Program-made: the position numbers and the translations under genes
Notes under the pieces: generated by a model
Databases searched by the model: none
Seen by the model: the letters and a program-made list of their open reading frames with translations, nothing else
Told to the model about the DNA's origin: nothing
IMG/VR virus record: IMGVR_UViG_2529292906_000018
Length of the DNA stretch: 36,198 nt
Reading direction: 5' to 3' (one strand)
From: a virus
Taxonomy: Duplodnaviria > Heunggongvirae > Uroviricota > Caudoviricetes
In this document: positions 1 through 36,198 of the stretch, piece after piece
Numbering within the stretch: position 1 is the first letter of the stretch
Layout of the letters: each line of letters opens with the position of its first letter

Positions 1-56
1 GGTATCCGTTCTGCTGAAGTGTCATGGCGTTGATTTTACGGTGACTCTTCGACAGT

Positions 57-82
57 GAAAAGAAAAAAGGCCGCAGAGCGGC
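57..82 (-). terminator. putative rho-independent terminator downstream of the 190..585 gene
   Basis: GGCCGC-aga-GCGGCC hairpin at 68-82; on the minus strand it is followed by a T-rich tract (plus 57-67 gaaaagaaaaaa). Confidence 0.4.
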
Positions 83-189
83 CATAAACACAAACAAAAA
101 TCAATAAGTTAGATAATTATCAAAGACTTACAGACACACAAAAACACAGCCAACCACAACAAATAACAGGGATGTGGTCACTTTGTGGA

Positions 190-585
190 TCATTCGCTCC
201 CCTCTTTTTCCTTATTTCGTTGAACGCCAATTGCGACACACGTACTAAGCAAATCTTTACATTTCTCTACATCTTCAGACTTACGCAATTTGATGCTTTT
301 TACAGACTGCGGGCTACTGTCCGTAGCACGATACATCGTTATTTCAATATCATTTCGGTCTAAGAGTCCCATAATGGCTTTTGCAACCTCCACACCCTTC
401 TTCGCGAAATCAAAGAACAGAGCAAGTTTATATGGATTTTCGACGGAAAAAACTTCAATTTTGCTAAAACCAACATCGTGTAGAGAAAAATATTGCTCAA
501 CCTCATCTCGAAGTTCTGGATCGCATACAATGTCTATTCTCCAGTACTGACCTAAATGCAAATCGCTATTAACTGTTTTTTCCAC
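190..585 (-). CDS. hypothetical protein (131 aa), cargo gene between prophage end and int
   Basis: ORF 190..606; GTG at 585 preceded by AAGGAGG (592-598) is the best start; no recognisable motif; lower GC than phage core. Confidence 0.5.
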   Translation of the reverse strand: MEKTVNSDLHLGQYWRIDIVCDPELRDEVEQYFSLHDVGFSKIEVFSVENPYKLALFFDFAKKGVEVAKAIMGLLDRNDIEITMYRATDSSPQSVKSIKLRKSEDVEKCKDLLSTCVAIGVQRNKEKEGSE

Positions 586-595
586 AACATCCTCC

Positions 596-1570
596 TTACC
601 CAGCAATAGGATTAAATCTCACCGCATCCTGCAAGTAATCCGGCGCAAGATGGGCATAAATCATCGTTGTCTGAATCTTTGCGTGCCCCAGAATTTTCTG
701 GAGCGTCAGAATATTGCCGCCGTTCATCATGAAATGACTGGCGAAGGTGTGGCGCAGCGCATGAACAGCCTGGCCGTCAGGAACATCAGGTGCGACCGTT
801 TTGATGACATCGCGAACCAATGGATAATCCAGCGTCGGAAACACCAGTTTCCCGCCCCGTTTTTTGATCTTTTCAAACAGGCTTTCAGAAATAGGAACGG
901 TACGGTTTTTGCTGTTCTTCGTTTTTGAAAAAGTGATTCGACAATGAAGAACACGGCGCTGCTCCAGTGCCGCTACCTCGCCCCATCGCGCCCCGGTCGA
1001 CAGAAGGATTTCGACAGCCAGCCGTTCATCGGGATTTTCAGCCAGTGCATCCAGCAACTGAACACATTCAGACTTACTCAGATATCCCATTTCGCGCTCG
1101 TTAACCTTCATTCCTTTAAGGCCTTGAACGGGGTTATCGTTAAGAAAATGGCCGGATGAGATGAGTGCGGTAAACATCGCGCTTAACGCCCCAATCTCTC
1201 GATTAATGGTGCTGGGCTGTATCCCCTGCTCTATCCTGGACACACGTAGCTCGGTGAGCATCGTTGTATTAAGTTTATGCACACACGGGTCATCCATTGC
1301 CTCACTCAAGCGCAGCAATTTAAGGCGCGTGTTATGCCCTGACTTCATTAGCTGGCCGTGGTATTTCCACCACAAGTCAATAAGCACCGACAGCGGACGG
1401 CGATCAATGGAGTTTCCTTTCCACTCATTGTTATGCTGTTGCGCCAGCACCCACCGCTCATATAAAACTGCATCCGATTTCGTTTTAAATTTTTTGCGAA
1501 TGCGTTTGCCTTTACGCCCCTCAGGGCGCATGTCAAGAAGATACCCTCCCGGAATTGATTTTATGCTCAT
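596..1570 (-). CDS. int: tyrosine-type site-specific integrase (P2 Int-like)
   Basis: ORF 596..1720; C-terminus HALRHTFASHFMMNGGNILTLQKILGHAKIQTTMIYAHL is the tyrosine-recombinase catalytic signature; ATG at 1570 (MSIKSIPGGY) chosen as start. Confidence 0.9.
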   Translation of the reverse strand: MSIKSIPGGYLLDMRPEGRKGKRIRKKFKTKSDAVLYERWVLAQQHNNEWKGNSIDRRPLSVLIDLWWKYHGQLMKSGHNTRLKLLRLSEAMDDPCVHKLNTTMLTELRVSRIEQGIQPSTINREIGALSAMFTALISSGHFLNDNPVQGLKGMKVNEREMGYLSKSECVQLLDALAENPDERLAVEILLSTGARWGEVAALEQRRVLHCRITFSKTKNSKNRTVPISESLFEKIKKRGGKLVFPTLDYPLVRDVIKTVAPDVPDGQAVHALRHTFASHFMMNGGNILTLQKILGHAKIQTTMIYAHLAPDYLQDAVRFNPIAG

Positions 1571-1619
1571 TCGTGAAACCCCAGCGTTACAAGACCACCA
1601 TGCCCCCAGCGTTCCATGA

Positions 1620-1928
1620 TTAACCGGGCTGTGTACCAGTCTTGCGGGATTTTTGAGAAGACGATGTGTTTTCTGGCCCATCAGGGGAGAGAGAGGGACT
1701 GATCTGCCCAGCAGCCTCATTTGTTTTTCCCGTCATAAGCCAATTCATGTACTTAAAAAAGCGAGGGTGATTAACAATCTTGATAAGCACTTCGCCCCCT
1801 ATGTTTTCAATCCGCCCCGTTTCATAACGACGCAAAGTGCCGATAGGCACATCAATCAGGCCGCAAAATTCTTCGCGCGTTAAATCCTCTGATTCACGAA
1901 TCACTCTAATTTTTTCACCGATAAGCAT
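1620..1928 (-). CDS. C: immunity repressor (P2 C-like)
   Basis: 102 aa ORF directly upstream of int on the same strand, divergent from the cox-like gene; resembles P2 C as recalled. Confidence 0.75.
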   Translation of the reverse strand: MLIGEKIRVIRESEDLTREEFCGLIDVPIGTLRRYETGRIENIGGEVLIKIVNHPRFFKYMNWLMTGKTNEAAGQISPSLSPDGPENTSSSQKSRKTGTQPG

Positions 1929-1940
1929 TGACAGTGTTCC

Positions 1941-1986
1941 TATAAGTACACTAAGCTTGCGCGCAAGGTGTACTTATAAGTACACC
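1941..1986. promoter_or_regulatory. lysis/lysogeny switch operator repeats in the C/cox intergenic region
   Basis: TATAAGTACAC at 1941-1951 and again at 1974-1984 (direct repeat, 33 bp apart), with inverted copy GTGTACTTATA at 1968-1978, between divergent C and cox-like starts. Confidence 0.5.
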
Positions 1987-2024
1987 AAGTCACAAACAAC
2001 CACAGATAGCGCAGGTTATCACAC

Positions 2025-2303
2025 ATGGCAAAAGTCCTGAACACACACGAACAGGCAGACTTTGAGCGTTTAGCAGCGTTCTATCCCTACCGCGATGAGC
2101 ATGGGTTACCAGTACTTGAAGAAAGCCTGAAAGATTACGCAAAGCGTACCAACCAAGCTGTTAACACAGTGAAAAGACAGGCTGACAGAGGTTCAATTCC
2201 CATCAACCAGGATGAAAAGAACTCAAGACGCACAGTAAATCTCTTCGCTCTTTTCCTGAAAACAATCAGGAGCGCAGAAAAATACGTGCAGATGACAAAA
2301 TAA
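2025..2303 (+). CDS. putative Cox/Apl-type switch regulator/excision directionality protein (assignment by position)
   Basis: 92 aa ORF, first gene of the rightward early operon opposite the repressor; sequence not confidently matched. Confidence 0.45.
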   Translation: MAKVLNTHEQADFERLAAFYPYRDEHGLPVLEESLKDYAKRTNQAVNTVKRQADRGSIPINQDEKNSRRTVNLFALFLKTIRSAEKYVQMTK

Positions 2304-2317
2304 CGAGGTGTCATTTT

Positions 2318-2656
2318 ATGCTGAAGCAACGCCGTAATTTTCGTACCGGAACAGAACGCCACGCTAACCGTTTCACTACCAGTGCATCACGCAGCAACAT
2401 CCGCTACAGCCTGAGTGATACACACGCAACGCCGGATGGCTACCCAGTAAAACAAATCGGCGAGCACGCCTGGCTGATTGAGAAAGCTGGAATCGTGATC
2501 CACAAATGCCCACGCAATCCGTTTACCGGAAACCGCATTTTTGCATTGAGCTGTGGTGACAATCAGTTCGGGCAGGATTTCACATTATACGAAGCACTTC
2601 GCACGGTTGATCGTCTGCTTCGCGGGCAAAGTTTTATTAAACAGGCTGATTTATAA
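2318..2656 (+). CDS. hypothetical early protein (112 aa)
   Basis: ORF with GAGGTG upstream of ATG 2318; early operon position. Confidence 0.4.
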   Translation: MLKQRRNFRTGTERHANRFTTSASRSNIRYSLSDTHATPDGYPVKQIGEHAWLIEKAGIVIHKCPRNPFTGNRIFALSCGDNQFGQDFTLYEALRTVDRLLRGQSFIKQADL

Positions 2657-2666
2657 CAGGTGCTTT

Positions 2667-2954
2667 ATGACCAAAGACCATGCACAAGGTGTATTTATCC
2701 GTTTTATTGATTTTCGCGGTGAACTGTTATTACGTGCATCCGCTATTGACGGAGTGACTCCGGCGGGTAAAAACGGAGCCGACGAAGCCACTTACGTTTA
2801 TCTGAACGGCACGCGACTGCTTGCGGAACTTCCGTACCAGACCGTACGAGAAATCATTAGCGAAGCTGAAAAGGCACGCCAGGTTAATGGCGATGAACCC
2901 TATATCGAAATTATTTGTATGGATTCAGAAGCTGAAATACAGAAAGCAGATTAA
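2667..2954 (+). CDS. hypothetical early protein (95 aa)
   Basis: In-frame ATG at 2667 within ORF 2553..2954, chosen to avoid overlap with the previous gene. Confidence 0.4.
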   Translation: MTKDHAQGVFIRFIDFRGELLLRASAIDGVTPAGKNGADEATYVYLNGTRLLAELPYQTVREIISEAEKARQVNGDEPYIEIICMDSEAEIQKAD

Positions 2955-2965
2955 AGGGCGTTGTG

Positions 2966-3208
2966 ATGGGCAAAGAATATAAAACTCTCATTAACAAAGC
3001 ACTTGAGCGTTTTTATTTTCGCTTAAGTGCATCTGGCGCTCATGCTGAACGTGCGGCCCGTGACTCATTGACCAGAGCAATCCGAAGTCTGTATGACGTG
3101 GCTTTTTACGCTGATGATCTGGATGCACTTAACGAACTTTCCGAGCTGATCTGTGCCGCAGAATGCGGGGAACATATTGAACCGTATAAGCTGGGAAATA
3201 TCGCATGA
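2966..3208 (+). CDS. hypothetical early protein (80 aa)
   Basis: ORF 2963..3208; ATG at 2966 with AAGGG 8 nt upstream. Confidence 0.4.
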   Translation: MGKEYKTLINKALERFYFRLSASGAHAERAARDSLTRAIRSLYDVAFYADDLDALNELSELICAAECGEHIEPYKLGNIA

Positions 3209-3318
3209 GTATATTTATCTCATGGCTTGTTCTGATTATTTCGGTGGTCTGCGCCATTGGGATTATGCGAATTATTAATTCAGTAAAAAAGATTGAACGC
3301 TTTTTCACTGAAGAATAA
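3205..3318 (+). CDS. putative small hydrophobic peptide (37 aa)
   Basis: ATG at 3205 overlaps the stop of the previous gene (ATGA); translation MSIFISWLVLIISVVCAIGIMRIINSVKKIERFFTEE has one predicted TM helix; below the ORF-track cutoff. Confidence 0.3.
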   Translation: MSIFISWLVLIISVVCAIGIMRIINSVKKIERFFTEE

Positions 3319-3404
3319 CCGCGCAAATAAGCCCCCAGGTTAAATAAGAAAATGTGAAAACAATCCGCATTCGCGGAGGTATTCGCACACGCCAAGGAGG
3401 CGTA

Positions 3405-3608
3405 ATGGCAATTAAGCATTTTCCTGTCGTTCGTTTCACCTCCAGAGGACGTGAATACGAAGTTGACGAACGCCTGATTACCACAATCGACAAACACCGT
3501 TCAGAAAAGGATGCACATCACATCTATCTCACTGACGGCACTTACTTCTGCGCCACCAACGTGGTGCAGGTGAATCTTATCAGACAGGTACAGGAGTCAC
3601 GCAGATGA
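3405..3608 (+). CDS. hypothetical early protein (67 aa)
   Basis: ATG at 3405 preceded by AAGGAGG; within ORF 3354..3608. Confidence 0.45.
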   Translation: MAIKHFPVVRFTSRGREYEVDERLITTIDKHRSEKDAHHIYLTDGTYFCATNVVQVNLIRQVQESRR

Positions 3609-3850
3609 CCATTCTGGACTACATCGCTGCCAATCCGGGTTGTAGCGGTGGAGAAATCGCCGCAGCACTGAATACACCAACCACAACCATTAATGCGGAG
3701 CTACGCCGTCTCTGGCGCAGCGGTTCAGTCATAAGAAAAGAGCGCAAAACAGGCGGTCGCTTTTCTTATCAGGTAAACCCGATGCCGTTTGGGTGTAGCA
3801 ACCCACTAACCCAGATGTTCAACCAGCTACTGAGGGAAATCAGAGCATGA
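3605..3850 (+). CDS. putative winged-helix DNA-binding protein (81 aa)
   Basis: Start overlaps previous stop (ATGA coupling); wHTH-like pattern GGEIAAALNTPTTTINAELRRLWRSGSV. Confidence 0.4.
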   Translation: MTILDYIAANPGCSGGEIAAALNTPTTTINAELRRLWRSGSVIRKERKTGGRFSYQVNPMPFGCSNPLTQMFNQLLREIRA

Positions 3851-3991
3851 GCACCTCCAACTGCCGGAAACCACGTCGGGCTTCAGCAGCTCATCCGGCA
3901 GCAAAACAAACTCCATTAATTCCTGTTCCGGGCCTTTCCTGCACCTTGTGGCGGGAGGCCTTCGCACATCTGTAACAAGAGGATTGCCGCA

Positions 3992-4357
3992 ATGATTCTC
4001 GCCAACGACTTTCTTGAATACCTGCTCAACACAGAGCGTGATCTTGCCGTTCGCGTGCGTGAACGTTATGACATGTACCTGAAATCCCTGCCTGTACCGC
4101 AGCTCGCTGACGGAAAGATTGTTATTGATGGTCGCTACATGATTGACAGCCACGAGGGAAATTACAGGCTTTACCGCATTGAAGGTGGCACCCCGTCCGT
4201 TATTGGCATTTACCAGCGCCCATCCTCTGCAATCGTCGATGTGATTGCCGACAGCATCCGCATCACACATCGCCATGCCGACACAGAAGACACCGTGCTG
4301 GAAATTCAGCGGCTGGCTACAGTCTGCCGCGACACCCTGAATGGCATGACGAAGTAA
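3992..4357 (+). CDS. hypothetical early protein (121 aa)
   Basis: ORF with AGAGGA upstream of ATG 3992. Confidence 0.45.
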   Translation: MILANDFLEYLLNTERDLAVRVRERYDMYLKSLPVPQLADGKIVIDGRYMIDSHEGNYRLYRIEGGTPSVIGIYQRPSSAIVDVIADSIRITHRHADTEDTVLEIQRLATVCRDTLNGMTK

Positions 4358-4363
4358 ATCACT

Positions 4364-4825
4364 ATGACGGCAGAGTACATCAGGGACTGGCAACAACCGC
4401 GCCACGCAGTGGGGCGTGAAGGAACGGGGATCCCCGCTCCTGAATCCGCGCTTTCCTCCTGGCTGGATGCCTACCGGGCAGAGAACGAGCACCGCCAGGA
4501 AATGGCTGATGCGGCGTTCTCCGCCACGCCGCTGGGCAACCTGATTAATAAAAGCCTGGACGCACAGGAAAAACAGGACAAAACCATCACACTGGCAGGA
4601 GACGCCAGAAAACAGGCACGCGGCGCGGTGGATGAAGCCATGGCCTCGCTGCGCCTGCTGCCGTCCTATCTGCGCGATCCGCTTATTCGCCACCTCTCCT
4701 TCCTGCGCAAAAAACAGGAAGCCGATCGTCAGAAAGGAAAAACGCCAGGCAGGCAGAACGCTATGCGCGTGGGACCCTGCGCAAAATATTCGAACGTCTG
4801 GAGCGCACCGATCACCGCTGGCTGA
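4364..4825 (+). CDS. A: probable N-terminal segment of replication protein A, separated from the main ORF by a -1 frame change
   Basis: Frame of the 4870 ORF is open and protein-like back to a stop at 4633-4635 with no ATG/GTG/TTG; upstream ORF 4364..4825 lies in the other frame; homopolymers A6 (4709-4714) and A5 (4738-4742) sit in the switch zone. Confidence 0.45.
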   Translation: MTAEYIRDWQQPRHAVGREGTGIPAPESALSSWLDAYRAENEHRQEMADAAFSATPLGNLINKSLDAQEKQDKTITLAGDARKQARGAVDEAMASLRLLPSYLRDPLIRHLSFLRKKQEADRQKGKTPGRQNAMRVGPCAKYSNVWSAPITAG

Positions 4826-4869
4826 CACCGGGTTATCGCTCCCTTGCCGGACGCGAACGCCTGGACGAT

Positions 4870-7185
4870 TTGCTTTACCTGCCGCAGCTCAACAAACACC
4901 AGATAAAGACGCTGGCAACCATGACGGCGGCGATGTTCAGCAGCACCTTCGAAAAACTCTGCGATGGCTTTGGCGCGACCGATGGCGAGCTGACCATGGA
5001 TGTAACCCTGAAGGCGTATCAGATGCTGGCCCGCATGGCGTTACACCTGCACGCCATGCCTCCACATTATGACGCACTGACAACAGACAAAGACCGGAGG
5101 AACGAACCGGACACGGAGCTGCTGCCGGGCGCAATCCTTCGCCTGACCTGTGCGGAATGGTGGAAACGCAAACTGTGGCTGTTACGTTGCGAGTGGAGAG
5201 AAGAACAACTCCGCGCCGCCTGTCTGGTTTCCAGAAAAACATCGCCCTATCTGAGCCAGGACGCGTTAAGCGAGTTTCGCGCACAGCGCGAGAAAACACG
5301 CGATTTCCTGAAAAGTTTCATGCTGGAAAACGAAGACGGGTTCACGATTGATCTCGAGACAGTGTATTACGCGGGAGTAAGTAACCCGGTTCACCGTAAG
5401 GCAGAAATGATGGCCACCATGAAGGGACTGGAACTTCTGGCCGAAGCCCGTGGCGACAGAGCGGTGTTTCTGACTGTCACCTGCCCGTCAAAATACCACG
5501 CAACAACGGAGAACGGTCATCCGAACCCCAAATGGAACGGGGCCACCATGCGCGACTCCAGCGATTACCTGGTTAACACGTTTTTTGCGGCGGTCCGCAA
5601 AAAACTGAACCGCGACGGCCTGCGCTGGTATGGCATCCGCACGGTGGAGCCTCACCATGACGGCACCGTGCACTGGCATATGATGGTCTTTGCTCATCCG
5701 GAAGAAATCGACAGCATCGTGACCATCACCCGCGATATTGCCATTCAGGAAGACCGCCACGAGCTGGGCAATGATATTACTCCGCGCTTTAAGGTGGAGT
5801 ACGTTGACGGCACCAAAGGCACGCCAACCAGCTACATCGCCACCTACATCGGAAAAAACCTGGACAGCCGCGCCGTGGATGGCATCGACCCGAAAACGGG
5901 CAAACCACGCGTTGACCACGAAACCGGAAAATCAATGGCCGAGAGCGTGGAGCGCGCCATCGGTTGGGCACGCCTTCACCGGGTCCGCCAGTTCCAGTTC
6001 TTTGGCATCCCCTCCCGTCAGGTGTGGCGTGAACTCCGCCGCCTTGCCAGCCAGATGGCACGCAACCCGGAAGGCCCGCAACGGCTGAAGGATGACGCAA
6101 TGGATGCGGTACTCGCTGCCGCTGATGCCGGATGTTTTGCCACCTACATAGAGAAACAGGGCGGCGTACTTGTTCCACGCAAAGACTACCTGATTCGCAC
6201 CGCCTACGACCTCGCCGATGAGCTGAACGATTACGGCGAACAGAGTGTACAGATTTACGGGATCTGGTCACCACTCATCGGGGAATCCTCCCGTGTGTGC
6301 ACGCACCCGGATAACTGGAAGCTGGTAAGACGTAAACCGGAACAGGAAGGCAGCGCCCACGAAAATGGTTTTGACCTTCAGGGCGGCCCTGCCGCCCCTT
6401 GGACTCGTGGCAATAACTGTCCCCGTGTACAGGAAACGGACAACAACGGGACAGAACAGCCGGAAGAACGGCCAGCACCGTGGCCGCAGCTCCCTGACAG
6501 CGTTGAAGTGAACGAATGGATGCGCTCACTAAAACGGCACGAACGCCGGGCGCTGATGCGTTCGCTTCGTGACAAACAGGCAAAAAACAGCAGTGATGAA
6601 ATGCAGAGCTGGACACAGAGCCGCAAACAGCAGCGGCCTTTGCCTGATAACCACGAATTACTCGCTAAAGAATGGCGGGAGTCTGCTGAATCTCTCGGCC
6701 TGCATATCGGTGAACAGCAGATGCAGCACCTGTTACGGGGCGGCAGTCTGTACGTTGACGGCAGCATCATTGCACCGCAGGGATTTGAAATTGTACGCAA
6801 ACCGGATACCCGCCCGGACAGCCGAATCACGCAGCTCTGGCAGCGCCTGAGCCGTAACCACGGCGTAAGCAGTACGGAGATCCGCCATAACCCGGTCGCC
6901 AGCTATCTGGAACAGCTGGGGACATTAGACCCCGAAGCCGCCGCACGCCTGGCATCCACACTTCAGCAAGACCAGAACACCATGAAAACACCCGTTACCG
7001 TGCTTTCTGACATGCTGCGCGCCATCCGCGACGCAGAGCACGCACAGAGAATCAGTGAAACCACTGAACGCGCCCGCCGCAAAGCAGACCTGCTGCGGGG
7101 TGGCCTGACCAGTGGAAACAAAAAACAGACAGAAACGGGATTCACAAATCCCGTAAATGAGCAAAAAACGCGCCGCGATATATGA
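4870..7185 (+). CDS. A: replication initiation endonuclease (P2 gpA family, rolling-circle initiator), main ORF
   Basis: 771 aa ORF with VEPHHDGTVHWHMMVF and YIATYIGKNLD motifs typical of gpA; listed TTG start at 4870 is probably not the true start (see N-terminal segment). Confidence 0.85.
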   Translation: MLYLPQLNKHQIKTLATMTAAMFSSTFEKLCDGFGATDGELTMDVTLKAYQMLARMALHLHAMPPHYDALTTDKDRRNEPDTELLPGAILRLTCAEWWKRKLWLLRCEWREEQLRAACLVSRKTSPYLSQDALSEFRAQREKTRDFLKSFMLENEDGFTIDLETVYYAGVSNPVHRKAEMMATMKGLELLAEARGDRAVFLTVTCPSKYHATTENGHPNPKWNGATMRDSSDYLVNTFFAAVRKKLNRDGLRWYGIRTVEPHHDGTVHWHMMVFAHPEEIDSIVTITRDIAIQEDRHELGNDITPRFKVEYVDGTKGTPTSYIATYIGKNLDSRAVDGIDPKTGKPRVDHETGKSMAESVERAIGWARLHRVRQFQFFGIPSRQVWRELRRLASQMARNPEGPQRLKDDAMDAVLAAADAGCFATYIEKQGGVLVPRKDYLIRTAYDLADELNDYGEQSVQIYGIWSPLIGESSRVCTHPDNWKLVRRKPEQEGSAHENGFDLQGGPAAPWTRGNNCPRVQETDNNGTEQPEERPAPWPQLPDSVEVNEWMRSLKRHERRALMRSLRDKQAKNSSDEMQSWTQSRKQQRPLPDNHELLAKEWRESAESLGLHIGEQQMQHLLRGGSLYVDGSIIAPQGFEIVRKPDTRPDSRITQLWQRLSRNHGVSSTEIRHNPVASYLEQLGTLDPEAAARLASTLQQDQNTMKTPVTVLSDMLRAIRDAEHAQRISETTERARRKADLLRGGLTSGNKKQTETGFTNPVNEQKTRRDI

Positions 7186-7230
7186 AGCGCGCATAAAACA
7201 GGCAAAAACGGGATTTCAGAATCCCGTAAA
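7134..7230. promoter_or_regulatory. pair of 20-bp palindromes at the A/parM junction (candidate parC-like centromere/operator)
   Basis: ACGGGATT-CACA-AATCCCGT at 7137-7156 and ACGGGATT-TCAG-AATCCCGT at 7209-7228, 72 bp apart, directly upstream of parM. Confidence 0.4.
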
Positions 7231-7261
7231 CGATTAATTAATCAACATAAGGAAAAGCGAC

Positions 7262-8221
7262 ATGAAAATTTGTATCGACGACGGCTCCACCAACATCAAG
7301 CTGGCATGGACTGAGAACGGCGAACGCCGCAACGCCATCAGCCCGAACAGCTTCAAGTCGGAATGGTCTGCGCCGTTCGGTGGCACGCAGCCCGCGAACT
7401 ACATGCTTGATGGCGTGCGCTATGGTTTTGATCCGGTCAGCGATCGCTTTGTCCAGACGACCGACACGCAATACCAGTACAGCGATGTGAATGTCATTGC
7501 CATTCATCACGCGCTGGTCAAATCAGGCATCACACCACAGGAGGTGGATGTGGTTGTCACCCTGCCACTGAGCGAGTATTTCGACACAAACGCACAGCCG
7601 GACATGGCCAACATCAACCGCAAAAAAGCGAACGTTATGCGCCCGGTGGAGTACCAGAACGGCGAGGCATTCACTATCCGTAACGTGCGGGTTATGCCTG
7701 AATCCATTCCGGCTGGCTTTAAGGCACTGGCTGACATGAGTCCGTTTGAATCCCTGCTGATTGTGGATTTGGGCGGAACCACGCTGGATGTGGCAAAGGT
7801 TCAGGGGCAACTGGCAGGTATCAGCCAGGTGTTTTGCGATCCACACGTAGGCGTTTCTCTGATGGCCGATGCCGTACTGTCAGTGATGGCCACTAACGGT
7901 ATGCGCACCAGTCACCACATCGCCAATACCATTATCGAACATCGCCATGATGAAGCCTGGCTGCGCCAGCACATCCACAATGACGCGCATTACGCCAGCC
8001 TGATGGCGGTTATTCGTGAAAAGGAAGAAACACTGAAACAACGCGTGATCCGCGCGCTGGCGGTTTTTTCGGGTTACGGGCGGGTGATGGTTGTCGGTGG
8101 AGGGGCGGAGATTGTGGCACCCGCTATCCGCGAAGCCTGCGGAGTTAATGCGACTTTCATCGCGGACGGGGTGCCACAGTTTGCTCTGGTTAATGGGCTG
8201 TACGCAATGGACAAGGAGTAA
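7262..8221 (+). CDS. parM: actin-like plasmid segregation ATPase ParM/StbA
   Basis: N-terminus MKICIDDGSTNIKLAW and YSDVNVIAIHHAL closely resemble R1 ParM (MLVFIDDGSTNIKLQW...YSDVNVVAVHHAL) as recalled; RBS AAGGA upstream. Confidence 0.85.
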   Translation: MKICIDDGSTNIKLAWTENGERRNAISPNSFKSEWSAPFGGTQPANYMLDGVRYGFDPVSDRFVQTTDTQYQYSDVNVIAIHHALVKSGITPQEVDVVVTLPLSEYFDTNAQPDMANINRKKANVMRPVEYQNGEAFTIRNVRVMPESIPAGFKALADMSPFESLLIVDLGGTTLDVAKVQGQLAGISQVFCDPHVGVSLMADAVLSVMATNGMRTSHHIANTIIEHRHDEAWLRQHIHNDAHYASLMAVIREKEETLKQRVIRALAVFSGYGRVMVVGGGAEIVAPAIREACGVNATFIADGVPQFALVNGLYAMDKE

Positions 8222-8225
8222 ACCA

Positions 8226-8537
8226 ATGACGACACCAACCAGACGGATAAGTTTCTATCTGAAGCCTGCGGCCGTCAAGAACGAAAGCGAAGCATGCGCC
8301 TGGCTGGACAGCCTTACACCAGAAGCCCGCAAAAGCGGCCAACGCGTGGCTTTTCTGGCCGGGCTGGCACTTCTGAAAATGAATCCAGCAGAGGCTTACC
8401 GACTGGCTGCATGGGCTGACGATGAGGCGTTATCAGTGACACAAACCAGGACAGAATGCCCCGCGTCACAGCCAGTATCAACCGCACAGATAACCAGTCA
8501 GATGGCCGGAAATATCCGGGCGTTATTTCCCGAATAA
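8226..8537 (+). CDS. parR: ParR-like centromere-binding adaptor protein
   Basis: ATG 8226 with AAGGAG 7 nt upstream; RRISFYLKPAAV...AFLAGLALLKMNP resembles R1 ParR (RRTIAFKLNPDV...ALTAGLALYRQDP) as recalled; immediately downstream of parM. Confidence 0.7.
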   Translation: MTTPTRRISFYLKPAAVKNESEACAWLDSLTPEARKSGQRVAFLAGLALLKMNPAEAYRLAAWADDEALSVTQTRTECPASQPVSTAQITSQMAGNIRALFPE

Positions 8538-8543
8538 CACAAC

Positions 8544-8576
8544 ATCAGGGCGCATCCGCCCTGATGACTTTAATCC
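8544..8576 (+). terminator. weak putative terminator after parR
   Basis: Hairpin ATCAGGGCG-catc-CGCCCTGAT at 8544-8565 followed by gacTTTaaTcc. Confidence 0.3.
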
Positions 8577-8635
8577 GGGAACATAAACAAGGGGGACACA
8601 ATGCAACACATTGACAGAGAAAAAGGAAAAAAAGC

Positions 8636-9043
8636 ATGAACAGAAAACAGAAACAAGAGTTGAAATACTTCTTACGTAAAGAAATTGCCAGGCTTGAAGA
8701 TGCAGAGTCACAATCATCAGAAATTCCGTTCGGAATGGATATCAACGACGCCCGTATGCTTCAGGCATACCGTATAGCTCAGGCTGCACTACAGACAAAA
8801 CCGTTAAATAACATACATGAAAAGTATGATTATTTTACGGATACCGCTTGCTTGCTGACATCTGAAGAACAAAAGATAGCCCAACTTTTAGGCGACGCAT
8901 GGAACCTGTATTTAACATTGCCAGTTGAGCATCCAATGGGTAGAGATGAATTTTGCCGGGCAATTCATCATTGCCAAAATATGGTGTTGGCACGCCCGGC
9001 CATCAGGGCGTTGGCCAGGAAGGGGCAAGGCTATAAAAGATAA
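8636..9043 (+). CDS. hypothetical protein (135 aa), accessory gene in the slot where P2 carries tin/old
   Basis: ATG 8636 with AAAGGA upstream; AT-richer than phage core; followed by a strong terminator; no recognisable motif. Confidence 0.5.
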   Translation: MNRKQKQELKYFLRKEIARLEDAESQSSEIPFGMDINDARMLQAYRIAQAALQTKPLNNIHEKYDYFTDTACLLTSEEQKIAQLLGDAWNLYLTLPVEHPMGRDEFCRAIHHCQNMVLARPAIRALARKGQGYKR

Positions 9044-9046
9044 GTA

Positions 9047-9075
9047 AAACGCCCTCCTCCAGGGCGTTTATTTCA
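9047..9075 (+). terminator. rho-independent terminator
   Basis: AAACGCCCT-cctcc-AGGGCGTTT hairpin followed by ATTTC. Confidence 0.6.
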
Positions 9076-9076
9076 A

Positions 9077-9104
9077 TGCACAATAGTGCACAAATTTGCA
9101 CAAT
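9077..9104. repeat. three direct TGCACAA repeats at about 10-bp phasing (putative protein-binding site in cos-proximal region)
   Basis: tgcacaat (9077-9084), tgcacaaat (9087-9095), tgcacaat (9097-9104). Confidence 0.4.
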
Positions 9105-9173
9105 TTTTTTGAACGACTTTTTACCCTTCCGGCCCGCATGGCGGCTGGATCCGTCAAGGATCCGTGCGTGCAC

Positions 9174-9190
9174 AAAAAAACGCGTTTTTT
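9174..9190. repeat. near-perfect palindrome A7-CGCG-T6
   Basis: aaaaaaacgcgtttttt at 9174-9190. Confidence 0.4.
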
Positions 9191-9476
9191 CTGCGCGCAG
9201 GTGACGGGGGAACAGCCCGCGTTTCAGGGGGTAAATAGCATCCCCTGAACGATGTCGCAGCAACACAACAGAATGGCTGTATTTCTCACGCTGAGCGTGA
9301 AAAAAACGTGAGGGCTTTTGATTTGATGGGGTGAAAGGTAAGGCCGTCAAAATCGCACTGAGGCGGCGAGAACATGCAGTTAACGCGGTGGGATTGCGTA
9401 AGAATCTGACCGTCGATGATGGCAATAAGCAGGAAAGCGTCGTGAAATTATCTGACTGATACAGGAGCTGGAGAGT

Positions 9477-9502
9477 CGGGGCATAAATTTTTTATGCCCC
9501 GG
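9477..9502. other. strong palindrome/hairpin just 3' of portal gene (possible terminator or cos-associated element)
   Basis: CGGGGCATAAA-tttt-TTATGCCCCGG, stem of about 10 bp. Confidence 0.35.
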
Positions 9503-9527
9503 CGAAGCAGCAGACAAGCGAAGCGCG

Positions 9528-10574
9528 TCAGGATGTGGGCTGGGTGTCCAGCAGTGCATAAGGGTTAAAGCGGATCACCTCTTCGCCAAGCCAGTCATTG
9601 ATGTGCTTCATGGCCTCCATGACGGGCATCAGCTCGTTAATTGCGTAAACCCGCGCGGCCTTCTCCACATCACCAAACGCACTTTTTTCACCCGGCATCG
9701 CCCCCATCAGTTGCGGCGGGACACGGTGCGCAGCCAGCACATCATCACGGGATGCCGCCTTAACATTCATGAACTCATCCTTTGCGGTGATCTGCTGGAA
9801 CGGCAAAATTTGCCCCCCCTCTTTGCCCCCGTTGGGCGCATGAATGAGCACGTTTTTAAACGCACCACCACCACGTGCACCCTGTAACGTTTCTTTCAGG
9901 GAGTCCATGCTTTCGCGGTTTACCTGCGCTGCACCGATGTAGATGATGCACCCGGCGTGGGATCCGTTGTCGTAATACAGTTTTCTGAACATGTCCGCCG
10001 AATGAGACAGGCTGGCCGAGAGTAATGCGCCGAGATATTCCGGCATGCCGTAGATTTCCTGGTTAATATCCGGATTCATCAGGTGACACACTTTGCCGGG
10101 GCGAAACTGGAACGCGTCCTTGCCATCCTGCACATACCACCATGATTCAAGATCGCTTCCGCGTCGCATGTATTTCGCCAGGGCGTGCCGTAATTTAAGC
10201 GGTTCGCCGAGCATATTGCTCCGAAGCTCAAGGAATGCGTTACCGAACACAAACCAGTCCAGCGCCAGCGCCGAGAAATCCTGCCGGGAAAGCAGCGGGT
10301 GCGGGATGTAGCAACCGAGTAATACATTGCGCTTAAAGTAAAGCGCAGACTGATGCCAGGACGTTTGCCGGGCAGCTCTTGCCAGACCGTACCAGTCCAC
10401 CGGGGTTTCATACCACCGCCCGTTATCAGCACAGTACATATTATCCAGCAGGTCATGCCCGGTCAGGCGATAAGGCCCATCAAATGTGAATGCACTGAGC
10501 GACGATTCATTCCTGAGCGCATCAGCGAGATCAATGCGTGAACTCATGCGCACTTTTTTATTTTTTCTGCTCAT
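9528..10574 (-). CDS. Q: portal protein (P2 gpQ-like)
   Basis: 348 aa ORF at the P2 Q position beside P, leftward; GGAG SD; start overlaps P stop. Confidence 0.85.
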   Translation of the reverse strand: MSRKNKKVRMSSRIDLADALRNESSLSAFTFDGPYRLTGHDLLDNMYCADNGRWYETPVDWYGLARAARQTSWHQSALYFKRNVLLGCYIPHPLLSRQDFSALALDWFVFGNAFLELRSNMLGEPLKLRHALAKYMRRGSDLESWWYVQDGKDAFQFRPGKVCHLMNPDINQEIYGMPEYLGALLSASLSHSADMFRKLYYDNGSHAGCIIYIGAAQVNRESMDSLKETLQGARGGGAFKNVLIHAPNGGKEGGQILPFQQITAKDEFMNVKAASRDDVLAAHRVPPQLMGAMPGEKSAFGDVEKAARVYAINELMPVMEAMKHINDWLGEEVIRFNPYALLDTQPTS

Positions 10575-11767
10575 CAGAACTCCATAACCGTGAAACGCTC
10601 GTTTTCTCCTTCGCCGCCAATTGGTTCGTTAATGACAGCAAGCATGGTTGCCCACGCAAGGTCGCCGTGGCTGATCCCCCTCGCGCGGTCCGTTTCGTAA
10701 GTGATAAAGCCGCCCGGTGTTTTCACCTTACGCACGGCGTTAAAGGCTGCGACCAGTTCGCGTTCGGCGCGATCGTATTCCCACCGCCCGGCGCGCATTA
10801 TTTGCAGCATTTTCAGTACCAGCGACCGTTTTGATGACAGCGTGAAGGTGTACGGAATAGCAGCAGGGAAAAACCGTTTCACTATCTGATAAACAGCCTC
10901 CCCGTTCCCACCTGTCACATCAATGCCGATGTGTTCCACGTTGTAGCGACACGTGAACTCTTCAATGACTCTGGCCTGTTCTTCAAACTCCAGCCCCTGA
11001 ACGCGTCGCGTCTCCACTGTTCGAAAACGGCCACCAGGAACAGCCGGAGGGACCACCACGGACACCGCGCCGCTGTCGCCGTTGCCACTGCTGCCGTTTG
11101 CGTCATACCCAATCCATACCGGGCGATTCCCCATCGGGCGGGGAGCAAAAGGTTTCCAGTCTTTCCAGTCGTCGTATCCGTCAACACCGCAGCCAATCAG
11201 GATATTCAGGTTAAATGCCGATTCCCCTTCGCGGACAAACTCACACATATAGAGATTGAGGAACTCGTCTTCGGTGTTTTCATCACGAATTTCGTCGATA
11301 TCGGTGTGTTTCCAGCCGTGATTAACCACATCTTCCAGCGTGACAATTTGCCGCCACGTCCGGTCAGGGCAGATAAGCCCGTTATGCAGCGTTTTCCAGT
11401 CCACAGAAAAACGCTGGCGTTTATGCGTGGCCTTTTTCTCGTTCCAGCGGTCGCCGTTCCAGTAGGCGTATGCCTCGTGCGTTTCGGTGGATGGCGTGGA
11501 GAAGTAGGTGCGCCGCAGTCCGCTGAGGGTTGCCATAGCGCCAGCCACCTTGCGCAGTTCAGCAAAGCGGCTGACCCAGAAAAATTCATCAAAATAAAAA
11601 TTGCCAGTATAGGACTGTGCCGACGCAGCAGAAGTGCCGAGGAAATGCAGCTCTGCGCCGTTGGAGAGGATGATTTTATCACCCCCTTTCAGCTCCACAT
11701 CAACTTCAGCCGCGGCCTTCTGAATAATGCTTTTAAACTGGAACGCCTGACGACGCGACGCAGACAA
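10574..11767 (-). CDS. P: terminase ATPase (large) subunit, P2 gpP-like, C-terminal ORF
   Basis: 397 aa ORF; continues the 11689..12324 ORF after a -1 shift at T6 (plus A6 at 11766-11771); reading T7 would give ...RNQIFLSASRRQAFQF... Confidence 0.8.
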   Translation of the reverse strand: MSASRRQAFQFKSIIQKAAAEVDVELKGGDKIILSNGAELHFLGTSAASAQSYTGNFYFDEFFWVSRFAELRKVAGAMATLSGLRRTYFSTPSTETHEAYAYWNGDRWNEKKATHKRQRFSVDWKTLHNGLICPDRTWRQIVTLEDVVNHGWKHTDIDEIRDENTEDEFLNLYMCEFVREGESAFNLNILIGCGVDGYDDWKDWKPFAPRPMGNRPVWIGYDANGSSGNGDSGAVSVVVPPAVPGGRFRTVETRRVQGLEFEEQARVIEEFTCRYNVEHIGIDVTGGNGEAVYQIVKRFFPAAIPYTFTLSSKRSLVLKMLQIMRAGRWEYDRAERELVAAFNAVRKVKTPGGFITYETDRARGISHGDLAWATMLAVINEPIGGEGENERFTVMEF

Positions 11768-12324
11768 AAAATCTGGTTACGCTGGTAAGGTTGCGCCACA
11801 TCGTCACGCAGCGCCATCAACAGTGCTTCCTGTGCAAAATACCAGGTCGCCCCAATCTGTCGGGATTTCAGGATCATCCTGTTACGTATCCCGGCTTCCC
11901 TGCAAAGGGTCAGGGCGTCAAACCAGCCCCGCTGATGCCACTCCAGCCTGCTGATGATTTTTTCCCGCAGTGCGGCAATCTGTTCCGGCGTGAAATGATT
12001 TTTAAGTTTTTTCGCCCGGCTTTTCTTTCCTGTGGCCGTCGCATCCGGCTGGTCATTATGCAGTTTTTTAAGCTGCCGGGTCAGCAGGTCTATTTCCTTG
12101 AAGTCACCACCTGTTTTATTCTGTTTTTCAGTAAGCTGGATGAGGCGCGCATCGATGGACTGCGTGACACGCTGCACGGGTGGCGTTTCATCCCACTGAT
12201 CGCGTTTTTTCCACGCATAAATCGTGTTCGGGTTTATTCCCATCAGACGTGATATTTCTGCGGGCGGATAACCCTGCCAGTAAAGTTGTCGCGCACGCTG
12301 GCGCACAAAAGCGTCCTGAATCAT
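11689..12324 (-). CDS. P: terminase ATPase (large) subunit, P2 gpP-like, N-terminal ORF
   Basis: 211 aa ORF starting MIQDAFVRQRARQLYWQGYPPAEISRLMGINPNTIYAW (N-terminal HTH typical of P2-type terminase); GGGGGAG SD. Confidence 0.8.
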   Translation of the reverse strand: MIQDAFVRQRARQLYWQGYPPAEISRLMGINPNTIYAWKKRDQWDETPPVQRVTQSIDARLIQLTEKQNKTGGDFKEIDLLTRQLKKLHNDQPDATATGKKSRAKKLKNHFTPEQIAALREKIISRLEWHQRGWFDALTLCREAGIRNRMILKSRQIGATWYFAQEALLMALRDDVAQPYQRNQIFCLRRVVRRSSLKALFRRPRLKLMWS

Positions 12325-12478
12325 TGCTCCCCCTGAGTAATTACAGGAAGATTACCCGCGCGCGAAACCGTTCTCCTTACCCCCCTGTTCTGGCTGTTTT
12401 CTTACAACAAAAGCCCTTTGTATCAGCCTGTTACGCTTTGCCATCATGACTGAAGAACCAGTCAGAGGGGCAAAAACT
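12325..12478. promoter_or_regulatory. divergent late promoter region between P and O
   Basis: 154-bp gap between divergent starts of P (12324, minus) and O (12479, plus); no canonical TGT-N12-ACA Ogr box found by eye. Confidence 0.35.
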
Positions 12479-13315
12479 ATGGCTAATGAAAAAAAGACAT
12501 CCCGCAAAAAGTTTCGCGTGGCTGTCTCCGGATCAACTGTTGATGGACGCGAAATCAGCCCGGTACATCTGCGTGAAGCCGCCGAGAACTTCAACCCGGA
12601 TGTTTACGCTGCCCGCGTGAACGTTGAGCACTATCTCTCGCCATGCCCGTCAAGCGAATTTTCCGCAATGGGCGATGTCACCGCACTGAGTACGGAAGAT
12701 ATTACGGAAGGCCCGCTGGCCGGACGTACTGCGTTGTATGCAGAAATCGAACCGACCGAGCGCATGAAGCAGCTTGTCGCTGACGGCAAGAAAATCTATT
12801 CCAGTATCGAACTGCACCCGCAGTTCTCCGTTAACGGGCGCGCCTATCTGGTCGGGCTGGCGATGACTGACACCCCGGCAAGCCTGGGCACTGAGCGCCT
12901 GAAATTCACGGCACAGCAACGTCAGGCAGTAATGACGTTCAACAGTGTCCAGGGTGAGGCACCGCTCATTTCCGAAGCCATCGAGTCTGAAATCATCGAA
13001 ATGGCAGAACAACGCCAGGAAGAAGGCACCCAGTGGTTTAACCGCGTAATGGGGATTATTGGTCGTGGCCGCAAAGCGGATGACGCCAGTTTCTCCCGTA
13101 TTCAGGAAGCGGTGGAAGGCGTCGCAACGTCACAGGCCGACATTATCGACCGTTTTAATGTGCTGGAAACCCGCCATCAGCAGGACCGCCAGAAAATCAC
13201 GTCACTGACCACAGAGCTGGCAGCACTGAAGGAAAAACTGCGCACGCAGGACGGCGATCCGCAGAACCGCTTCACCGCAACGGGCGCAGCCTCCGACCAG
13301 CTGGCTGACTTCTGA
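12479..13315 (+). CDS. O: capsid scaffolding protein (P2 gpO-like)
   Basis: MANEKKTSRKKFRVAVSGSTVDGREISPVHLREAAENFNP matches the gpO N-terminus pattern as recalled; ATG 12479 in frame within ORF 12446..13315. Confidence 0.8.
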   Translation: MANEKKTSRKKFRVAVSGSTVDGREISPVHLREAAENFNPDVYAARVNVEHYLSPCPSSEFSAMGDVTALSTEDITEGPLAGRTALYAEIEPTERMKQLVADGKKIYSSIELHPQFSVNGRAYLVGLAMTDTPASLGTERLKFTAQQRQAVMTFNSVQGEAPLISEAIESEIIEMAEQRQEEGTQWFNRVMGIIGRGRKADDASFSRIQEAVEGVATSQADIIDRFNVLETRHQQDRQKITSLTTELAALKEKLRTQDGDPQNRFTATGAASDQLADF

Positions 13316-13338
13316 TAAGACAAAGGAGCAAATTTTTT

Positions 13339-14391
13339 ATGAATCTGGTGATGTCAGATATTACCCGCAACAAGCTGGGTTGCTATATGGCGCAGCAGGC
13401 GTCGCTTAACAACATCCCGGTATCTGCACTGGTATCGCGATTTACCGTGGAACCCTCGGTGCAACAGCGTTTTGAAAACGCAGTAAAGGAGAGCACTGAA
13501 TTTACAAAAAAAATTAACGTGTTCGGTGTGACCGACCAGAAAGGCGAAAAAATCCTCCTGGACACCACCGGGCCGATTGCGCGCACGAATACCAGTTATG
13601 ACGGCACAAAACGCCGTAACCCGAATAACGTGGTTGATCTGAAAAACCGCAAATACCAGTGCGAACAGGTGAACTACGACACGTTTATTTCGTATCCGCA
13701 GCTTGATGCCTGGGCGGCACACCCTGATTTTCAGTCCCGCGTCAGCACACAGATTGCCCGGCAGGTGGCGCTTGACCGCATCATGATCGGTTTCAACGGC
13801 ACGTCTCACGCAGATGAGTCCAACTTCAGCACCAACAAGCTGCTTCAGGACGTTAACGTGGGATGGCTGGAGCACATCAGAACCGACGCCAGCGAGCGCG
13901 TAATGAATGACGTGACGCTGACCTCCCGCAACATGGACAACACCGTGGCGCACGCGGGTAAGTATGCGAACGCTGATGCACTGGTACAGGACGCGCGCTC
14001 ATCCCTGCTGGATGAATGGCACAAGGAAGCTGACGACCTCGTGGTGATTATGGGGCGCAACCTGTTTAACTCGCTGCGTCTGCCCGTGCTGAACAGCATC
14101 AGCGGCCAGAATCCCAATGCGGAATTACTTGCCGGACAGCTCATCCTGTCATCGCGCGCCATTGGCGGACTGGATGTATTCCTTGCGCCGTTCTTCCCGG
14201 ATTCAACGATGCTGATCACCTCGTTCAACAACCTGTCGATTTACTGGCAGAAAGGAACAATGCGTCGCCTGATGAAAGACGAGCCGGAATACAACCGCAT
14301 CGCCACCTACCAGTCCATCAATGACGCTTATGTCGTTGAAGACTATGGCAAGTGCGCGATGGTCACTGGCCTGAAGTTCGCCGACAGCTAA
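13339..14391 (+). CDS. N: major capsid protein (P2 gpN-like)
   Basis: 350 aa ORF with AAGGAG SD; FTVEPSV...GEKI...YVVEDYG pattern conserved with P2 N as recalled. Confidence 0.9.
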   Translation: MNLVMSDITRNKLGCYMAQQASLNNIPVSALVSRFTVEPSVQQRFENAVKESTEFTKKINVFGVTDQKGEKILLDTTGPIARTNTSYDGTKRRNPNNVVDLKNRKYQCEQVNYDTFISYPQLDAWAAHPDFQSRVSTQIARQVALDRIMIGFNGTSHADESNFSTNKLLQDVNVGWLEHIRTDASERVMNDVTLTSRNMDNTVAHAGKYANADALVQDARSSLLDEWHKEADDLVVIMGRNLFNSLRLPVLNSISGQNPNAELLAGQLILSSRAIGGLDVFLAPFFPDSTMLITSFNNLSIYWQKGTMRRLMKDEPEYNRIATYQSINDAYVVEDYGKCAMVTGLKFADS

Positions 14392-14436
14392 TCAACTCAC
14401 GGCGGGCATCATGCCCGCCTGTAACGGAGAGAAAAA

Positions 14437-15237
14437 ATGATTACTCCTGCACAGCAACACTGGCAGAACGTGATGGCACAGCGCGCAGGCCGGGCGAATG
14501 AAGGCGTGGACCACGCCGCGCGTACCGCGCATGAAGAGGTGCTGTATCGTCTGCGTCTGGCACAGGCCCGGCTTAAGGGCGTACAGGCCAGAAGCGCGAA
14601 AGCTGCCATCAAAAAAGAGTTGTTGCCGGACTTTTCCGGCTGGATTGAGGGAACGCTGGAGGCTGACGGCGGGCAGCAGGATGAAGTGATTGCCACGCTG
14701 ATGGTGTGGGCGATTGACTGCGGCGATCTTCCGCTGGCGCTGCGTATTGGTGCATATGTGGTCCGTCACAACCTCATCATGCCGGATAACTTTGGCCGTA
14801 CTGCTGCCACGGTACTGACCGAAGAAATCTGCAACCCGGTACTGACGCAGGCCGGGACGGATGCCGACGCGGATTTGTCCGCCTTTATCGAACCACTGGA
14901 TACCCTCTGGGAGATTGTCACCGACCAGGACATGCCGGACGAAGTGCGCGCCAAATTATGCAAGGCGTGCGCCTTTGCCCGTCGTGGTCTGAGTGATGCG
15001 GACAGCATGGCCCTGTCACTGAAGCTGCTGCGCGAAGCAATGCACCTGAACCCGAACGCAGGTGTGAAACGCGAGATTGCAACCCTTTCCCGCGCCCTGA
15101 AAAAAGCCGATTCCGCAGCCGCACCAGAAGATGCCAGCACACCGCAGGCGCAGGACGAAAGCAGCAAAAGTAAAAAGACAACGCGGAAGCCTGCAACACG
15201 AAAAACCACCGCGACGCAGAAGGCGAAGCGCGGTTAA
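14437..15237 (+). CDS. M: terminase endonuclease (small) subunit (P2 gpM-like)
   Basis: 266 aa ORF; ...MPDEVRAKL... and basic C-tail match gpM as recalled; GGAGAG SD. Confidence 0.8.
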   Translation: MITPAQQHWQNVMAQRAGRANEGVDHAARTAHEEVLYRLRLAQARLKGVQARSAKAAIKKELLPDFSGWIEGTLEADGGQQDEVIATLMVWAIDCGDLPLALRIGAYVVRHNLIMPDNFGRTAATVLTEEICNPVLTQAGTDADADLSAFIEPLDTLWEIVTDQDMPDEVRAKLCKACAFARRGLSDADSMALSLKLLREAMHLNPNAGVKREIATLSRALKKADSAAAPEDASTPQAQDESSKSKKTTRKPATRKTTATQKAKRG

Positions 15238-15339
15238 CGACTGACCCCGTCAGCGGGCGGCGTGCGCGGTGTTCCGGTTTGACTCCGTGACCGTTTACAC
15301 CGCGCACCCACCGCCCGATTTTTTTCAGGAGTGAACCCC

Positions 15340-15834
15340 ATGAGTATGGTTGCCAGAACCAACCCCGGACCCGCAGAGGACGACATCACCGATACCGATG
15401 ATGGTGATACCCGTATTTCAGCGGGTGCATTCTGGCCGGATATTGTGCTGCGTGAGCTGCGTCTGGCGATACGACTGCCGGGCCGTGTGACCACCTCCCG
15501 CCTGCTGCATACCGCCACCGGGGCCGTGGCACACGTTACCCGCGAGCTGGAAGCGTGGCAGCAGGAACAGCAGGCGGCTGGCCATCAGACGCTGGCCGAT
15601 GTTCCGGCACCCGTAATTAACGGAGAAAGCGTCAATCTCTGGCACTGGCGCAATGCCGTTTATACCGCCACACGCGCCCTGATTCTGGAGCGTTACCGCG
15701 ATGCGGACACAACGGATAAGGGCGACCGCCGCGCGGACGCACTGGATATACAGACATCGGATTTGTGGCGCGATGTGAGCTGGGCCATCTCTGACATTCT
15801 GCGCCGCCCGCGAATCTTTGCGGAGTTGTGCTGA
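15340..15834 (+). CDS. L: head completion/stabilisation protein (P2 gpL-like)
   Basis: ATG 15340 with AGGAG 9 nt upstream, within ORF 15331..15834. Confidence 0.75.
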   Translation: MSMVARTNPGPAEDDITDTDDGDTRISAGAFWPDIVLRELRLAIRLPGRVTTSRLLHTATGAVAHVTRELEAWQQEQQAAGHQTLADVPAPVINGESVNLWHWRNAVYTATRALILERYRDADTTDKGDRRADALDIQTSDLWRDVSWAISDILRRPRIFAELC

Positions 15835-16034
15835 TGAAAGTGAAGGCACTGGAAAGCGACACCGTGGATTCGCTCTGTTTCCGGTACTACGGCACGACGC
15901 AGGGCGTCACCGAAAAGGTGCTGGATGCAAACCCCGGACTCTGTCAGCAGGTATTTCTGGACGCCGGGCAGGAAGTGGAGATGCCGGAGCCGGAGAAGAA
16001 GAAACGAGAAATGATTCAGTTGTGGGGGGAGTAG
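15834..16034 (+). CDS. X: tail protein X (P2 gpX-like, LysM-type)
   Basis: MKVKALESDTVDSLCFRYYGTTQGVTEKVLDANPGL resembles P2 gpX (MKTFALQGDTLDAICVRYYGRTEG...) as recalled; ATG overlaps L stop. Confidence 0.75.
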   Translation: MKVKALESDTVDSLCFRYYGTTQGVTEKVLDANPGLCQQVFLDAGQEVEMPEPEKKKREMIQLWGE

Positions 16035-16036
16035 CA

Positions 16037-16360
16037 GTGAGCACCATTCAAACAGGGATCACAGAGCAGGTTATTGCATGGCTCTTTGACCACCTGCCAA
16101 CGGTGTATGCAGTAGGCGCGGCGGTCAGCATTTCCGCGCTGATGAGTCTTTATGACGGACGAACACTGGTTCAGACCGTAACGGGATCGCTGGCGTGCGG
16201 CGTTCTTGCCATGGCCGTGGCCGGGTCGTTGCGCTTCTTCGGTTTTCCTGAAGATGCCGTGACGTTTATCGGCGCATCAATCGGTTTTATGGGGGCAGAG
16301 AAAGCACGCGACAAGGTTATTGCTGCCTTTAATCGCAGGGTGAAGGAGAAGGACGAATGA
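16037..16360 (+). CDS. putative holin
   Basis: GTG 16037 after GGGGGAG; 107 aa with hydrophobic segments and a charged C-tail; immediately upstream of the endolysin. Confidence 0.5.
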   Translation: MSTIQTGITEQVIAWLFDHLPTVYAVGAAVSISALMSLYDGRTLVQTVTGSLACGVLAMAVAGSLRFFGFPEDAVTFIGASIGFMGAEKARDKVIAAFNRRVKEKDE

Positions 16361-16749
16361 GCAACACATTTAAATTCAGCAGCCGGAGCGAAAAGAATTT
16401 GCAGGGCGTAAATCCTGATCTGGTGAAAGTGACCAGACGGGCACTGGAAATTTCGGAAGTGGATTTTGGTATCACCGAAGGGTTGCGCAGCCGTTACCGC
16501 CAGAAGCAACTTGTGGCCACAGGTAAGAGCCAGACCATGAACAGCCGCCACCTTACGGGACATGCCGTGGATGTTGTGGCTTATATCGGCAGCCAGGTGT
16601 CATGGGAATGGCCGCTGTACGAAAAAATCGCAGCAGCATTCAGACAGGCCAGCCGGGAACTGAATATTCCGGTGGAATGGGGCGGCGACTGGAAGACCCT
16701 GAAAGACGGACCGCATTTTCAGTTACCACACGGAGCCTATCCGGCATGA
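16357..16749 (+). CDS. endolysin, peptidase M15-type (zinc D-Ala-D-Ala carboxypeptidase/L-Ala-D-Glu peptidase fold)
   Basis: SRHLTGHAVDVV and GPHFQL motifs typical of the M15 family; AAGGAG SD; lysis cassette position. Confidence 0.7.
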   Translation: MSNTFKFSSRSEKNLQGVNPDLVKVTRRALEISEVDFGITEGLRSRYRQKQLVATGKSQTMNSRHLTGHAVDVVAYIGSQVSWEWPLYEKIAAAFRQASRELNIPVEWGGDWKTLKDGPHFQLPHGAYPA

Positions 16750-17153
16750 AGCTCTGGCCCACGCTGGGCGTCGCTTTCCTTCTGATTGCCGCATGGGGAA
16801 CATCCATGCGTCTGTCGTGGTCGCTGGGCCGGGAGAACGCCAGAAACGAAGCGCAGGCCAGCGCCCTGAAAAGCACCGCCGACCCCCTGAATATCATCAG
16901 CGCCGGGGTACAGGATATGCAGCAGGTGCTGGCGCAACTCCGCGTGGAAAATCAACAGAGAAATCAGGACGGAGAGGCCAGACGTGAACAGCTACGCAAC
17001 GATATTGCAAAAGATGAATGCGCCCACGCTTTGCCTGACGCTCGTTTTACTGACAGTTTGCGCAGGCACGCAGAACGCGCCACGGCCAGCGCCGTCAGTC
17101 CGGCTTATACCGCAGACGCTGACCATACCAGTAATGCCTCCCCCCTTCCCTGA
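16746..17153 (+). CDS. i-spanin (Rz/LysB-like)
   Basis: ATG 16746 overlaps endolysin stop; N-terminal TM (LWPTLGVAFLLIAAWG) then charged, coiled-coil-like region. Confidence 0.55.
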   Translation: MKLWPTLGVAFLLIAAWGTSMRLSWSLGRENARNEAQASALKSTADPLNIISAGVQDMQQVLAQLRVENQQRNQDGEARREQLRNDIAKDECAHALPDARFTDSLRRHAERATASAVSPAYTADADHTSNASPLP

Positions 17154-17304
17154 TACTCCCACATGGGGAAATCTCGGTATATGGGGCGACCGCCTTCTGG
17201 ATGCACTGGAAACCTGTAACGCGGATAAACGGGCCATTGAATTACTGGAACAGCGCAGGCTGCAACGACTGAACAACGAGGACAACAACCATGCTGAAAA
17301 CTGA
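17014..17304 (+). CDS. putative o-spanin (Rz1/LysC-like), embedded in +1 frame of the i-spanin gene and extending beyond it
   Basis: MNAPTLCLTLVLLTVCAG signal-like N-terminus then proline-rich PRPAPSVRLIPQTLTIPVMPPPFPDTP; canonical lipobox not clear. Confidence 0.4.
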   Translation: MNAPTLCLTLVLLTVCAGTQNAPRPAPSVRLIPQTLTIPVMPPPFPDTPTWGNLGIWGDRLLDALETCNADKRAIELLEQRRLQRLNNEDNNHAEN

Positions 17305-17758
17305 TTCCCTGCGTGAAGCCATGACCCGTTCATGCCGATGGTGTCAGGCCAACCCGGAAAAATTCACCATTTTCGTGGAGAGCGGCAACATTGAAACGAC
17401 CGGAGAAACGCCCTCGTTTGTTTACCGCTATCAGATGGTGATGTTTGTCATGGATTACGCCGGGGAGCTGGACGACCTCACGCTGCCGCTGCTGGCGTGG
17501 TTATCCGAAAATCAGCCACAGTTGTTGCTCAATCCGGAGCGTAATCAGGACATCAAATTTTCTGCCGTTATCAATGACGATGACAGCGCCGATCTCCTGT
17601 TTACGCTCCCCCTGCGGGAACGCGTTCGCATCACGCGCAGCAGTCAGGGCACGCCGCAGGCAGAACACCTGCCGGAGCCAAAACCCCGCCTGCCATCTTC
17701 CGAAGGCGACTGGTCGCATGTATTCCAGGATGTGACGTGGGGTGAAAGCGATGGATAA
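17291..17758 (+). CDS. R: tail completion protein (P2 gpR-like)
   Basis: MLKTDSLREAMTRS... resembles P2 gpR (MLKPDSLRRAL...) as recalled; 155 aa. Confidence 0.8.
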   Translation: MLKTDSLREAMTRSCRWCQANPEKFTIFVESGNIETTGETPSFVYRYQMVMFVMDYAGELDDLTLPLLAWLSENQPQLLLNPERNQDIKFSAVINDDDSADLLFTLPLRERVRITRSSQGTPQAEHLPEPKPRLPSSEGDWSHVFQDVTWGESDG

Positions 17759-18386
17759 GGCATTCACCCGCGCGGATGAAACCTTTGAGGCCATCCGCGA
17801 CAGCCTGAATCAGCAGGCCATCAATAACATCACCAGAAAGCTGGCACAGGATTTACGCCGCGCCCAGCAGGCGCGTATCCGGTCACAGAAAGCGCCGGAC
17901 GGGACCGCGTGGACATCACGCAGACGCCGCGTAACCCGGATACAGGAACGCATTCGCTTTATCTGGAATAACGAAGCACGCACGCTGAAAAACTGGCATC
18001 ACGACACGGGGAAATACGGGCGAACCATTACCGGGTGGGATGAGGATAAAAACAGCATCCGTACGTTTTACCGGGATGACATCGACCGTTTTCTGGAAAT
18101 ACGCACCCGGCGCATCAACCAGGACAGCACAAAGCGCGTCCCCATGTTCGTAAAACTGCGCACCGCCCGCTACCTGAAAGCCCGTGCAGATGCTTCCGGT
18201 GTGACGGTGGGTTACAGCGGCGTGGCCGCACGTATTGCCCGCGTTCATCAGTTCGGTGAGCGCGATCAGGTTGCGCCGGGCATTTTCACCGATTACCCGG
18301 TACGTGAGCTGTTGGGCATCAGTCAGGCAGATGAACGCCTGATTTATAACACGGTGCTGGGCCGGATTGCGGAGGCTGTACGGTGA
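17751..18386 (+). CDS. S: tail completion/virion morphogenesis protein (P2 gpS-like)
   Basis: ATG 17751 overlaps R stop; position between R and V. Confidence 0.7.
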   Translation: MDKAFTRADETFEAIRDSLNQQAINNITRKLAQDLRRAQQARIRSQKAPDGTAWTSRRRRVTRIQERIRFIWNNEARTLKNWHHDTGKYGRTITGWDEDKNSIRTFYRDDIDRFLEIRTRRINQDSTKRVPMFVKLRTARYLKARADASGVTVGYSGVAARIARVHQFGERDQVAPGIFTDYPVRELLGISQADERLIYNTVLGRIAEAVR

Positions 18387-18964
18387 GCGCAGAACTCATG
18401 CGACTGCTGAGCAATATCATCCGCACCGGGATCATCTCTGAAGTTGATGAGAAGTCCTGGCGCGTGCGCGTTCGCAGCGGCGAACTGGAAACAGGCTGGC
18501 TGCGCTGGAACACCACGCGCGCGGGAGCCTTCAATGTGTGGCTGCCGCCATCACCAGGCGAACAGGTGGTAATTGCCTGCATTGGCGGCAACCCGGAAAC
18601 CGCCATGATAATTGGCAGCCTGTGGAGTGATGCCAGTCCGGCCCCCGGCAAAAGCCTGAAAGAAATCGTGATCAGCGCGCCGGACGGCGCGGTGTTCCGC
18701 TACGACGCGGACGCAGGCGCACTGAGCGCCAGCGGCATGAAAACAGCCACCCTGCAGGCATCCGTCAGCGTGACACTGAATACGCCCGTCGTGGAATGCA
18801 CAGACCTTCTGAGAACGGCGACGCTTGACGTCACAAAAGGGGGAAAGATGAGCGGCAATATCACGCACAGCGGCGGCAATTTCACCTCAAACGGCATCAC
18901 AGTGCATACGCATAAACACGGTGGCGTTAAAGGTGGCAGCGATTCGACAGGAGGCCCGCAGTGA
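18383..18964 (+). CDS. V: baseplate spike/assembly protein V (P2 gpV-like)
   Basis: ...NIIRTGIISEVD... and C-terminal ...HTHKHGGVKGG... match the gpV pattern as recalled. Confidence 0.85.
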   Translation: MSAELMRLLSNIIRTGIISEVDEKSWRVRVRSGELETGWLRWNTTRAGAFNVWLPPSPGEQVVIACIGGNPETAMIIGSLWSDASPAPGKSLKEIVISAPDGAVFRYDADAGALSASGMKTATLQASVSVTLNTPVVECTDLLRTATLDVTKGGKMSGNITHSGGNFTSNGITVHTHKHGGVKGGSDSTGGPQ

Positions 18965-19311
18965 CAACCCGCTACACAGGAATGAACCCGGACGGAACGG
19001 GAAACCTGAACGATATGGAGCACCTGAAACAGTCAGTCAGGGACATCCTGATCACCCCGCTGGCAAGCCGGGTTATGCGACGGGAATATGGCAGCCTTGT
19101 GCCTGATTTGATTGACGAACCCATGAATAACACAACTCGTCTGCAATGCATGAGTGCTGCCGTGATTGCGCTGACACGATGGGAACCCCGCATTGCCCTG
19201 GACGCCATCGACGTTGTCTGGAAGGCAGGAGGCCGCGCCGGGGTGACGCTGTCGGGCACTGTCATGCAGACCATGCAGAATGTTGAATTAACCATCACGC
19301 TGAGAGAGTAA
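18961..19311 (+). CDS. W: baseplate wedge protein W (GP25-like)
   Basis: VTTRYTGMNPDG...RVMRREYGSL... resembles P2 gpW (MTARYLGMNRSDG...RVMRRDYGSL) as recalled. Confidence 0.85.
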   Translation: MTTRYTGMNPDGTGNLNDMEHLKQSVRDILITPLASRVMRREYGSLVPDLIDEPMNNTTRLQCMSAAVIALTRWEPRIALDAIDVVWKAGGRAGVTLSGTVMQTMQNVELTITLRE

Positions 19312-19314
19312 ATC

Positions 19315-20211
19315 ATGCCTGCTGTTGACCTTTCCCAGTTACCGGAACCCGCCATCATCGCGGAGCCTGATTTTGAGGCAATTCTGGCTGACACAAAGGC
19401 CATGATGATTGCGTCCTATCCTGCCGAACAGCGTGAAGCCGTCTCCGCCGCGCTGGAGCTGGAATCAGAACCCCTGAACGTTATCGCTCAAACCATGTCT
19501 TTTCGTGAAATGCTGTTACGCCAGCGGGTTAACGAGGGCGCACGCGCCTGCATGTTAAGCCACGGTTCAGGGACAAACCTGGACAACCTCGCGGGCAATA
19601 TGAACACAAAGCGCCTGGTTATCACTCCGGCAACGGATACCACCGACGCGGTGATGGAGAGCGACACCTCGCTGAGATTGCGGGCGCAACGGGCGTATGA
19701 CGGCCTGAGTGTTGCTGGCCCGTCAGGTGCATACGAGTATTTTGCACGCAGCGCCAGCGGTCTGGTGCGTGATGCGCGGGCCATCAGCCCGTCTCCGGCC
19801 TGTGTGACGGTTTCCATCCTGTCCACTGAAGGCGACGGCACAGCAACGGAGGCGTTGCTTAATACCGTTCGCGCCGTTCTGAATGCAGAGGATACCCGCC
19901 CGGTGGCCGACCGCCTGACCGTACAGAGCGCCAGAATCGTGACATGGCGGCTGAATGCAAAACTGTACTTTTACCCCGGCCCGGAATCCGAACCTATTCT
20001 GGCCGCGGCTGAATCGTCGTTCAGGAAGTGGCTGGCTGAGCAGGGGCTTATCGGTCAGGACGTGGCGTTGTCCGCCATTGCTGCCGCACTGCATGTGCAC
20101 GGTGTGCAACGCGTGGAGATAATCGAACCCACACAGAATATGGCCATCAGCGACATACAGGCGGCGCGCTGTGAGTCATTCACCATCAGCGAAGGTGGAC
20201 GCAATGAGTAA
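19315..20211 (+). CDS. J: baseplate protein J (P2 gpJ-like)
   Basis: MPAVDLSQLPEPAIIAEPDFEAILAD... and ...PVADRLTVQSA... match gpJ as recalled. Confidence 0.85.
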   Translation: MPAVDLSQLPEPAIIAEPDFEAILADTKAMMIASYPAEQREAVSAALELESEPLNVIAQTMSFREMLLRQRVNEGARACMLSHGSGTNLDNLAGNMNTKRLVITPATDTTDAVMESDTSLRLRAQRAYDGLSVAGPSGAYEYFARSASGLVRDARAISPSPACVTVSILSTEGDGTATEALLNTVRAVLNAEDTRPVADRLTVQSARIVTWRLNAKLYFYPGPESEPILAAAESSFRKWLAEQGLIGQDVALSAIAAALHVHGVQRVEIIEPTQNMAISDIQAARCESFTISEGGRNE

Positions 20212-20812
20212 TTCGTTGTTACCACCATCAGCCAGCAATTTCATGCGTTGTGCCGAAGCCGTCGGAACACGCATTACAGACATTCCGGTAGACCTCAACA
20301 CGCTGTGGTCGCCGGACACCTGCCCGGTGCATCTGCTGCCTTATCTCGCCTGGGCGTTTTCCGTTGACCGCTGGGATCGCAACTGGCCGGAAGAGACAAA
20401 GCGACAGGTGATTCGTGATGCATGGCTGATACACCGACACAAAGGGACCATCAGCGCACTGCGAAGAGCCGTGGAGCCTCTCGGCTACCTGATTGAAGTA
20501 AAGGAGTGGTGGCAACTCAACGAGGAGCCGGGAACATTTCGCATTGTTGTCGGAGTACTTGATCAGGGCATCACCGATGAAATGTATCAGGAACTTGAGC
20601 GCCTTATTGCGGATGCAAAACCAGTAAGTCGCCATCTGACGGGGCTGGCGATCAGCCTGAGTGTGAACGGAAAGATTTTCGTTGGTACGGGATGCTATCA
20701 CGGCGATGCCCTGACGGTTTATCCCTACACCCCGGAGTCCATTATTGTCGAAGGGGATTATTTCCCTGCCCCAGCCATTCATTTAATTGATAATCTGAGA
20801 GTAAACGCATGA
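20204..20812 (+). CDS. I: baseplate protein I (P2 gpI-like)
   Basis: ATG 20204 with AAGGTGGA SD, overlapping J stop; within ORF 20171..20812. Confidence 0.75.
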   Translation: MSNSLLPPSASNFMRCAEAVGTRITDIPVDLNTLWSPDTCPVHLLPYLAWAFSVDRWDRNWPEETKRQVIRDAWLIHRHKGTISALRRAVEPLGYLIEVKEWWQLNEEPGTFRIVVGVLDQGITDEMYQELERLIADAKPVSRHLTGLAISLSVNGKIFVGTGCYHGDALTVYPYTPESIIVEGDYFPAPAIHLIDNLRVNA

Positions 20813-22404
20813 CAGTGAAATACTACGCCATTCTGACTAATCAGGGCGCGGCACGACTGGCTAACGCGACGATGCTCGGCAGTAAGCTGAATCTGACGCA
20901 AATGGCCGTTGGTGATGCAAATGGTGTGTTACCAACACCAGACCCTGCACAAACAAAACTGATTAACCAGAAACGCATTGCACCGCTGAATCTTCTGAGT
21001 GTTGACCCTAACAATCAGAGCCAGATTATTGCGGAGCAAATCATCCCTGAAAACGAGGGAGGATTCTGGATCCGTGAGATTGGTCTTTATGATGATGAAG
21101 GTGTACTCATTGCGGTGGCAAACTGCCCGGAAACGTACAAACCGCAGTTGCAGGAAGGCAGTGGACGCACCCAGACTATCCGCATGATTCTGGTTGTCAC
21201 GAACACCGAAGCCATCACGCTGAAAATCGACCCGTCTGTGGTTCTGGCAACCCGCAAATATGTGGATGATAAAATATCAGAGCACGAACAGTCACGACGT
21301 CACCCGGACGCCTCGCTGACCGTAAAAGGTTTTACTCAGTTAAGCAGTGCAATTAACAGTGAATCAGAAACACTGGCCGCAACACCGAAAGCGGTTAAGG
21401 CTGCATATGACCTGGCTAACGAGAAATATACCGCCCAGAACGCCACCACTACACAAAAAGGGATTGTTCAGCTCAGTAGCGCCACGAACAGCACGTCTGA
21501 AACACTGGCAGCGACACCAAAAGCTGTTAAGGCGGTAATGGATGAAACGAACAAGAAAGCACCATTAAACAGCCCGGCACTGACCGGAACGCCAACAACA
21601 CCAACAGCGCCACAGGGGACTAATAGTACCCAGATCGCAAGCACGGCTTTCGTTATGGCCGCGATTGCCGCACTTGTAGATTCGTCACCTGATGCACTGA
21701 ACACGCTGAACGAACTGGCTGCGGCGCTGGGCAATGACCCGAATTTTGCGACCACCATGACTAACGCGCTTGCGGGTAAGCAACCGAAGGATGCCACCCT
21801 GACGGCGCTGGCGGAGCTTGCTACATCAGCAGATAAACTCCCATATTTTACAGGGGCAGATCGTGCCGCGTTAACCGCGTTGACAAGTGTTGGACGTGCC
21901 ATTCTTGGTAAAACCAGCACTCAGGGCGTTCTTGATTACCTTGGTTTAGGGGAAGGCTCTGCACTGCCCGTTGGTGTACCTGTTCCATGGCCCTCAGCCA
22001 CGCCGCCAACGGGGTGGCTGAAATGTAACGGCGCAGCATTTTCTTCTGAAATGTATCCCAGACTGGCAATGGCTTACCCCACCAATAAATTACCAGACTT
22101 ACGCGGTGAATTTATCCGTGGCTGGGATGATGGGCGCGGGGTGGATGCCGGAAGGGGCATCTTAAGCATGCAGGGGTGGTTAACAGGAAGTCATTATCAT
22201 AATATTCGGTCATGGGACGCGTGGGATAACACGGTACTGGTGCCAAATGACAAAGGAGGGGATAGTTTGTTGTCGACAGATAACGCCGTCCGGCAAGGTG
22301 CAATTAACGGTAGATTTACCAGTCAATACAGAACGGAATCCTCAGGGGGGAATGAAACCCGCCCACGCAATATTGCCTTCAATTATATTGTGAGAACCGC
22401 ATAA
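20809..22404 (+). CDS. H: tail fibre protein H (constant N-terminal part plus currently expressed variable C-terminal cassette)
   Basis: 531 aa; internal repeats (TQLSSAINSESETLAATPKAVKA / VQLSSATNSTSETLAATPKAVKA); C-terminal third shares a junction motif (GLGEGSALPVGVPVPWPSATPPTGWLKCNGAAF) and a terminal motif (ETRPRNIAFNYIVR) with the downstream inverted cassettes. Confidence 0.85.
   Translation: MTVKYYAILTNQGAARLANATMLGSKLNLTQMAVGDANGVLPTPDPAQTKLINQKRIAPLNLLSVDPNNQSQIIAEQIIPENEGGFWIREIGLYDDEGVLIAVANCPETYKPQLQEGSGRTQTIRMILVVTNTEAITLKIDPSVVLATRKYVDDKISEHEQSRRHPDASLTVKGFTQLSSAINSESETLAATPKAVKAAYDLANEKYTAQNATTTQKGIVQLSSATNSTSETLAATPKAVKAVMDETNKKAPLNSPALTGTPTTPTAPQGTNSTQIASTAFVMAAIAALVDSSPDALNTLNELAAALGNDPNFATTMTNALAGKQPKDATLTALAELATSADKLPYFTGADRAALTALTSVGRAILGKTSTQGVLDYLGLGEGSALPVGVPVPWPSATPPTGWLKCNGAAFSSEMYPRLAMAYPTNKLPDLRGEFIRGWDDGRGVDAGRGILSMQGWLTGSHYHNIRSWDAWDNTVLVPNDKGGDSLLSTDNAVRQGAINGRFTSQYRTESSGGNETRPRNIAFNYIVRTA
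21929..21954 (+). other. invertase crossover site inside H (hix/gix-like)
   Basis: TTCTTGATTACCTTGGTTTAGGGGAA resembles the Hin-family 26-bp site (hixL TTCTTGAAAACCAAGGTTTTTGATAA as recalled); lies at the constant/variable junction. Confidence 0.55.
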
Positions 22405-23015
22405 TGAATAACGCGATATTAAATGATGACCTTATTGCCGTACAGGCAGGAAACATCGTCGTTTATAACTATGATGGTGAGACACGGGAATATATTTCCG
22501 AATCAACTGAATATCTTGCTGTGGGTGTCGGTATTCCGGCAAATTCCTGTTTAGATGCCCCGGGCGCACATAAAGCGGGCTATGCTATCCGCCGTTCGGA
22601 GAATTTAAGTTCATGGGAGTATGCGCCAGACCATCGTGGTGAAACCGTCTATAGCACTGACACGGGAAACACCGAAGAAATCACGGCGCTGGGTGACTAC
22701 CCGAAAAATACAACCACTATCGCCCCGTTAACACCATACGATAAATGGGATGGTGAAAAATGGGTGACAGATACTGAGGCACAACATCGTGCCGCAGTAG
22801 AAGCGGCAGAAACCAAGCGCCAGTCACTGGCTGATGCGGCAATGGCTTCCATAAGTCTGATTCAGTTGAAGTTGCAGGCCGGGCGGAAGTTGACGCAGGC
22901 AGAAACCACCCGGCTTAATGCCGTGCTGGATTATATAGACGCGCTGAACGCAATGGATATAAACATGACACCAGATATCAACTTGCCGGAAATACCACTG
23001 GCAGCAGCCAGTTGA
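22404..23015 (+). CDS. G: tail fibre assembly chaperone (P2 gpG-like)
   Basis: 203 aa ORF immediately after H with ATG overlapping the H stop. Confidence 0.75.
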   Translation: MNNAILNDDLIAVQAGNIVVYNYDGETREYISESTEYLAVGVGIPANSCLDAPGAHKAGYAIRRSENLSSWEYAPDHRGETVYSTDTGNTEEITALGDYPKNTTTIAPLTPYDKWDGEKWVTDTEAQHRAAVEAAETKRQSLADAAMASISLIQLKLQAGRKLTQAETTRLNAVLDYIDALNAMDINMTPDINLPEIPLAAAS

Positions 23016-23021
23016 ATATAA

Positions 23022-23468
23022 CTAAGCCGCCCTCACGATATAGTTAAATGCAATATTGCGGGGGCGGGTTTCACTACCACCTGTGTTACCAATACTTCCT
23101 CGTGAATGAAGCGTTGGTGATGGAATCAAACTCCCTCCTGTATTTGTGGCATCAAGCCCCCTGCCTTGTGTATATGTTTTTTTGAAAATCGTAGCCAACT
23201 CCCATTCATCTTTTGTGTCATATCCATCGTTAGCTACAACAATATGGCGGTGTTTTTCCAACATCCCGTTTTGAATGCTCAATAAAGCGCGTGCCGCATC
23301 AATTCCTCGCCCATCATCCCAGCCACGGATAAATTCGCCCCGTAAATCCGGTAATTTATTGGTGGGGTAGGCCTTTGCCAGATTGGGGTACATTTCAGAA
23401 GAAAATGCTGCGCCGTTACATTTCAGCCACCCCGTTGGCAGCGTGGCTGAGGGCCATGGAACGGGCAC
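23022..23468 (-). CDS. silent alternative tail-fibre C-terminal cassette 2 (promoterless, invertible)
   Basis: Begins with the H junction motif (V)PVPWPSATLPTGWLKCNGAAF and ends ETRPRNIAFNYIVRAA; listed start is an in-frame GTG, the frame continues into the crossover site. Confidence 0.6.
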   Translation of the reverse strand: MPVPWPSATLPTGWLKCNGAAFSSEMYPNLAKAYPTNKLPDLRGEFIRGWDDGRGIDAARALLSIQNGMLEKHRHIVVANDGYDTKDEWELATIFKKTYTQGRGLDATNTGGSLIPSPTLHSRGSIGNTGGSETRPRNIAFNYIVRAA

Positions 23469-23489
23469 ACCAACGGGCAGTGCAGAACC

Positions 23490-23515
23490 TTCTCCTAAAC
23501 CAACGTTTTCATGCG
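23490..23515 (-). other. invertase crossover site 2 (inverted relative to the H site)
   Basis: TTCTCCTAAACCAACGTTTTCATGCG; reverse complement shares GTTGGTTTAGGAGAA with the H-site half. Confidence 0.5.
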
Positions 23516-23982
23516 GCTCTTACGATGTAATTAAATGCAACGTTGCGAGGGCGAGTTTCTGTACCTACATTTCCACTAATTTCACCAAACCGTTTTACAT
23601 TACGAGAGCTAATGGCTCGTAGTGAGGAAGGCACCTTTAAACCGGGTTCGTCTGTTTTAACTATTCCCCCGTCCCCGTATGTAGCCAGTATTCCAGGGTT
23701 TACTCCTTCCCGTGTACTTCCCGCGGCAAGTCCATCCCCGGTCCATAATTCCATATAGTGTGCATGATCCAAAATTGTGTGTGGCTGCCAATTAAGCAAA
23801 GCGCGGCCAGCATCCACCCCGCGCCCATCATCCCAGCCACGAATAAATTCACCCCGTAAATCCGGTAATTTATTGGTGGGGTAGGCCTTTGCCAGATTGG
23901 GGTACATTTCAGAAGAAAATGCTGCGCCGTTACATTTCAGCCACCCCGTTGGCAGCGTGGCTGAGGACCATGGAACGGGCAC
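23509..23982 (-). CDS. silent alternative tail-fibre C-terminal cassette 3
   Basis: Same conserved N-terminal junction and C-terminal ETRPRNVAFNYIVRAA motif, different central segment. Confidence 0.6.
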   Translation of the reverse strand: MPVPWSSATLPTGWLKCNGAAFSSEMYPNLAKAYPTNKLPDLRGEFIRGWDDGRGVDAGRALLNWQPHTILDHAHYMELWTGDGLAAGSTREGVNPGILATYGDGGIVKTDEPGLKVPSSLRAISSRNVKRFGEISGNVGTETRPRNVAFNYIVRAA

Positions 23983-24003
23983 ACCAACGGGCAGCGCCGA
24001 GCC

Positions 24004-24029
24004 TTCTCCTAAACCAACGTTTTCATGCG
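24004..24029 (-). other. invertase crossover site 3
   Basis: Identical 26-mer TTCTCCTAAACCAACGTTTTCATGCG. Confidence 0.5.
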
Positions 24030-24232
24030 GCTCTTACGATGTAATTGAATGCAACGTTGCGGGGGCGTGTTTCTGCTGTGCCGACAATACTGGTACTCAG
24101 TCCTGTCGCTGTTCGTTTGTTATTTTTATTCCCTTCGATAAGACAGTTGTAATCGTCATTACCAATTAACGAGTTGGTGGCATCAATACTGTCCGGGGAC
24201 AAGGCATTAGTTGTGGAACTTAAAGTCAGCAT
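24023..24232 (-). CDS. alternative tail-fibre cassette 4, distal segment (after -1 frame change)
   Basis: Ends AETRPRNVAFNYIVRAA; frame is open upstream to 24298; joins the 24256..24612 ORF if the A6 run at plus 24289-24294 is read one base longer. Confidence 0.5.
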   Translation of the reverse strand: MLTLSSTTNALSPDSIDATNSLIGNDDYNCLIEGNKNNKRTATGLSTSIVGTAETRPRNVAFNYIVRAA

Positions 24233-24255
24233 CTCGTCTGAACTTGGAAGATTTT

Positions 24256-24612
24256 TTAATGGGGTTTCATTACGTGAAATACCCGCATAAAAAAGGACTC
24301 ATGCCTGTGCGCTTCAAAGGAGTCATCCTGAAGACTTAGCAAGGCACGCCCAGCATCCAAGCCACGTCCATCATCCCAGCCACGGATAAATTCACCCCGT
24401 AGATCCGGTAATTTATTCGCGGGGTAAGCCTGTGCCAGTTTGGGGTAATCTTCAGAAGAAAATGCTGCGCCGTTACATTTCAGCCAGCCCGTTGGCGGTG
24501 TAGCTGAGGGCCACGGAACGGGTACACCAACGGGCAACGCAGAGCCTTCCCCCAAACCAACGTTTTCGTCTTTATCCCTACCTATACCAACTATGTATTT
24601 TTCACGAAACAA
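24256..24612 (-). CDS. alternative tail-fibre cassette 4, proximal segment
   Basis: Contains GLGEGSALPVGVPVPWPSATPPTGWLKCNGAAFSSEDYPKLAQAYPANKLPDLRGEFIRGWDDGRG, then runs out of frame. Confidence 0.5.
   Translation of the reverse strand: MFREKYIVGIGRDKDENVGLGEGSALPVGVPVPWPSATPPTGWLKCNGAAFSSEDYPKLAQAYPANKLPDLRGEFIRGWDDGRGLDAGRALLSLQDDSFEAHRHESFFMRVFHVMKPH
24547..24572 (-). other. invertase crossover site 4, adjacent to the invertase gene
   Basis: TTCCCCCAAACCAACGTTTTCGTCTT, a variant of sites 2 and 3. Confidence 0.45.
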
Positions 24613-24626
24613 AGAGGATGTTTTTT

Positions 24627-25226
24627 ATGCAAATTGGCTATATTCGTGTGTCAACAAATGACCAGAACACGGATTTACAACGCAATGCACTGAACTGCGC
24701 AGGATGTGAACTGATTTTTGAAGATAAAATCAGCGGAACGAAATCAGCCAGACCGGGATTGAAAAAACTGCTCAGAACGCTATCAGAAGGAGATACGCTG
24801 GTTGTCTGGAAGCTGGACAGACTGGGCAGAAGTATGAAACACCTGATCACGCTTATTGAGGAATTGCGGGAAAAAGGTGTTAATTTCCGTAGTCTGACGG
24901 ACAGCATTGACACATCAACACCCATGGGGCGTTTCTTTTTTCACGTCATGGGGGCTTTAGCCGAAATGGAACGTGAATTAATTGTAGAACGTACACTGGC
25001 CGGGCTGGCAGCAGCACGCGCACAAGGACGCATTGGCGGACGTCGCCCGAAGTTGACAAAAGAACAACACGAGCAAATAGCGAGGCTGATTAAAAACGGT
25101 CATGACAGGAAACAACTGGCGATCATTTACGACATCGGCATATCGACGATTTATCGTTATCACCCTGTAGGCGATATACAGGCTGAAGAAACAACCAGGC
25201 AGACTCAGGAAAATGAAAACCGCTAA
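24627..25226 (+). CDS. serine DNA invertase (Hin/Gin/Cin/Pin family)
   Basis: MQIGYIRVSTNDQNTDLQRNAL...GDTLVVWKLDRLGRSMKHL...FRSLTDSIDTSTPMGRFFFHVMGALAEMERELI is near-identical in pattern to Gin/Hin as recalled; ATG 24627 within ORF 24618..25226. Confidence 0.9.
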   Translation: MQIGYIRVSTNDQNTDLQRNALNCAGCELIFEDKISGTKSARPGLKKLLRTLSEGDTLVVWKLDRLGRSMKHLITLIEELREKGVNFRSLTDSIDTSTPMGRFFFHVMGALAEMERELIVERTLAGLAAARAQGRIGGRRPKLTKEQHEQIARLIKNGHDRKQLAIIYDIGISTIYRYHPVGDIQAEETTRQTQENENR

Positions 25227-25245
25227 TCTGACCATTAGCGGTTTT
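25216..25245. terminator. bidirectional rho-independent terminator between invertase and U
   Basis: AAAACCGCTAAT-ctgacc-ATTAGCGGTTTT hairpin with T tracts on both strands. Confidence 0.6.
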
Positions 25246-25252
25246 GCGTTAA

Positions 25253-25747
25253 TCAAAACAGCCCTTTAACGGAGCTGGCCGCGCTGTTAAGGGATGATGT
25301 GACCTTATCTTTGAAGCCGGACAGCATATCACTGAACGATGAGGATTGCAGGCGCTCCCGCAAATCCTCATCACAGCGTTCAAGAGTCAGTGAAAATTCT
25401 ATCTTTTTCGCCTTACCGTAGCGATCAAACTCGGAGCGGGTCGTATTCGTTCCGGTCAGGACATACATGCCGTAAATCTGCCCGACACCATCAATCAGAG
25501 GCCAGGGGCGTCCTGTATATGCCTGCGTGGTCAGCAACGAAAGCGACACTTCGCCACCTGTAATTTCAGGATAAAGCACACCAGAAAGAACGATGCGATC
25601 ATCGCCTGCCCCGATATACTGCCAGCTTGCTGAACGGTTAACGCGTTCATTTTTCACATGCCGCCAGCTTTTGTTTTGCTGTAACTGCTGATGCGGCAAC
25701 GTGCGCAGCTCAAAAACAAACATGCCGTAGATCATCATCATGGCCAT
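25253..25747 (-). CDS. U: tail protein U (P2 gpU-like)
   Basis: 164 aa ORF downstream of the tape measure gene; N-terminus MAMMMIYGMFVFELRTLP resembles gpU as recalled. Confidence 0.75.
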   Translation of the reverse strand: MAMMMIYGMFVFELRTLPHQQLQQNKSWRHVKNERVNRSASWQYIGAGDDRIVLSGVLYPEITGGEVSLSLLTTQAYTGRPWPLIDGVGQIYGMYVLTGTNTTRSEFDRYGKAKKIEFSLTLERCDEDLRERLQSSSFSDMLSGFKDKVTSSLNSAASSVKGLF

Positions 25748-25753
25748 GACTCC

Positions 25754-28570
25754 TCAATCTTTATCGTAAAAACTGCCACGCCCGGCACGGGCGCGCCGTT
25801 CCATTTCTGCCCTGACCATTTCACCGACCAGTTTCGCCAGTTCGCGGGGATTCTGCGTAACAACGTTATGCAGATGAACATGAATTTCACCACCAAATCC
25901 GGAGGCAACAGGCTCCCGGTTACGGGAAGTTACAGGAACTGATGCCACTGGAGATCGTATGGCCTCCGCCACCGGGTGGGAGCTGGCCGCAACAACAGGG
26001 ACCAGCGCCGGAGGCAGCGGAGCCGGGACCACGGGGGTGATATTAATTGCGGGGGCAGGCTTACTGACCTGTGCAATCTTCCGCTCCTGCCACTCCCCAC
26101 GAACAGCAAGTGCGCGGGGCAAGTTCTTAAAGACAATATCGCCGGGGCCAATGCGTTTTTTCGTCTCATCAACCAGCTTACCTGTGTTATCAGCAATTTT
26201 GCTGAGTCTGCGTAGCGTCCCAGTATTGCTGTCTGTGAGCGGTTTGTTGTCTTTGGGTTTATCACCTCCGGTGCCATTGCCATTTTCCACAGGCTTCGGC
26301 GGATTGATTTTCGCCAGGTCCCCCTGAAGTAAGGCAACCTTGTCCTGAAGAATGGCCGCACGCTGTGCGTCTTCGATTTTCTTGCGCGCCCTTTCCGCTT
26401 CATCCGGAAGGACGCCAAGTTTTTCAAGTATCCACGCCAGCGTATCCAGTAGCATTTTTGCAGGTGTCAGAACAAGTTGTAACGCACCGCCAAGAACGTT
26501 ACCGAATACCTCGCCAGCACTGGTACATTTATCCAGCGTTTCCTTGCTGGACTCCATCGGTGACAACAGCGATTTAAACCAGTTAAACACCTGGCTGATC
26601 CCGCTTCCGATTGCGTCAAAAACAGGACCAAACCGTTCAAAGGTTTCGCGCAACGGGGTCAGCCTTTCCATAATCCCGCTGAACACCCCGGCAAAAAATG
26701 CCCTGATGGGATCCCAGTATTTCCAGATGAGAACGGCAGCTCCGGCAAGCGCAGCCACGATAAGACCGACCGGACTGAACAACGCCCCGATAGCGCCCCC
26801 CAGTAACGAAACGGAACCCGTCACCATTCCCCATAGTGCTGGCAGAACCCTGACAGCATTCATTGATCCGGTCAGGAGGGAAAAACCAAGACGCAGTTTT
26901 GCCAGCGGACCAGCAAGCACACCAATAGCCAGCGACAACGAGCCAACCGTTGCAGTCATTGCCAGCAGTGCACCGCCTGCAATCAGTAGCTGGCGCGTCA
27001 GTGCGGGATGGGCCTGCGCCAGCGCCGTCACCTTTGATACCACACGCGTGAGCCACTGCGTGACAGAACGCAGCGGACCGTCAATCAGATCTGCAATGCG
27101 GATGCGCAACCCTTCCCATGCACTGCTGAGTGATTTCAGATCGCCGTCAAGGTTGTTGGCCATAACCTTTGCCGTGCGTTCAGCCTCACCGCGCGCGCCT
27201 TCAAGTTCTTTTCTCAGTTTGGGTAAGGAGCCGTCACCTGCCGCATCAACGAGGGCCATAAATGATGTGAAAGCCTCTTCTCCGGCAATGTCCTTAAAGA
27301 ACGATACCCGGTCAACTTCCCCGTATTTGCGGGTAGCTTTATAAAGGTCAGCCAGCACATCCTCCATCGGGCGCATTTTGCCCCCGGCATCCGAGACAGA
27401 CACGCCAAGCTCTTTCAGCGCCTCTGCTGCCGCCTTTGGCGGTGATGCCAGACGAGCCAGGCTGGCACGCATTGCCGTACCAGCATCACTCCCCCTGATA
27501 CCCATATTCGCCAGCACGCCCGCCATCGCTGCGGCCTGCTCCAGCGATATTCCCAGCTTACCCGCCACCGGACCTGCATATTTCATGGTTTCACCCAGTG
27601 CGCGAAGGTCAGTGTTGGTACGGGTAAACGCTGCGGTGAGTGTGTCGCCGACCCGGTCCATCTGGTCAGCAGAAAGACCGAACTGCGTCAGAATATTTGA
27701 GCCAATATCCGCCGTCTCACCGAGGTCCATACCGCCAGCCGTTGCCATGCTCAGTACGCCAGGGAGCGCAGCCTGAATGGCCTGTGGTGTGAAGCCAGCC
27801 ATTGCAAGAAATGCCTGCCCACTGGCGGCATCGCCTGCGGTGAACTGCGTTTCAGAGCCAAGTTTTAACGCCTGCTCACGCAGCGCCTTAAACTGCGGGC
27901 TGTTTTTGTCGATTCGCGTCAGTGCCTGAACGCGGGACATCTCTTTCCCGAACCCGATCGCAGGCTGCAAAAAACGCCCGGCAGCATAGCCGCCCGCCGC
28001 TGCCGCACCAATTGCCAGCGCACCACCTGTTTTCAGTTTTCCCGCTGTTTCCTGCGCGCGCGAATACCGCTCACGCGCCCGCGTTACACGCGCAAGCGCC
28101 TGCCGTTCGCGTTCAAGCTGGTTGTTGTACTGTTCGGTGCGTCTGATGGCCTGCTGGATGGTGTTATCGCTGCCTGTCAGGGAAATGCCGTGGCGTTTCA
28201 GCTCTCCGCCAAGCTCCCGCATTTTCTGAATTTCCCGTGTGCGCGATTCATTCAGGCGTTCAAGCCGGGTGCTTAACTGCTGCATCAGCTTTTGTTGTTT
28301 TTCGCTGAGCACTGTACCCGTGCGTTGTAACTGATTAAGGGCGTTAAGCTGGCGTCGTGCTTTCACGATACCCGCATCCGCTTTACTGACAGCGTCGCGG
28401 GCGCGCTCAAATGAACGCGCCTGACGCTCGAGATTTTTGATCGCCCCCTGCGTTCGCTGGATGGAGTCACCAAACTGCCCCATCAGGCGGCGGGCGTTTT
28501 CGGCAGGCCGGGTCAGCCTGTCAACGGCGCTGAAAGCGACCCGGATGTCAAGAGTCTTCATTATCTGCAT
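25754..28570 (-). CDS. T: tail tape measure protein (P2 gpT-like)
   Basis: About 940 aa, Ala/Gly-rich coiled-coil protein with hydrophobic central region; start ambiguous (ATG 28570, ATG 28561 or GTG 28597). Confidence 0.85.
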   Translation of the reverse strand: MQIMKTLDIRVAFSAVDRLTRPAENARRLMGQFGDSIQRTQGAIKNLERQARSFERARDAVSKADAGIVKARRQLNALNQLQRTGTVLSEKQQKLMQQLSTRLERLNESRTREIQKMRELGGELKRHGISLTGSDNTIQQAIRRTEQYNNQLERERQALARVTRARERYSRAQETAGKLKTGGALAIGAAAAGGYAAGRFLQPAIGFGKEMSRVQALTRIDKNSPQFKALREQALKLGSETQFTAGDAASGQAFLAMAGFTPQAIQAALPGVLSMATAGGMDLGETADIGSNILTQFGLSADQMDRVGDTLTAAFTRTNTDLRALGETMKYAGPVAGKLGISLEQAAAMAGVLANMGIRGSDAGTAMRASLARLASPPKAAAEALKELGVSVSDAGGKMRPMEDVLADLYKATRKYGEVDRVSFFKDIAGEEAFTSFMALVDAAGDGSLPKLRKELEGARGEAERTAKVMANNLDGDLKSLSSAWEGLRIRIADLIDGPLRSVTQWLTRVVSKVTALAQAHPALTRQLLIAGGALLAMTATVGSLSLAIGVLAGPLAKLRLGFSLLTGSMNAVRVLPALWGMVTGSVSLLGGAIGALFSPVGLIVAALAGAAVLIWKYWDPIRAFFAGVFSGIMERLTPLRETFERFGPVFDAIGSGISQVFNWFKSLLSPMESSKETLDKCTSAGEVFGNVLGGALQLVLTPAKMLLDTLAWILEKLGVLPDEAERARKKIEDAQRAAILQDKVALLQGDLAKINPPKPVENGNGTGGDKPKDNKPLTDSNTGTLRRLSKIADNTGKLVDETKKRIGPGDIVFKNLPRALAVRGEWQERKIAQVSKPAPAINITPVVPAPLPPALVPVVAASSHPVAEAIRSPVASVPVTSRNREPVASGFGGEIHVHLHNVVTQNPRELAKLVGEMVRAEMERRARAGRGSFYDKD

Positions 28571-29086
28571 TCCCGCTGCGAAGTGCCGCCCGCTCACGCC
28601 AGCTAACCACTTCGCCGGGCGTCATCATGAAGATTTCGGCGGGCGACCAGTTAAAAATGGCGGCAATATCCGCCACCAGATCTTCGATGTGCTCAAAGCA
28701 CACCAGGGTGATTACGCTGCCGTCTCCTGCACGCTCTTCGCGCCAGAGTCTGGCTCGCTCATAAAATTTACAGCCACAGCGCACAACTGAATAAAATCGC
28801 GTGACGACATTTTTTTAATCATCACTTCATCCAGTCGTGGCGAGGTCACGCGAGGCAACAGCGTGAACATGGTATCCGCTTTCAGATTCAGCACATCAGA
28901 CAGCGACAGACCACGCAGGGATCCCGCCTGCTCAATAGCCCCGGTGATTTCCACATATGTGATTTTTTCGGCACCACGCTCAATTGGCCGGGAAAGTTTT
29001 ACACCACGTTCGACAGCCATATCCTCACCTGCCGTCACATCATCCGCTACGGTGTTATTCCGGGTTTCAGTATCGATGTCTTTCAT
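28548..29086 (-). CDS. E+E': E+E' fusion chaperone produced by programmed -1 translational frameshift
   Basis: The -1 frame opens immediately after a TAA embedded in an A7 run (plus 28810-28816) inside E and runs to 28548; second candidate slippery heptamer A_AAT_TTT at plus 28763-28769; this architecture is conserved in P2-type and lambda-type tails. Confidence 0.65.
28712..29086 (-). CDS. E: tail assembly chaperone E (P2 gpE-like)
   Basis: 124 aa ORF with AAGGAGA SD between the tube gene and the tape measure gene. Confidence 0.75.
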   Translation of the reverse strand: MKDIDTETRNNTVADDVTAGEDMAVERGVKLSRPIERGAEKITYVEITGAIEQAGSLRGLSLSDVLNLKADTMFTLLPRVTSPRLDEVMIKKMSSRDFIQLCAVAVNFMSEPDSGAKSVQETAA

Positions 29087-29141
29087 CAGTTGTCTCCTTT
29101 TCAGTCAGAGGCGACGCACTGCGTCGCCTGCATATTACTTA

Positions 29142-29654
29142 TCAGCCAAGCCCAAGCGCGGAGCGAATGCGGTCAGGCACAATGTCCTTGCCGTCCTTCC
29201 GGTAGATGTGGTTCAACAGGTCGATTTCCCACAGCGGGCGATCGTTAACACTCAGCTTGTAGTAGGTGTTTTTGACAGCGTATGTGTGTGATGTGGCCTC
29301 GCCCTGTTTGGCCTCCCCCATATCAATTTCCGTCACACGCCCACGCATCTCGATTTCATACAGATCGCTTTCTGCATCGGTGTAATATTCACCCGCAAAA
29401 CGCAGCAGCGTGCCGTCAATCGTGCCGCCATACTTAAGGAACAGTGCACGAACAGCTCCACCCATGACAAAGCTCGCATCAAGCGCGGAGTCGTCCAGAC
29501 CGAGATCAATACTTACCGCCCCCATCATGCCACCACCACGATAACTGTCGGTTTTGCGCGTCAGTTTGGGCGGCGTGACGGATGTCACTTTACCCACTTC
29601 GTTTTCACCATCCACAAACAACGTAAAAAAGCGAAGATGTTTTGGTACAGCCAT
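29142..29654 (-). CDS. FII: tail tube protein (P2 gpFII-like)
   Basis: 170 aa ORF immediately downstream of the sheath gene. Confidence 0.85.
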   Translation of the reverse strand: MAVPKHLRFFTLFVDGENEVGKVTSVTPPKLTRKTDSYRGGGMMGAVSIDLGLDDSALDASFVMGGAVRALFLKYGGTIDGTLLRFAGEYYTDAESDLYEIEMRGRVTEIDMGEAKQGEATSHTYAVKNTYYKLSVNDRPLWEIDLLNHIYRKDGKDIVPDRIRSALGLG

Positions 29655-30838
29655 CAGGCACCTCCCAGCACCGCAAATGCGGGACCAAAGAATTCATCAG
29701 TAAACGTCTGGTAAAGCTCCATGTCTTCCAGCGGGGGAACGGGCGTATATTTGTAGCGAATACGCACACGCCCCTGACGTAAATCCGTGGTGCCGTTATC
29801 CACCACGTCATACCAGCACTCCGCGCCAATCAGTTTCCCGGCAGTAACCAGCGAATCCAGTTTTGCCCTGATGGCGCTGATAACATCCTTCACGTTCGCA
29901 GGCGTCAGTGGACTGTCGATGGTTTCAAACTGCGCTTCCGCAATTGAATCAGCCAGCACCTGTGCGGTTCGGGTATACACCTCAAAGATGTAGGCGTTCG
30001 TTTCCGGTGTGCGGTTGCCCCAGAAGCGGAACCCGTTGCGACGAATAATGGTCGTGATTTCTTTGTTATTGAGGCTGTTGGCATCACTGTCTTCGGCCTG
30101 CAACGACCAGAACACATGCCTCGACATCCCCAGCACATTTTTAACCGGGACGTTGGACAGCGATTTGTGCCAGCCCTGCTCATGGTCAATGTACGCACGA
30201 AGGCCGCACGCATAAGCAGGCGCGGGGAACGTTTCGTTTTTGCCACCTTTCGGGTTGTAGGCGATGAAGTCAGGCCATAAGAGCATCACCTCACGTTCGT
30301 TGAATTTCTGGCGGTAGGTAATCGCCTCAGCCATCGTGTTACAACCATGACATGTGGCATACACAAACGCGCGCAGTTTACCCGCAATCACGCACAGGGA
30401 TTTTGTTACCGCCTCCGTGTCCAGCTCCGGCGCGGCCAGAATACGCGGACGGTATCCGATGCTTTCATCCTGCTCTGCAACAAGCAGCGCATACATCCCC
30501 GTATAGCTGCCATCATCCTCAGAACCACCGATAACCAGTTGATCCTGCGTCTTTCCGTCTTCTTCTTTGTGTTCAGCCACGCGAACGACGATCACCTTTG
30601 TGCTCACCTGGTCTGCGATGGCCTTAAGCGCACGATAAAGCGTCCCCGTTGACCCGCATTTTCCCAGCACGTCATTGACGCGGGTCAGCATTGTGGGCTT
30701 GTTCAGCGGGAACAGCTTCGCGTCCGCATCATCCGCCGTTGCCACGATACCGATAACGCTGGAATCAACATCGTTAATCGCTGTTACCAGGTCGGTATTT
30801 TCCGTAACACGGGCACCATGAAAACGAGTTTCACTCAT
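29654..30838 (-). CDS. FI: contractile tail sheath protein (P2 gpFI-like)
   Basis: 394 aa ORF (MSETRFHGARVTENTDLV...); AAGGGG SD. Confidence 0.9.
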   Translation of the reverse strand: MSETRFHGARVTENTDLVTAINDVDSSVIGIVATADDADAKLFPLNKPTMLTRVNDVLGKCGSTGTLYRALKAIADQVSTKVIVVRVAEHKEEDGKTQDQLVIGGSEDDGSYTGMYALLVAEQDESIGYRPRILAAPELDTEAVTKSLCVIAGKLRAFVYATCHGCNTMAEAITYRQKFNEREVMLLWPDFIAYNPKGGKNETFPAPAYACGLRAYIDHEQGWHKSLSNVPVKNVLGMSRHVFWSLQAEDSDANSLNNKEITTIIRRNGFRFWGNRTPETNAYIFEVYTRTAQVLADSIAEAQFETIDSPLTPANVKDVISAIRAKLDSLVTAGKLIGAECWYDVVDNGTTDLRQGRVRIRYKYTPVPPLEDMELYQTFTDEFFGPAFAVLGGA

Positions 30839-30995
30839 AGCTTCAGCCCCTTGTATCCGTTAAATGATTCGGCAACAATCATCACCCACCACGCGCGTAA
30901 TCTCACCCCTGCGCCATTCTCCCGCCACGGCGACAACAAAAAGCAGTAACCCCCTCCGCACGCACATGCGACCATGCCATACAGGGAGGGAACAG
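30839..30995. promoter_or_regulatory. divergent promoter region between FI (minus) and D (plus)
   Basis: 157-bp gap between divergent starts; promoter elements not resolved by eye. Confidence 0.3.
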
Positions 30996-31736
30996 ATGAC
31001 CGACACCACCATGCAATTGCTCAGTCAGGGCACAGACCCCGTGAAAATGCCGGATTTTGATATTCTCGCGGAGGGTAAAACGCTGTCAGGCATGGCAGAG
31101 CGCCTGATGAGCCTGTCACTGACCGACAACCGGGGATTTGAGGCGGACCAGCTCACCATCACGCTGGATGATGCGGATGGTCAGTTGCAGCTACCGCCAC
31201 GGGGCGCGCGCCTGACGGTTCTCATTGGCTGGAAAGGAGAACCGCTGACAGAAAAAGGCACTTACATTGTTGATGAAATTGCTCATGAAGGACCGCCCGA
31301 CAGACTGACCATTTCAGCCAGAAGCGCAGATTTTCGGGATGAATTTAACGTCAAGCGCGAAGTATCTTGGCATGATGTGACCGTTGAACGCGTGGTGTCT
31401 GCAATTGCTCACCGATACGGCCTGAAACCGCAAATCAGCGAAATGCTGATGGATATTGAAATCGACCACGCTGACCAGACCGAAGAAAGCGACATGTCCT
31501 TCCTTACGCGCATGGCGGAAATGCTGGGCGCAATCACCACGGTAAAAAGCGGCAATCTGTTATTCATCATGCCAGGTGGTGGCGTGAACGCACAGGGGCA
31601 GCCGTTGCCCTCGTTCGCCATTACACGCAGCAGCGGCGATCGCCATCAGTTCCGCATTGCTGACCGCGAGGCGTATACGGGGGTACGCGCCTACTGGCTT
31701 GATCTTAATTACGGGAAAAAGAAAAAGTCAGCGTGA
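30996..31736 (+). CDS. D: tail protein D (late control gene D family), N-terminal ORF
   Basis: ATG 30996 after GGGAGGG; gpD-family pattern (...SLTDNRGFEADQL...FLTRMAEMLGA...FRIADREAYTGVRAYW); ends inside a Lys-rich AAAAAGAAAAAG tract. Confidence 0.8.
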   Translation: MTDTTMQLLSQGTDPVKMPDFDILAEGKTLSGMAERLMSLSLTDNRGFEADQLTITLDDADGQLQLPPRGARLTVLIGWKGEPLTEKGTYIVDEIAHEGPPDRLTISARSADFRDEFNVKREVSWHDVTVERVVSAIAHRYGLKPQISEMLMDIEIDHADQTEESDMSFLTRMAEMLGAITTVKSGNLLFIMPGGGVNAQGQPLPSFAITRSSGDRHQFRIADREAYTGVRAYWLDLNYGKKKKSA

Positions 31737-32104
31737 AACGCCGCAAACCGCCAAAACCCAAAAAGGAGAAAAGCAGCAGTCGGGAAGGCGACTATATGGA
31801 AGGTGCGGAAGGCAACGTGTTTGTGTTACGCAAGACTTATCAGAACGAGCAGGCAGCAAGACGCGCAGCGGCGGCAAAGTGGCAGCAGCTACAACGCGGA
31901 GCCGCATCATTCTCCATCACGCTGGCGCGTGGTCGTGCAGAACTCTATCCCGAAATGCATGGCACAGTGACAGGCTTTAAAAGCGAGATTGATTATCAGG
32001 ACTGGATTATTGCAAAAGCCGAGCACACCATTGATAACAGCGGCTTTACCACGCAGCTTGAACTTGAAGCAAAAATCCCGGAATGGATAGCAGAAACAGA
32101 ATAA
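31733..32104 (+). CDS. D: tail protein D, C-terminal segment in -1 frame
   Basis: EGDYMEGAEGNV...AAAKWQQLQRGAASFSITLARGRAELYPE...GFKSEIDYQDW...SGFTTQLELE matches the gpD C-terminal domain as recalled; frame is open back to 31709; joins the N-terminal ORF if the A5 run at 31716-31720 or 31722-31726 is A6. Confidence 0.7.
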   Translation: MKRRKPPKPKKEKSSSREGDYMEGAEGNVFVLRKTYQNEQAARRAAAAKWQQLQRGAASFSITLARGRAELYPEMHGTVTGFKSEIDYQDWIIAKAEHTIDNSGFTTQLELEAKIPEWIAETE

Positions 32105-32256
32105 ATCTCTTAAAAATATTATTTTTGAGATGTGCTTCTACACTGACAGTAAGAACAAAAGATAATGTATCAGCCCACTAGATGTCAGAGGTTGGGGCAT
32201 CAACCAGATGCTAACAATAATACGGATGTTTTTCCCACATGACAGAGGAAGTCAAG

Positions 32257-32262
32257 TATAAT
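32257..32262 (+). promoter_or_regulatory. candidate -10 element (TATAAT) for the island operon
   Basis: tataat at 32257-32262, about 90 bp upstream of ATG 32353; no good -35 found. Confidence 0.25.
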
Positions 32263-32352
32263 CTTCACAGTCCATCCCGTCCAAGGGAATATGACTCAAT
32301 AGTAAAAGTTCCAGTTTAGTTAGTAGACCCACACTTTATAGAAGAGTAATTC

Positions 32353-33300
32353 ATGATTGGACAATTTTTAAGTGCAACAGAGATTTTAGCAAAGAACTAT
32401 GTTCGTAATAAAATGGTTAAAAATCCATTTTATTCGAATTTAAAATGGAATTTTATTGAAAAAAACATCATAAGATTAACATCCTCACCGGTTAAATCAG
32501 TACTTTGCATATCAGCTTTTTCATTTGTACTACTTTATGTTGGATATTTAAACGAATTATTTATAAAAAATAATCTTTTACATTATTTCCCGTTTAGGCA
32601 TTCATTAACCGAATGGCAAACAACCATTTTAAGTGGCCAATTGACAATTATTGGTATTGTATACCCCCTTGTTATAGGTTTAGTAAGTGTCTTATTCCAA
32701 AAAAAGGCAGATAGAAAAATAGCCCAAACTGCTTATCAGCGTTACTCAGGATTCATGCTTGCTGGACTCAGCGGGCTTTTCTTATCAGGATTTATACTTC
32801 TCAGTGTACTAATTAAAACTGTCTTTGGAAGTTATCTTTATGGTATAGCTTGTCTAATCAGCATATTATGGCTTTTGATAAACATAGTTCTTTCTATTTG
32901 GTTCTTTATCGTGAGTCTTGAAATTCTTGATGATGTAAAACGGCAAATAATTATAAAGCGATACATTGCCTTCGAAATAGTAATGCCCCATATTTGTAAC
33001 AAAATCTCAGCCAAGCTTAGGTTATACCCTATCTATCAAAAACATAACTATTCAAATTTAGAAATCAAGCAAGCCGATTACAAAGGAGAATACATATCTG
33101 TGGCTAGCGGTTATTCTAAGGAAGATGAGTTAAGTTTATATCACCGTCCTTTTCAACTTACTCTTAATCTTATTAATTGCCAACTAAAAAGAAGAATCAT
33201 TTTGCGTCATTTGTCATTGGTGATAATCGTGCAAAAGAAACAGAATCCACGGGTAAGATACTTTTTAGCGTTAAAAATATCAAACCAGACAGCTTATTAA
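32353..33300 (+). CDS. hypothetical polytopic membrane protein (about 4 TM helices), AT-rich island gene 1
   Basis: 315 aa ORF; hydrophobic stretches VLCISAFSFVLLYVGYL, LTIIGIVYPLVIGLVSVLF, FMLAGLSGLFLSGFILLSVLI, LYGIACLISILWLLINIVLSIWFFIVSL; very AT-rich codon usage. Confidence 0.55.
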   Translation: MIGQFLSATEILAKNYVRNKMVKNPFYSNLKWNFIEKNIIRLTSSPVKSVLCISAFSFVLLYVGYLNELFIKNNLLHYFPFRHSLTEWQTTILSGQLTIIGIVYPLVIGLVSVLFQKKADRKIAQTAYQRYSGFMLAGLSGLFLSGFILLSVLIKTVFGSYLYGIACLISILWLLINIVLSIWFFIVSLEILDDVKRQIIIKRYIAFEIVMPHICNKISAKLRLYPIYQKHNYSNLEIKQADYKGEYISVASGYSKEDELSLYHRPFQLTLNLINCQLKRRIILRHLSLVIIVQKKQNPRVRYFLALKISNQTAY

Positions 33301-35471
33301 TAAAAATACTTAAGCAATGTTTTTATAGGGCTCCGATTAAAGGAGGAGATTTTTCCGTAAGTCTTACAATGCAGGCTATAACAGCAGATACGTATATGTA
33401 TCTGCGGGATTCTGATCTCATTAGTTTTGACGATGCTATCTCTGCATTAATTAATAACTTTAATAATCTCTGCGATTTGTATTTTTTTCAAGATGATAAT
33501 ACCAACAATAACTTCTTACTGATCACTACAGAATTATTTGAACGGAGTTTTCAATATGAGTTTTCAGATGAAGTTTATAAAATATCAAATAATTCCATGG
33601 ATAAAATTAATCTTTCTGAAAGATTTTTTGAATTATGTCTTTGGAGCGGAGTGCGTATTATCAATAATAGAAAACATCTTATCAGCAATGAACTTTGTAT
33701 CTATATGGGAATTACTCGTTCACAATGGTCAATATTAACAGAATGGTTCCGAAACAACCAATCACTCTTAAATGCCTCGCTTCGTTCACGTTATAATCGT
33801 ATATTAAGAACCTATACCACTGTTTGGGAGCAATATCAAGAAAGCATAAACTTTCGTTTCTGCAATACAGAGAATTCAGATTTATTTGAATTATTTTGCA
33901 AAACGCAACTACAAGAACTTCCATCGATGATTATTGATGCAACACAGACTCGCGATCCTTCTACTATTGATACAGCCGTCGATCTTATTAACCGATGGCA
34001 GCACTCAATGAATATTGACAGCCATTCGGTAGAAAAATACAGTTACAAAGGCCAGCTTTTTAACCCGGGTTTTTTCATATCCAAAAAACTAAACTTCAAT
34101 TCAGACAGAGAGTGGTTCAATATTGCCATCATAAATGCGTTGACTGACATGCGTATATGCACATGTCTTTATCTGACATCAAGAATCAATACTTCTGACA
34201 AACTAATGACACATTACATTAAACTTATTTTAGAGGGTAAACTTATTGACCAAACCGGTGGATATGAAACTCCCACTGAAGAAATTGATAATGCAAGCCA
34301 ACTAATCAAGATATTAATTAGAATCTGCCTGTGGACATGGTCTGAAAATATGGAGCATAATGGGTGGATGAATAGTTTAGCAAGGCGTTTACGTGACTAT
34401 GATAAAACAGACATGGTGATGGGCAGAGTTTACAGTAATGTTTTTGACTGTGGATTTATTGATATGGAACAATCATGGGTTCAGCTATTATTAATTTTTT
34501 CTAACAAGAACGATAGCGTATCAAAAGAAATAAAAGAAGCAATAGAAAACAACTATATAACATATCGTGAGAAGCAACGACTCATTGGAGTATTATCAAA
34601 AATTTGTAACTCCATCGAATACACTAAAATCAAGCTGACTTTAACATTGGACGATCTCCAAACAAAAAAAGAAAACTTAAGAAAGTTGCTTCAAGAGCAT
34701 ATTAACATGCTAAAGAAAGATCTTGATATGAGACTTCAGGATGCTGCCATAGATGTACATCGACTAGATAGCACTGCACGTAAAACATCAGAACATCTTC
34801 GTAAACGCATCAAGAAAACGCTCCCTCTTTCACTTTTCAAATCTATTGATTTTAAGCAGGCTAGCGATTGTTTCACAAAACATAAGATATCTATTAAGAT
34901 AGATAAAGAACCGTATGCCGAAGGAATAGAATCCATCCCTTATATCAATGAAGGTGATATTCAAGCAGACTTAATTCTCAAGGACATCCAGAGAATAATA
35001 CTTTCAAATTTATTTAGCACTGGCTGTTCGCAACATACCGTAATAGAAGATTTCAATATGTTGATTGATCACATAAAATCATCTGCTGACTTGGCTGGCA
35101 AACTGGTTCTTGTGATGAGTAAAGAGATCTTTCAGCAATATAATCGTATGCTTTTCGATAATCCCAACCTCAGAGAACTAATGAGAAAAAATGATGATGG
35201 CTCTATGAACATAACTACTGAATCCGGTACCTGTAAGGTTTACTTCTTACCATTTGTTAATCAACCATTTTCTCTTGTGGTAAAGGATAACTACTTCACT
35301 AAATTAATTATTAGAGAATATGATAATAATAAGTTAGTAAATGTCACTTCAGAGAATATCAAAAGTGACTCAGATAAATTCAAGCTAACTCTTAACTATG
35401 AGTTGAATATAGTATTTGAAGGAAACGCTGATTTAAAAATAGCTCACTCGCAAAGAGTGACATCAGAATAA
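33177..35471 (+). CDS. hypothetical large protein (about 760 aa), AT-rich island gene 2; probably continuous with gene 1
   Basis: Long ORF overlapping gene 1 by 124 nt in the -1 frame; listed start is TTG with no SD; reading the A5 run at 33186-33190 as A6 fuses the two into about 1040 aa; no recognisable catalytic motif. Confidence 0.55.
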   Translation: MPTKKKNHFASFVIGDNRAKETESTGKILFSVKNIKPDSLLIKILKQCFYRAPIKGGDFSVSLTMQAITADTYMYLRDSDLISFDDAISALINNFNNLCDLYFFQDDNTNNNFLLITTELFERSFQYEFSDEVYKISNNSMDKINLSERFFELCLWSGVRIINNRKHLISNELCIYMGITRSQWSILTEWFRNNQSLLNASLRSRYNRILRTYTTVWEQYQESINFRFCNTENSDLFELFCKTQLQELPSMIIDATQTRDPSTIDTAVDLINRWQHSMNIDSHSVEKYSYKGQLFNPGFFISKKLNFNSDREWFNIAIINALTDMRICTCLYLTSRINTSDKLMTHYIKLILEGKLIDQTGGYETPTEEIDNASQLIKILIRICLWTWSENMEHNGWMNSLARRLRDYDKTDMVMGRVYSNVFDCGFIDMEQSWVQLLLIFSNKNDSVSKEIKEAIENNYITYREKQRLIGVLSKICNSIEYTKIKLTLTLDDLQTKKENLRKLLQEHINMLKKDLDMRLQDAAIDVHRLDSTARKTSEHLRKRIKKTLPLSLFKSIDFKQASDCFTKHKISIKIDKEPYAEGIESIPYINEGDIQADLILKDIQRIILSNLFSTGCSQHTVIEDFNMLIDHIKSSADLAGKLVLVMSKEIFQQYNRMLFDNPNLRELMRKNDDGSMNITTESGTCKVYFLPFVNQPFSLVVKDNYFTKLIIREYDNNKLVNVTSENIKSDSDKFKLTLNYELNIVFEGNADLKIAHSQRVTSE

Positions 35472-35479
35472 TATCTTTG

Positions 35480-35510
35480 ACGGCGCTCCTTAGAGTGCCG
35501 TTCGTTTATT
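35480..35510 (+). terminator. putative terminator after the island ORF
   Basis: ACGGCGCTC-ctta-GAGTGCCGT hairpin (one mismatch) followed by tcgTTTaTT. Confidence 0.45.
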
Positions 35511-35606
35511 AACTAATGCTAAAAATCATTATATAGAGAAAGTCATGTTTAAATCTTAGAGAATACAACCTAGAATAGTGCAAGCACTACAATAAGAGAG
35601 GTCGCT

Positions 35607-35867
35607 ATGTTCCGTTGTCCGCTTTGTGGCGCATCTGCCCGTATCCGCACCAGTCGTCCGGAAAATGATTCAAACACCGTGAGACAAAAGTATTATCAGT
35701 GTAACAATCTAGAATGCGGCGTATGTTTCTCAACACTGGAAGCCTTCCACAAATTCACTTCAAAGCACGCCTCCCCCATTCACTCATCAGAGGGCATCCC
35801 GTGGCATGAACTGCCAACTTCACACAGAGGAAACAATCAGATGAGTTTGCCCTTACCTCAGAATTAA
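35607..35867 (+). CDS. ogr: late gene transcriptional activator Ogr (zinc-finger)
   Basis: MFRCPLCGASARIRTSR...YYQCNNLECGVCF matches P2 Ogr (MFHCPLCQHAAHARTSR...YHQCQNVNCSATF) as recalled, C-x2-C...C-x4-C; AGAGAGG SD. Confidence 0.85.
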   Translation: MFRCPLCGASARIRTSRPENDSNTVRQKYYQCNNLECGVCFSTLEAFHKFTSKHASPIHSSEGIPWHELPTSHRGNNQMSLPLPQN

Positions 35868-36057
35868 CGAGCAGAATTGCCGGAGTAACAAAAAAGCGAT
35901 AGATTACGCGCGGGTGCCTTTCGGCTGATGGTCGGAGGGAATACCTGAAGGCCAGATGTGGAAAGGCCCCGGAAAACATTTTTGTTTAACCGAGGCCCTA
36001 ACCGTCTACCCTAAGCAAGTGATAGGTTAGCGCCTCCCCGAAAAAGGAGCAAGCGCT

Positions 36058-36198
36058 ATGTCGCAAAAATCGCTTACGGCCATCACGTTCTGCGTGACGG
36101 CAATCCTCATCATCTGGATGCTGCACGGTTCGCTGTGCGAAATACGGATGAGCTTCTGGGGAGCGGAGTTTGCGGCGTTCTTACAGTGTAAGCAGTAA
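36058..36198 (+). CDS. Hok/Gef-family type I toxin-like small membrane peptide (46 aa)
   Basis: MSQKSLTAITFCVTAILIIWMLHGSLCEIR...AAFLQCKQ has the Hok-family hydrophobic helix plus SLCEIR and AAFL motifs; AAGGAG SD; complete with TAA at window end. Confidence 0.65.
   Translation: MSQKSLTAITFCVTAILIIWMLHGSLCEIRMSFWGAEFAAFLQCKQ

Follow-up and report, generated by a model that had tools for sequence, protein, structure and literature searches.

The classical accessory loci of phage P2 are the gpA-gpQ interval, which carries old and tin, and the tail-gene region. In lysogens of phage lambda, rexA and rexB are co-transcribed with cI from PRM, and they exclude T4 rII. The ctx cytotoxin gene of phiCTX, a P2-like phage of Pseudomonas, reportedly adjoins attP-int. 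More recently, gpA-gpQ was described as a defence hotspot of P2-like phages, and the general principle is thereby established (Rousset et al., 2022; PMC9122126). According to a 2026 survey, the int-att interval is a minor hotspot that holds 3% of the defence systems in P2-like prophages; the same survey cites att-int defence genes of PICI satellites (NAR 2026; PMC13586616).

We analysed a stretch of 36,198 nucleotides (IMG/VR record IMGVR_UViG_2529292906_000018), hereafter the window, which is a P2-like (Peduovirinae) prophage inserted between btuC and ihfA in E. coli. The gene under study, orf131, lies between int and attL. Like old, tin and Z/fun of P2 and the genes of the gpA-gpQ hotspot, orf131 is accessory, AT-rich, strain-variable and dispensable for the phage cycle, and it occupies a slot in which unrelated cassettes alternate. 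Unlike old, tin and Z/fun, it is located at int-att instead of gpA-gpQ or the tail genes, shares no sequence or domain similarity with them and lacks a promoter of its own, and an anti-phage role for it is hypothetical. Its position, from the integrase gene to the att site, where cargo is mobilised with the element, is an exact match to the int-att hotspot of the survey (host DNA to window 83, orf131 at 190-585, int at 596-1570). That hotspot was defined by recognised defence systems, however, and PADLOC recognises orf131 as none of them. Like rexA/rexB, orf131 would be a passenger cistron of a repressor operon, made only in the lysogenic mode, but it encodes a single soluble protein with no homology to that two-protein membrane system. 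Like ctx, it is foreign low-GC cargo right beside the attP of a P2-like phage, a placement that fits capture through imprecise excision; unlike ctx, which encodes a secreted pore-forming toxin and has its own regulation, its product is cytoplasmic and unrelated. The gene belongs to phrog_14142, a family with no assigned function, so membership explains no role. Its RefSeq accession, WP_000416304.1, was not found in published full texts or in the text-form DefensePredictor supplements, and the searched text of PMC13586616 does not describe the family. orf131 is thus far uncharacterised and belongs to a kind already known: prophage accessory cargo in a documented minor hotspot.

The first 2.4 kb of the window are 99.96% identical to E. 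coli O127:H6 E2348/69. Beyond this left end the window is a mosaic relative, and its right end is best matched by CP136025 (99.0%). The features at the left end are as follows.

56..83, no strand: att core at attL; this core is the intrinsic terminator of the host gene ihfA (genome matches; terminator scan)
84..189, minus strand: phage arm of attL, 33% GC, carrying TCCACAAAGTGACCACAT
190..585, minus strand: orf131, 131 codons, GTG start at 585, TGA stop at 192-190
194..608, minus strand: swappable cargo cassette, 415 bp (blastn breakpoints; junction sequences)
591..597, minus strand: Shine-Dalgarno AAGGAGG of orf131, 5 nt before the GTG
596..1570, minus strand: int, P2-type tyrosine integrase, the cistron upstream of orf131 (Pfam Int_N and Phage_integrase; RefSeq annotation)
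1620..1928, minus strand: C-type helix-turn-helix immunity repressor (Pfam HTH_3/HTH_31; annotation)
1929..2024, no strand: immunity switch region between C and a cox-like gene (TATAAGTACAC repeats)

The first-pass annotation of this DNA had placed a 131-aa gene with a strong ribosome-binding site and an AT-richer composition next to int at the left end of the prophage, and the three points were borne out. RefSeq has the identical CDS in E. coli E2348/69 (WP_000416304.1, 'hypothetical protein'). At the nucleotide level, the copies in E2348/69 and O104:H4 are 98.7-100% identical. The start codon is supported by the phrog_14142 profile, whose alignment begins exactly there, and the equivalent codon is ATG in the Salmonella homologue. 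The first two A's of the Shine-Dalgarno sequence belong to the int stop codon TAA (598..596; junction TAAGGAGGATGTTGTG), and the gap of 10 nt between int and orf131 is kept in homologues of 61% and 77% identity. The GC content of orf131 is 39.4%, compared with 49.4% for int and 51.5% for the whole window, and its GC3 is 34.8%, compared with 53.8% for int. This composition is foreign, and the gene was probably acquired horizontally. The dN/dS ratio is 0.19-0.23 against the 77% and 61% identical homologues, and 0.04-0.13 among more distant homologue pairs. Length, start position and ribosome-binding site are conserved among the homologues, and of the 159 E. coli genomes with the gene, practically all have an intact copy. 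These data show that orf131 is a real gene under purifying selection.

The phage arm was found in 299 of 5,426 complete E. coli genomes, and 159 of these 299 carry orf131 (2.9% of the 5,426). Prophages that occupy this att site but carry other cargo share 98% identity with the window at positions 1-193 and 604/609-1742 and no similarity in between (blastn). The conserved flanks with nothing in common between them delimit the cassette as 194-608; it contains orf131, its ribosome-binding site, the last four int codons and the int stop codon. Two other kinds of cargo occupy the slot in E. coli.

int-att slot: unrelated two-gene cassette (145 and 120 aa), 86 of 5,426 complete genomes
int-att slot: DUF1640/CCDC90-like plus 166-aa cassette, 39 of 5,426 genomes, 23 of them full-length

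An additional variant of the DUF1640-type cassette was also seen. The proteins of the alternative cassettes were considered as distant relatives of orf131 and rejected (hhalign probability <1%). These cassettes start within 2 nt of the int stop codon or overlap int. All cargo at this site thus appears to be appended to int without a promoter. The int-orf131 module is 99% identical in E. coli 1303, yet the C gene there differs, and E2348/69 differs from the window at the gpA-gpQ and gpD-ogr cargo loci. These two comparisons indicate that orf131 travels independently of immunity type and backbone. In addition, the same Int (98% identical) and att site work with unrelated cargo or with none, suggesting that orf131 benefits the host or the phage and not the integration machinery. 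Taken from the junctions, orf131 is a discrete cassette that alternates with unrelated cassettes at one position, and the earlier reading of the gene as cargo in the int-proximal slot of a P2-like prophage is supported. That this slot often carries morons holds in part: the hotspot exists, although it is only a minor one, with 3% of the defence systems.

A terminator at 57-82 had been assigned to orf131 itself in the first-pass annotation; it turned out to belong to the host. On the minus strand, a 6-bp all-G:C hairpin at 83..69 is followed by TTTTTTCTTT (terminator scan); the hairpin sequence GGCCGCAGAGCGGCC occupies 69-83 and the T-run 68-59. Window 1-83 is matched in 5,426 of 5,426 complete E. 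coli genomes, whether they carry the prophage or not, and about 27 nt, tgaaa(a)gaaaaaaggccgcagagcggcc, are repeated at the other prophage end beside ihfA (L002 30095-30122). Therefore, the terminator is that of ihfA and is also the att core. Phage DNA begins at window 84. The att-core hairpin is the sole terminator downstream of orf131, and it would end the int-orf131 transcript. In the phage arm, TCCACAAAGTGACCACAT at 189..172 (minus strand) abuts the orf131 stop codon, and a direct repeat of the type TCCACA-N6-CCAC lies beside the att core in every related prophage examined. Based on position and conservation, we infer that the TCCACAAAGTGACCACAT-type repeat is an Int arm-binding site. Its placement agrees with known features of P2 Int arm sites. 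On the host side of the att-core terminator, upstream of btuC, a promoter-like TTTTCA-17-TAAAAT is located at window 33-61 (minus strand). This site is presumably the btuC promoter, and read-through out of the prophage int operon would run into btuCED there.

The minus strand showed no terminator-like site between 1928 and 190, and a consensus scan, which is weak evidence, found neither a promoter-like nor a terminator-like site between int and orf131. TATAAGTACAC is present twice between C and the cox-like gene, at 1941 and 1975, 34 bp apart (span 1941-1985), and the two copies are probably C operator half-sites of the immunity switch. The repressor promoter Pc is presumed to lie in 1929..2024, where the consensus scan did not detect it, and C is presumed to be the first cistron of a C-int-orf131 lysogenic operon. 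We propose that orf131 would be an acquired, promoter-less cargo cistron placed between the 3' end of int and the Int arm-binding sites of attP/attL, and that Pc would drive a C-int-orf131 message in which it is the third cistron. Transcription from Pc would tie the production of orf131 to the lysogenic mode, as that of rexAB is tied to cI. We consider it highly likely that orf131 is a cargo cassette in the lysogenic operon. The earlier term moron fits it in part: orf131 is a variable insertion of deviant composition between conserved flanks, but it has neither its own promoter nor its own terminator. Because the terminator is that of ihfA and no promoter was detected, orf131 would not be an autonomous moron in the strict definition but a cistron appended to the C-int operon.

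The orf131 product has 131 residues, a mass of 15.0 kDa and a pI of 5.15; it is soluble and lacks a signal peptide and membrane segments (maximum hydropathy 0.99). An AlphaFold2 model built with 43 sequences has a pLDDT of 81.6 and a pTM of 0.75, compared with a pLDDT of 74.9 for an earlier model, and the predicted order of elements is b-a-b-b-a-b-b-a-b. The product is predicted to be an acidic, cytoplasmic alpha/beta protein, and no catalytic domain is recognisable in it. Near-invariant residues in the family include H10, C21, C45, C109, D/E59, R77, D79, E81, E83, K99, R101 and D105. Their conservation suggests that C21, C45 and C109 together with H10 form a putative Cys3-His metal site. The protein is a full-length member of phrog_14142 in PHROGs v4 (E = 8.6e-70; profile positions 1-128 of 128), for which the query was a 138-aa upstream-extended translation (window 190-606) with residues 8-135 aligned.

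A function had not been recognisable by eye, and the searches led to the same result. In Pfam, NCBIfam and PADLOC there was nothing above noise for the orf131 protein or for 43 family members; Pfam and NCBIfam gave no match to these 43 even at E <= 10, and no defence-protein family of PADLOC-DB 2.0 (2023 library) matched orf131 at E <= 1. The sole hit of a PDB sequence profile search was a ferritin at E 0.47. Foldseek searches against the PDB (both models) and BFVD (first model) had best E values of 0.03-0.1 and TM <= 0.42 among the listed matches. These included superantigen-like beta-grasp, ubiquitin-like and MutS-fragment matches, which were judged to be noise. No homology to a core phage function, the finding that would have spoken against the cargo reading, was detected in the profile and structure searches.

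Some distant members carry database labels: 'RuvC family protein' (RefSeq WP_236294062.1, L060 3000-3386) and 'PDDEXK family nuclease' (ENA entry CAM7602060.1, P0100). The core of PD-(D/E)xK nucleases is alpha-beta-beta-beta-alpha-beta, and the RNase H-like/RuvC fold is beta-beta-beta-alpha-beta-alpha-beta. A PD-(D/E)xK nuclease was rejected for orf131: Pfam, NCBIfam and PDB-sequence searches fail to reproduce the label, no nuclease is among the 50 best Foldseek PDB matches (best E 0.1; TM <= 0.36), and in the D79/E81/E83...K99 pattern the acidic residue that (D/E)xK calls for is missing. Similarly, RuvC was rejected because there is no Pfam, NCBIfam, PDB-sequence or Foldseek match to it and the predicted order of elements does not fit. 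Both labels may be annotation artefacts.

The phrog_14142 family is a small orphan family confined to P2-like prophages of Enterobacterales. Among 5.8 billion proteins it forms 69 clusters, none from outside Enterobacterales (Escherichia, Salmonella, Citrobacter, Enterobacter, Klebsiella, Raoultella, Yokenella, Kosakonia, Yersinia, Pectobacterium and Symbiopectobacterium). When 1.84 billion representatives at 50% identity were searched exhaustively with a profile, only 11 relatives reached E < 1e-10; a few weaker long matches were repeat proteins and were discarded. The family is carried by 2 of 185,579 species-representative genomes (genome contig scan), and tblastn against 50,697 sequenced phage records gave no match for either of its two subfamilies. 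orf131 is a rare, strain-variable prophage gene.

The two subfamilies differ in their position around attP. Members of subfamily A, which are at least 60% identical to the window protein, lie directly after int in all 27 loci examined. Members of subfamily B (about 30-38% identity) are never directly after int and are found at the opposite prophage end, in the order host gene, att-core hairpin, Int arm repeats, second terminator-like hairpin, gene, and a convergent hok or ogr. All family members share the ogr-attP-int interval and the orientation of int, before or after attP, and the family occurs in two Peduovirinae lineages with different tail modules. A second hairpin was found in every subfamily-B prophage; examples between the arm repeats and the start codon are at 5959-5985 in L007, 5952-5977 in L012, 5835-5864 in L009 and 2922-2953 in L060. 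No sigma-70-like promoter was found downstream of the hairpin, ahead of the subfamily-B genes. The hairpin and the missing promoter do not fit simple constitutive lysogenic expression across the whole family. Expression of subfamily B could come from host read-through, or from transcription across attP in the circular form.

Two other small elements are located in the same interval. A Hok/Gef-family toxin gene (window 36058-36198, plus strand) closes the window just inside attR, and in the circular phage this gene and orf131 are convergent across attP. Rfam gave no match in the window, and no Sok-type RNA was found. In Yersinia enterocolitica, an element of about 890 bp (L010 4850-5760) that encodes an 82-aa protein and a PemK-family toxin is in tandem with a P2-like prophage and is flanked by att core repeats, AAAAAAGCGCCGCGAGG. 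The presence of this toxin-antitoxin element between att core repeats confirms the location of the att core.

For the function of orf131, we propose that the protein would protect the lysogen against other phages or satellites, by superinfection exclusion or defence, and would act by binding a target and not through a known enzymatic activity. This role is favoured by the int-att defence hotspot, by the principle established for gpA-gpQ, and by the hok/gef and PemK pair in the same interval. Our confidence in it is low because there is no defence-related similarity: a conflict between phages as the business of this small, lysogen-expressed binding protein is possible but short of an even chance. 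A small single-domain protein with no effector domain would be atypical as a stand-alone defence system, and the family is absent from the 50,697 phage records and matches no known defence protein. The explanation as a whole, lysogenic-operon cargo together with the guess at a conflict function, comes close to an even chance and falls slightly below it. It is rather unlikely that the family is something more novel, namely a new exclusion family of single proteins that are expressed in lysogeny and act against phages or satellites, with an alpha/beta fold that has no solved or predicted viral relative, a Cys3-His metal site, and members that straddle attP so that expression of one subfamily is set by the integrated or circular state.

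Other readings start from the same locus. The position in the operon would equally suit a lysogenic-conversion factor that is expressed with the repressor and alters host physiology or fitness (stress, metabolism or colonisation). Strong purifying selection keeps homologues intact in many genomes of Salmonella, Klebsiella, Citrobacter and Enterobacter, individual sequences recur unchanged on 500 to >1,000 contigs, and the Cys3-His signature would suit a small redox- or metal-sensing protein. However, the protein lacks both a signal peptide and a membrane segment, the known virulence and metabolic families do not match it, and a gene in 2.9% of E. coli and in only 2 of 185,579 species-representative genomes is rare and strain-variable; we regard this role as unlikely. 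An equally unlikely candidate is a partner of the int-attP module that acts at infection or excision, as a recombination accessory, junction-processing, establishment or anti-defence protein. In favour of such a partner, the family always adjoins the Int arm-binding repeats and follows int in the circular map, on both sides of attP and in the two Peduovirinae lineages; the conserved acidic and basic residues (D/E59, R77, D79, E81, E83, K99 and R101) are compatible with it, and the 'PDDEXK' and 'RuvC' labels point to a junction nuclease. It is weakened by the 98% identical integrase and att site that work with unrelated or no cargo, and most P2-like phages lack the family. Furthermore, searches of Pfam, NCBIfam and PDB sequences and with Foldseek did not recover the nuclease labels, the predicted order of strands and helices is neither RNase H-like nor canonical PD-(D/E)xK, and accessory proteins that bind DNA do not usually have a pI as acidic as 5.15.

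The toxin genes nearby raise the question of whether orf131 itself stabilises the prophage as a selfish addiction or toxin-like element, like its neighbour: hok/gef lies just across attP in the window and adjoins homologues elsewhere, and the PemK toxin-antitoxin element is in tandem at the same att site in Yersinia. We judge this to be very improbable. The gene is a single cistron for which no partner ORF or antisense RNA was detected, and thus does not have the two-component organisation of a toxin-antitoxin system; no toxin or antitoxin family was matched in Pfam or PADLOC; and an unneutralised toxin that was constitutively co-expressed with the repressor would kill the cell. Least probable is that orf131 is spurious or has no function and is simply an open frame in AT-rich att-arm DNA. 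This reading could draw on the low GC content and on the lack of functional annotation anywhere, but the dN/dS ratio is well below 1 across homologues of 30-78% identity, the length, start and ribosome-binding site are conserved, the model reaches a pLDDT of 81.6 and a pTM of 0.75, and the phrog match is full-length. The dN/dS ratio, the conservation and the AlphaFold model effectively refute it.

Returning to the proposed lysogenic-operon cargo with an anti-phage action, such an action, if true, would extend the defence repertoire by a very small, domain-less effector and would give experimental weight to the little-studied int-att slot as a cargo hotspot of P2-like phages. The precise boundaries of the cassette, at the 3' end of int and at the Int arm-site repeat, illustrate how promoter-less genes are plugged into a lysogenic operon. 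One family on both sides of attP also offers a natural test of whether the integration state controls the expression of att-proximal cargo. Otherwise, orf131 is one more orphan prophage gene.

Other variable regions were observed in the window. A very AT-rich stretch (32.9% GC) at 32353-35471 (plus strand) lies between gpD and ogr. In CP136025 this cargo is an intact 1039-aa ORF labelled 'MFS transporter', and a 1-nt indel in the window splits it into ORFs of 315 and 764 aa, neither of which had a Pfam or PADLOC match. Relatives have DUF3800, PIN, GmrSD or a 221-aa hypothetical protein in the gpD-ogr slot, and these varied genes indicate that it is another variable cargo locus. The gpA/ParM-gpQ hotspot (8222-9527) is short in the window and holds only small ORFs (135 and 140 aa, no family matches); E2348/69 has an AAA ATPase and an S8 peptidase there. 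Finally, three 278-nt direct repeats (100%, 94% and 75% identity) at 23284-25226 adjoin a 202-aa ORF whose counterpart in E2348/69 is annotated as recombinase-family (invertase-like). With this annotation and the repeats, the region looks like one for host-range switching of the tail fibre.

Follow-up and report, generated by a model that had tools for sequence, protein, structure and literature searches.

Homopolymer Frameshifts in Draft Genomes and in P2-Like Prophages

Changes of reading frame at runs of identical bases are known from several settings, of which the closest to the present locus is the under-calling of runs in 454 sequencing. For isolates of about 50% GC, 454 assemblies contain about 5% more frameshifted genes than Illumina assemblies, and these errors are biased to A/T homopolymers and show no further drop above about 20x coverage (PMC3277595). 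An error is marked by run lengths that appear as sporadic outliers and not as clade-specific alleles, whereas authentic tracts follow clades (PMC4746626).

Other described systems belong to the biology of phages and bacteria. Among the P2-like prophages of E. coli, some are cryptic or defective; they represent the same phage family as the prophage discussed here, and lesions in other strains affect the same genes. Other assemblies show several independent disruptions of the terminase, and gene A of CP124502.1 has one additional base in an A-run. P2-like phages also have a single programmed frameshift of the -1 type, which changes the frame of the tail chaperone E/E+E' at an A/T-rich slippery stretch. 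In phase-variable homopolymeric tracts, a change of run length likewise shifts the frame.

The locus of this study resembles 454 under-calls in having single-base deletions in runs of at least 5, with an A/T bias, that are private to one assembly. Five deletions in 36 kb, affecting 5 of about 48 genes (about 10%), fit the published range but are high within it. The locus differs from such under-calls also in that all runs are A on the + strand, which for a consensus of both strands is not predicted by the chemistry. Genuine decay elsewhere combines mixed lesions with substitutions, whereas here a single lesion type is found and a near-clonal copy is intact. The E/E+E' site is conserved unchanged in relatives, but the five breaks are found in none of them. 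Contingency tracts lie in surface or restriction genes, tend to be longer and differ in length from one related strain to another, in contrast to the runs considered here, the length of which is invariant across hundreds to a thousand genomes.

The DEC6A Prophage and Its Five Broken Genes

The window, that is, the whole stretch of 36,198 nt that was analyzed, is a prophage in the draft contig AIFV01000014.1 of E. coli DEC6A (assembly GCA_000249595.2), flanked by btuC and ihfA. It is P2-like (Peduoviridae, P88-like), with 96% identity to phage P88 and 75% of the first 25 kb covered. The P2 gene order (int, C/cox region, A, Q P O N M L, lysis, tail, H-G, F1 F2 E T U D, ogr) was recovered from the Pfam content of the called genes, and the counterpart of the tail chaperone E/E+E' consists of overlapping ORFs at 28548-29086.

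The original prediction had described five -1 frame breaks at A/T homopolymers, all with a base missing and all in runs of at least 5. BLAST against annotated relatives identified exactly these five, each being a deletion of 1 nt in an A-run of the + strand with a true length of 6 or 7, and direction and context were uniform at 5/5 sites. The prediction that essential genes are split holds for gene A, terminase and gpD, but not for the other two genes, a silent inverted tail-fibre cassette and an accessory ORF.

Gene A, encoding the replication endonuclease (4364-7185, + strand), is split into 4364-4825 (153 aa) and 4870-7185, while relatives have one ORF of 2823 nt (940 aa). Two runs had been proposed for its break; the one at 4738-4742 is A5 in the window and A6 in relatives, with matching context, whereas the length of the run at 4709-4714 is unchanged in relatives. 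The gpP-like large subunit of the terminase (10574-12324, - strand) is divided into 12324-11689 (211 aa) and 11698-10574 (374 aa) in place of the single 583-aa ORF of relatives, and its break lies at 11766-11771, where the + strand has A6 (T6 on the coding strand) against A7 in relatives.

The third silent tail-fibre C-terminal cassette of the invertible region, the cassette repeats of which were mapped, occupies 24023-24612 on the - strand. It is split into 24537-24256 and 24232-24023, corresponds to a 171-aa ORF in relatives and is broken at 24289-24294 (A6 against A7). The gene for gpD, the late control D/tail protein (30996-32104, + strand), is present as 30996-31736 (246 aa) and 31733-32104 (123 aa), compared with one ORF of 1110 nt (369 aa) in relatives; its true start is 30996, the mechanical ORF start at 30864 being wrong. 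Of the two runs proposed here, 31716-31720 has the same length in relatives, whereas the second run of this A5-G-A5 stretch, at 31722-31726, is A5 against A6 and marks the break. The last broken gene, the island ORF, is an AT-rich (33% GC) accessory ORF in the interval between gpD and ogr (32353-35471, + strand), which has neither a Pfam nor a PADLOC match. It is split into 32353-33300 (315 aa) and 33396-35471 by an A5 at 33186-33190 that is A6 in relatives, in which a single ORF of 3120 nt encodes 1039 aa.

The comparison of the window with close relatives revealed no further frame-breaking indel, nor any nonsense codon, IS element or large deletion. A/T runs of at least 5 make up 2.4% of the window, and the chance that all five indels would fall in them is about 8e-9. 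The chance of A on the + strand at all five sites is about 0.06.

Repair of the Runs Restores Known Proteins

When one A was added in silico at each site, a single clean ORF was obtained at all five, as expected from the earlier claim that one extra base would restore each protein. The repaired products each have exact full-length matches on other contigs: gene A (940 aa) on 43, terminase (583 aa) on 343, the cassette (171 aa) on 110, gpD (369 aa) on 116 and the island ORF (1039 aa) on 72. These exact matches mean that the five repaired proteins have 0 amino-acid changes in 3,102 codons.

An Intact Near-Clonal Copy of the Prophage

The portal allele of DEC6A was found in one other assembly only, GCA_900450015.1. 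Between this copy and positions 1-20569 of the window there are 2 substitutions and 10 homopolymers that differ in length by one base. Gene A and the terminase (583 aa) are intact in the copy, which carries the long alleles at 4738 and 11766; at the remaining 8 homopolymer differences DEC6A agrees with all relatives, and the broken genes are in GCA_900450015.1. The long alleles at 24289, 31722 and 33186 are present on a second contig of the same assembly (L027) and also in two clean relatives (L026 and L020; 99.75% identical). All of the closest copies (L054/L027, L026, L020 and L048) have the long alleles, and the lesions are not common by descent.

With a near-clonal copy that has 2 substitutions in 20.6 kb and is intact at the five sites, the change specific to DEC6A is reduced to five homopolymer deletions and about one substitution (at 14604). 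A ratio of 5 indels to about 1 substitution is that of flow-based (454-type) consensus error and not of biological mutation. In mutation-accumulation studies of E. coli, indels amount to about a tenth of substitutions.

The Short Alleles Are Nearly Absent From Other Genomes

The short alleles were searched for in 5,426 complete E. coli genomes with 81-base contexts. No exact 81-mer match was obtained for gene A among the 1053 complete genomes with the region, for the terminase among 1110 complete-genome records or for gpD among 374 such records; the cassette allele had no exact match among the 63 complete-genome records with the context. The island allele was found in 0/5 complete genomes with its context, all five of which have the extra A, and the best 81-mer matches in the complete genomes have the extra A at every site. 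With 45-46-mers designed so that the short allele alone can seed a match, the gpD allele (45-mer) was found in 2/5,426 genomes, and the terminase 46-mer had no match among the complete E. coli genomes. In an exact look-up, the truncated proteins of gene A, the N-terminal part of the terminase, the island ORF and the cassette were found only in DEC6A (EHV59776.1 and others) and in Logan re-assemblies of SRR094143 and SRR094144.

Partial exceptions to this privacy concern two sites, the gpD A5, which was found in 2 complete genomes as well as 2 other read sets, and the terminase T6. The latter also occurs in GCA_002053555.1 (L013), where the gene differs by 4/1751 nt and no other broken gene is found in 20 kb, and in two further places similar to it. 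In addition, a 211-aa terminase fragment with an identical frameshifted tail on a different background (P0019) is present on 15 contigs. This recurrence may reflect either real slippage at the terminase run or repeated mis-calling.

Two fragments with a wider distribution were rejected as proof of a real or inherited frameshift. Any disruption further upstream leads to a call of the 374-aa terminase fragment, and its presence on about 24 contigs is a matter of ascertainment; the lesions on these contigs include a -1 at another position (11786), a loss of 4 nt at 11922 and contig ends at 11713. The 123-aa gpD fragment occurs on 260 contigs, but the short allele is nearly absent from complete genomes.

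Reads of DEC6A and Host Flanks

Logan re-assemblies of SRR094143 and SRR094144 are 100% identical to the window across 21.5 kb. Their contigs stop within the T6-A-T6 stretch at 10554-10566 and next to an A6 run, and in a contig of SRR094144 a G2 run and a C4 run are under-called. Such contig ends and G/C under-calls point to flow-type read noise, and from the behavior of the re-assemblies together with the age of the accessions the platform was probably 454. At gene A and the terminase, the short allele is present in two independent assemblies of the DEC6A reads, and their agreement means that the majority of reads were under-called at these sites. For runs of just 6-7, an under-call in most reads is a strong systematic error. 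The truncated gpD and island fragments were absent from the Logan set of SRR094143; the Logan matches belonged to other runs, ERR12767407 and ERR10499321.

In the host DNA on the flanks of the prophage (12.7 kb), no homopolymer deletion was found and all genes are intact. A/T runs of at least 6 number 13 in the host flank compared with 63 in the window; with 13 runs, about one error would be expected, and the zero found is therefore weak evidence. A 113-aa infC call in this DNA was considered as a broken host gene and rejected, since it is an AUU-start miscall with no indel. The look-up of the host gene at the left end returned other strains only.

Origin of the Frame Breaks

We consider it very probable that the five breaks are consensus errors in the deposited DEC6A draft assembly. 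In flow chemistry, a run of identical bases is read as one signal, and the length of long A/T runs tends to be under-estimated; at five runs of true length 6 or 7 most reads may then be one base short, and the consensus would inherit the error. The DNA of the strain would carry the long alleles, and the real prophage would most likely be an intact P2-like phage in which gene A encodes 940 aa, the terminase has 583 aa, gpD 369 aa and the accessory ORF 1039 aa, and in which the silent cassette is unbroken. The original prediction had also favored systematic sequencing error, with a decaying prophage as its alternative, and the reading as error is supported by the repair, the rarity of the short alleles, the intact near-clonal copy and the read noise.

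The breaks might instead be genuine, all five having arisen by recent replication slippage in a freshly decaying P2-like prophage that lacks replication, packaging and tail assembly. No class of spontaneous indel is commoner than the loss of one base from an A/T run, defective P2-like prophages exist, including strains with the terminase disrupted otherwise, two assemblers gave the short allele from DEC6A reads at two sites, and the host flanks are without such deletions. Against this stand the near-clonal copy that is intact at the five sites, and five fixed indels with about one substitution, which is far from the known mutation spectrum of E. coli. Five genes without a single amino-acid change, only one type of lesion, and the loss of a silent cassette and an accessory ORF for which selection is not obvious also argue against slippage, as does the scarcity or complete lack of the short alleles among 5,426 complete genomes. 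We regard genuine slippage at all five sites as quite improbable. Equally improbable is a version in which real deletions arose almost together in the DEC6A lineage, for example through a transient mismatch-repair deficiency or slippage of A-tracts on one strand, and an intact prophage was silenced by homopolymer changes alone.

Slightly less improbable, though still quite unlikely, is a mixture in which sequencing error accounts for four of the breaks, while the T7-to-T6 change of the terminase is a real allele or a mutational hot spot. It is favored by the T6 of L013 in a near-identical terminase and in two further similar places, and by the frameshifted tail of P0019 on 15 contigs of another background. 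However, these contigs were found via a fragment that intact genes do not yield, which is ascertainment, while the intact protein is on 343 contigs; the copy in GCA_900450015.1 has A7 and an intact 583-aa terminase, and the short allele is in no complete genome. More generally, there is a small chance that one or more of the breaks are real, the terminase being the likeliest. Recoding, by which programmed ribosomal frameshifting or transcriptional slippage on the A-runs would still yield full-length proteins, has a negligible probability. A-runs can support polymerase slippage, and the chaperone gene of P2-like phages is a precedent for a programmed -1 event, but recoding sites are conserved, whereas in all relatives one additional A leaves the ORF uninterrupted, in line with the earlier claim that these are not programmed frameshifts. 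Runs of 5-6 are below the lengths at which efficient transcriptional slippage is known, and five independent sites private to one assembly are not credible as recoding signals.

Consequences for the Deposited Record

Taken as consensus errors, the breaks are an ordinary finding and almost certainly not a real biological feature. If they were real, the prophage would be unable to replicate, to package its DNA or to build tails, which is routine for E. coli. The main value of the analysis lies in data quality. A prophage predictor would score the element as defective, although it is probably intact. A cheap test that needs no reads consists of two questions, whether repair of the run gives an exact protein match elsewhere and whether a near-clonal genome is intact at the site. 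The deposited DEC6A record contains truncated "proteins," of which at least one, the 315-aa island fragment, has its own RefSeq accession, WP_001420413.1.

Five frame breaks in the prophage of Escherichia coli DEC6A

The window is a 36.2-kb P2-like prophage that exact matching of its proteins traced to E. coli DEC6A (GCA_000249595.2, contig AIFV01000014.1 of 700,748 bp, locus tags ECDEC6A_2002 to _2041), and its first 25 kb are 96% identical to Escherichia phage P88 over 75% of the length. Thousands of complete genomes of E. coli carry a relative of this prophage, and in the annotated relatives the element lies between btuC and ihfA with the gene order of P2. BLAST comparison with three annotated relatives showed that the reading frame is broken at exactly five places, in each case by a plus-strand A-run that is one base shorter; against the closest relatives no further frame-breaking indel was seen. 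The window carries A5 where relatives carry A6 in gene A (4738-4742), gpD (31722-31726) and the island ORF (33186-33190), and A6 where they carry A7 in the terminase large subunit gene (11766-11771) and a silent tail-fibre cassette (24289-24294). The intact products in relatives have 940, 369, 1039, 583 and 171 aa, respectively. This confirmed the five one-base losses at A/T homopolymers claimed by the original prediction; where it had left two candidate runs open for gene A and gpD, the second is the real site in both and the first is not. The gpD gene starts at 30996, and its pieces of 246 and 123 aa add up to 369 aa. A/T runs of at least 5 make up only 2.4% of the window, and thus the placement of the breaks is far from random. 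The breaks are real in the deposited sequence and almost certainly absent from the organism.

Addition of one A per site restored clean ORFs in all five cases, each with one terminal stop. The repaired proteins, looked up as exact full-length sequences in a 15-billion-protein collection, were all already present: gene A (940 aa) on 43 contigs, terminase (583 aa) on 343, gpD (369 aa) on 116, the island ORF (1039 aa) on 72 and the cassette (171 aa) on 110. Therefore, none of the 3,102 codons in these 'pseudogenes' specifies a different amino acid.

Comparison with a near-clonal assembly

The strongest evidence for an artefact comes from GCA_900450015.1. The V254G change in the DEC6A portal protein is private within the panel of relatives, and exact look-up of this protein found only one other assembly, GCA_900450015.1, whose strain may belong to the same lineage and whose prophage occupies the same btuC site. 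Between positions 1 and 20569 of the window, 2 substitutions separate the two assemblies, along with 10 homopolymers that differ in length by one base. At 4738 and 11766, GCA_900450015.1 has the long allele, with one more A, and both gene A (940 aa) and terminase (583 aa) are intact. In the eight remaining homopolymers, all relatives side with DEC6A and the split genes are those of GCA_900450015.1, so these differences are errors of the latter. That assembly has a scatter of its own of single-base errors, for the most part insertions into short G/C runs, which split gpM, gpR, gpV and gpW; the part of its prophage corresponding to 15755-20569 lies on two of its contigs. For the sites at 24289, 31722 and 33186, the long allele is present in a second contig of GCA_900450015.1 (L027) and in L026 and L020, which are clean assemblies with 99.75% identity to the window.

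Compared with an essentially identical prophage, DEC6A is one base short in five homopolymers and has about one substitution of its own. The latter, at 14604 (T vs C, synonymous in gpM), is the only substitution in which DEC6A stands apart from both the near-clonal assembly and every other relative. In mutation accumulation of E. coli, substitutions outnumber spontaneous indels roughly tenfold, and even mismatch-repair mutants are not known to reach five indels per substitution. By a rough estimate, five real slippage events among 63-66 long runs would have a probability below 1e-4 at this level of divergence.

Short alleles in other genomes

The 81-base contexts with the short allele were searched in 5,426 complete E. 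coli genomes, in which the context occurs in 1053 records for gene A, 1110 for terminase, 63 for the cassette, 374 for gpD and 5 for the island ORF. No exact match was obtained at any of the five sites in these genomes, and the best matches all span 82 bases, the extra A being present. Searches with 45-46-mers, which can be seeded by the short allele alone, found two complete genomes for gpD and none for terminase. The short alleles are therefore either missing from finished genomes or very uncommon there. Pointing the other way, the gpD short allele appeared again in two other read sets, one of which looks noisy because it has a second A7-to-A6 change 1 kb off.

Natural length variation among relatives is seen in the intergenic T-runs at 15319-15325 (T7 vs T6) and 13333-13338 (T6 vs T5), where the DEC6A lengths are shared with L013 (a locus of GCA_002053555.1) and the near-clonal assembly and are thus real alleles. 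The complete genome CP124502.1 lacks a protein call for gene A and has A7 instead of A6 at the equivalent of 6582; either the gene is truly a pseudogene there or the record has a long-read homopolymer error.

Probable error process and alternative readings

Over 21.5 kb, including the private alleles, the window is matched at 100% identity by Logan re-assemblies of SRR094143 and SRR094144, whose reads are therefore those of DEC6A itself. Their contigs end inside T6-A-T6 (10554-10566) and also beside an A6 run, and the SRR094144 contig has under-called G2 and C4 runs, from which we infer flow-type (454-like) reads in a k-mer assembler. For isolates of ~50% GC, frameshift errors affected ~5% more genes in 454 assemblies than in Illumina ones, with a bias to A/T homopolymers and no further gain above ~20x coverage (PMC3277595). 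Five of ~48 genes is on the high side of this rate and within reach. Authentic homopolymer variants follow clades, and sporadic outliers indicate error (Scholz et al.; PMC4746626).

It is highly probable that all five breaks are consensus artefacts, and the near-clonal copy, the repair test and the complete-genome searches support the sequencing error originally favoured. Five real, recent mutations, as in a decaying prophage, are very improbable. In their favour, the host DNA on both sides (12.7 kb, including pheS, pheT, rplT and ihfA) has no homopolymer deletion, although with only 13 A/T runs of at least 6, against 63 in the window, about one error is expected there; two assemblers run on the same DEC6A reads also agree on the short allele for gene A and terminase, so an under-call would be systematic at the read level. 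However, such mutations would have to yield five indels for about one substitution, with every amino acid of the affected proteins unchanged.

A real break in terminase alone is hardly more probable. The same T6 allele occurs in L013, an otherwise clean assembly whose terminase differs by 4/1751 nt, and in a 211-aa fragment on 15 contigs, but the near-clonal assembly has an intact gene and no complete genome of the 5,426 has the short allele. In other E. coli assemblies terminase is disrupted in at least four ways within ~250 nt (11689-11930): the T6 allele (L013), a non-homopolymer -1 at 11786 (L012 and L015), a -4 at 11922 (L010) and contigs ending at 11713, possibly at an insertion (L014, L016 and L017). 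These were found with a query fragment that an undisrupted gene would not yield; disrupted terminases do exist, but the DEC6A break is not thereby shown to be inherited. They may reflect either selection for packaging-defective prophages or ascertainment only. Programmed frameshifting at the breaks, already disfavoured by the original prediction, is barely conceivable, since a recoding site would be conserved and all homologues examined are single ORFs with one more A. The outcome is a caution on the DEC6A record and a read-free way to test such cases.

Other features of the prophage

The one genuine frame change in the window is probably that at 28548-29086 (minus strand), where a 124-aa tail gene is followed in the -1 frame by a 51-aa GpE-family ORF overlapping the start of the tape-measure gene. 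The tail chaperone genes of P2 (E/E+E'), with their conserved programmed -1 frameshift, would be expected to have this layout, and A AAT TTT at about 28769-28763 is a candidate slippery sequence.

The island ORF (32353-35471) encodes 1039 aa, is AT-rich (33% GC), has a hydrophobic N-terminal region and lies between gpD and ogr. RefSeq labels it 'MFS transporter', and it has no match in Pfam or PADLOC. Other relatives have a KAP-family NTPase or nothing in this slot, which is therefore a variable cargo site, and the ORF is a possible defence gene. The slot at 7262-9043, flanked by gene A and the portal gene, is a second such cargo site and encodes a ParM/StbA-like ATPase, a plasmid-stability protein and a 135-aa ORF, without a PADLOC match; relatives have an AAA ATPase and an S8 peptidase instead. 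At the right end, a hok/gef-family toxin gene (36058-36198) adjoins ihfA and is kept at this position in relatives.

The tail-fibre region (21933-25226) is invertible. A stretch of ~240 nt in gene H (21933-22174) recurs as inverted repeats in three silent C-terminal cassettes (23272-23561, 23798-24075 and 24327-24618), adjoined by a serine DNA invertase gene (24627-25226; Resolvase and HTH_7). The segment 21941-23554 is inverted relative to an E2348/69-derived relative and collinear with strain 160-11H1, and thus the switch occurs in both states.

What the first reader, a model, noticed from the sequence alone, without database searches (positions are those of the whole stretch)
7134..8580. 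parMR actin-type partition module carried inside an integrative P2-like prophage
The ORF at 7262-8221 has an N-terminus nearly superimposable on R1 ParM, and the following ORF resembles ParR. Together with the upstream palindromes they form a complete candidate type II partition cassette. It sits in the variable slot after gene A where P2 carries tin/old. Partition systems are expected on plasmid-prophages, not on phages with a tyrosine integrase and attachment site, so this element may have an episomal phase or use ParMR during replication or establishment.
Basis: partly seen in the sequence, partly recalled or inferred. Interest (0 to 1): 0.6.

Follow-up and report, generated by a model that had tools for sequence, protein, structure and literature searches.

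The report
ParMR partition cassette in P88-like prophage
An integrating P2-type E. coli prophage carries an intact, strongly conserved actin-type DNA-segregation module (ParM, ParR and a small candidate centromere); databases and two papers already record this, but nobody has tested what it does.

Summary
ORF 7262-8221 is a full-length ParM: 47% identical to R1 ParM, PDB E=8e-93, both Pfam ParM domains. ORF 8226-8537 is a ParR/StbB-family adaptor (PF10784, E=1.7e-24). Two 20-bp palindromes, ACGGGATT-N4-AATCCCGT, lie 73 bp apart just upstream and occur nowhere else in the window.

The element is a P88-like (Xuanwuvirus) P2-type prophage with a tyrosine integrase. The cassette is not rare: about 24% of complete E. 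coli genomes carry it, almost always on the chromosome. RefSeq and PHROGs already label it as a partition system. Pfeifer 2021 and Rousset 2022 already proposed an episomal state for P88 and for P2-like phages.

What this analysis adds:
- parM is under strong purifying selection (dN/dS about 0.05).
- ParR has an invariant N-terminus, a hypervariable linker and a conserved C-terminal motif.
- parMR co-occurs 14/14 with one gpA lineage and sits before the truly variable cargo, so it is backbone rather than hotspot cargo.
- The candidate centromere is two palindromes flanking a weak promoter. R1 parC instead has eleven-bp iterons, ten by my recollection.

The most likely role is handling excised or infecting circular phage genomes, as AlpAC does in CGP3. 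Stable plasmid lysogeny is less likely. Already known; modest interest.

The parts
4364..7185 (+). P88-type replication initiator gene A (gpA). It lies directly upstream of, and is probably co-transcribed with, parMR. In this window it is split by a 1-nt deletion near 4738.
   Evidence: Pfam Phage_GPA 5.4e-131. 96.6% nt identity to P88 gpA, with a frame change at residue 126. This gpA type co-occurs 14/14 with parMR in the phage collection.
7119..7160 (+). First copy of the 42-nt direct repeat: an A-rich tract plus palindrome 1.
   Evidence: the repeat finder family D1, reference copy.
7135..7154 (.). Palindrome 1 (ACGGGATTcacaAATCCCGT), candidate ParR site. It lies inside the last codons of gene A.
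   Evidence: The core is conserved in 77 IMG/VR loci. In a Hafnia relative the gpA stop codon falls inside this palindrome, so conservation is at the DNA level.
7155..7207 (+). 53-bp spacer between the palindromes. It holds a weak sigma-70-like candidate promoter (TGAGCA 7158-7163, 15 nt, TATATG 7179-7184) and the gene A stop codon (7183-7185).
   Evidence: 7/12 consensus match. The tool scan at 9/12 or better found none. The Hafnia equivalent reads TGAACA-16-TATAAG, read by eye.
7192..7233 (+). Second copy of the 42-nt direct repeat.
   Evidence: 81% identical to the first copy, 73 bp start-to-start.
7208..7227 (.). Palindrome 2 (ACGGGATTtcagAATCCCGT), candidate ParR site 35 bp upstream of the parM start. 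It overlaps a second weak promoter candidate (TTCAGA 7215-7220, 16 nt, ATTAAT 7237-7242).
   Evidence: The 73-bp spacing to palindrome 1 holds in 55 of 56 loci where both sites were scored, and in Hafnia.
7249..7253 (+). Ribosome-binding site AAGGA for parM. The CATAAGGA context is shared with the R1 parM leader.
   Evidence: Read.
7262..8221 (+). parM, an actin-like ATPase of 319 aa.
   Evidence: dN/dS 0.053 over 66 distinct alleles. Full length in 175 of 182 assessable loci.
8226..8537 (+). parR, a 103-aa adaptor. Residues 1-18 are invariant (the putative DNA-binding strand), 19-65 form a helical core, 66-92 a hypervariable linker, and 93-103 a conserved NI(R/Q)xxFPE motif.
   Evidence: PF10784 1.7e-24. 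Allele survey. Segmental dN/dS 0.13 / 0.60 / 0.04. The C-terminal motif aligns with the C-terminus of R1 ParR (R1 sequence verified).
8543..8566 (.). GC-rich 10-bp-stem hairpin just after parR. It is a likely (bidirectional) terminator that closes the operon.
   Evidence: Terminator-like site. DNA fold -12.7 kcal/mol, z=-7.3.
8636..9043 (+). orf135, this copy's variable-slot cargo. It is not part of the partition system.
   Evidence: No Pfam or PADLOC hit. PHROG 13916 over residues 70-134. The region after parR is replaced by other cargo in relatives.

Best explanation
This is an intact type II (ParM/ParR/centromere) DNA-segregation module. It is a fixed part of the replication module of P88-like (Xuanwuvirus) P2-type temperate phages.

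Proposed mechanism:
- ParR dimers bind, through the invariant N-terminal strand, to the two ACGGGATT-N4-AATCCCGT palindromes. These flank a weak par promoter, giving a miniature parC.
- The conserved C-terminal ParR motif captures ParM.
- ATP-ParM filaments then push or position DNA molecules that carry the site.

The substrate is the extrachromosomal circular phage genome, not a plasmid prophage. P2-type replication by gpA yields monomeric circles, which are also the packaging substrate (textbook P2 biology). The module would therefore act after infection or induction, to spread or position replicating circles. It may also carry copies into both daughter cells before integration. This is analogous to AlpA/AlpC of the integrated Corynebacterium prophage CGP3.

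Shown: family membership, intactness, purifying selection, linkage to the gpA lineage, and conservation and specificity of the palindromes.

Inferred: ParR-palindrome binding, co-transcription with gene A, and the stage and substrate of action.

Sub-confidences:
- Functional ParM-ParR pair: about 0.85.
- Palindromes are the centromere/operator: about 0.65.
- Acts in the lytic or establishment phase rather than in plasmid lysogeny: about 0.55.
For: ParM family and motifs. ParR family.

Selection: parM dN/dS is 0.053, against 0.235 for the adjacent 3' 1500 nt of gene A. ParR is constrained at the N-terminus (0.13) and the C-terminal motif (0.04) but not in the linker (0.60), the pattern expected of a DNA-binding adaptor that also binds ParM. 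The C-terminal motif aligns with the R1 ParR C-terminus; by my recollection of Gayathri et al. 2012, that is the ParM-binding helix.

Palindromes: unique in the window. The 73-bp (about 7 helical turns) spacing is conserved in E. coli and Hafnia phages, even where the reading frame over site 1 differs. Of 115 assessable IMG/VR contigs with the exact palindrome, 109 have it within 200 bp of a parM start.

Linkage: 14/14 co-occurrence with P88-type gpA. 1279 E. coli genomes carry parM against 1355 with this gpA. The cargo after parR is variable.

Transcription: a 76-bp gap after gene A, no + strand terminator and no strong promoter, consistent with early-operon read-through.

Integrated state: 1441 of 1443 places are chromosomal, and the phage has an integrase.

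Precedent: AlpAC is induced early after excision and is needed for efficient prophage replication (PMC4446434).
Against: No experiment exists for this cassette. The literature found gives only annotation and hypotheses.

Only two palindromes (four half-sites) are present. R1 parC instead carries arrays of 11-bp iterons flanking a TTGACA promoter (ten iterons by my recollection). It is unproven that so small a site can hold a ParM filament end.

On the minus strand both palindromes are followed by T-runs and score as terminator-like, so they could be terminators.

The AF2 model of ParR was poor (pLDDT 54), so the ribbon-helix-helix fold is not confirmed.

The timing of expression is inferred from the lack of signals, not from data.

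The cryptic CP-933T prophage of O157:H7 EDL933 keeps gpA, parM and parR intact although its head genes are gone. That could hint at a lysogen-stage role.

One complete assembly holds a whole P88-like genome as a 34.4-kb circular replicon.
Confidence: 0.55

Rival explanations
1. Dual lifestyle. P88-like phages can persist as low-copy plasmid prophages as well as integrate, and ParMR stabilises that episome. This is the hypothesis printed by Pfeifer 2021 and Rousset 2022, and the first reader's first option.
For: A complete partition module is conserved under selection. Both papers state the hypothesis. NZ_CP148288.1 is a 34,461-bp circular record holding a whole P88-like genome closed across the int / right-end junction. 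A phage 100% identical over the 12.5 kb compared is integrated in another strain.
Against: In 5426 complete E. coli genomes, 1441 of 1443 parM places are chromosomal. The one plasmid place examined in that collection, pCREC455-3, is a prophage integrated into a 129-kb plasmid. In the plasmid collection the other parM-bearing records are 227 kb to 1.4 Mb, or an incomplete linear contig.

Every copy examined has an integrase. Among the proteins scanned against Pfam, the only replication function found is the P2-type rolling-circle initiator gpA. It sits in the early operon next to an HTH repressor, and no plasmid-type copy-controlled replicon turned up. A single circular record can equally be excised or induced phage DNA.
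Confidence: 0.15
2. Lysogen-stage function. ParMR is expressed from the integrated prophage. It acts either on the host chromosome locus that carries the palindromes, or against incoming related phages or plasmids (partition-type incompatibility or exclusion), as other genes in the gpA-gpQ region do.
For: The gpA-gpQ interval of P2-like phages is a known hotspot of lysogen-expressed defence genes. Weak promoter candidates overlap the palindromes. The cryptic CP-933T prophage retains intact parMR. ParR shows several divergent alleles with a hypervariable linker, which could reflect a conflict.
Against: No PADLOC hit for ParM, ParR or orf135. The cassette is constant and tied to the gpA lineage rather than shuffled like hotspot cargo.

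No plasmid in PLSDB carries a close ParR. Only 7 records match, and the 6 that could be assessed also carry the phage-type ParM at 99% or more. The next-best ParM is 53% identical. There is therefore no obvious incompatibility target.

The DNA-contact strand of ParR and the palindromes do not diversify together: the same sites sit next to 56%-identical ParR alleles.
Confidence: 0.12
3. The ParM-ParR pair is functional, but the two palindromes are not its centromere. They would be transcription terminators or attenuators protecting gene A from leftward transcription, and the real ParR site lies elsewhere or is missing.
For: Both palindromes score as intrinsic-terminator-like on the minus strand, with T-runs, and fold at -8 kcal/mol. 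In several relatives the hotspot cargo is encoded on the minus strand and reads toward parR. Two sites are few for a parC.
Against: A stronger hairpin already sits after parR (8543-8566). The duplicated 42-nt unit, the fixed 73-bp phasing, the position flanking promoter-like hexamers directly upstream of parM, and the conservation of both arms over the loop fit a protein-binding operator/centromere laid out like R1 parC. No other repeat family was found in the 6950-7300 region scanned.
Confidence: 0.15
4. Decaying remnant of a captured plasmid module with no current function.
For: This particular window has 1-nt deletions in gene A and the large terminase gene, so the copy may be defective. 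About 7 of 182 loci have an internally disrupted parM.
Against: parM dN/dS is 0.05, and ParM is 94% identical between E. coli and Hafnia phages. It is full length in 96% of loci. All nucleotide-binding motifs are intact. Active, inducible phages such as P88 and phiSM carry it.
Confidence: 0.03

Closest known systems
R1/R100 ParMRC (StbA/StbB/parC) type II plasmid partition system
   Same: Same gene order, parC-parM-parR. ParM is 47% identical over the full length with all nucleotide-binding motifs. ParR belongs to the same Pfam family, PF10784, with an aligned C-terminal motif. The cis sites flank promoter-like hexamers directly upstream of parM. The RBS context CATAAGGA is shared.
   Different: ParR is only 27% identical and shorter (103 aa against 117). 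The cis element is two 20-bp palindromes 73 bp apart, not arrays of 11-bp direct iterons around a consensus TTGACA promoter. The carrier is an integrating phage, not a low-copy plasmid. ParM forms its own lineage: at least 99% identity within phages, with the next plasmid relative at 53%.
AlpA/AlpC of Corynebacterium glutamicum prophage CGP3
   Same: An actin-like filament protein plus a co-transcribed DNA-binding adaptor. The adaptor binds sites in the operon's own upstream region. The system is encoded on a chromosomally integrated prophage, is induced early after excision, and is required for efficient phage DNA replication (PMC4446434). It is the best functional analogy.
   Different: The host is an actinobacterium. 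No sequence comparison with AlpC or AlpA was made here. By my recollection AlpC is a distant actin-like protein, not of the R1 ParM family, and AlpA is not a PF10784 ParR. For the P88-type cassette none of these activities has been tested.
Phage-plasmids (P1, N15, SSU5; VP882 community of Pfeifer 2021)
   Same: Tailed temperate phages that encode partition genes. Pfeifer 2021 placed P88 itself in the VP882 community because of its partition and plasmid-like replication gene hits.
   Different: P88-like elements have a tyrosine integrase and are found integrated in almost every complete genome. Among the proteins scanned, only the P2 gpA rolling-circle initiator looks like a replication function, and no plasmid-type replicon was found.
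P2 tin/old and other gpA-gpQ hotspot cargo (Rousset 2022)
   Same: Same interval between gene A and the portal gene.
   Different: There is no defence-model hit. parMR is invariant and abuts gene A, and the shuffling cargo begins only after parR.

Membership tests
Type II (ParMRC) partition system | Actin-fold ATPase of the ParM/StbA family with intact nucleotide-binding motifs | tested here: met
   PDB ParM E=8e-93 over residues 2-316. Pfam StbA_N 275 bits and ParM C-terminal domain 231 bits, both far above the cut-offs. DDGSTNIK, PESIPAG, DLGGTT and GGGAE are identical to R1.
Type II (ParMRC) partition system | Small ParR adaptor encoded immediately downstream of parM | tested here: met
   A 103-aa ORF starts 5 nt after the parM stop. 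PF10784 scores 85.9 bits against a cut-off of 25. PHROG 2515 'partition protein'.
Type II (ParMRC) partition system | ParR has an N-terminal ribbon-helix-helix DNA-binding domain | tested here: inconclusive
   The N-terminal 18 residues are invariant, which fits a DNA-contact strand. The AF2 monomer model is of low confidence (pLDDT 54) and shows helices at 20-29, 39-50 and 54-61 but no strand. No PDB sequence hit.
Type II (ParMRC) partition system | ParR C-terminal peptide that binds ParM | tested here: inconclusive
   The conserved C-terminal motif N-I-(R/Q)-x-x-F-P (segment dN/dS 0.04) aligns with the C-terminus of R1 ParR. A helix is predicted at 89-100 at low confidence. Binding itself cannot be tested here.
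Type II (ParMRC) partition system | Centromere of repeated ParR sites upstream of parM, overlapping the par promoter | tested here: inconclusive
   Two conserved, phased palindromes flank weak promoter-like hexamers and are specifically associated with parM. They are only two, and palindromic, not an iteron array. ParR binding is untested.
Type II (ParMRC) partition system | ParM polymerises, and the locus stabilises a low-copy replicon | not testable with these tools
   This needs biochemistry and a plasmid-loss assay with 7100-8580 on a par-minus test vector.
Phage-plasmid (plasmid prophage) | Maintained as an autonomous replicon in lysogens | tested here: not met
   1441 of 1443 parM places in complete E. 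coli genomes are chromosomal. The one plasmid place examined there is an insertion in a 129-kb plasmid. One 34.4-kb circular record exists in PLSDB.
Phage-plasmid (plasmid prophage) | Plasmid-type replication module with copy control; integrase dispensable | tested here: not met
   The only replication gene found among the proteins scanned is P2-type gpA (PF05840). A tyrosine integrase is present, as in P88, EDL933 CP-933T and pCREC455-3.
Prophage actin-like replication-positioning system (AlpAC type) | Induced with early genes after excision and required for efficient phage DNA replication | not testable with these tools
   There is only indirect support: a 76-bp gap after gene A with no + strand terminator and no strong promoter. 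Transcriptomics and qPCR of mutants are needed.
P2 gpA-gpQ hotspot anti-phage cargo | Matches a known defence family and varies between otherwise similar phages | tested here: not met
   No PADLOC hit. parMR is constant across the lineage, while the DNA after parR shows at least 24 arrangements in 49 loci.

The most novel reading that the evidence does not exclude
P88-like phages would have a true dual lifestyle. The two-palindrome mini-centromere plus ParMR would let the gpA-replicated circle persist and segregate as a plasmid, for instance when attB is occupied or integration fails, alongside ordinary integration. If so, an abundant E. coli prophage lineage, found in about a quarter of genomes, would be a facultative phage-plasmid driven by a rolling-circle initiator. 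It would also define a minimal type II centromere.
Probability: 0.12. Interest if true: 0.65.

Novelty: already known. Interest (0 to 1): 0.3.

Why it matters
The cassette is among the most widespread actin-type segregation modules in E. coli, present in about 24% of complete genomes. Yet it sits on an element that is normally integrated, where a partition system has no obvious job.

Working out its role would show whether temperate phages of the P2 type use cytoskeletal filaments to organise replication or establishment, as CGP3 does, or whether they can live as plasmids.

The two-palindrome site would also be a usefully small model centromere for ParMR mechanics.

As a discovery it is not new. 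Annotation pipelines name it, and two papers have already raised the same hypothesis.

Tried and rejected
1. Covariation between ParR alleles and the palindromes. ParR alleles only 56% identical sit next to identical upstream DNA, and the ParR N-terminal strand is invariant. There is no covariation signal to exploit, for or against binding.

2. Wobble-compensated changes in the palindromes as evidence for an RNA hairpin. Variants of site 2 would keep G-U pairs on the + strand, and variants of site 1 on the - strand (my reading). This is inconsistent and probably just reflects transitions.

3. AF2 model of ParR. pLDDT was 54, too poor for a fold search, so none was run.

4. Expression evidence in O157:H7 omics papers. 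Locus tags for the CP-933T parM and parR were not found in the held text or supplements.

5. Defence-system reading. PADLOC was negative.

6. Ogr-type late promoter (TGT-N12-ACA). None lies near parM; the only hit between 6500 and 9700 is at 9253.

7. Was the circular record NZ_CP148288.1 accompanied by an integrated copy in the same strain? That strain's chromosome did not appear among the top hits of the E. coli collection, so it seems not to be held there. Only a phage 100% identical over 12.5 kb, integrated in another strain, was found.

8. The search for more distant phage-type ParR relatives reached only Escherichia, Shigella, Cronobacter and Hafnia. The most divergent hit, P0078, looks frameshifted.

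Full report
**1. What is there**

The window is a P2-type prophage. Its gene order is tyrosine integrase (596-1720, minus strand; Pfam Int_N and Phage_integrase), an HTH repressor, the early genes, replication gene A (to 7185; Phage_GPA 5e-131), the region of interest, and then the portal gene (9528-10574, minus strand) and the late genes.

Nucleotide searches place it among P88-like phages (genus Xuanwuvirus, Peduoviridae). Fourteen phage records share the 7100-8620 segment at 94-98% identity. They include P88, PhiR44_2, P884B11 and Citrobacter phiSM.

**2. The proteins**

ORF 7262-8221 is a full-length ParM.
- It matches the solved R1 ParM structures at E=8e-93 over residues 2-316.
- It carries both Pfam ParM domains, far above their thresholds.
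- It is 47% identical to an R1-type ParM.
- The nucleotide-binding motifs are unchanged.

The next ORF starts at 8226, not where the ORF lister's TTG start suggests. It encodes a 103-aa protein of the ParR/StbB family (PF10784, 1.7e-24).

I checked my recalled R1 ParR sequence against the plasmid collection. It is 100% identical to the gene next to parM in more than a thousand plasmids. The comparison is therefore sound. Phage ParR is only 27% identical to R1 ParR. It shares the N-terminal R-x-x-x-F-x-L-x-P strand region and a C-terminal N-x-x-x-L motif. From my knowledge of the R1 ParM-ParR peptide structure (Gayathri et al. 2012), that C-terminal part is the helix that binds ParM.

**3. The cis element**

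Two perfect palindromes, ACGGGATT-N4-AATCCCGT, lie at 7135-7154 and 7208-7227. Each sits inside a 42-nt direct repeat. No other match occurs in the 36-kb window even with three mismatches.

The first palindrome lies within the last codons of gene A.

Conservation across related loci:
- Across 81 related loci the arms are conserved better than the loops.
- The start-to-start spacing is 73 bp in 55 of the 56 loci where both sites were scored.
- A Hafnia phage with a 94%-identical ParM keeps both cores and the 73-bp spacing. There gene A ends inside the first palindrome. The conservation is therefore of DNA, not of protein.
- Of 115 assessable IMG/VR contigs containing the exact palindrome, 109 have it within 200 bp of a parM start. 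A further contig has both sites next to a disrupted parM. These phages are closely related, so this shows linkage, not independent origin.

Layout and signals:
- The layout is a site, then weak promoter-like hexamers, then a site, then the RBS. This mirrors R1 parC, where 11-bp iterons flank a TTGACA promoter.
- The repeat architecture is nevertheless different and much smaller.
- No strong sigma-70 promoter and no plus-strand terminator separate gene A from parM. I infer that parMR is mainly read through from the early operon.
- A strong hairpin follows parR.

**4. Is it functional?**

Among 66 distinct parM alleles, dN/dS is 0.053. The adjacent 3' 1500 nt of gene A gives 0.235.

ParR shows the signature of a two-ended adaptor:
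- residues 1-65: dN/dS 0.13
- linker 66-92: dN/dS 0.60, with many unrelated variants
- last eleven residues: dN/dS 0.04

ParM is a full-length open frame in 175 of 182 loci that are not cut by a contig end. The module is not a relic.

**5. Backbone, not cargo**

All fourteen phage records with this type of gpA carry parMR. Every other P2-like gpA in the collection is below 50% identity and lacks the last ~144 residues.

In complete E. coli genomes, 1279 carry at least 80% of parM and 1355 carry this gpA type.

ParM is at least 99% identical in the 80 best IMG/VR loci. By contrast, the interval from the parR stop to the portal gene falls into at least 24 arrangements among 49 loci. In this window that interval holds orf135. 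The variable tin/old-type slot therefore begins after parR.

**6. Where the element lives**

parM was found in 1303 of 5426 complete E. coli genomes. Of 1443 places, 1441 are chromosomal.
- The one plasmid place examined in that collection is a prophage inserted in a 129-kb plasmid.
- In PLSDB the matches are large replicons, an incomplete linear contig, or one 34,461-bp circular record. That record is an entire phage genome.
- A phage 100% identical over the 12.5 kb compared is integrated in another strain.
- The cryptic CP-933T prophage of O157:H7 EDL933 retains the integrase, gpA, parM and parR, though its head genes are deleted.

**7. What was already known**

RefSeq annotates these genes as 'plasmid segregation protein ParM' and 'plasmid partitioning/stability family protein'. 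PHROGs calls both 'partition protein'.

Pfeifer et al. [quoted passage not shown] Rousset et al. [quoted passage not shown] The phiSM paper lists it as a fitness gene. The P88 paper does not discuss it.

I found no experimental test.

**8. Most likely mechanism**

I favour action on extrachromosomal phage circles after infection or induction. The model is CGP3 AlpAC, an actin-like protein plus adaptor on an integrated prophage that is needed for efficient replication (PMC4446434).

Three points support this:
- parMR is fused to the replication module.
- It probably shares that module's transcript.
- The element is almost never seen as a plasmid, and no plasmid-type replicon was found among the proteins scanned.

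P2-type replication yields monomeric circles (textbook knowledge), which are plasmid-like substrates for ParMR.

This remains inference. Stable or facultative plasmid lysogeny, a lysogen-stage role, and a non-centromere role for the palindromes stay open, with the probabilities given above.

**9. Verdict**

This is a real, intact and ordinary-looking ParMRC relative in an already documented context. The added value here is the selection analysis, the ParR domain pattern, the backbone status and the description of the two-palindrome site. Interest is modest. The unanswered functional question is worth a bench test.

Noticed in passing
window 4700-4780 (gene A) and 11730-11810 (large terminase): Relative to P88, this copy has single-base deletions at A-runs: GGCAAAAA to GG-AAAAA near 4738, and A7 to A6 near 11767. 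They split gpA (153 + 771 aa ORFs instead of 940 aa) and the terminase (211 + 397 aa instead of 583 aa). Either the prophage is defective or these are homopolymer sequencing errors. parM and parR are intact.
   Followed up: partly
window 8421-8501 (ParR residues 66-92) and the ParR alleles in L008-L087: ParR has several allele families. Their helical cores are only partly similar, and their linkers are unrelated. They sit next to ParM proteins that are at least 99% identical and next to identical upstream sites. This suggests recombination or relaxed or diversifying selection confined to the linker.
   Followed up: partly
window 6751-7185 (last ~144 codons of gene A): P88-type gpA has a C-terminal extension that no other P2-like gpA in the phage collection aligns to; their matches stop at residue 627 of the 771-aa ORF. 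It also has an N-terminal extension, giving 940 aa in total. The first palindrome is embedded in the end of the C-terminal extension. Its function is unknown.
   Followed up: no
window 20809-25226: The C-terminal part of the tail-fibre protein (residues ~668-747 of a relative) matches four separate places on both strands: 21961-22203 (+), 23229-23483 (-), 23758-23997 (-) and 24295-24654 (-). They lie next to a 202-aa ORF at 24618-25226. This looks like an invertible or shufflon-type host-range segment with its invertase.
   Followed up: no
window 8636-9043: orf135 fills the variable slot in this copy. It has no Pfam or PADLOC hit. Its C-terminal half matches PHROG 13916 (labelled 'DNA ligase', 8.7e-30). 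The protein is identical in NZ_CP148288.1. Other relatives carry different cargo there, such as a ClpX zinc-finger protein or DUF4760.
   Followed up: partly
L002 = NZ_CP148288.1 (whole record): A 34,461-bp circular 'plasmid' of E. coli Z1323PEC0009 is a complete P88-like phage genome joined across the integrase / right-end junction. It also carries a Hok/Gef toxin gene and a Com/methyltransferase pair. A phage 100% identical over the 12.5 kb compared is chromosomal in strain Z1323HEC0067.
   Followed up: partly
L092 = E. coli O157:H7 EDL933, NZ_CP008957.1 2687590-2708010 (CP-933T): The cryptic P2-like prophage CP-933T has lost the portal, terminase and head genes to IS elements. It keeps the integrase, the early genes, a full-length gpA, parM and parR.
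   Followed up: no
window 596-1720 (-): The integrase of this copy is only 48% identical to that of the otherwise near-identical phage NZ_CP148288.1. The integration module, and presumably attB, is therefore swapped between members of the lineage.
   Followed up: no
window 30864-32104: The gpD-like late gene appears as two overlapping ORFs, 30864-31736 and 31733-32104. This may be a third frameshift in this copy.
   Followed up: no

What the first reader, a model, noticed from the sequence alone, without database searches (positions are those of the whole stretch)
7137..7228. Two near-identical 20-bp palindromes spanning the end of gene A and the parM leader
ACGGGATT-CACA-AATCCCGT (7137-7156, inside the last codons of A) and ACGGGATT-TCAG-AATCCCGT (7209-7228, in the parM 5' region) are 72 bp apart. 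Paired symmetric sites of this kind are typical dimeric DNA-binding protein targets; candidates are a ParR centromere/operator or a remnant of the module's insertion junction.
Basis: seen in the sequence. Interest (0 to 1): 0.4.

Follow-up and report, generated by a model that had tools for sequence, protein, structure and literature searches.

The report
Likely ParR binding sites before parM
The two matching 20-bp palindromes upstream of parM are most likely the docking sites (a small, unusual "centromere") for the ParR protein of a plasmid-type DNA-segregation cassette carried by a very common P2-like E. coli prophage. It is a plausible but untested variant of a well-known system.

Summary
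Each sits inside a longer 42-nt direct repeat.

The window is a P88-like (P2-family) prophage. The sites lie at the left edge of a parM-parR cassette inserted after replication gene A.

Evidence that they belong to the cassette and are ParR sites:
- Relatives with the same gene A but other cargo lack them.
- Relatives with a different A tail, or with an extra ORF before parM, keep them.
- Diverged cassettes (ParM 62% identical; Hafnia, Plesiomonas) keep two GGG-N10-CCC dyads 72-73 bp apart at the same distance from parM, although hairpin potential is lost.
- In about 40 compared loci, the dyads occur only where ParR has the N-terminal strand TRR(I/V)SFYL.
- Plasmid relatives carry iteron clusters at the equivalent place, one class also offset by 73 bp.

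The best reading is therefore a split, palindromic parC-type ParR binding site (confidence about 0.65). The insertion-scar and terminator readings are disfavoured.

Unlike plasmid parC, no strong promoter lies between the sites. Binding and function are untested.

The parts
7135..7154 (.). Site 1: perfect 8-4-8 palindrome ACGGGATT-CACA-AATCCCGT (core GGG-N10-CCC at 7137-7152). It lies inside the last codons of gene A.
   Evidence: The core is conserved in Hafnia and Plesiomonas relatives.
7208..7227 (.). Site 2: perfect 8-4-8 palindrome ACGGGATT-TCAG-AATCCCGT (core at 7210-7225), 34 nt upstream of the parM ATG.
   Evidence: The core is conserved in relatives. The loop is the most polymorphic segment in the population.
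7119..7160 (+). Copy 1 of a 42-nt direct repeat that contains site 1. It marks the left edge of the parMR cassette.
   Evidence: family D1. Homology to a locus with a different gene A tail (L066) begins at about 7112-7124. Loci with the same A but other cargo diverge after about 7075-7085.
7192..7233 (+). Copy 2 of the 42-nt direct repeat, containing site 2; 81% identical to copy 1.
   Evidence: Recombination between the two copies deleted 73 bp at least twice independently (L001, L038).
7155..7207 (+). 53-bp A-rich spacer. It holds the gene A stop codon (7183-7185) and a short GC-rich inverted repeat (CGCGC 7169-7173 / GCGCG 7188-7192). Its sequence is poorly conserved but its length is conserved.
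   Evidence: No sigma-70-like promoter scores above 2.6 bits.
7233..7245 (+). ATTAATTAATCAA: an AT-rich box conserved in all four lineages between site 2 and the ribosome-binding site. It may be a weak -10 element or a leader element.
   Evidence: Alignment (invariant ATTAAT-AA). Promoter scoring is weak.
7262..8221 (+). parM, an actin-like segregation ATPase (319 aa). Its Shine-Dalgarno sequence AAGGA is at 7249-7253.
   Evidence: Pfam StbA_N 1.8e-82 and ParM_N 6.3e-69. R1 ParM structures match at 8e-93.
8226..8537 (+). parR, a ribbon-helix-helix centromere-binding adaptor (103 aa). The N-terminal strand is TRRISFYLKP and the C-terminal tail is NIRALFPE.
   Evidence: Pfam Plasmid_stab_B 1.7e-24. 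A family profile matches pB171 ParR (PDB 2JD3) at 1e-14. Alignments.
4364..7185 (+). Replication gene A (P2 GPA family). Its non-conserved C-terminal tail reads through site 1. In this window the gene is split by a 1-nt deletion near 4737.
9047..9069 (+). First good plus-strand intrinsic terminator downstream of A-parM-parR-orf135. It is the likely end of the transcription unit.

Best explanation
The two palindromes are the ParR-binding sites of a type II (ParMRC) partition cassette carried by a P88-like, P2-family prophage. They form a split, minimal parC.

Inferred mechanism:
- Each 20-bp palindrome offers two inverted 8-bp half-sites (core GGG ... CCC) for a pair of ribbon-helix-helix ParR dimers.
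- The two sites are 73 bp apart, which is seven helical turns, so they face the same side of the DNA.
- The bound ParR could assemble into one wrapped or looped complex. Its C-terminal tails (NIRALFPE) would capture ParM filament ends.
- Site 2 overlaps the only weak promoter-like elements before parM, so ParR bound there could also dampen expression.

Shown here: the sites belong to the parMR cassette. Their core, spacing and position are conserved across diverged cassettes. They co-occur with one ParR strand type.

Inferred only: ParR binding, its stoichiometry, and centromere or operator activity.
For: 1. Cassette identity. parM and parR are clear R1/pB171-type homologues.

2. Co-inheritance. 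Relatives with the same gene A but other cargo lack the palindromes, and A simply ends earlier (L002-L004). A locus with a different A tail keeps both (L066). A Hafnia cassette separated from A by a 167-aa ORF keeps both dyads at the same distance from parM (L230). Of 120 IMG/VR loci with the exact palindrome, 115 are this same parM-upstream context and 5 are unrelated single hits.

3. Phylogenetic footprint. In cassettes with ParM 94% and 62% identical (Hafnia L224, Hafnia L230, Plesiomonas L232), the invariant islands upstream of parM are two GGG-N10-CCC dyads and an ATTAAT box. The dyads start at -125/-52, -124/-51, -128/-55 and -131/-59 from the ATG, so their spacing is 73, 73, 73 and 72 bp. 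The sequence between them has diverged.

4. Co-variation. Dyads occur in every lineage whose ParR strand is TRR(I/V)SFYL. They occur in none of about 30 loci with other strands (NRKISFYL, RRKITFYL, RRKIQFYI, NRKCSFYI, SRRCSFEL, RRTIAFKL and others), which carry other repeats.

5. Architecture. Plasmid relatives have iteron clusters at the equivalent place. The cluster offset is 73 bp in the RRKITFYL class and 94 bp in R1-type, which is 7 and 9 helical turns. The split-parC layout is described in PMC5016525, as is the ability of ribbon-helix-helix partition proteins to bind direct and inverted repeats alike.

6. Constraint pattern. Between the two copies the arms are 16/16 identical and the loops 0/4.
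Against: - No binding or function data exist, and I found no paper on this cassette.
- There are only four half-sites, against ten iterons in R1. They are inverted rather than direct.
- No strong promoter lies between the sites, unlike plasmid relatives that score 10-12 bits.
- Population constraint is not obviously above background. Among 82 distinct haplotypes only 37 (site 1) and 28 (site 2) are perfect palindromes, and 18 carry CCT instead of CCC in site 2.
- The co-variation rests on about three independent diverged lineages.
- The element is nearly always integrated in the chromosome, where a plasmid centromere has no obvious job.
Confidence: 0.65

Rival explanations
1. The palindromes act as nucleic-acid hairpins rather than protein sites. 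They could be minus-strand intrinsic terminators that shield gene A from antisense transcription. Alternatively they could be stem-loops in the A-parM mRNA that set processing, stability or translational coupling.
For: Each folds into an 8-bp hairpin of about -10 to -11 kcal/mol on either strand (z = -2.5 to -4.8). On the minus strand both are followed by T-rich tracts and are picked up by the terminator scan. Arms are conserved while loops vary.
Against: - There is no T-run after the hairpins on the plus strand.
- No minus-strand gene converges on them, because parM, parR and orf135 are all on the plus strand.
- In Plesiomonas and Hafnia L230 the inner arm bases are not complementary. Only a 3-4 bp GGG/CCC stem with a 10-nt loop remains, and 5 of the 8 folds tested are no more stable than shuffled sequence (z between -0.15 and -1.75; the other three reach about -2.6). 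The triplets, spacing and position are nevertheless kept.
- Natural E. coli variants carry uncompensated arm changes, with no consistent strand on which they would be wobble-compatible.
- There is no Rfam match.
Confidence: 0.1
2. The repeat is a neutral by-product with no present function. It could be a local 73-bp duplication or a recombination or insertion scar at the A/parMR junction.
For: Copy 1 sits exactly at the left boundary of the cassette. The repeat extends beyond the palindrome into asymmetric flanks, giving 42 nt at 81% identity. The copies recombine and delete the 73 bp between them (L001, L038). Population diversity in the arms is not lower than in the flanks.
Against: - A scar of insertion would flank the insert, yet both copies are upstream of parM.
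- The differences are not spread as a neutral duplication predicts (arms 0/16, loops 4/4).
- Equivalent dyad pairs with the same spacing and position exist in cassettes 62% identical in ParM with unrelated flanks and different left neighbours. A recent accident cannot explain this.
Confidence: 0.08
3. The palindromes are binding sites for a dimeric protein other than ParR, such as a phage regulator (C, Cox, Ogr-type activator, the gene A protein) or a host factor.
For: Perfect dyad symmetry with a 4-bp centre is generic for dimeric regulators. No direct evidence here names ParR.
Against: - The only genes that always accompany the dyads are parM and parR.
- Gene A alleles without parMR lack the sites.
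- Cargo downstream of parR varies between loci.
- The motif occurs nowhere else in the 36-kb prophage window.
- Dyad presence tracks the ParR strand type.
Confidence: 0.1

Closest known systems
parC of plasmid R1 (type II ParMRC partition locus; Dam & Gerdes 1994, as summarised in PMC5016525)
   Same: It lies directly upstream of a parM-parR operon whose proteins are homologous (ParM 46-49% identical; ParR in the same Pfam family). It is split into two repeat blocks whose offset is a whole number of helical turns. The repeat core contains a C/G triplet next to A-tracts (R1-type iteron AAACCCA; here AATCCCGTAAA).
   Different: R1 has ten direct 11-bp iterons (5 + 5) flanking a strong promoter. 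Here there are four half-sites arranged as two inverted pairs with a 73-bp offset. No strong promoter lies between them. ParR is only about 25% identical. The host replicon is an integrating phage, not a plasmid.
pB171 ParR/parC (PDB 2JD3) and pSK41 ParR-centromere complex
   Same: The ParR family profile matches 2JD3 at E = 1e-14 across the ribbon-helix-helix domain. In these systems ParR dimers pair up and DNA wraps around a ParR super-helix (PMC5016525). From memory, not checked here, the pSK41 repeat unit is 20 bp, the same length as each palindrome.
   Different: Those centromeres are arrays of tandem direct repeats. Here only two isolated 20-bp units are separated by 53 bp of non-conserved DNA.
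Ribbon-helix-helix partition/repressor proteins that read inverted repeats (omega of pSM19035, ParG of TP228; Arc/Mnt-type operators)
   Same: These proteins bind short repeats in direct or inverted orientation through a pseudo-symmetric beta-ribbon (PMC5016525). An 8-4-8 palindrome of about 20 bp matches the footprint of two adjacent dimers (my own knowledge of Arc/Mnt operators).
   Different: They belong to different families (type Ib partition or phage repressors). They recognise different motifs, and no homology to ParR beyond the fold is claimed.
parMR of plasmid-prophage D6 and other plasmid ParMRC loci (IncL/M, IncF, IncI classes)
   Same: They have the same gene pair and the same upstream location of the repeats. 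One class (ParR strand RRKITFYL) has clusters offset by exactly 73 bp.
   Different: They use direct 10-11-bp iterons of unrelated sequence and have strong internal promoters. They reside on autonomously replicating elements.

Membership tests
Type II (ParMRC) centromere parC | Lies in cis, immediately upstream of a parM-parR operon | tested here: met
   The sites lie at -127 and -54 from the parM ATG, and parR follows parM.
Type II (ParMRC) centromere parC | Partner proteins are an actin-like ParM and a ribbon-helix-helix ParR | tested here: met
   Pfam StbA_N/ParM_N and Plasmid_stab_B. R1 ParM structures match at 8e-93. The ParR family profile matches 2JD3 at 1e-14. The AlphaFold monomer model has the expected helices but low confidence, mean pLDDT 60.
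Type II (ParMRC) centromere parC | Array of repeated short motifs (iterons), continuous or split in two blocks | tested here: inconclusive
   Two blocks are present and are conserved in position and spacing. Each block is one inverted pair, not a tandem array of direct iterons. No further degenerate copies were found.
Type II (ParMRC) centromere parC | par promoter embedded between or within the repeats and repressed by ParR | tested here: not met
   No sigma-70 consensus match was found. The best PWM score is 2.6 bits, against 10-12 bits in plasmid relatives. Only weak candidates overlap site 2. This feature applies to R1-type split parC rather than to all parC.
Type II (ParMRC) centromere parC | Specific binding by the cognate ParR | not testable with these tools
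   Only indirect support exists. The dyads co-occur with the ParR strand TRR(I/V)SFYL and are absent with all other strand types.
Type II (ParMRC) centromere parC | Confers stabilisation in cis and incompatibility in trans | not testable with these tools
   This needs plasmid-loss and incompatibility assays.
Intrinsic (Rho-independent) terminator | Stable GC-rich hairpin followed by a U-run at the end of a transcription unit, with the hairpin conserved | tested here: not met
   There is no T-run on the plus strand. The minus strand matches the pattern, but no minus-strand gene lies upstream. Hairpin potential is not conserved in L230 or L232.
Insertion-junction or target-site duplication scar | Repeat copies flank the inserted module and are tied to a particular junction | tested here: not met
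   Both copies are on the parM-proximal side. They are retained with a different A tail (L066) and with an intervening ORF (L230).
Dispersed repeat (REP-like) element | Many copies scattered in intergenic regions | tested here: not met
   The window holds only these two copies. Of 120 IMG/VR loci with the exact motif, 115 are this same locus type.

The most novel reading that the evidence does not exclude
A quarter of complete E. coli genomes carry an integrating P2-like prophage with a complete ParMRC machine. Its centromere is reduced to two palindromic ParR sites, and it has lost the autonomous promoter of plasmid versions. It would therefore be expressed with replication gene A from the phage early operon.

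The most novel reading is that this actin-like system does not maintain a plasmid. It would instead act on phage DNA during infection or induction. It could space or position replicating phage circles, or carry an unintegrated genome through cell divisions in a carrier state. Alternatively it could act on the chromosomal locus that holds parC.
Probability: 0.2. Interest if true: 0.6.

Novelty: new variant of a known kind. Interest (0 to 1): 0.35.

Why it matters
If ParR binds these sites, the P88-like phages offer a naturally minimal type II centromere: four half-sites in inverted pairs, seven helical turns apart. That would be useful for asking how few ParR dimers suffice to cap a ParM filament.

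It would also pinpoint the cis element needed to test why an integrating phage, found in about 25% of complete E. coli genomes, keeps an intact plasmid-segregation machine.

In practical terms, the two repeats are a recombination-prone spot. Deletions of 73 bp between them change the end of gene A. A parC on the chromosome could also exert incompatibility against plasmids that use the same ParR type.

Tried and rejected
- Rfam scan of 6500-9700 at a permissive threshold found no family at the sites.
- Sigma-70 consensus and PWM scans found no credible plus-strand promoter, so the operator claim could not be supported.
- DNA searches with the gene A tail and the intergenic region against phages and plasmids returned only near-identical P88-like elements.
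- The genome-contig scan with ParM gave only 3 near-identical loci.
- Viral-contig scans with the Hafnia and Plesiomonas ParMs gave 0 and 1 loci.
- Population diversity analysis of about 100 haplotypes was under-powered, because everything is at least 95% identical. It did not show arms more conserved than flanks.
- A compensatory-change test for a hairpin gave mixed, uninformative results.
- phmmer of ParR alone against the PDB found nothing. A family profile was needed.
- The AlphaFold monomer of ParR had low confidence (pLDDT 60), so no fold search was run.
- tblastn of ParR against plasmids found only P88-like elements, so no independent plasmid-borne lineage of this ParR type was available.
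- A gene A-related role (ori, or a terminator of A) was rejected, because A alleles without parMR lack the sites.
Full report
**Observation**

The two palindromes exist. ACGGGATT-CACA-AATCCCGT is at 7135-7154 and ACGGGATT-TCAG-AATCCCGT is at 7208-7227.

No further copy with up to three mismatches occurs in the 36-kb window. In 200 first-order Markov simulations of the window, no two perfect palindromes with 8-bp arms ever shared the same arm.

A 42-nt direct repeat, 7119-7160 and 7192-7233, is 81% identical. All 16 arm positions are identical, all four loop positions differ, and four of 22 flank positions differ. The flanks are asymmetric (AAA on both sides on the plus strand), so the unit is a direct repeat that contains a palindrome.

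**Context**

The window is a P88-like (Xuanwuvirus) member of the P2 family.
- Gene A (Phage_GPA, 5e-131) ends at 7185.
- parM is at 7262-8221 (StbA_N/ParM_N; R1 ParM structures match at 8e-93).
- parR is at 8226-8537 (Plasmid_stab_B). A ParR family profile matches the pB171 ParR structure 2JD3 at 1e-14.
- A 135-aa ORF follows, then a terminator at 9047-9069, the cos region, and the portal gene on the minus strand.

The same A-parM junction is present in 1369 of 5426 complete E. coli genomes, almost always on the chromosome.

**Do the sites belong to gene A or to the cassette?**

- Prophages with the same gene A but other cargo lose similarity after about 7075-7085. Their A ends some 30 codons earlier, and they have no palindromes (L002-L004).
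- One IMG/VR locus with a different A tail joins the window sequence at about 7112-7124 and keeps both sites (L066).
- In a Hafnia relative, gene A stops inside the loop of site 1, so the right arm is non-coding there (L224).
- In a more distant Hafnia cassette, a 167-aa ORF separates A from parM, yet the dyads stay at the same distance from parM (L230).
- Of 120 IMG/VR loci with an exact match to the palindrome pattern, 115 are this same parM-upstream context. Five are unrelated single hits, roughly the number I would expect by chance, though that was not computed.

The sites therefore belong to the parMR cassette, with copy 1 at its left edge.

**Comparative footprint**

parMR cassettes with ParM 94% (Hafnia L224) and 62% identical (Hafnia L230, Plesiomonas L232) occupy the same slot between A and the portal gene in P2-like prophages. 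Aligned over about 150 bp upstream of parM, the invariant islands are two GGG...CCC dyads and an ATTAAT-AA box before the ribosome-binding site. The rest has diverged.

| Locus | Dyad 1 | Dyad 2 | Positions from ATG | Spacing |
|---|---|---|---|---|
| Window | GGGATTCACAAATCCC | GGGATTTCAGAATCCC | -125 / -52 | 73 |
| Hafnia L224 | GGGATTCATGAATCCC | GGGATTTGAAAATCCC | -124 / -51 | 73 |
| Hafnia L230 | GGGATTGAGGAAACCC | GGGTTCATTAAATCCC | -128 / -55 | 73 |
| Plesiomonas L232 | GGGACAACAAAAACCC | GGGACAACACTAACCC | -131 / -59 | 72 |

In L232 and L230 the inner arm bases no longer pair, and five of the eight folds tested (four segments, both strands) are no better than shuffled sequence; the other three reach z of about -2.6. 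What is conserved is a pair of G/C triplets 13 bp apart centre to centre, repeated after seven helical turns. That is a duplex-DNA protein site rather than a hairpin.

**Link to ParR**

Within the E. coli clade the ParR N-terminal strand TRRISFYLKP is invariant, although the C-terminal half of the protein is hypervariable. L230 has TRRVSFYLKP and L232 has TRRISFYLNP.

I compared about 40 parMR loci from plasmids, phages and metagenomes. Two GGG-N10-CCC dyads within 220 bp upstream of parM were present in every locus with a TRR(I/V)SFYL strand. They were absent from every locus with another strand (NRKISFYL, RRKITFYL, RRKIQFYI, NRKCSFYI, SRRCSFEL, RRTIAFKL, LRKCSFYI, KKVMIYL).

Those other loci carry their own repeats at the equivalent place.
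- R1-type has direct 11-bp AAACCCA iterons in two clusters.
- The RRKITFYL class has TAGTTCTCAAA iterons in two clusters offset by exactly 73 bp.
- The NRKISFYL class has a long inverted repeat.

Cluster offsets of 73 and 94 bp equal 7 and 9 turns of about 10.4 bp. The review PMC5016525 describes type II parC as tandem repeats upstream of the operon, continuous or split around the promoter. It also notes that ribbon-helix-helix partition proteins bind direct and inverted repeats equivalently.

**Mechanism proposed (inferred)**

Each palindrome would bind two ParR dimers, one per 8-bp half-site. The two sites lie on the same face of the helix and would be drawn into one ParR-DNA complex, with the 53-bp A-rich spacer wrapped or looped. 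The conserved ParR C-terminal tail would present to ParM filament ends.

**What does not fit the plasmid paradigm**

- Plasmid relatives have strong sigma-70 promoters between their iteron clusters (10-12 bits in my PWM). The phage-borne cassettes do not (window best 2.6 bits). Only weak candidates overlap site 2.
- No plus-strand terminator separates A from parM. The cassette is therefore probably co-transcribed with gene A from the early operon, which would tie expression to lytic or early development. This is inference.
- Constraint in the E. coli population is weak. Among 82 distinct haplotypes retrieved through ParM or ParR, 37 have a perfect site 1 and 28 a perfect site 2. In 18, site 2 has CCT instead of CCC. 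Arm diversity is not lower than in the flanks, although all sequences are at least 95% identical, so power is low.
- The two copies recombine. Two independent 73-bp deletions leave a single hybrid palindrome and a shortened gene A (L001, L038).

**Rivals**

- Hairpin or terminator. The minus-strand pattern matches and the hairpins are stable. But no convergent gene exists, there is no plus-strand U-run, the hairpin is not conserved in distant relatives, and Rfam has no match.
- Neutral duplication or junction scar. This is contradicted by conservation across 62%-identical cassettes with different neighbours, and by the split between arm and loop differences.
- Another protein. This cannot be excluded, but parM and parR are the only genes that always accompany the sites, and ParR is the DNA-binding member of the pair.

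**Novelty**

I found no publication on the parC of P88-like phages. The ParR clade appears only in P2-like elements in PLSDB.

I rate the finding a new variant of a known kind: a palindromic, four-half-site, promoter-poor parC on an integrating phage. Confidence in the ParR-site reading is about 0.65. The open question of what ParMRC does for an integrating phage is the more interesting part.

Noticed in passing
window 4364-7185 (indel near 4737/4738): Gene A is split into ORFs 4364-4825 and 4870-7185 by a 1-nt deletion relative to the intact 940-aa alleles in L011, L020 and L227. This is either a frameshifted, inactive replication gene or a sequencing error.
   Followed up: partly
window 8226-8537 (parR), residues about 50-95: The C-terminal half of ParR is hypervariable among prophages (overall identity 52-97%). 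ParM stays 98-100% identical, and ParR residues 1-48 and the last 8 (NIRALFPE) are nearly invariant. The cargo genes downstream of parR also differ between loci, so a recombination boundary seems to run through parR.
   Followed up: partly
L315 (NZ_CP148288.1, 1-34461): A complete P88-like genome, with integrase, Cox, A, parM and parR, is deposited as a circular 34.5-kb 'plasmid' of an E. coli isolate. Only 2 of 1531 matching places in complete E. coli genomes are on plasmids. It could be an episomal or induced form, which bears on what parMRC is for.
   Followed up: partly
L001 1626-1700; L038 about 2438: Two independent 73-bp deletions between the two repeat copies leave one hybrid palindrome (loop CACA in L001, loop TAAA in L038) and a shortened gene A. 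L001 also has an internal parM-parR deletion and an A frameshift, so it looks like a decaying prophage.
   Followed up: yes
window 7233-7245: An ATTAAT-AA box between site 2 and the Shine-Dalgarno sequence is invariant in E. coli, both Hafnia lineages and Plesiomonas. Its role is unknown; it could be a weak -10 element, a leader element, or a further protein contact.
   Followed up: partly
window 8543-8566: A perfect 10-bp-arm hairpin (CATCAGGGCG-CATC-CGCCCTGATG) starts 6 nt after the parR stop codon. It is terminator-like only on the minus strand.
   Followed up: no
L233 3300-3500; L234 1300-1500: Serratia-type phage-borne cassettes (ParR strand NRKISFYL) keep the left flank CAGGCAAAAACGGGA. 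The rest is rearranged into a 14-19-bp long-range inverted repeat (GGGAACGAWAYAGAAAAAT) and, in L233, direct repeats ATTTCATGACC. This looks like centromere turnover alongside a change in the ParR strand.
   Followed up: partly
window 7141, 7208, 7225 and equivalents in L011-L314: The same half-site change (ACGGGATT to ACAGGATT, or its complement AATCCTGT) recurs in different arms in different loci. In L066 it occurs in both left arms at once, which suggests gene conversion between the repeat copies.
   Followed up: partly

What the first reader, a model, noticed from the sequence alone, without database searches (positions are those of the whole stretch)
21929..25245. Multi-cassette tail-fibre inversion system: one expressed H C-terminus, three silent inverted cassettes, four hix/gix-like crossover sites and a Hin/Gin-family invertase
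H and three minus-strand ORFs share a conserved junction peptide (GLGEGSALPVGVPVPWPSATPPTGWLKCNGAAF...) and a conserved C-terminal peptide (ETRPRN(I/V)AFNYIVR) but differ in the central 50-80 residues. A 26-bp hix-like sequence lies at each junction, one orientation in H (21929-21954) and the opposite at 23490-23515, 24004-24029 and 24547-24572, next to a serine invertase gene. This resembles a multiple-inversion (Min-like) host-range switch rather than a simple two-state G-segment. The silent cassettes lack their own chaperone genes, and inversion from the H site would also flip G, so chaperone usage is unclear.
Basis: partly seen in the sequence, partly recalled or inferred. Interest (0 to 1): 0.55.

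Follow-up and report, generated by a model that had tools for sequence, protein, structure and literature searches.

The report
Shuffling tail-fibre tips in a prophage
This is a Min/Gin-type DNA-inversion switch in a P2-family E. coli prophage that swaps four alternative receptor-binding tips onto one tail-fibre gene; it is a well-known kind of system, and a three-site version of this same locus has already been shown experimentally to flip.

Summary
Four 26-bp hix/gix-type sites lie exactly where stated: one forward inside H, three reversed. Each precedes a 220-240-nt conserved stretch that opens a tail-collar cassette. An intact Gin-family serine invertase sits next to them.

Relatives show that the system works.
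- Two assemblies of EPEC E2348/69 differ by an exact inversion between the outer site cores (0 mismatches in 6,874 nt).
- Two other strains differ by an exact s1 x s2 inversion. The crossover there is confined to 7 bp (TTGGTTT) that include the core TT.
- Goldberg et al. 2014 showed by sequencing and PCR that all four isomers of the three-site E2348/69 locus coexist. That locus is orthologous to this one.

The same prophage family carries 2 to 7 sites. A P1/p15B-like plasmid carries 9, with a 95%-identical invertase.

The architecture is one double-ended unit [A-G-B'] plus single-ended cassettes, which allows 2(n-1)! isomers: 12 here and 240 for six sites, the number cited for Min of p15B.

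Caveats:
- Cassette D is frameshifted at a T6 run, one of several homopolymer frameshifts in the window.
- The single chaperone gene G is antisense in half the isomers, and this remains unexplained.

Verdict: a real but ordinary new member of a known kind.

The parts
20809..21940 (+). Constant 5' part of tail-fibre gene H, up to the left half of site s1 (N-terminal tail-fibre domain and fibre repeats)
   Evidence: Pfam Phage_tail_fib 1-150 and Phage_fiber_2 repeats. It is 99% identical in all related loci whichever cassette follows it.
21929..21954 (+). Crossover site s1: TTCTTGATTACC TT GGTTTAGGGGAA. It lies inside H and encodes ...DYLGLGE...
   Evidence: The left half is invariant in 19 of the 20 related prophage loci and in the plasmid locus L024; L019 has TTCTCGCATACC.
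21941..22404 (+). Cassette A, the currently expressed C-terminus of H (154 residues from the core; collar domain with an HYH motif)
   Evidence: Pfam Collar. PDB matches to a short tail fibre (9cuy, 1e-18) and the T4 gp37 tip (2xgf), including the C-terminal NIAFNYIVR. Alignment.
22404..23015 (+). G, the only tail-fibre assembly (Tfa) chaperone gene. Its ATG overlaps the stop of cassette A (TAATG).
   Evidence: Pfam Caudo_TAP, 1e-30; sequence. It is always linked to A and B in relatives.
23022..23503 (-). Silent cassette B (160 residues, HRH motif), convergent with G. It forms the other end of the central unit [A G B'].
   Evidence: It is found fused to H in strain ETEC6335 (L020).
23490..23515 (-). 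Crossover site s2: CGCATGAAAACG TT GGTTTAGGAGAA. Its left half holds the TGA stop of cassette C.
23509..24017 (-). Silent cassette C (169 residues, HAH motif)
   Evidence: Full-length copies occur in 160 E. coli genomes, and there are 438 match places on plasmid records.
24004..24029 (-). Crossover site s3, identical to s2. Its left half holds the stop of cassette D.
24023..24560 (-). Silent cassette D, frameshifted as sequenced (T6 at 24289-24294 where relatives have T7). It is 179 residues when corrected.
   Evidence: The intact form is fused to H in L001 and silent in L009, L011, L020 and L021.
24547..24572 (-). Crossover site s4: AAGACGAAAACG TT GGTTTGGGGGAA, the invertase-proximal boundary of the invertible region
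   Evidence: The core lies 67 nt from the invertase ATG, the same spacing as gixR to gin in Mu.
24627..25226 (+). Serine DNA invertase (Gin/Cin/Min family), outside the invertible region
   Evidence: Resolvase and HTH_7 domains. E = 3e-91 to the Gin structure 4m6f. The protein is identical to the invertases of L001, L009 and L020, and differs by 1 residue from that of E2348/69.
24645..24716 (+). Stretch homologous to the annotated Fis-dependent enhancer of P1 cin (cin nt 19-90), inside the 5' end of the invertase gene
   Evidence: P1 annotation. Ungapped alignment, 79% nt identity to P1 and 74% to Mu. Synonymous-codon identity is higher here than in the rest of the gene, but numbers are small.
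25216..25245 (.). 12-bp-stem hairpin flanked by A and T runs, between the invertase stop and the convergent gpU stop. Probably a bidirectional terminator.

Best explanation
This is a Min-type multiple DNA-inversion host-range switch of a P2-family (Peduoviridae-like) E. coli prophage.

How it works. The serine invertase (24627-25226) binds the four 26-bp sites. Presumably, with host Fis on the enhancer in its own 5' coding region, it pairs any two sites of opposite orientation. It cuts at the central TT and inverts the DNA between them. Because s1 lies in frame inside H, at the codons for ...YLGLGE..., each inversion that involves s1 joins the constant 373-residue shaft of H to a different distal domain of about 150-180 residues. 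Each distal domain is built as a conserved collar, an HxH motif, a variable receptor-binding insert, and the conserved C-terminal strand ETRPRN(I/V)AFNYIVR.

Permitted arrangements. The region consists of one double-ended unit [A> G> <B] and two single-ended units [<C] and [<D]. That layout allows 12 arrangements, all reachable by inversions.

Chaperone. The single chaperone G most likely serves all cassettes through their shared collar and C-terminal parts. It is co-oriented with H in 6 of the 12 isomers (A, C or D expressed) and antisense in the other 6, including every isomer that expresses B.

Shown versus inferred. The anatomy is shown. Site-core-precise inversions in near-identical loci are shown. 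An invertase protein identical to those loci is shown. Fis and enhancer dependence, the host-range consequences, and how or whether G is supplied in G-antisense isomers are inferred.
For: Anatomy:
- Sites, repeats and cassettes are as described.
- The invertase matches Gin structures at E = 3e-91 and has the catalytic serine.
- The sites match the published Mu/P1/e14/p15B/S. boydii consensus.

Activity in relatives:
- E2348/69 assemblies CP059840.2 and LT903847.1 differ by an exact inversion between the outer cores, with 0 mismatches in 6,874 nt.
- Br_178_kylling and ETEC6335 differ by an exact s1 x s2 inversion, with 0 mismatches in 1,683 nt. The crossover is confined to TTGGTTT.
- Goldberg et al. 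2014 found four coexisting variants. Their coordinates 1891695-1893703 and 1892127-1893703 in NC_011601.1 are those of the orthologous sites.
- Strains L009, L011 and L020 carry the same six cassettes in three different orders and orientations.
- In all 20 related loci, '+' sites precede the A-G-B unit and '-' sites follow it, as the proposed layout requires.

Invertase and geometry:
- The invertase protein is identical to those of L001, L009 and L020, and differs by one residue from that of E2348/69.
- The enhancer homologue and the 67-nt spacing from site to ATG are conserved with P1 and Mu.

Isomer counts: 12 for this window by exhaustive search. The formula gives 4 for 3 sites, matching Goldberg, and 240 for 6 sites, matching the number cited for Min of p15B.
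Against: - There is no read-level or experimental evidence for this particular window. Only one isomer is seen here.
- Cassette D is frameshifted as sequenced, so at most three tips are functional unless that is a sequencing error.
- The window carries further homopolymer frameshifts in gpA, the large terminase and gpD. The prophage may be defective, or the assembly error-prone.
- The enhancer is inferred from homology within a strongly conserved coding region, so the synonymous-site signal is weak.
- No promoter for G independent of the H operon was found. A hairpin terminator separates the region from the convergent tail operon. Isomers with G antisense therefore have no evident chaperone supply.
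Confidence: 0.9

Rival explanations
1. Fossil array. The cassettes and sites are relics that no longer recombine in this prophage, and the arrangement is frozen as H-A.
For: Cassette D is frameshifted. gpA, the large terminase and gpD also carry homopolymer frameshifts, which would fit a decaying prophage. The window shows a single arrangement, the 'ground' order also seen in L009 and L010.
Against: The invertase ORF is intact. Its protein is identical to those of loci found in different isomeric states, and differs by one residue from the experimentally active E2348/69 enzyme. All four sites keep the TT core and both half-sites. All the frameshifts are single-base changes in runs of 5-7 identical bases, which is the usual signature of sequencing error. 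Invertases of this family can also act in trans (PMC4134206 discussion).
Confidence: 0.06
2. Inversions at this locus are produced by general (RecA) homologous recombination between the 220-240-nt inverted repeats, not by the invertase acting at the 26-bp sites.
For: The repeats are long enough (219-240 nt at 84-91%) to serve as RecA substrates. In the E2348/69 pair the crossover can only be placed within 37 bp.
Against: In the L009/L020 pair the exchange lies within the 7 bp TTGGTTT that contain the core, at the extreme edge of the repeat. In all 20 related loci the H-side and stop-codon-side left halves stay with their flanks, while the right halves travel with the cassettes. Every copy is accompanied by a conserved invertase gene (frameshifted in L019), with Mu-like site-to-gene spacing. 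Flipping in E2348/69 reaches tens of percent within a single-colony culture.
Confidence: 0.03
3. Chaperone sub-hypothesis 1. Isomers with G antisense (all H-B isomers and half of the H-C and H-D isomers) yield virions with unassembled or inactive fibres. On this view G orientation is a cost of the design, and only A, C and D are productive tips.
For: G is the only Tfa gene in the region, and its ATG overlaps the stop of A. No sigma-70-like promoter was found upstream of G on either strand, and a terminator hairpin blocks read-through from the convergent tail operon.
Against: Cassette B is conserved and intact in every multi-site locus examined (160 residues in the 15 loci that carry it, L001-L005, L007-L011, L015, L020, L021, L024 and the window), which argues that it is used. 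G-antisense arrangements are as common as G-sense ones among complete genomes (about 25 versus 21), although lysogens are not under selection for fibre assembly.
Confidence: 0.35
4. Chaperone sub-hypothesis 2. G is supplied whatever its orientation. Possible routes are a weak internal or late promoter, leaky read-through from the convergent FI-FII-E-T-U operon, or Tfa proteins of co-resident prophages acting in trans. On this view all four tips can be productive.
For: The tail operon (gpU 25253-25747, tape measure 25754-28597) converges on the region, and the intervening hairpin has only 4 G-C pairs in 12. Tfa proteins are modular, with a fibre-binding N-terminal domain and a conserved C-terminal trimerisation domain (PMC9608196, citing North et al. 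2019). E. coli genomes often carry several such prophages: the conserved cassette sequence gives up to 28 match places per genome. The same single-chaperone layout is kept on P1/p15B-like plasmids with up to 9 sites.
Against: No promoter was detected, and read-through would have to cross 600 nt of antisense invertase gene plus up to three cassettes. There are no expression data.
Confidence: 0.45

Closest known systems
Min multiple-inversion system of plasmid (phage-plasmid) p15B of E. coli 15T- (Sandmeier et al. 1990, 1992; Iida et al. 1990)
   Same: Both have a Din-family serine invertase beside a cluster of more than two 26-bp crossover sites, and several alternative 3' ends for one tail-fibre gene. 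The layout found here gives 2(n-1)! isomers, that is 240 for six sites, the number cited for Min. A P1/p15B-like plasmid (pKOr024_2) carries the same module: an identical H-side half-site, an invertase 94.7% identical, a Tfa 96% identical, and cassettes A, B, C and D among its nine.
   Different: The host replicon here is a chromosomal P2-family prophage, not a P1-related plasmid. There are four sites rather than six, giving 12 isomers rather than 240. A direct sequence comparison with p15B itself (X62121) could not be made, because that record is not in the available collections.
The 'shufflon-like' invertible tail-fibre locus of the P2-like prophage of EPEC E2348/69 (Goldberg et al. 2014, Genome Med 6:112)
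   Same: This is the orthologous locus. The upstream flank tested (window 14000-20808) is 98% identical, the H-side half-site is the same, the same [A G B'] unit is present, and the invertase differs by one residue. Coexistence of all isomers was shown experimentally by paired-end sequencing and PCR.
   Different: E2348/69 has three sites, four isomers and three tips, and its third cassette is a different one (called F in my cassette map). The window has four sites, 12 isomers, and cassettes C and D instead.
Gin/G segment of phage Mu and Cin/C segment of phage P1
   Same: The invertases are 73-74% identical. The 26-bp site form is the same, the invertase sits outside the segment, and the enhancer lies inside the 5' end of the invertase gene. 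The spacing from site core to start codon is the same 67 nt as in Mu.
   Different: Mu and P1 have two sites, two states and a mirror-image segment with a dedicated chaperone for each tip (U and U'). Here there are four sites, short cassettes of 0.5 kb with no chaperone of their own, and one shared chaperone. Some close relatives of this prophage do carry the classical two-chaperone layout at the same position (L013, L014, L016, L018, L019 and a degraded copy in L017).
R64 shufflon (Rci / pilV)
   Same: Both are clustered multiple-inversion systems that select alternative C-termini of an adhesin-like protein.
   Different: The R64 shufflon uses a tyrosine recombinase (Rci), sfx sites and a pilus gene. 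It is a mechanistic analogue only, not a relative.

Membership tests
Hin/Gin/Cin/Pin/Min (Din) family of serine DNA invertase systems | Small serine recombinase with an N-terminal catalytic domain (active-site serine near residue 9-10) and a C-terminal HTH | tested here: met
   Pfam Resolvase 1.5e-51 and HTH_7 1.4e-12. E = 3e-91 to Gin structures 4m6f and 3uj3, with YIRVSTNDQ aligned to Gin's Ser9. 73-74% identity to Gin and Cin.
Hin/Gin/Cin/Pin/Min (Din) family of serine DNA invertase systems | 26-bp crossover sites made of two imperfectly symmetrical 12-bp halves around a 2-bp core, with the same core in recombining partners | tested here: met
   Four sites, all with core TT when read in coding sense. 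They agree with the consensus reproduced in PMC4134206 Table 3.
Hin/Gin/Cin/Pin/Min (Din) family of serine DNA invertase systems | Fis-bound recombinational enhancer in cis, inside the 5' part of the invertase gene in Gin and Cin | tested here: inconclusive
   Window 24645-24716 aligns without gaps to the annotated P1 enhancer at 79% nt identity. Synonymous-codon identity is 0.45-0.50 there against 0.33-0.34 elsewhere, but with only 20-22 codons. Fis binding cannot be tested with these tools.
Hin/Gin/Cin/Pin/Min (Din) family of serine DNA invertase systems | Inversion actually occurs, with exchange at the site core | tested here: met
   Not tested for this window's own DNA. Met for near-identical loci: exact inversions with 0 mismatches, crossover confined to 7 bp including the core, and published WGS and PCR evidence for the orthologue.
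Min-type multiple inversion system (p15B) | More than two crossover sites bounding overlapping invertible segments | tested here: met
   Four sites bound three segments (1,561, 514 and 543 nt between cores). 12 isomers are reachable.
Min-type multiple inversion system (p15B) | Alternative 3' coding segments are joined in frame to one constant tail-fibre 5' part | tested here: met
   In-silico H-B and H-C fusions read through to ETRPRN(I/V)AFNYIVRAA. Natural H-B, H-D and H-F fusions are seen in L020, L001 and L004. D is frameshifted in this window.
Min-type multiple inversion system (p15B) | Invertase orthologous to Min of p15B | not testable with these tools
   The p15B sequence (X62121) is not in the collections. 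The nearest proxy is a P1/p15B-like plasmid invertase at 94.7% identity. About 141 mostly 90-100-kb plasmids carry the gene at about 91% nt identity.
Tfa (Caudo_TAP) tail-fibre assembly chaperones | Conserved C-terminal Tfa domain, encoded immediately downstream of the fibre gene it serves | tested here: met
   PF02413 at 1.1e-30 over residues 78-198, with the start overlapping the stop of cassette A. Unlike Mu and P1, there is only one such gene for four cassettes.

The most novel reading that the evidence does not exclude
The single chaperone gene inside the central invertible unit may be a second, orientation-dependent layer of control rather than an oversight. With G antisense the prophage would make fibre-less or chaperone-free particles. 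Alternatively, tip B would fold without G, or would use a Tfa borrowed from another prophage. Either way the switch would govern not only which tip is made but whether fibres are assembled at all. The same layout is kept from 2-site to 9-site versions on both prophages and phage-plasmids, so it is conserved. No available result says how G is supplied.
Probability: 0.15. Interest if true: 0.5.

Novelty: new member of a known kind. Interest (0 to 1): 0.22.

Why it matters
It matters mainly as annotation and as a caution.

- The 'phage tail protein' ORFs on the minus strand are not genes. They are silent alternative 3' ends of H, and the H product of any one assembly is only one of several.
- Assemblies of such loci can be chimeric or carry artefactual duplications. 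One related locus shows cassette D on both sides of the central unit.
- For host-range prediction or phage engineering, the locus offers a natural set of interchangeable receptor-binding tips about 0.5 kb long, with conserved junctions.
- The one open biological point is how a single Tfa chaperone serves cassettes when it is on the wrong strand in half the isomers. This is directly testable in the already characterised E2348/69 prophage.

Tried and rejected
1. Read-through from the convergent tail operon as the source of G when it is flipped. A 12-bp-stem hairpin with flanking A and T runs lies between the invertase and gpU stops. The idea is kept only as a weak possibility.

2. A sigma-70 promoter for G or for the silent cassettes. 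The scan found 2 promoter-like sites in 4.1 kb, fewer than the 5.1 expected from shuffles, and none was suitably placed.

3. A synonymous-site test for the enhancer. The result goes in the expected direction, but with only 20-22 codons it is not significant.

4. Naming the invertase through the large protein database. The closest clusters (94-98% identical) are all called 'recombinase family protein' or 'DNA invertase', and none is named Min.

5. Reading the primary Min papers and Johnson's review. These are not held in the library. The figure of 240 isomers is taken from a secondary citation.

6. Counting H-A and H-B fusions with junction queries. The tool joins nearby pieces, so the counts (21 and 25 genomes) measure the orientation of the A-G-B unit near H rather than strict fusions.

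7. PADLOC and Pfam searches on the cargo ORFs at 32.1-35.6 kb found no hits.

Full report
**1. What is in the sequence**

The window is a P2-family prophage. It carries:
- an integrase (596-1720, minus strand)
- replication protein gpA
- portal, terminase, scaffold and P2-type capsid genes
- the baseplate genes V, W, J and I
- the tail-fibre gene H
- a convergent gpU / tape measure / E / tube / sheath operon on the minus strand

H (20809-22404) has the N-terminal tail-fibre domain, fibre repeats and a C-terminal tail-collar domain. It is followed by:
- G (22404-23015), a Caudo_TAP tail-fibre assembly protein whose ATG overlaps H's stop as TAATG
- three minus-strand collar-domain ORFs: B (23022-23468 as an ORF), C (23509-23982) and D, which is split into 24256-24612 and 24023-24232
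- a plus-strand serine recombinase (24627-25226)

**2.

Read in the coding direction of the cassette each one precedes, they are:
- s1: TTCTTGATTACC-TT-GGTTTAGGGGAA
- s2 and s3: CGCATGAAAACG-TT-GGTTTAGGAGAA
- s4: AAGACGAAAACG-TT-GGTTTGGGGGAA

A 17-mer covering the core and right half, with up to one mismatch allowed, occurs four times and nowhere else. The expectation from shuffles is 0.00.

The sites head inverted repeats of 219-240 nt at 84-91% complementarity. These encode the shared roughly 75-residue start of each cassette. The cassettes also share an HxH motif and the last 16 residues, ETRPRN(I/V)AFNYIVR(A/T)A. They differ in a middle part of roughly 60-90 residues.

The left halves of s2 and s3 contain the stop codon of the neighbouring cassette, so the array is packed with no spare DNA.

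At the sequence level, cassette A matches a solved short tail fibre over its whole length (9cuy, 1e-18). It also matches the T4 gp37 tip (2xgf) at both ends, including the terminal NIAFNYIVR. From what is known of the gp37 tip, the two conserved ends form the collar and the variable middle forms the distal receptor-binding part. That last point is inference.

**3. One correction**

Cassette D is not intact as sequenced. Compared with the 97.8%-identical D cassette of strain 160-11H1, the window has T6 instead of T7 at 24289-24294 (minus-strand reading). A fusion to H would therefore stop after ...HESFFMRVFHVMKPH. Adding one T restores a 179-residue cassette with the conserved C-terminus.

Comparison with the E2348/69 prophage shows similar one-base differences in A or T runs at 4738 (gpA), 11766 (large terminase) and 31722 (gpD). 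The terminase and gpD differences visibly split those genes into two ORFs, and the gpA ORF is 771 codons against 940 in E2348/69. The pattern points to homopolymer sequencing error, or else to a decaying prophage. I cannot tell which.

**4. The invertase**

- It is 199 residues long, with Resolvase and HTH_7 domains.
- It matches the Gin crystal structures at E = 3e-91 over residues 1-185, with the catalytic serine in YIRVSTNDQ.
- It is 73% identical to Gin and 74% to Cin.
- The P1 record annotates the Cin enhancer at nucleotides 19-90 of cin.
- The corresponding stretch of this gene (window 24645-24716) aligns without gaps at 79% identity to P1. It shares two invariant blocks with Mu and P1, GT(A/G)TCAACAAATGA and GCAGGATGTGA.
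- Identical-codon usage at conserved residues is higher there (0.45-0.63) than in the rest of the catalytic domain (0.32-0.34). The numbers are small, so I rate the enhancer as probable, not shown.
- The distance from the s4 core to the start codon is 67 nt, the same as from gixR to gin in Mu.

**5. Evidence that such loci really invert**

The flanking baseplate region (window 14000-20808) is covered at 80% or more in 986 of 5,426 complete E. coli genomes, mostly at 95-99% identity. I fetched 20 related prophage loci.

(a) Same strain, different assemblies. E2348/69 assembly CP059840.2 reads H-A, G>, <B, <F. NC_011601.1, LT827011.1 and LT903847.1 read H-F, B>, <G, <A. Inverting CP059840.2 in silico between the cores of its outer sites reproduces LT903847.1 with 0 mismatches in 6,874 nt.

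(b) Crossover position. Br_178_kylling (L009) and ETEC6335 (L020) differ by an exact s1 x s2 inversion, with 0 mismatches in 1,683 nt. The two sites differ at the base before the core and at the eighth base after it. This confines the crossover to TTGGTTT, which includes the core TT. It argues for site-specific exchange and against general recombination within the 240-nt repeats.

(c) Published experiment. Goldberg et al. 2014 (PMC4272514) reported two overlapping inversions, three inverted repeats and four variants for a P2-like prophage of E2348/69, all coexisting by sequencing and PCR. Their Table S1 coordinates (NC_011601.1 1891695-1893703 and 1892127-1893703) start at the s1 core of the locus I fetched: H starts at 1890563 and the s1 core lies 1,132 nt further on.

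(d) Shuffled orders. Cassette maps show the same repertoire in different orders:

| Locus | Arrangement |
|---|---|
| L009 | A> B< C< D< H< F< |
| L020 | B> A< C< D< F< H< |
| L011 | F> A> B< D< C< H< |
| L021 | F> D> B> A< C< |
| window | A> B< C< D< |

The window keeps the first four cassettes of L009 in the same order.

(e) Same enzyme. The window's invertase protein is identical to those of L001, L009 and L020. It differs from the E2348/69 enzyme only by E197K in the C-terminal tail.

**6. Layout and isomers**

Each site joins a 'left' half to a 'right' half. The left half comes from the H side, the stop-codon side or the invertase side. The right half is the start of a cassette.

The unit [A> G> <B] has a cassette start at both ends. 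Every other unit has one cassette start and one stop-side end. It follows that flipped single cassettes can only lie between H and the A-G-B unit, and unflipped ones only after it. All 20 related loci and the window obey this rule.

An exhaustive search over inversions between oppositely oriented sites gives 12 reachable isomers for the window:

| Tip expressed | Isomers | G orientation |
|---|---|---|
| A | 2 | sense |
| B | 2 | antisense |
| C | 4 | half sense, half antisense |
| D | 4 | half sense, half antisense |

The general count is 2(n-1)!. That gives 4 for three sites, as Goldberg et al. found. It gives 240 for six sites, the number quoted for Min of p15B (PMC2481393, citing Sandmeier et al. 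1990).

Site numbers in this prophage family run from 2 to 7. A 92.7-kb P1/p15B-like plasmid, pKOr024_2, has 9 sites. It has the identical H-side half-site, an invertase 94.7% identical and a Tfa 96% identical to the window's. About 141 plasmids, mostly of 90-100 kb, carry the invertase and proximal site at about 91% nt identity.

The module is therefore shared between P2-family prophages and P1/p15B-like phage-plasmids. Calling it Min-type is justified by its architecture, although p15B's own sequence could not be compared.

**7. The chaperone question**

What I can add:
- A second inversion puts G back in sense behind C or D, but never behind B.
- The orientation of the A-G-B unit is roughly balanced among complete genomes, about 21 with A in sense near H and 25 with B in sense near H. 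In E2348/69 cultures the small inversion is at 49% +/- 37. Lysogens therefore show no bias.
- I found no promoter for G, and a hairpin terminator (25216-25245) separates the region from the convergent tail operon.
- B is intact in every multi-site locus that carries it, which suggests it is used.
- Tfa proteins are described as having a fibre-binding N-terminal domain and a conserved C-terminal trimerisation domain (PMC9608196, citing North et al. 2019). All the cassettes share their collar and C-terminus, so one G could plausibly serve all of them. That is inference.

How G is supplied when it is antisense remains open. I give two sub-hypotheses with roughly equal weight.

**8. Comparison and novelty**

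The system works like Gin and Cin and is built like Min. Its three-site orthologue has been demonstrated experimentally. Collar-domain tail-fibre switching at 26-bp sites in E. coli prophages has also been documented from PacBio assemblies (PMC4134206).

Some close relatives of this prophage carry the classical two-site, two-chaperone segment at the same s1 half-site instead.

The four-site arrangement here is one ordinary member of a family that is common in E. coli. I rate it a new member of a known kind, of low interest apart from the unresolved chaperone logic.

Noticed in passing
window 24289-24294 (minus-strand T6): Cassette D is frameshifted: T6 here where strain 160-11H1 has T7. An H-D fusion would be truncated unless this is a sequencing error.
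   Followed up: yes
window 4738, 11766, 15319, 31722: These are one-base length differences in A or T runs relative to the E2348/69 prophage. The ones at 11766 and 31722 split the large terminase (10574-11767 and 11689-12324) and gpD (30864-31736 and 31733-32104) into two ORFs. The one at 4738 lies in gpA (771-codon ORF here against 940 in E2348/69). The pattern suggests homopolymer errors in the assembly, or a defective prophage.
   Followed up: partly
L001 (NZ_AP031375.1) 2635-3176 and 4740-5281: Cassette D is present twice, in inverted orientation on both sides of the A-G-B unit, and the copies are identical from the core onwards. Inversions alone cannot produce this. It may be an assembly artefact from a mixed population, of the kind the EC958 paper warns about, or a real duplication.
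   Followed up: partly
L013, L014, L016-L019 (related prophages): The same prophage backbone and the same H-side half-site are present, except that L019 has a variant half-site, TTCTCGCATACC. The invertible region, however, is a classical two-site segment with two convergent tail-fibre assembly genes and gp53-like tips. The whole switch module is exchangeable.
   Followed up: partly
L024 (plasmid pKOr024_2, NZ_CP147095.1) 2513-7583: This P1/p15B-like 92.7-kb plasmid carries nine sites and nine cassettes, including A, B, C and D, with one chaperone and a 94.7%-identical invertase. By the same layout rule it would have 80,640 possible isomers.
   Followed up: partly
window 32105-35583: A 3.5-kb stretch between gpD and the ogr-like region is absent from the E2348/69 prophage. 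It holds two long ORFs (32353-33300 and 33177-35471) with no Pfam or PADLOC match. It is possibly accessory cargo of unknown function.
   Followed up: partly
window 7262-8221 and 8563-9070: A ParM-like gene sits between gpA and the portal gene. E2348/69 additionally has an AAA ATPase and an S8 peptidase at this position, and the window lacks them.
   Followed up: no
window 25216-25245: A 12-bp-stem hairpin, AAAACCGCTAAT...ATTAGCGGTTTT, overlaps the invertase stop and faces the gpU stop. It is probably a bidirectional terminator between convergent operons.
   Followed up: partly
L006 (19AR1321) and L015 (F163): These relatives have damaged parts. In L006 the H-fused cassette is truncated after 74 residues. 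In L015 cassette A is annotated as frameshifted. Individual cassettes do decay in some lineages.
   Followed up: no

What the first reader, a model, noticed from the sequence alone, without database searches (positions are those of the whole stretch)
25253..30995. Tail sheath/tube/chaperone/tape-measure/U block is inverted relative to canonical P2 synteny and is transcribed divergently from D
In P2 the genes FI, FII, E, T, U and D form one rightward operon after H and G. Here FI-FII-E-T-U lie on the minus strand while H, G and D are on the plus strand, with a 157-bp divergent gap between FI and D, so D must have its own promoter. One breakpoint (about 25247) abuts the invertase gene and its bidirectional terminator. 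This is either an ancient lineage-specific arrangement or a large inversion, possibly invertase-mediated through a secondary site.
Basis: inference. Interest (0 to 1): 0.45.

Follow-up and report, generated by a model that had tools for sequence, protein, structure and literature searches.

The report
Fixed tail-operon inversion in P88-like prophage
The tail sheath-to-U gene block really is flipped relative to phage P2, but this is the normal, long-fixed gene order of a whole branch of working P2-family phages (P88, phiSM, SEN4 and relatives), not a recent or invertase-driven flip, so it is ordinary.

Summary
U, T, E, FII and FI lie on the minus strand (25253-30838). H, G, the invertase and D lie on the plus strand. 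A 157-bp divergent gap separates FI from D, and a bidirectional terminator sits between the invertase and U.

The window is a P88-like (Xuanwuvirus) prophage. The same order occurs in plaque-forming phages P88, phiSM and SEN4/5, in phiT5282H, and in PhiR44_2, which has no invertase. It occurs in all 80 IMG/VR relatives and in 25 species-representative loci from about 16 enterobacterial genera. The FI|D junction is intact in 1356 of 1380 E. coli genomes that carry it. A synthetic P2-type U-to-D junction is found in 0 of 1413.

More distant relatives (FI 50% identity or less), P2 included, are all collinear. The inverted loci form one clade in the FI and D trees. No crossover-like site lies at either breakpoint.

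An Ogr-type dyad lies 78-88 bp upstream of FI in both arrangements. In the inverted clade it sits mid-gap, placed as in P2's shared pP/pO site, so D is probably expressed from a divergent late promoter sharing that site (inferred).

Interest is low.

The parts
20809..22404 (+). Tail fibre gene H. The active crossover site of the invertible system lies at 21929-21954.
   Evidence: PHROG tail fibre hits. The 240-bp repeat and hix-like site TTCTTGATTACCTTGGTTTAGGGGAA are shown.
22404..23015 (+). Tail fibre assembly gene G
   Evidence: phrog_105, E=2.7e-90
23022..24612 (-). Three silent alternative H C-terminus/G cassettes, with crossover sites at 23490-23515, 24004-24029 and 24547-24572. This is the real invertible region.
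   Evidence: Inverted repeats I1-I3 of 219-240 nt at 84-91% identity, their alignment and the site coordinates.
24618..25226 (+). Serine DNA invertase of the Hin/Gin/Pin type
   Evidence: phrog_125, E=3.9e-99
25212..25250 (.). Bidirectional intrinsic terminator hairpin between the convergent invertase and U genes
   Evidence: Terminator scan. Fold of -16.9 kcal/mol with z-score -4.3.
25253..25747 (-). Tail gene U
   Evidence: phrog_76, E=8e-75. Annotated as GpU in PhiR44_2.
25754..28597 (-). Tape measure gene T. The ORF is maximal; the likely ATG start is 28561 by homology with P88. It overlaps the E' extension at about 28548-28703.
   Evidence: phrog_28, E=1e-217. P88 annotation and sequence.
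28712..29086 (-). Tail chaperone gene E
   Evidence: phrog_103, E=3e-36. Annotated as GpE in PhiR44_2.
29142..29654 (-). Tail tube gene FII
   Evidence: phrog_55, E=1e-58. Annotated as major tail tube protein in P88.
29654..30838 (-). Tail sheath gene FI
   Evidence: phrog_23, E=1.7e-123. Homologues carry PF04984.
30839..30995 (.). The 157-bp divergent FI/D intergenic region. It is the inferred site of the leftward pF promoter and a rightward D promoter.
   Evidence: Sequence. Conserved blocks across 10 diverged relatives. The sigma-70 scan found no promoter here.
30918..30935 (.). Dyad TCTCCCGCCACGGCGACA (T[G/C]T-N12-ACA), the candidate Ogr-type activator site. Its centre is 88 bp from the FI ATG and 69 bp from the D ATG.
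   Evidence: The position is conserved in the clade, and the dyad is a perfect TGT-N12-ACA in Brenneria, Pectobacterium, LSJC7 and SEN4. A like dyad lies 78-88 bp upstream of FI in 25/27 inverted and 46/55 collinear loci. The P2 pF site centre is 83 bp from the FI ATG.
30996..32104 (+). Baseplate hub gene D. In this window it is split into two ORFs by a 1-nt deletion in an A-run near 31721.
   Evidence: phrog_52 and PF05954 hits on both pieces. A5 here versus A6 in P88, phiSM, PhiR44_2 and most relatives.
35607..35867 (+). Ogr/Delta-type zinc-finger late activator. A cargo gene at 32353-35471 separates it from D.
   Evidence: PF04606, 52.3 bits against a cutoff of 26.3. Annotated as an ogr/Delta-like zinc finger family protein in a relative.

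Best explanation
The window carries a P88-like (Xuanwuvirus, Peduoviridae) prophage. Its pF-FI-FII-E-T-U unit is inverted relative to P2 because of a single old inversion. That inversion became fixed in the ancestor of a broad enterobacterial branch of P2-family phages: Xuanwuvirus, Novemvirus, related Klebsiella and Serratia prophages, and probably Senquatrovirus. It is the stable, functional gene order of that branch. It is not a switch and not a product of the neighbouring invertase. The invertase only flips the tail-fibre cassettes between 21929 and 24572.

One breakpoint fell between U and D. This uncoupled D from U, whose stop overlaps the D start in P2. The other breakpoint fell just outside the activator site of the F-operon late promoter, so promoter and site travelled with FI.

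D now sits on the far side of that dyad-symmetric site with its own ribosome-binding site. It is most likely transcribed from a divergent Ogr-dependent late promoter that shares the single central site with pF, as P2's pP and pO promoters share one site.

Shown: the arrangement, its distribution, the absence of crossover sites, and the conserved position of the dyad. Inferred: use of the dyad by Ogr in both directions, and start sites near 30871 (minus strand) and 30982 (plus strand).
For: Clade-wide synteny:
- P88, P884B11, phiSM, 520873, 500465-2, PhiR44_2 and Chuche align collinearly across invertase/U...FI/D at 92-96% identity.
- Annotations show U-T-E-FII-FI on one strand and D on the other.
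- Novemvirus phiT5282H (FI 75% identical) and Senquatrovirus SEN4 (55%) have the same order without an invertase.
- All 80 IMG/VR relatives share it; one of them (L075) also carries a secondary rearrangement in T/U.
- Among GTDB species representatives, 25 loci with FI at 69% identity or more are inverted, 54 with FI at 50% or less are collinear, and one is too short to call.
- The FI|D junction is intact in 1356 of 1380 E. coli genomes. The P2-type U-to-D junction is found in 0 of 1413.

Polarity of the change:
- Inverted loci are monophyletic in the FI and D trees, nested among collinear loci. The collinear set includes non-enterobacterial outgroups such as Pseudomonas, Marinobacter, Psychrobacter and Neisseriaceae.

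Functional phages with this order:
- P88 forms plaques with a burst size of about 65 (PMC5285337).
- phiSM is active (PMC6456863).
- SEN4/5 is a plaque-forming myovirus (PMC5261728).

Promoter evidence:
- A TGT-N12-ACA-like dyad lies 78-88 bp upstream of FI in 25/27 inverted and 46/55 collinear loci. Chance expectation is about 7.6% per locus.
- The dyad is 64-71 bp from the D ATG across the clade (SEN4 about 76 bp by its annotation), and its ACAA half is the only invariant run of 4 nt in the intergenic alignment.
- P2 annotation places one shared pO/pP site 55-56 nt from both start sites, and the pF site 83 bp from the FI ATG.
- An Ogr/Delta homologue is encoded at 35607-35867.
Against: - No transcription start site or activation data exist for this clade, so the bidirectional-promoter model rests on geometry and conservation only.
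- In the window the dyad is TCT-N12-ACA, one mismatch from the P2 consensus. The motif count in the whole window is not above chance: 3 found against 2.1 expected.
- The candidate -10 for D in the window (TGCGAC) is poor.
- The similar dyad in the window's P-O gap (12389-12406) lies only about 48 bp from the O ATG. That does not fit a strict -55 geometry for O.
- SEN4 groups with the inverted clade for FI and D but not for FII, U or J in simple NJ trees. A single origin including SEN4 is therefore not proven.
- The trees are p-distance NJ with midpoint rooting, without support values.
Confidence: 0.9

Rival explanations
1. The block is, or recently was, a large invertible segment. On this view the adjacent serine invertase flips it through a degenerate secondary crossover site in the FI-D gap and another next to the invertase gene.
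For: The invertase gene and its terminator directly abut the U-side breakpoint. The phage has four active-looking crossover sites nearby.
Against: - The best match to any of the four sites is 13 of 26 in both breakpoint regions, which is background. About 2.6% of all window positions reach 13 or more.
- No inverted repeat pairs the two ends.
- The same order occurs in phages and prophages without an invertase, including PhiR44_2, phiT5282H, SEN4 and 20 of 25 GTDB inverted loci.
- Collinear phages with an invertase keep the P2 order in 8 loci.
- No genome among 1413 shows the other orientation.
Confidence: 0.02
2. The inverted block is an assembly or scaffolding artefact of this particular sequence.
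For: The window has two 1-nt homopolymer length differences from close relatives, at 31721 and 33185. These hint at an error-prone assembly.
Against: Both junctions are reproduced at 96-100% identity in hundreds to more than a thousand complete genomes and in independently sequenced phage genomes.
Confidence: 0.01
3. The arrangement is old and fixed, but D is not under the shared Ogr site. Instead it would be transcribed from an independent promoter, either sigma-70 or controlled by another factor, and the dyad would serve FI only.
For: - The dyad sits at the ancestral pF distance from FI in both arrangements, so its conservation could be explained by pF alone.
- A second conserved block, CGCGCGCGTG, lies between the dyad and D and could belong to a different control element.
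- The predicted D leader would be only about 14 nt in the window.
Against: - The scan found no sigma-70-like promoter on the plus strand of the gap.
- The dyad-to-D distance is held at 64-71 bp across relatives whose intergenic sequence is otherwise poorly conserved.
- TGnAAT-like hexamers lie 43-48 nt on each side of the dyad centre in most relatives (own reading of the alignment).
- P2 provides a precedent for one site serving two divergent late promoters.
Confidence: 0.25
4. The inversion arose more than once, for example separately in the SEN4 lineage. Alternatively, the inverted order is ancestral for enterobacterial P2-family phages and the P2 order is derived.
For: SEN4 falls outside the inverted clade for FII, U and J in NJ trees. 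Phage genomes are mosaic, so single-gene trees may mislead.
Against: - FI and D trees put all inverted loci, SEN4 included, in one clade.
- SEN4 shares the same breakpoints, a 157-bp gap and the dyad position.
- Distant non-enterobacterial relatives are all collinear.
Confidence: 0.1

Closest known systems
Escherichia phage P88 / Xuanwuvirus (also P884B11, Citrobacter phage phiSM, PhiR44_2)
   Same: The window matches P88 at 96% nucleotide identity over about 76% of 24.5 kb, and at 94-96% over the tail region. The gene order is identical: H G [invertase] | U T E' E FII FI (opposite strand) | D. The 157-bp FI-D gap is the same.
   Different: - The window has four crossover sites with three silent fibre cassettes.
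- It carries a rare 3.1-kb low-GC cargo gene between D and ogr.
- It has single-base homopolymer frameshifts in D and in the cargo gene.
Bacteriophage P2 (Peduovirus) F operon
   Same: The genes are homologous (FI about 48% identical). A dyad activator site lies about 83 bp upstream of the FI ATG. An Ogr-family activator gene lies downstream of D.
   Different: In P2, FI-FII-E-T-U-D-ogr is one rightward unit co-oriented with H and G, and the U stop overlaps the D start. Here FI to U is inverted, and D stands alone with its own ribosome-binding site.
P2 pP/pO divergent late promoters with one shared Ogr-binding site
   Same: Two divergent late transcription units are separated by 157 bp here and 173 bp in P2, with a single dyad near the middle. 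In P2 the site centre is 56 nt and 55 nt from the two mapped start sites. Here the dyad centre is 88 bp from the FI ATG and 69 bp from the D ATG.
   Different: The P2 case is experimentally mapped, as recorded in its annotation. The FI/D case is inferred only. The window's dyad has one mismatch (TCT instead of TGT).
Din-family invertible segments (Gin/Cin/Pin/Min, Hin)
   Same: A serine invertase gene lies next to the block. Genuine 26-bp crossover sites with an AAACC-NN-GGTTT core lie in the neighbouring fibre region.
   Different: The FI-U block has no flanking crossover sites, and only one orientation is seen in nature. Only the 21929-24572 fibre cassette region qualifies as a Din-type invertible segment.
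Novemvirus phiT5282H and Senquatrovirus SEN4/5
   Same: Both have the same inverted tail block, divergent D, and a dyad at the same place.
   Different: They are different genera (FI 75% and 55% identical). Neither has an invertase, and each carries different cargo at the G/U convergent junction, such as a macro-domain protein in SEN4.

Membership tests
Xuanwuvirus (P88-like) prophage, Peduoviridae | Genome-wide nucleotide similarity to the type phage at genus level, roughly 70% or more as identity times coverage | tested here: met
   96.2% identity over 76% of window 500-25000 against P88. 93.9-96.3% identity over 91% of 24000-32200 against P88 and P884B11.
Xuanwuvirus (P88-like) prophage, Peduoviridae | P2-family structural gene set (Q P O N M L, V W J I H G, FI FII E T U D, ogr) with a P2-type GpA replication protein and an integrase | tested here: met
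   PHROG and Pfam hits for the tail genes, GPA, integrase and Ogr_Delta. P88 annotation is collinear with the window.
Xuanwuvirus (P88-like) prophage, Peduoviridae | Clade-specific synteny: the FI-U block on the opposite strand to H/G and D | tested here: met
Din/Hin-type invertase-controlled invertible segment (as a description of the FI-U block) | 26-bp crossover sites in inverted orientation at both ends of the segment | tested here: not met
   The best similarity at 25180-25300 and at 30800-31020 is 13 of 26, which is background. The four real sites score 26 of 26. No inverted-repeat pair flanks the block.
Din/Hin-type invertase-controlled invertible segment (as a description of the FI-U block) | Both orientations occur among close relatives or within populations | tested here: not met
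   0 of 1413 E. coli genomes have the alternative U-to-D junction. 1356 of 1380 keep the FI|D junction. All 80 IMG/VR loci have FI and D divergent.
Din/Hin-type invertase-controlled invertible segment (as a description of the FI-U block) | The arrangement depends on the presence of the invertase | tested here: not met
   Inverted order without an invertase occurs in PhiR44_2, phiT5282H, SEN4 and 20 of 25 GTDB loci. Collinear order with an invertase occurs in 8 loci.
Din/Hin-type invertase-controlled invertible segment (as a description of the FI-U block) | Fis-dependent recombinational enhancer acting on the sites | not tested
   Not examined. It is irrelevant once the sites are absent.
P2-type Ogr-dependent late promoter (for the FI/D gap) | An Ogr/Delta zinc-finger activator encoded by the phage | tested here: met
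   PF04606, 52.3 bits against a cutoff of 26.3, for 35607-35867. The match to the NCBIfam equivalog is below its cutoff.
P2-type Ogr-dependent late promoter (for the FI/D gap) | TGT-N12-ACA dyad centred about 55 nt upstream of the start site | tested here: inconclusive
   TCT-N12-ACA lies at 30918-30935, and four diverged relatives have a perfect TGT-N12-ACA at the same position. Its distance to the FI ATG equals that in P2 and in 46 of 55 collinear relatives. The start sites are unknown.
P2-type Ogr-dependent late promoter (for the FI/D gap) | Transcription activated late, dependent on Ogr and the RNA polymerase alpha subunit | not testable with these tools
   This needs transcript mapping or reporter assays.

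The most novel reading that the evidence does not exclude
After the ancestral inversion, the dyad-symmetric Ogr site of the F-operon promoter was co-opted to drive a new, oppositely directed late promoter for the orphaned baseplate-hub gene D. This would create a second pP/pO-like bidirectional late control region. It would be a natural example of an essential gene being rescued after an operon break by the symmetry of an activator site. The published descriptions of these phages that could be read here (PMC5285337, PMC6456863, PMC5261728) do not mention this. Casjens and Grose 2016, which may discuss it, was not held in the library.
Probability: 0.55. Interest if true: 0.3.

Novelty: already known. 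Interest (0 to 1): 0.12.

Why it matters
Little changes for biology at large. The gene order is the standard one for a recognised group of P2-family phages, and about a quarter of complete E. coli genomes carry it.

It matters in three practical ways:
- Annotators should not flag this order as a rearrangement or misassembly.
- The invertase should be credited only with tail-fibre switching.
- The FI/D gap offers a compact natural test of whether one symmetric Ogr site can serve two divergent late promoters after an operon has been split.

Tried and rejected
- **Exact TGT-N12-ACA search.** Six hits in the window, none in the FI-D gap and not above chance. Relaxing to T[G/C]T and using conservation across relatives located the site.
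- **Crossover-site scan.** A generic AAACC-NN-GGTTT scan with two mismatches and a 26-mer similarity scan against the four real sites found nothing at the breakpoints.
- **Inverted repeats.** The search over 20800-31100 found only the fibre-cassette repeats and short chance pairs.
- **Sigma-70 promoter scan.** It found no promoter in the gap.
- **Literature.** Searches for an explicit description of the inversion (P88, Xuanwuvirus, SEN4, gene order) turned up papers that establish function but do not discuss gene order. Casjens and Grose 2016, which may discuss it, is not held.
- **First tree attempt.** It timed out and was rerun with faster settings.
- **Invertase-less relatives.** The idea that close invertase-less relatives never had an invertase was rejected. 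PhiR44_2 and others retain the last 59 nt or so of the invertase gene plus the terminator (the match starts at window 25168), so they lost the cassette secondarily. The independence argument therefore rests on the more distant genera and on collinear phages that carry an invertase.
- **Cargo gene.** Pfam, PADLOC and NCBIfam searches gave no hits.
Full report
**What is there.** The six-frame ORF list and PHROG and Pfam searches show a P2-family prophage. Its genes, in order, are:

| Gene | Coordinates | Strand |
|---|---|---|
| Integrase | 596-1720 | - |
| GpA replication protein | 4870-7185 | + |
| Portal and terminase | on the minus strand | - |
| Head, lysis and baseplate genes | on the plus strand | + |
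| Tail fibre H | 20809-22404 | + |
| Tail fibre assembly G | 22404-23015 | + |
| Silent fibre cassettes | 23022-24612 | - |
| Serine invertase | 24618-25226 | + |
| U | 25253-25747 | - |
| T | 25754-28597 | - |
| E | 28712-29086 | - |
| FII | 29142-29654 | - |
| FI | 29654-30838 | - |
| D | from 30996 | + |
| Low-GC cargo gene | 32353-35471 | + |
| Ogr/Delta-type gene | 35607-35867 | + |

The D start at 30996 is the start annotated in three related phages. A strong hairpin at 25212-25250 (-16.9 kcal/mol, z = -4.3), with an A-run on one side and a T-run on the other, lies between the converging invertase and U genes.

**Whose gene order this is.** The 8.2-kb region aligns in a single collinear piece, at 92-96% identity, with seven phages: Escherichia phage P88, Xuanwuvirus P884B11, Citrobacter phage phiSM, and phages 520873, 500465-2, PhiR44_2 and Chuche. 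The rest of the prophage is 96% identical to P88 over about 76% of its length. The annotations of P88, phiSM and PhiR44_2 show the same layout: U, T, E', E, FII and FI on one strand, D on the other.

P88 forms plaques, has a contractile tail and a burst size of about 65 (PMC5285337). phiSM is described as a fully functional temperate phage (PMC6456863). The order is therefore compatible with function.

**How widespread and how stable.**
- A 1-kb probe across the FI|D junction is intact in 1356 of the 1380 complete E. coli genomes that match it. Most exceptions are O157:H7 remnants with IS insertions.
- All 80 IMG/VR relatives retrieved with FI have D divergent from FI. Where the contig extends far enough, H, I and J converge on U.
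- I built an artificial P2-type junction from the last 350 nt of U followed by the first 350 nt of D. None of the 1413 genomes that contain both halves has them joined. There is no sign of switching.

**How old.** I used an FI alignment to pull one locus per species from GTDB genomes and classified each locus by tblastn.
- 25 loci with FI 69-97% identical to the window are all inverted. They come from about 16 genera: Salmonella, Citrobacter, Edwardsiella, Enterobacter, Kosakonia, Klebsiella, Trabulsiella, Erwinia, Pantoea, Mixta, Izhakiella, Brenneria, Pectobacterium, Symbiopectobacterium, Serratia and others.
- 54 loci with FI 42-50% identical are all collinear like P2. They include Pseudomonas, Stutzerimonas, Marinobacter, Psychrobacter and a member of the Neisseriaceae.
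- One locus was too short to call.

Two further ICTV genera share the inverted order without any invertase: Novemvirus phiT5282H (FI 75% identical) and Senquatrovirus SEN4 (55%). SEN4/5 is a plaque-forming myovirus (PMC5261728).

In NJ trees of FI and of D, the inverted loci form a single clade nested among collinear ones. For FII, U and J, SEN4 is the one consistent outlier. Its membership of a single-origin clade is therefore likely but not proven. The simplest reading is one old inversion, derived from the P2 order and fixed in a broad enterobacterial branch.

**Was the invertase involved?** The invertible system is real but lies elsewhere. Four repeats of about 240 bp carry 26-bp hix-like sites at 21929, 23490, 24004 and 24547. 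They allow three silent H C-terminus/G cassettes to be swapped.

Scoring every 26-mer of the window against these sites gives 26 of 26 for the four real sites. The best elsewhere is 17. In each of the two breakpoint regions the best is only 13, which is background. No inverted repeat links the two ends.

Invertase presence does not follow the arrangement: 5 of 25 inverted and 8 of 54 collinear GTDB loci have one. One caveat applies. Close relatives that lack the invertase, such as PhiR44_2, retain the last 59 nt or so of its gene and so lost it secondarily. The argument for independence therefore rests on the more distant lineages. Together with the absence of the alternative orientation, the invertase hypothesis is not supported.

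**How D is probably expressed.** D cannot be co-transcribed with anything upstream. On its strand the preceding 5.7 kb is antisense to the tail operon, behind a terminator.

I aligned the FI-D gap from ten diverged members of the clade. The sequence is poorly conserved except for four features:
- a block near FI (GAGTTC...GTGATAAT);
- a dyad T(G/C)T-N12-ACAAC;
- a CGCGCGCGTG block;
- the D ribosome-binding site.

In the window the dyad is TCTCCCGCCACGGCGACA at 30918-30935. It is a perfect TGT-N12-ACA, the P2-family Ogr site consensus, in Brenneria, Pectobacterium, strain LSJC7 and SEN4. Its centre lies 78-88 bp from the FI ATG and 64-71 bp from the D ATG throughout. For SEN4 the automatic D-start call failed; by its annotation the distance is about 76 bp.

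A dyad with at most one mismatch lies 78-88 bp upstream of FI in 25 of 27 inverted loci and in 46 of 55 collinear loci. Chance expectation is about 7.6% per locus. In P2 the annotated pF activator site is centred 83 bp from the FI ATG. The F promoter and its activator site therefore moved with FI, and the far breakpoint lies just beyond the site.

P2 itself provides the precedent for what follows. Its divergent pP and pO promoters share one annotated activator site, centred 56 nt and 55 nt from the two mapped start sites. By analogy I predict start sites near 30871 (minus strand, FI) and 30982 (plus strand, D). In most relatives, TGnAAT-like hexamers lie 43-48 nt on each side of the dyad centre (my reading of the alignment).

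The weak points are these:
- No start site has been mapped.
- The window's dyad carries one mismatch.
- Its D-side -10 candidate is poor.
- The motif count in the whole window is not above chance.
- The similar dyad in the P-O gap (12389-12406) lies too close to the O ATG for a strict -55 geometry.

I rate the shared-site model at roughly 0.55. An independent D promoter is the main rival.

**Comparison and novelty.** The window is a member of the P88-like genus. Its tail-operon orientation is the annotated gene order of several deposited and published phages. I did not find a paper that discusses the inversion explicitly, and the most likely source, Casjens and Grose 2016, was not available. 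The feature is nonetheless visible in every record.

**Verdict.** Interest is low. The only mildly novel element is the inferred co-option of a symmetric late-activator site to serve the orphaned D gene.

Noticed in passing
window 31716-31721 (gene D, 30996-32104): D is split into two ORFs (30996-31736 and 31733-32104) by a 1-nt shorter A-run, GAAAAAG here against GAAAAAAG in P88, phiSM, PhiR44_2 and about 30 other relatives. One other fetched locus has the same A5. This is either a true inactivating frameshift in an essential tail gene or a homopolymer sequencing error.
   Followed up: partly
window 32353-35471: A low-GC (about 33%) cargo gene lies between D and ogr. In a 99.8%-identical relative it is one 1039-aa ORF with a hydrophobic N-terminal region, which PGAP names 'MFS transporter'. 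In the window it is split by another A6-to-A5 change at about 33185. It is present in only 5 of 5426 complete E. coli genomes and has no Pfam, PADLOC or NCBIfam hit. It may be an uncharacterised moron or defence gene in a P2-family cargo hotspot.
   Followed up: partly
window 32131-32148 and 32227-32244: Two perfect TGT-N12-ACA dyads (TGTGCTTCTACACTGACA and TGTTTTTCCCACATGACA) lie in the 248-bp gap just upstream of the cargo gene. About 0.06 are expected there by chance. They hint that the cargo gene may be under Ogr-type or similar control.
   Followed up: no
window 21929-24572: This is a multi-inversion tail-fibre system. It has one expressed H C-terminus plus G, and three silent cassettes, bounded by four hix-like 26-bp sites (21929, 23490, 24004, 24547) inside repeats of about 240 bp. 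P88 has fewer cassettes.
   Followed up: partly
L075 (IMGVR_UViG_2654587728_000014), locus 3499-10683: One close relative has a secondary rearrangement. The segment equivalent to window 24347-27237 (invertase, U and the 3' half of T) is inverted, with a breakpoint inside T near codon 455. A second, 76%-identical invertase copy sits at the other junction. It is probably a defective or chimeric prophage.
   Followed up: partly
L003 (PhiR44_2) 6001-6087; window 25168-25252: Close relatives without an invertase still carry the last 59 nt or so of the invertase gene plus the terminator next to U. They therefore lost the invertase and cassette region by deletion rather than never having had it.
   Followed up: partly
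L086 (NZ_JBQPOM010000071.1, 'Vagococcus sp. WN89Y'): A contig labelled as a Firmicute carries a P88-like prophage with FI 97% identical to the window. This is probably contamination or mislabelling of the assembly.
   Followed up: no
window 7262-8221 (and the downstream small ORF): The prophage encodes a ParM/StbA-type actin-like segregation protein (PF06406, PF21523). O157:H7 relatives share it, annotated as 'plasmid segregation protein ParM'. This is unusual for an integrating P2-family phage.
   Followed up: no
L004 (E. coli O157:H7 strain 2159): O157:H7 genomes carry a degraded copy of this prophage type. IS3-family elements replace the head genes and D, T is frameshifted, and a serine O-acetyltransferase gene sits at the G/U convergent junction.
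   Followed up: no

What the first reader, a model, noticed from the sequence alone, without database searches (positions are those of the whole stretch)
32105..35606. AT-rich accessory island between tail gene D and ogr: 4-TM membrane ORF plus about 760-aa unknown ORF (possibly one ~1040-aa membrane-anchored protein), a candidate novel exclusion/defence module
In canonical P2 order, D and ogr are adjacent. Here about 3.4 kb is inserted between them, visibly far more AT-rich than the flanking structural genes, with its own terminator hairpin (35480-35510). The first ORF has about four strongly hydrophobic helices; the second shows no Walker A, nuclease, TIR or other motif I can recognise. The two ORFs overlap by 124 nt in a -1 relationship around an A5 run (33186-33190), the same pattern seen at four other homopolymer sites in this window, so they are probably one protein. 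Prophage accessory islands of this kind frequently carry anti-phage or superinfection-exclusion genes; a membrane-anchored effector would fit an abortive-infection mechanism.
Basis: partly seen in the sequence, partly recalled or inferred. Interest (0 to 1): 0.85.

Follow-up and report, generated by a model that had tools for sequence, protein, structure and literature searches.

The report
Membrane protein with capsid-fold domain
A prophage carries, as swappable cargo between two of its core genes, one large uncharacterised membrane protein whose cytoplasmic end is predicted to fold like a phage capsid protein; it is most likely an unrecognised anti-phage protein, but no function has been tested.

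Summary
A 3.5-kb stretch at 30-36% GC (flanks about 54%) sits between tail gene D and ogr; related P88-like phages have only 42 bp there. The two ORFs are one gene. Five complete E. coli genomes carry the same island at 99% identity, with A6 where the window has A5, and annotate a single 1039-aa protein. Terminase and gene D in the window have the same kind of single-A loss, so a sequencing artefact is likely.

The family has about 500 clusters at 50% identity, mainly in Gammaproteobacteria. It is always a lone gene on prophages, plasmids, ICEs and islands, often beside restriction or toxin genes.

Best reading (0.45, inferred): a single-protein anti-phage module with a membrane effector and a capsid-like sensing or oligomerising domain. 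I found no published description.

The parts
32105..35606 (.). AT-rich cargo cassette between gene D (stop at 32104) and ogr (start at 35607)
   Evidence: GC 0.30-0.36 against about 0.54 in the flanks. The same cassette is at the same site in 5 complete E. coli genomes. The junction is only 42 bp in P88-like phages.
32105..32352 (+). Upstream non-coding region with a sigma-70-like site (32137-32166, TCTACA-18-GATAAT). It contains the diverged left cassette end (about 32105-32150).
   Evidence: Consensus scan, 9 of 12 positions, weak. End alignment.
32353..35471 (+). One gene for a 1039-aa protein. In this window it reads as ORF1 32353-33300 plus ORF2 33177-35471.
   Evidence: Adding one A to the run gives a 1039-aa product that differs from WP_264716223 at 4 residues and from WP_049143931 at 17. 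Intact relatives annotate a single CDS.
33186..33190 (+). A5 run. It is A6 in the two intact relatives aligned base by base (CP128578, CP134716), and all five relatives span 3503 bp against 3502 in the window. This is the frameshift site.
   Evidence: Base-by-base alignment. The same type of single-A loss occurs in gene D (31721) and the terminase (11765).
32491..32922 (+). Four-helix transmembrane domain (residues about 47-190). It is the most conserved part of the family (Q96, P105, G138, S140, W173, N177).
   Evidence: Hydropathy and positive-inside rule. Identity between subfamilies is 50% here against 15-25% elsewhere. Invariant columns.
33049..33347 (+). Small alpha/beta domain (residues about 233-332), fold unassigned. 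It is absent from some distant members.
   Evidence: AF2 secondary structure. P0217 and P0239 lack it.
33348..34646 (+). All-helical domain (residues about 333-765). Conserved polar residues are W492/E493, D544, W549, N595, D599 and an R692/Y694 motif in a flexible loop.
   Evidence: AF2 model, pLDDT mostly 80-94. Only generic helical-repeat Foldseek hits. Conservation.
34647..34826 (+). Two long helices (residues about 766-825) that precede the capsid-fold domain
   Evidence: AF2 models.
34827..35468 (+). C-terminal HK97-fold (capsid/encapsulin-like) domain, residues about 826-1039
35479..35512 (+). Terminator-like hairpin after the stop codon
   Evidence: 10-pair stem, 6 G-C pairs, T-rich tail.
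35545..35585 (.). Diverged right cassette end, an inverted copy of the left-end motif shared by other cargo cassettes at this junction

Best explanation
The island is a single-gene cargo cassette (a 'moron') in a variable slot of a P88-like (P2-family) prophage. It encodes one 1039-aa inner-membrane protein.

The N-terminal four-helix membrane domain is the conserved working part. The roughly 850 cytoplasmic residues are a small alpha/beta domain, a helical domain and a C-terminal HK97-fold domain. They are the variable part.

Proposed mechanism, inferred rather than shown: the protein is a stand-alone anti-phage (exclusion or abortive-infection) module expressed from the lysogen. The cytoplasmic part recognises a product of an infecting phage, most plausibly something in capsid assembly, because the C-terminal domain has the fold that capsid proteins use to form pentamers and hexamers. 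Recognition would oligomerise or re-arrange the protein. The clustered membrane domains would then permeabilise or depolarise the inner membrane. Alternatively, the tethered capsid-like domain would trap assembly intermediates at the membrane.

The copy in this window is read as two ORFs because one A is missing from an A6 run, most likely a sequencing error.
For: Shown.
- One gene.
- The junction is a cargo slot that is empty in 720 of the 1202 complete E. coli genomes with related D/ogr sequence and holds other single genes in others. A preprint notes a third P2 hotspot downstream of a tail gene (10.1101/2024.10.15.618418).
- Atypical composition, promoter-like site and terminator-like hairpin.
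- Four membrane helices with both termini inside.
- HK97 fold of the C-terminal domain by two programs and three libraries.
- A faint recurrent sequence echo: SU10_MCP is the only Pfam family hit by more than one member, 3 of 18, best E 0.02.
- A family of about 505 clusters at 50% identity with the architecture kept end to end.
- Patchy spread over Gammaproteobacteria and on 379 plasmids.
- Always a lone gene with no conserved partner.
- Neighbours include type I R-M, type II methylases, PDC-S02, RES, CAP12-PCTIR TIR, GmrSD, Mrr-like, KAP NTPase, DUF3800, an AAA_15/21 ATPase and hok.
- The membrane domain keeps 50% identity between subfamilies, against 15-18% for the capsid-fold region. This is the conserved-effector, variable-sensor pattern.

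From established knowledge. Prophage morons and hotspot cargo are often defence genes (PMC9122126). Membrane domains in defence systems are generally taken to be suicide effectors (same paper). Several defence systems sense the major capsid protein, including Avs7/8/10, CapRel and Lit (PMC12803255).
Against: - No experiment exists.
- There is no match to any PADLOC-DB v2 model and no homologue in 50,697 phage records.
- The neighbourhood evidence has no background control.
- The capsid-fold domain shares only 5-12% identity with any capsid protein. It has no significant similarity to the prophage's own gpN, so co-assembly with foreign capsid proteins is far from assured.
- The domain could simply be an oligomerisation scaffold.
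- A strongly conserved membrane domain would equally fit a transport, signalling or MGE-maintenance role.
- The copy in the window is frameshifted and might really be dead.
Confidence: 0.45

Rival explanations
1. It is MGE cargo with a role other than defence against phages. Examples would be a membrane complex used in competition between plasmids or ICEs (entry or maintenance), an addiction-like module, or a host-fitness factor. In this reading the HK97-fold domain only drives self-assembly into rings or shells at the membrane, like a membrane-anchored encapsulin.
Against: Encapsulins are free proteins of about 260-300 aa with an adjacent cargo gene, whereas here there is no conserved neighbour. 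Neighbours are repeatedly restriction, toxin or defence genes rather than transfer or partition genes. The slot in P88-like phages also holds DUF3800, a family seen beside defence genes.
Confidence: 0.27
2. The copy in this window is a true pseudogene in a decaying prophage. Whatever the family does, this locus does nothing.
For: The frameshift at 33186-33190 splits the gene. Gene D and the terminase are also broken. The 90%-identity cluster contains many short fragments, some from complete genomes.
Against: All three breaks are losses of a single A from A6/A7 runs. That is the typical signature of homopolymer undercalling, and two of the breaks hit essential phage genes. Apart from the indel the gene differs from intact alleles at only 4-17 residues and has no stop codons.
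Confidence: 0.2
3. It is an MFS transporter, as RefSeq and GenBank label it.
For: Database names only.
Against: It has four membrane helices, not twelve. No MFS or any other Pfam or NCBIfam model matches, even at E<=1. About 80% of the protein is cytoplasmic and non-membrane.
Confidence: 0.02

Closest known systems
HK97-fold major capsid proteins and encapsulins (Duplodnaviria MCP fold)
   Different: Sequence identity is 5-12% and no capsid Pfam family is matched significantly. The domain is the tail of a 1039-aa membrane-anchored protein, not a free shell subunit. It is not next to portal, scaffold or protease genes or an encapsulin cargo gene.
SaPIbov5 Ccm, a satellite-encoded capsid-protein homologue that redirects helper capsid assembly
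   Different: Ccm is a soluble protein of about 260 aa, clearly related in sequence to its helper's capsid protein, and sits in a packaging module. The protein here is membrane-anchored, has no detectable sequence relation to any capsid protein, and occurs on plasmids and ICEs that package nothing.
Defence systems that sense the phage major capsid protein (Avs7/8/10, CapRel, Lit) and membrane-effector abortive-infection systems (lambda RexAB with 4-TM RexB; TM effectors of CBASS, Pycsar and retrons)
   Same: The proposed logic is the same: a cytoplasmic sensor tied to capsid assembly plus a membrane effector, carried by a prophage or MGE as a compact module (PMC12803255 and PMC9122126).
   Different: There is no sequence or profile similarity to any of them. 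There is no NTPase, protease, toxin or cyclase domain. The sensor and effector roles here are inferred, not shown.
Other cargo at the D-ogr junction of P88-like prophages (DUF3800 protein, YecA-family protein, hypothetical proteins of 340, 221 and 132 aa)
   Same: They occupy the same insertion point and have the same conserved cassette ends and single-gene layout.
   Different: The proteins are unrelated. This is by far the largest cargo seen at the site and the rarest, in 5 of 5426 complete E. coli genomes.

Membership tests
MFS transporter (current database label) | Twelve (or fourteen) transmembrane helices in two six-helix bundles | tested here: not met
   Only four hydrophobic helices, all within residues 47-190.
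MFS transporter (current database label) | Match to the MFS_1 / Sugar_tr / MFS clan profiles | tested here: not met
   No Pfam or NCBIfam family at E<=1.
HK97-fold superfamily (capsid proteins and encapsulins) | Three-dimensional fold: spine helix, A-domain sheet with two helices, P-domain long strands and an E-loop hairpin | tested here: met
HK97-fold superfamily (capsid proteins and encapsulins) | Detectable sequence membership in a capsid or encapsulin family | tested here: not met
   No PDB sequence hit at E<=10. Only a faint SU10_MCP echo, best E 0.02. hhalign against the prophage's own gpN gave probability 0.6%.
HK97-fold superfamily (capsid proteins and encapsulins) | Self-assembly into pentamers or hexamers and closed shells | not testable with these tools
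   No multimer prediction or experiment was available.
Encapsulin system | Free shell protein with a co-encoded cargo enzyme bearing a targeting peptide | tested here: not met
   The domain is fused behind about 825 residues that include four membrane helices. No conserved neighbour across 16 loci.
Known anti-phage defence families (PADLOC-DB v2.0.0) | Profile match to a component of a described or candidate system | tested here: not met
   Zero families at E<=1. Systems described after 2023 are not covered.
Prophage moron / hotspot cargo | Present or absent at a fixed site among otherwise collinear relatives, with alternative cargo at the same site | tested here: met
Prophage moron / hotspot cargo | Deviant base composition and own transcription signals | tested here: met
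   GC 0.30-0.36 against 0.54. The promoter-like and terminator-like sites are consensus matches only.
Abortive-infection membrane effector (RexB-like and similar) | Phage-triggered loss of membrane potential and protection at population level | not testable with these tools
   This needs infection assays.

The most novel reading that the evidence does not exclude
Mobile elements of Gammaproteobacteria carry a domesticated capsid-fold domain, tethered to the inner membrane through a conserved four-helix effector. It acts as an immune sensor or decoy for phage capsid assembly. That would be the first bacterial defence built on the HK97 fold itself, a functional analogue of the Gag-derived restriction factors of mammals such as Fv1.
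Probability: 0.22. Interest if true: 0.9.

Novelty: new variant of a known kind. Interest (0 to 1): 0.7.

Why it matters
If the protein is a defence, it adds a large, widespread, completely unannotated single-gene family. The family has about 500 clusters at 50% identity and sits on hundreds of enterobacterial plasmids, including ColBM/IncF-type plasmids of E. coli, Klebsiella and Salmonella.

It would also be the first case I could find of the HK97 capsid fold recruited into a membrane-anchored, non-structural protein. That makes an open question directly testable: can bacteria use a copy of the virus's own building block to detect or poison capsid assembly?

Even if it is not a defence, an HK97-fold domain outside capsids, encapsulins and gene-transfer agents is of interest for the evolution of that fold.

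Two practical points follow. The 'MFS transporter' label now propagated in RefSeq is wrong. The D-ogr junction of P88-like prophages is a cargo slot worth mining.

Tried and rejected
Sequence-based annotation.
- Pfam, NCBIfam, PHROGs and PADLOC scans of the full protein gave nothing usable.
- Profile searches of PDB sequences with the full-length and C-terminal alignments gave no hits at E<=10.
- tblastn against 50,697 phage records gave no match.
- BLASTP and hhalign of the C-terminal domain against the prophage's own capsid protein gpN were not significant. A recent duplication of gpN is therefore rejected.

Architecture and partners.
- Foldseek of the whole model gave only generic helical-repeat matches for the middle domain. 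Its fold stays unassigned.
- I looked for alternative architectures, meaning the same membrane domain with other C-termini or the cytoplasmic part with other effectors. The top 150 of 505 profile hits are all the same architecture or fragments of it. A word-indexed search with the membrane-domain profile returned only fragments.
- I looked for a conserved partner gene across 16 loci and found none.

Technical failures.
- The Pfam scan of variant members failed on a size limit.
- The AFDB50 fold library was not available.
- The genome scan with the broad alignment A3 failed for lack of a conserved stretch and was repeated with A1.

Literature. Seven full-text searches and several papers on P2 hotspots, DefensePredictor and Avs found no description of this family or of an HK97-fold defence protein. 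Brenes and Laub 2025 on prophage defences is not in the library and could not be checked.

Rfam found only the neighbouring sok RNA.
Full report
1. THE OBSERVATION

The region 32105-35606 is strongly AT-rich. GC is 0.30-0.36, against 0.52-0.58 in the tail genes on its left and about 0.50 in ogr on its right. Gene D ends at 32104 and ogr begins at 35607.

In P88-like phages (Xuanwuvirus, Peduoviridae), the closest relatives in the phage collection, the D stop and the ogr start are 42 bp apart. A probe made of the last 400 nt of D joined to ogr found related sequence in 1202 of 5426 complete E. coli genomes. In 720 of them the two genes are adjacent. The insertion is therefore real and the site is usually empty.

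2. ONE GENE, NOT TWO

ORF1 (32353-33300) and ORF2 (33177-35471) overlap by 124 nt in a -1 relation.

Five complete E. coli genomes contain the whole island at 99.1-99.8% identity, at the same place, in a P2-family prophage next to hok-ihfA-pheT. They annotate a single 3120-nt CDS. Base-by-base alignment with two of them (CP128578 and CP134716) shows one length difference, A6 in the relatives against A5 at 33186-33190 in the window. Restoring the A gives a 1039-aa protein that differs from WP_264716223 at 4 residues and from WP_049143931 at 17.

Compared with a close relative, the window also has isolated single-A losses in an A6 run inside gene D (31721) and in an A7 run inside the terminase gene (11765). 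Three identical events, two of them in essential phage genes, point to homopolymer undercalling rather than decay. Only resequencing can settle it.

3. WHAT THE PROTEIN IS

No Pfam, NCBIfam or PADLOC model matches, even at E<=1. PHROGs gives one insignificant short hit. The label 'MFS transporter' in RefSeq and GenBank has no support.

Hydropathy shows four membrane helices, all within residues 47-190. Basic residues cluster in the N-terminus, in the loop between helices 2 and 3, and after helix 4. Both ends, and therefore the remaining ~850 residues, face the cytoplasm.

An AlphaFold2 model built on 33 family members has mean pLDDT 80 and pTM 0.64. It shows:
- the membrane bundle;
- a small alpha/beta domain (about 233-332);
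- a helical domain of about 430 residues (333-765);
- two long helices (766-825);
- a C-terminal alpha/beta domain (826-1039).

Foldseek of the whole model against the PDB gave phage major capsid proteins as the best matches (PhiTE, S6, phi29, EcCI2, Che8, HK97, T4). Otherwise it gave only generic helical repeats.

I then modelled the last 280 residues alone (pLDDT 89, pTM 0.81).
- Foldseek against predicted viral structures gave 143 hits at E<=1e-3. Of the 50 best listed, every one that carries a name is a capsid or head protein, and the best E was 3e-8.

Sequence identity to these proteins is 5-12%. Profile searches of PDB sequences find nothing. The prophage's own capsid protein gpN (13339-14391, Pfam Phage_cap_P2) is not significantly similar. 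The only Pfam family hit by more than one family member at loose thresholds is a capsid family, SU10_MCP (3 of 18, best E 0.02).

The C-terminal domain is therefore an old, highly diverged HK97-fold domain and not a recent copy of a capsid gene. This rests on predicted structure.

4. THE FAMILY AND WHERE IT LIVES

A word-indexed search found 184 relatives. The near-identical cluster has 692 sequences from E. coli and Shigella. Relatives at 50-71% identity occur in Erwinia and Pantoea. A large 1069-aa subfamily at about 27% identity is widespread in Enterobacteriaceae.

An exhaustive profile search of 1.84 billion representatives found 505 clusters at E<=1e-3 and 150 at E<=1e-30. Nearly all listed hits are 1030-1150 aa long and match from end to end. 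A genome scan placed members in Enterobacterales, Vibrionales, Alteromonadales, Oceanospirillales, Psychrobacter and one Desulforhopalus. 379 of 72,556 plasmid records carry one, mostly conjugative plasmids of E. coli, Klebsiella and Enterobacter. No record among 50,697 deposited phage genomes has one.

In every context examined the gene stands alone, and all-against-all comparison of neighbours across 16 loci found no conserved partner. The elements are varied:
- this prophage;
- ColBM/IncF-type plasmids;
- a Pantoea plasmid next to rep and par genes;
- an ICE;
- integrase-flanked islands.

Neighbours repeatedly include restriction, toxin and defence-type genes:
- an AAA_15/21 ATPase, RES, and PIN/MazE;
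- HNH, FRG and DUF3800;
- a CAP12-PCTIR TIR protein;
- hok and GmrSD;
- RES and an Mrr-like nuclease;
- a KAP NTPase;
- type I R-M in three loci, type II methylases and PADLOC candidate PDC-S02 in three loci.

This is suggestive, but I had no matched background to turn it into a statistic. Most family members have lower GC than their flanks.

5. THE SLOT

Roughly a third of the related prophages sampled have D and ogr separated. All four that I opened carry a single unrelated gene there:
- a 340-aa hypothetical protein on the opposite strand (ST131);
- a DUF3800 protein (O104:H4);
- a YecA-family protein;
- a 221-aa hypothetical protein (E2348/69).

Two deposited phages carry the 340-aa gene or a 132-aa gene at the same site. 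[quoted passage not shown] The main published hotspots lie elsewhere (PMC9122126; 10.64898/2026.02.27.708500). So the slot is known in outline, but I found no description of this cargo.

6. HOW IT MOST LIKELY WORKS

What is shown:
- a lone, horizontally mobile gene in a cargo slot;
- a four-helix membrane domain that keeps 50% identity between subfamilies, while the rest keeps 15-25% and the capsid-fold region only 15-18%;
- conserved polar residues inside the membrane helices (Q96, N177, S140) and a nearly invariant R692/Y694 motif in a flexible loop.

What is inferred: a conserved effector joined to a fast-evolving recognition part is the usual design of single-protein defence systems. Membrane domains in such systems are generally thought to kill or arrest the cell (PMC9122126). 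The HK97 fold is the unit that forms capsomers.

I put 0.45 on 'anti-phage module' and about 0.2 on the capsid-mimic version specifically.

7. RIVALS

- A non-defence MGE function, with the HK97 domain serving only as an oligomerisation scaffold (0.27).
- A true pseudogene at this locus (0.2). This is independent of what the family does.
- An MFS transporter (0.02), contradicted.

8. NOVELTY

The kind, a prophage cargo gene encoding a membrane-anchored candidate defence, is familiar. The content is not. I found no family, model or paper that describes it, and no other case of the HK97 fold fused to a membrane domain. I rate it a new variant of a known kind. It would become categorically new if capsid-fold-based sensing or decoy action were demonstrated.

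Noticed in passing
window 32105-32150 and 35545-35585; L017-L020, L014, L015 junctions: Cargo cassettes at the D-ogr junction carry different genes but share conserved ends. There is a 9-bp direct repeat of the empty-site sequence (CAACTTAGA). Just inside it lie imperfect inverted repeats of about 26-35 nt, left TGTATTAGCTCA..AACTGACA and right TGTCAGTT..TGAGCTA.TACA. This resembles a MITE or transposon, or a scaffold for cassette exchange. The window's ends are diverged copies.
   Followed up: partly
window 31721 (gene D) and 11765 (terminase, ORFs 10574-11767 and 11689-12324): Single-A losses in A6 and A7 runs split two essential phage genes, the same kind of event as in the finding. A T7-versus-T6 difference lies at 15319, apparently between genes. 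This suggests homopolymer errors throughout the assembly.
   Followed up: partly
window 7262-8221: A ParM plasmid-segregation ATPase (Pfam StbA_N plus ParM C-terminal domain) sits in the classic gpA-portal hotspot. Rousset et al. report such partition systems in about a quarter of P2-like phages.
   Followed up: no
window 35912-36198: A hok/sok-type module lies at the prophage end. A sok antitoxin RNA matches at 35912-36071 (46 bits, below the gathering score of 59, E 3e-8). It overlaps a Hok/Gef ORF that starts at 36058 and reaches its stop codon at the window's last base.
   Followed up: no
window 24618-25226: A resolvase/invertase gene (Pfam Resolvase plus HTH_7) lies beside the tail-fibre region, the position where P2-like phages often carry a fibre-switching invertase.
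   Followed up: no
window 33109, 33179, 33231, 33432: At four positions within about 330 bp around the frameshift, the window has G where the closest relative CP128578 has A. The second relative, CP134716, also has A at 33109 and 33179 but shares the window's G at 33231 and 33432. All four change an amino acid (G253S, C276Y, A294T, D361N). This could be real variation or a systematic base-calling bias.
   Followed up: no
family alignments A1/A3 (window residues 690-696 at about 34419-34439; residue 852 at about 34905): A nearly invariant motif, G-R-(I/V)-Y-S, sits in the only long low-confidence loop of the model (686-699). An invariant Lys (residue 852) follows directly after the second strand of the hairpin (841-850) that I read as E-loop-like in the capsid-fold domain, near where HK97 carries its cross-linking Lys169 (that comparison is from memory). 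No role is known for either.
   Followed up: no
L003-L007 (IncF/ColBM-type plasmids), about 4944-7612: On these plasmids the 1069-aa paralogue lies next to a divergently oriented trio: a 518-aa AAA_15/AAA_21 ATPase and two small ORFs of 196 aa and 81-85 aa. A RES-domain gene lies downstream. This looks like a small plasmid defence island and was not classified.
   Followed up: no
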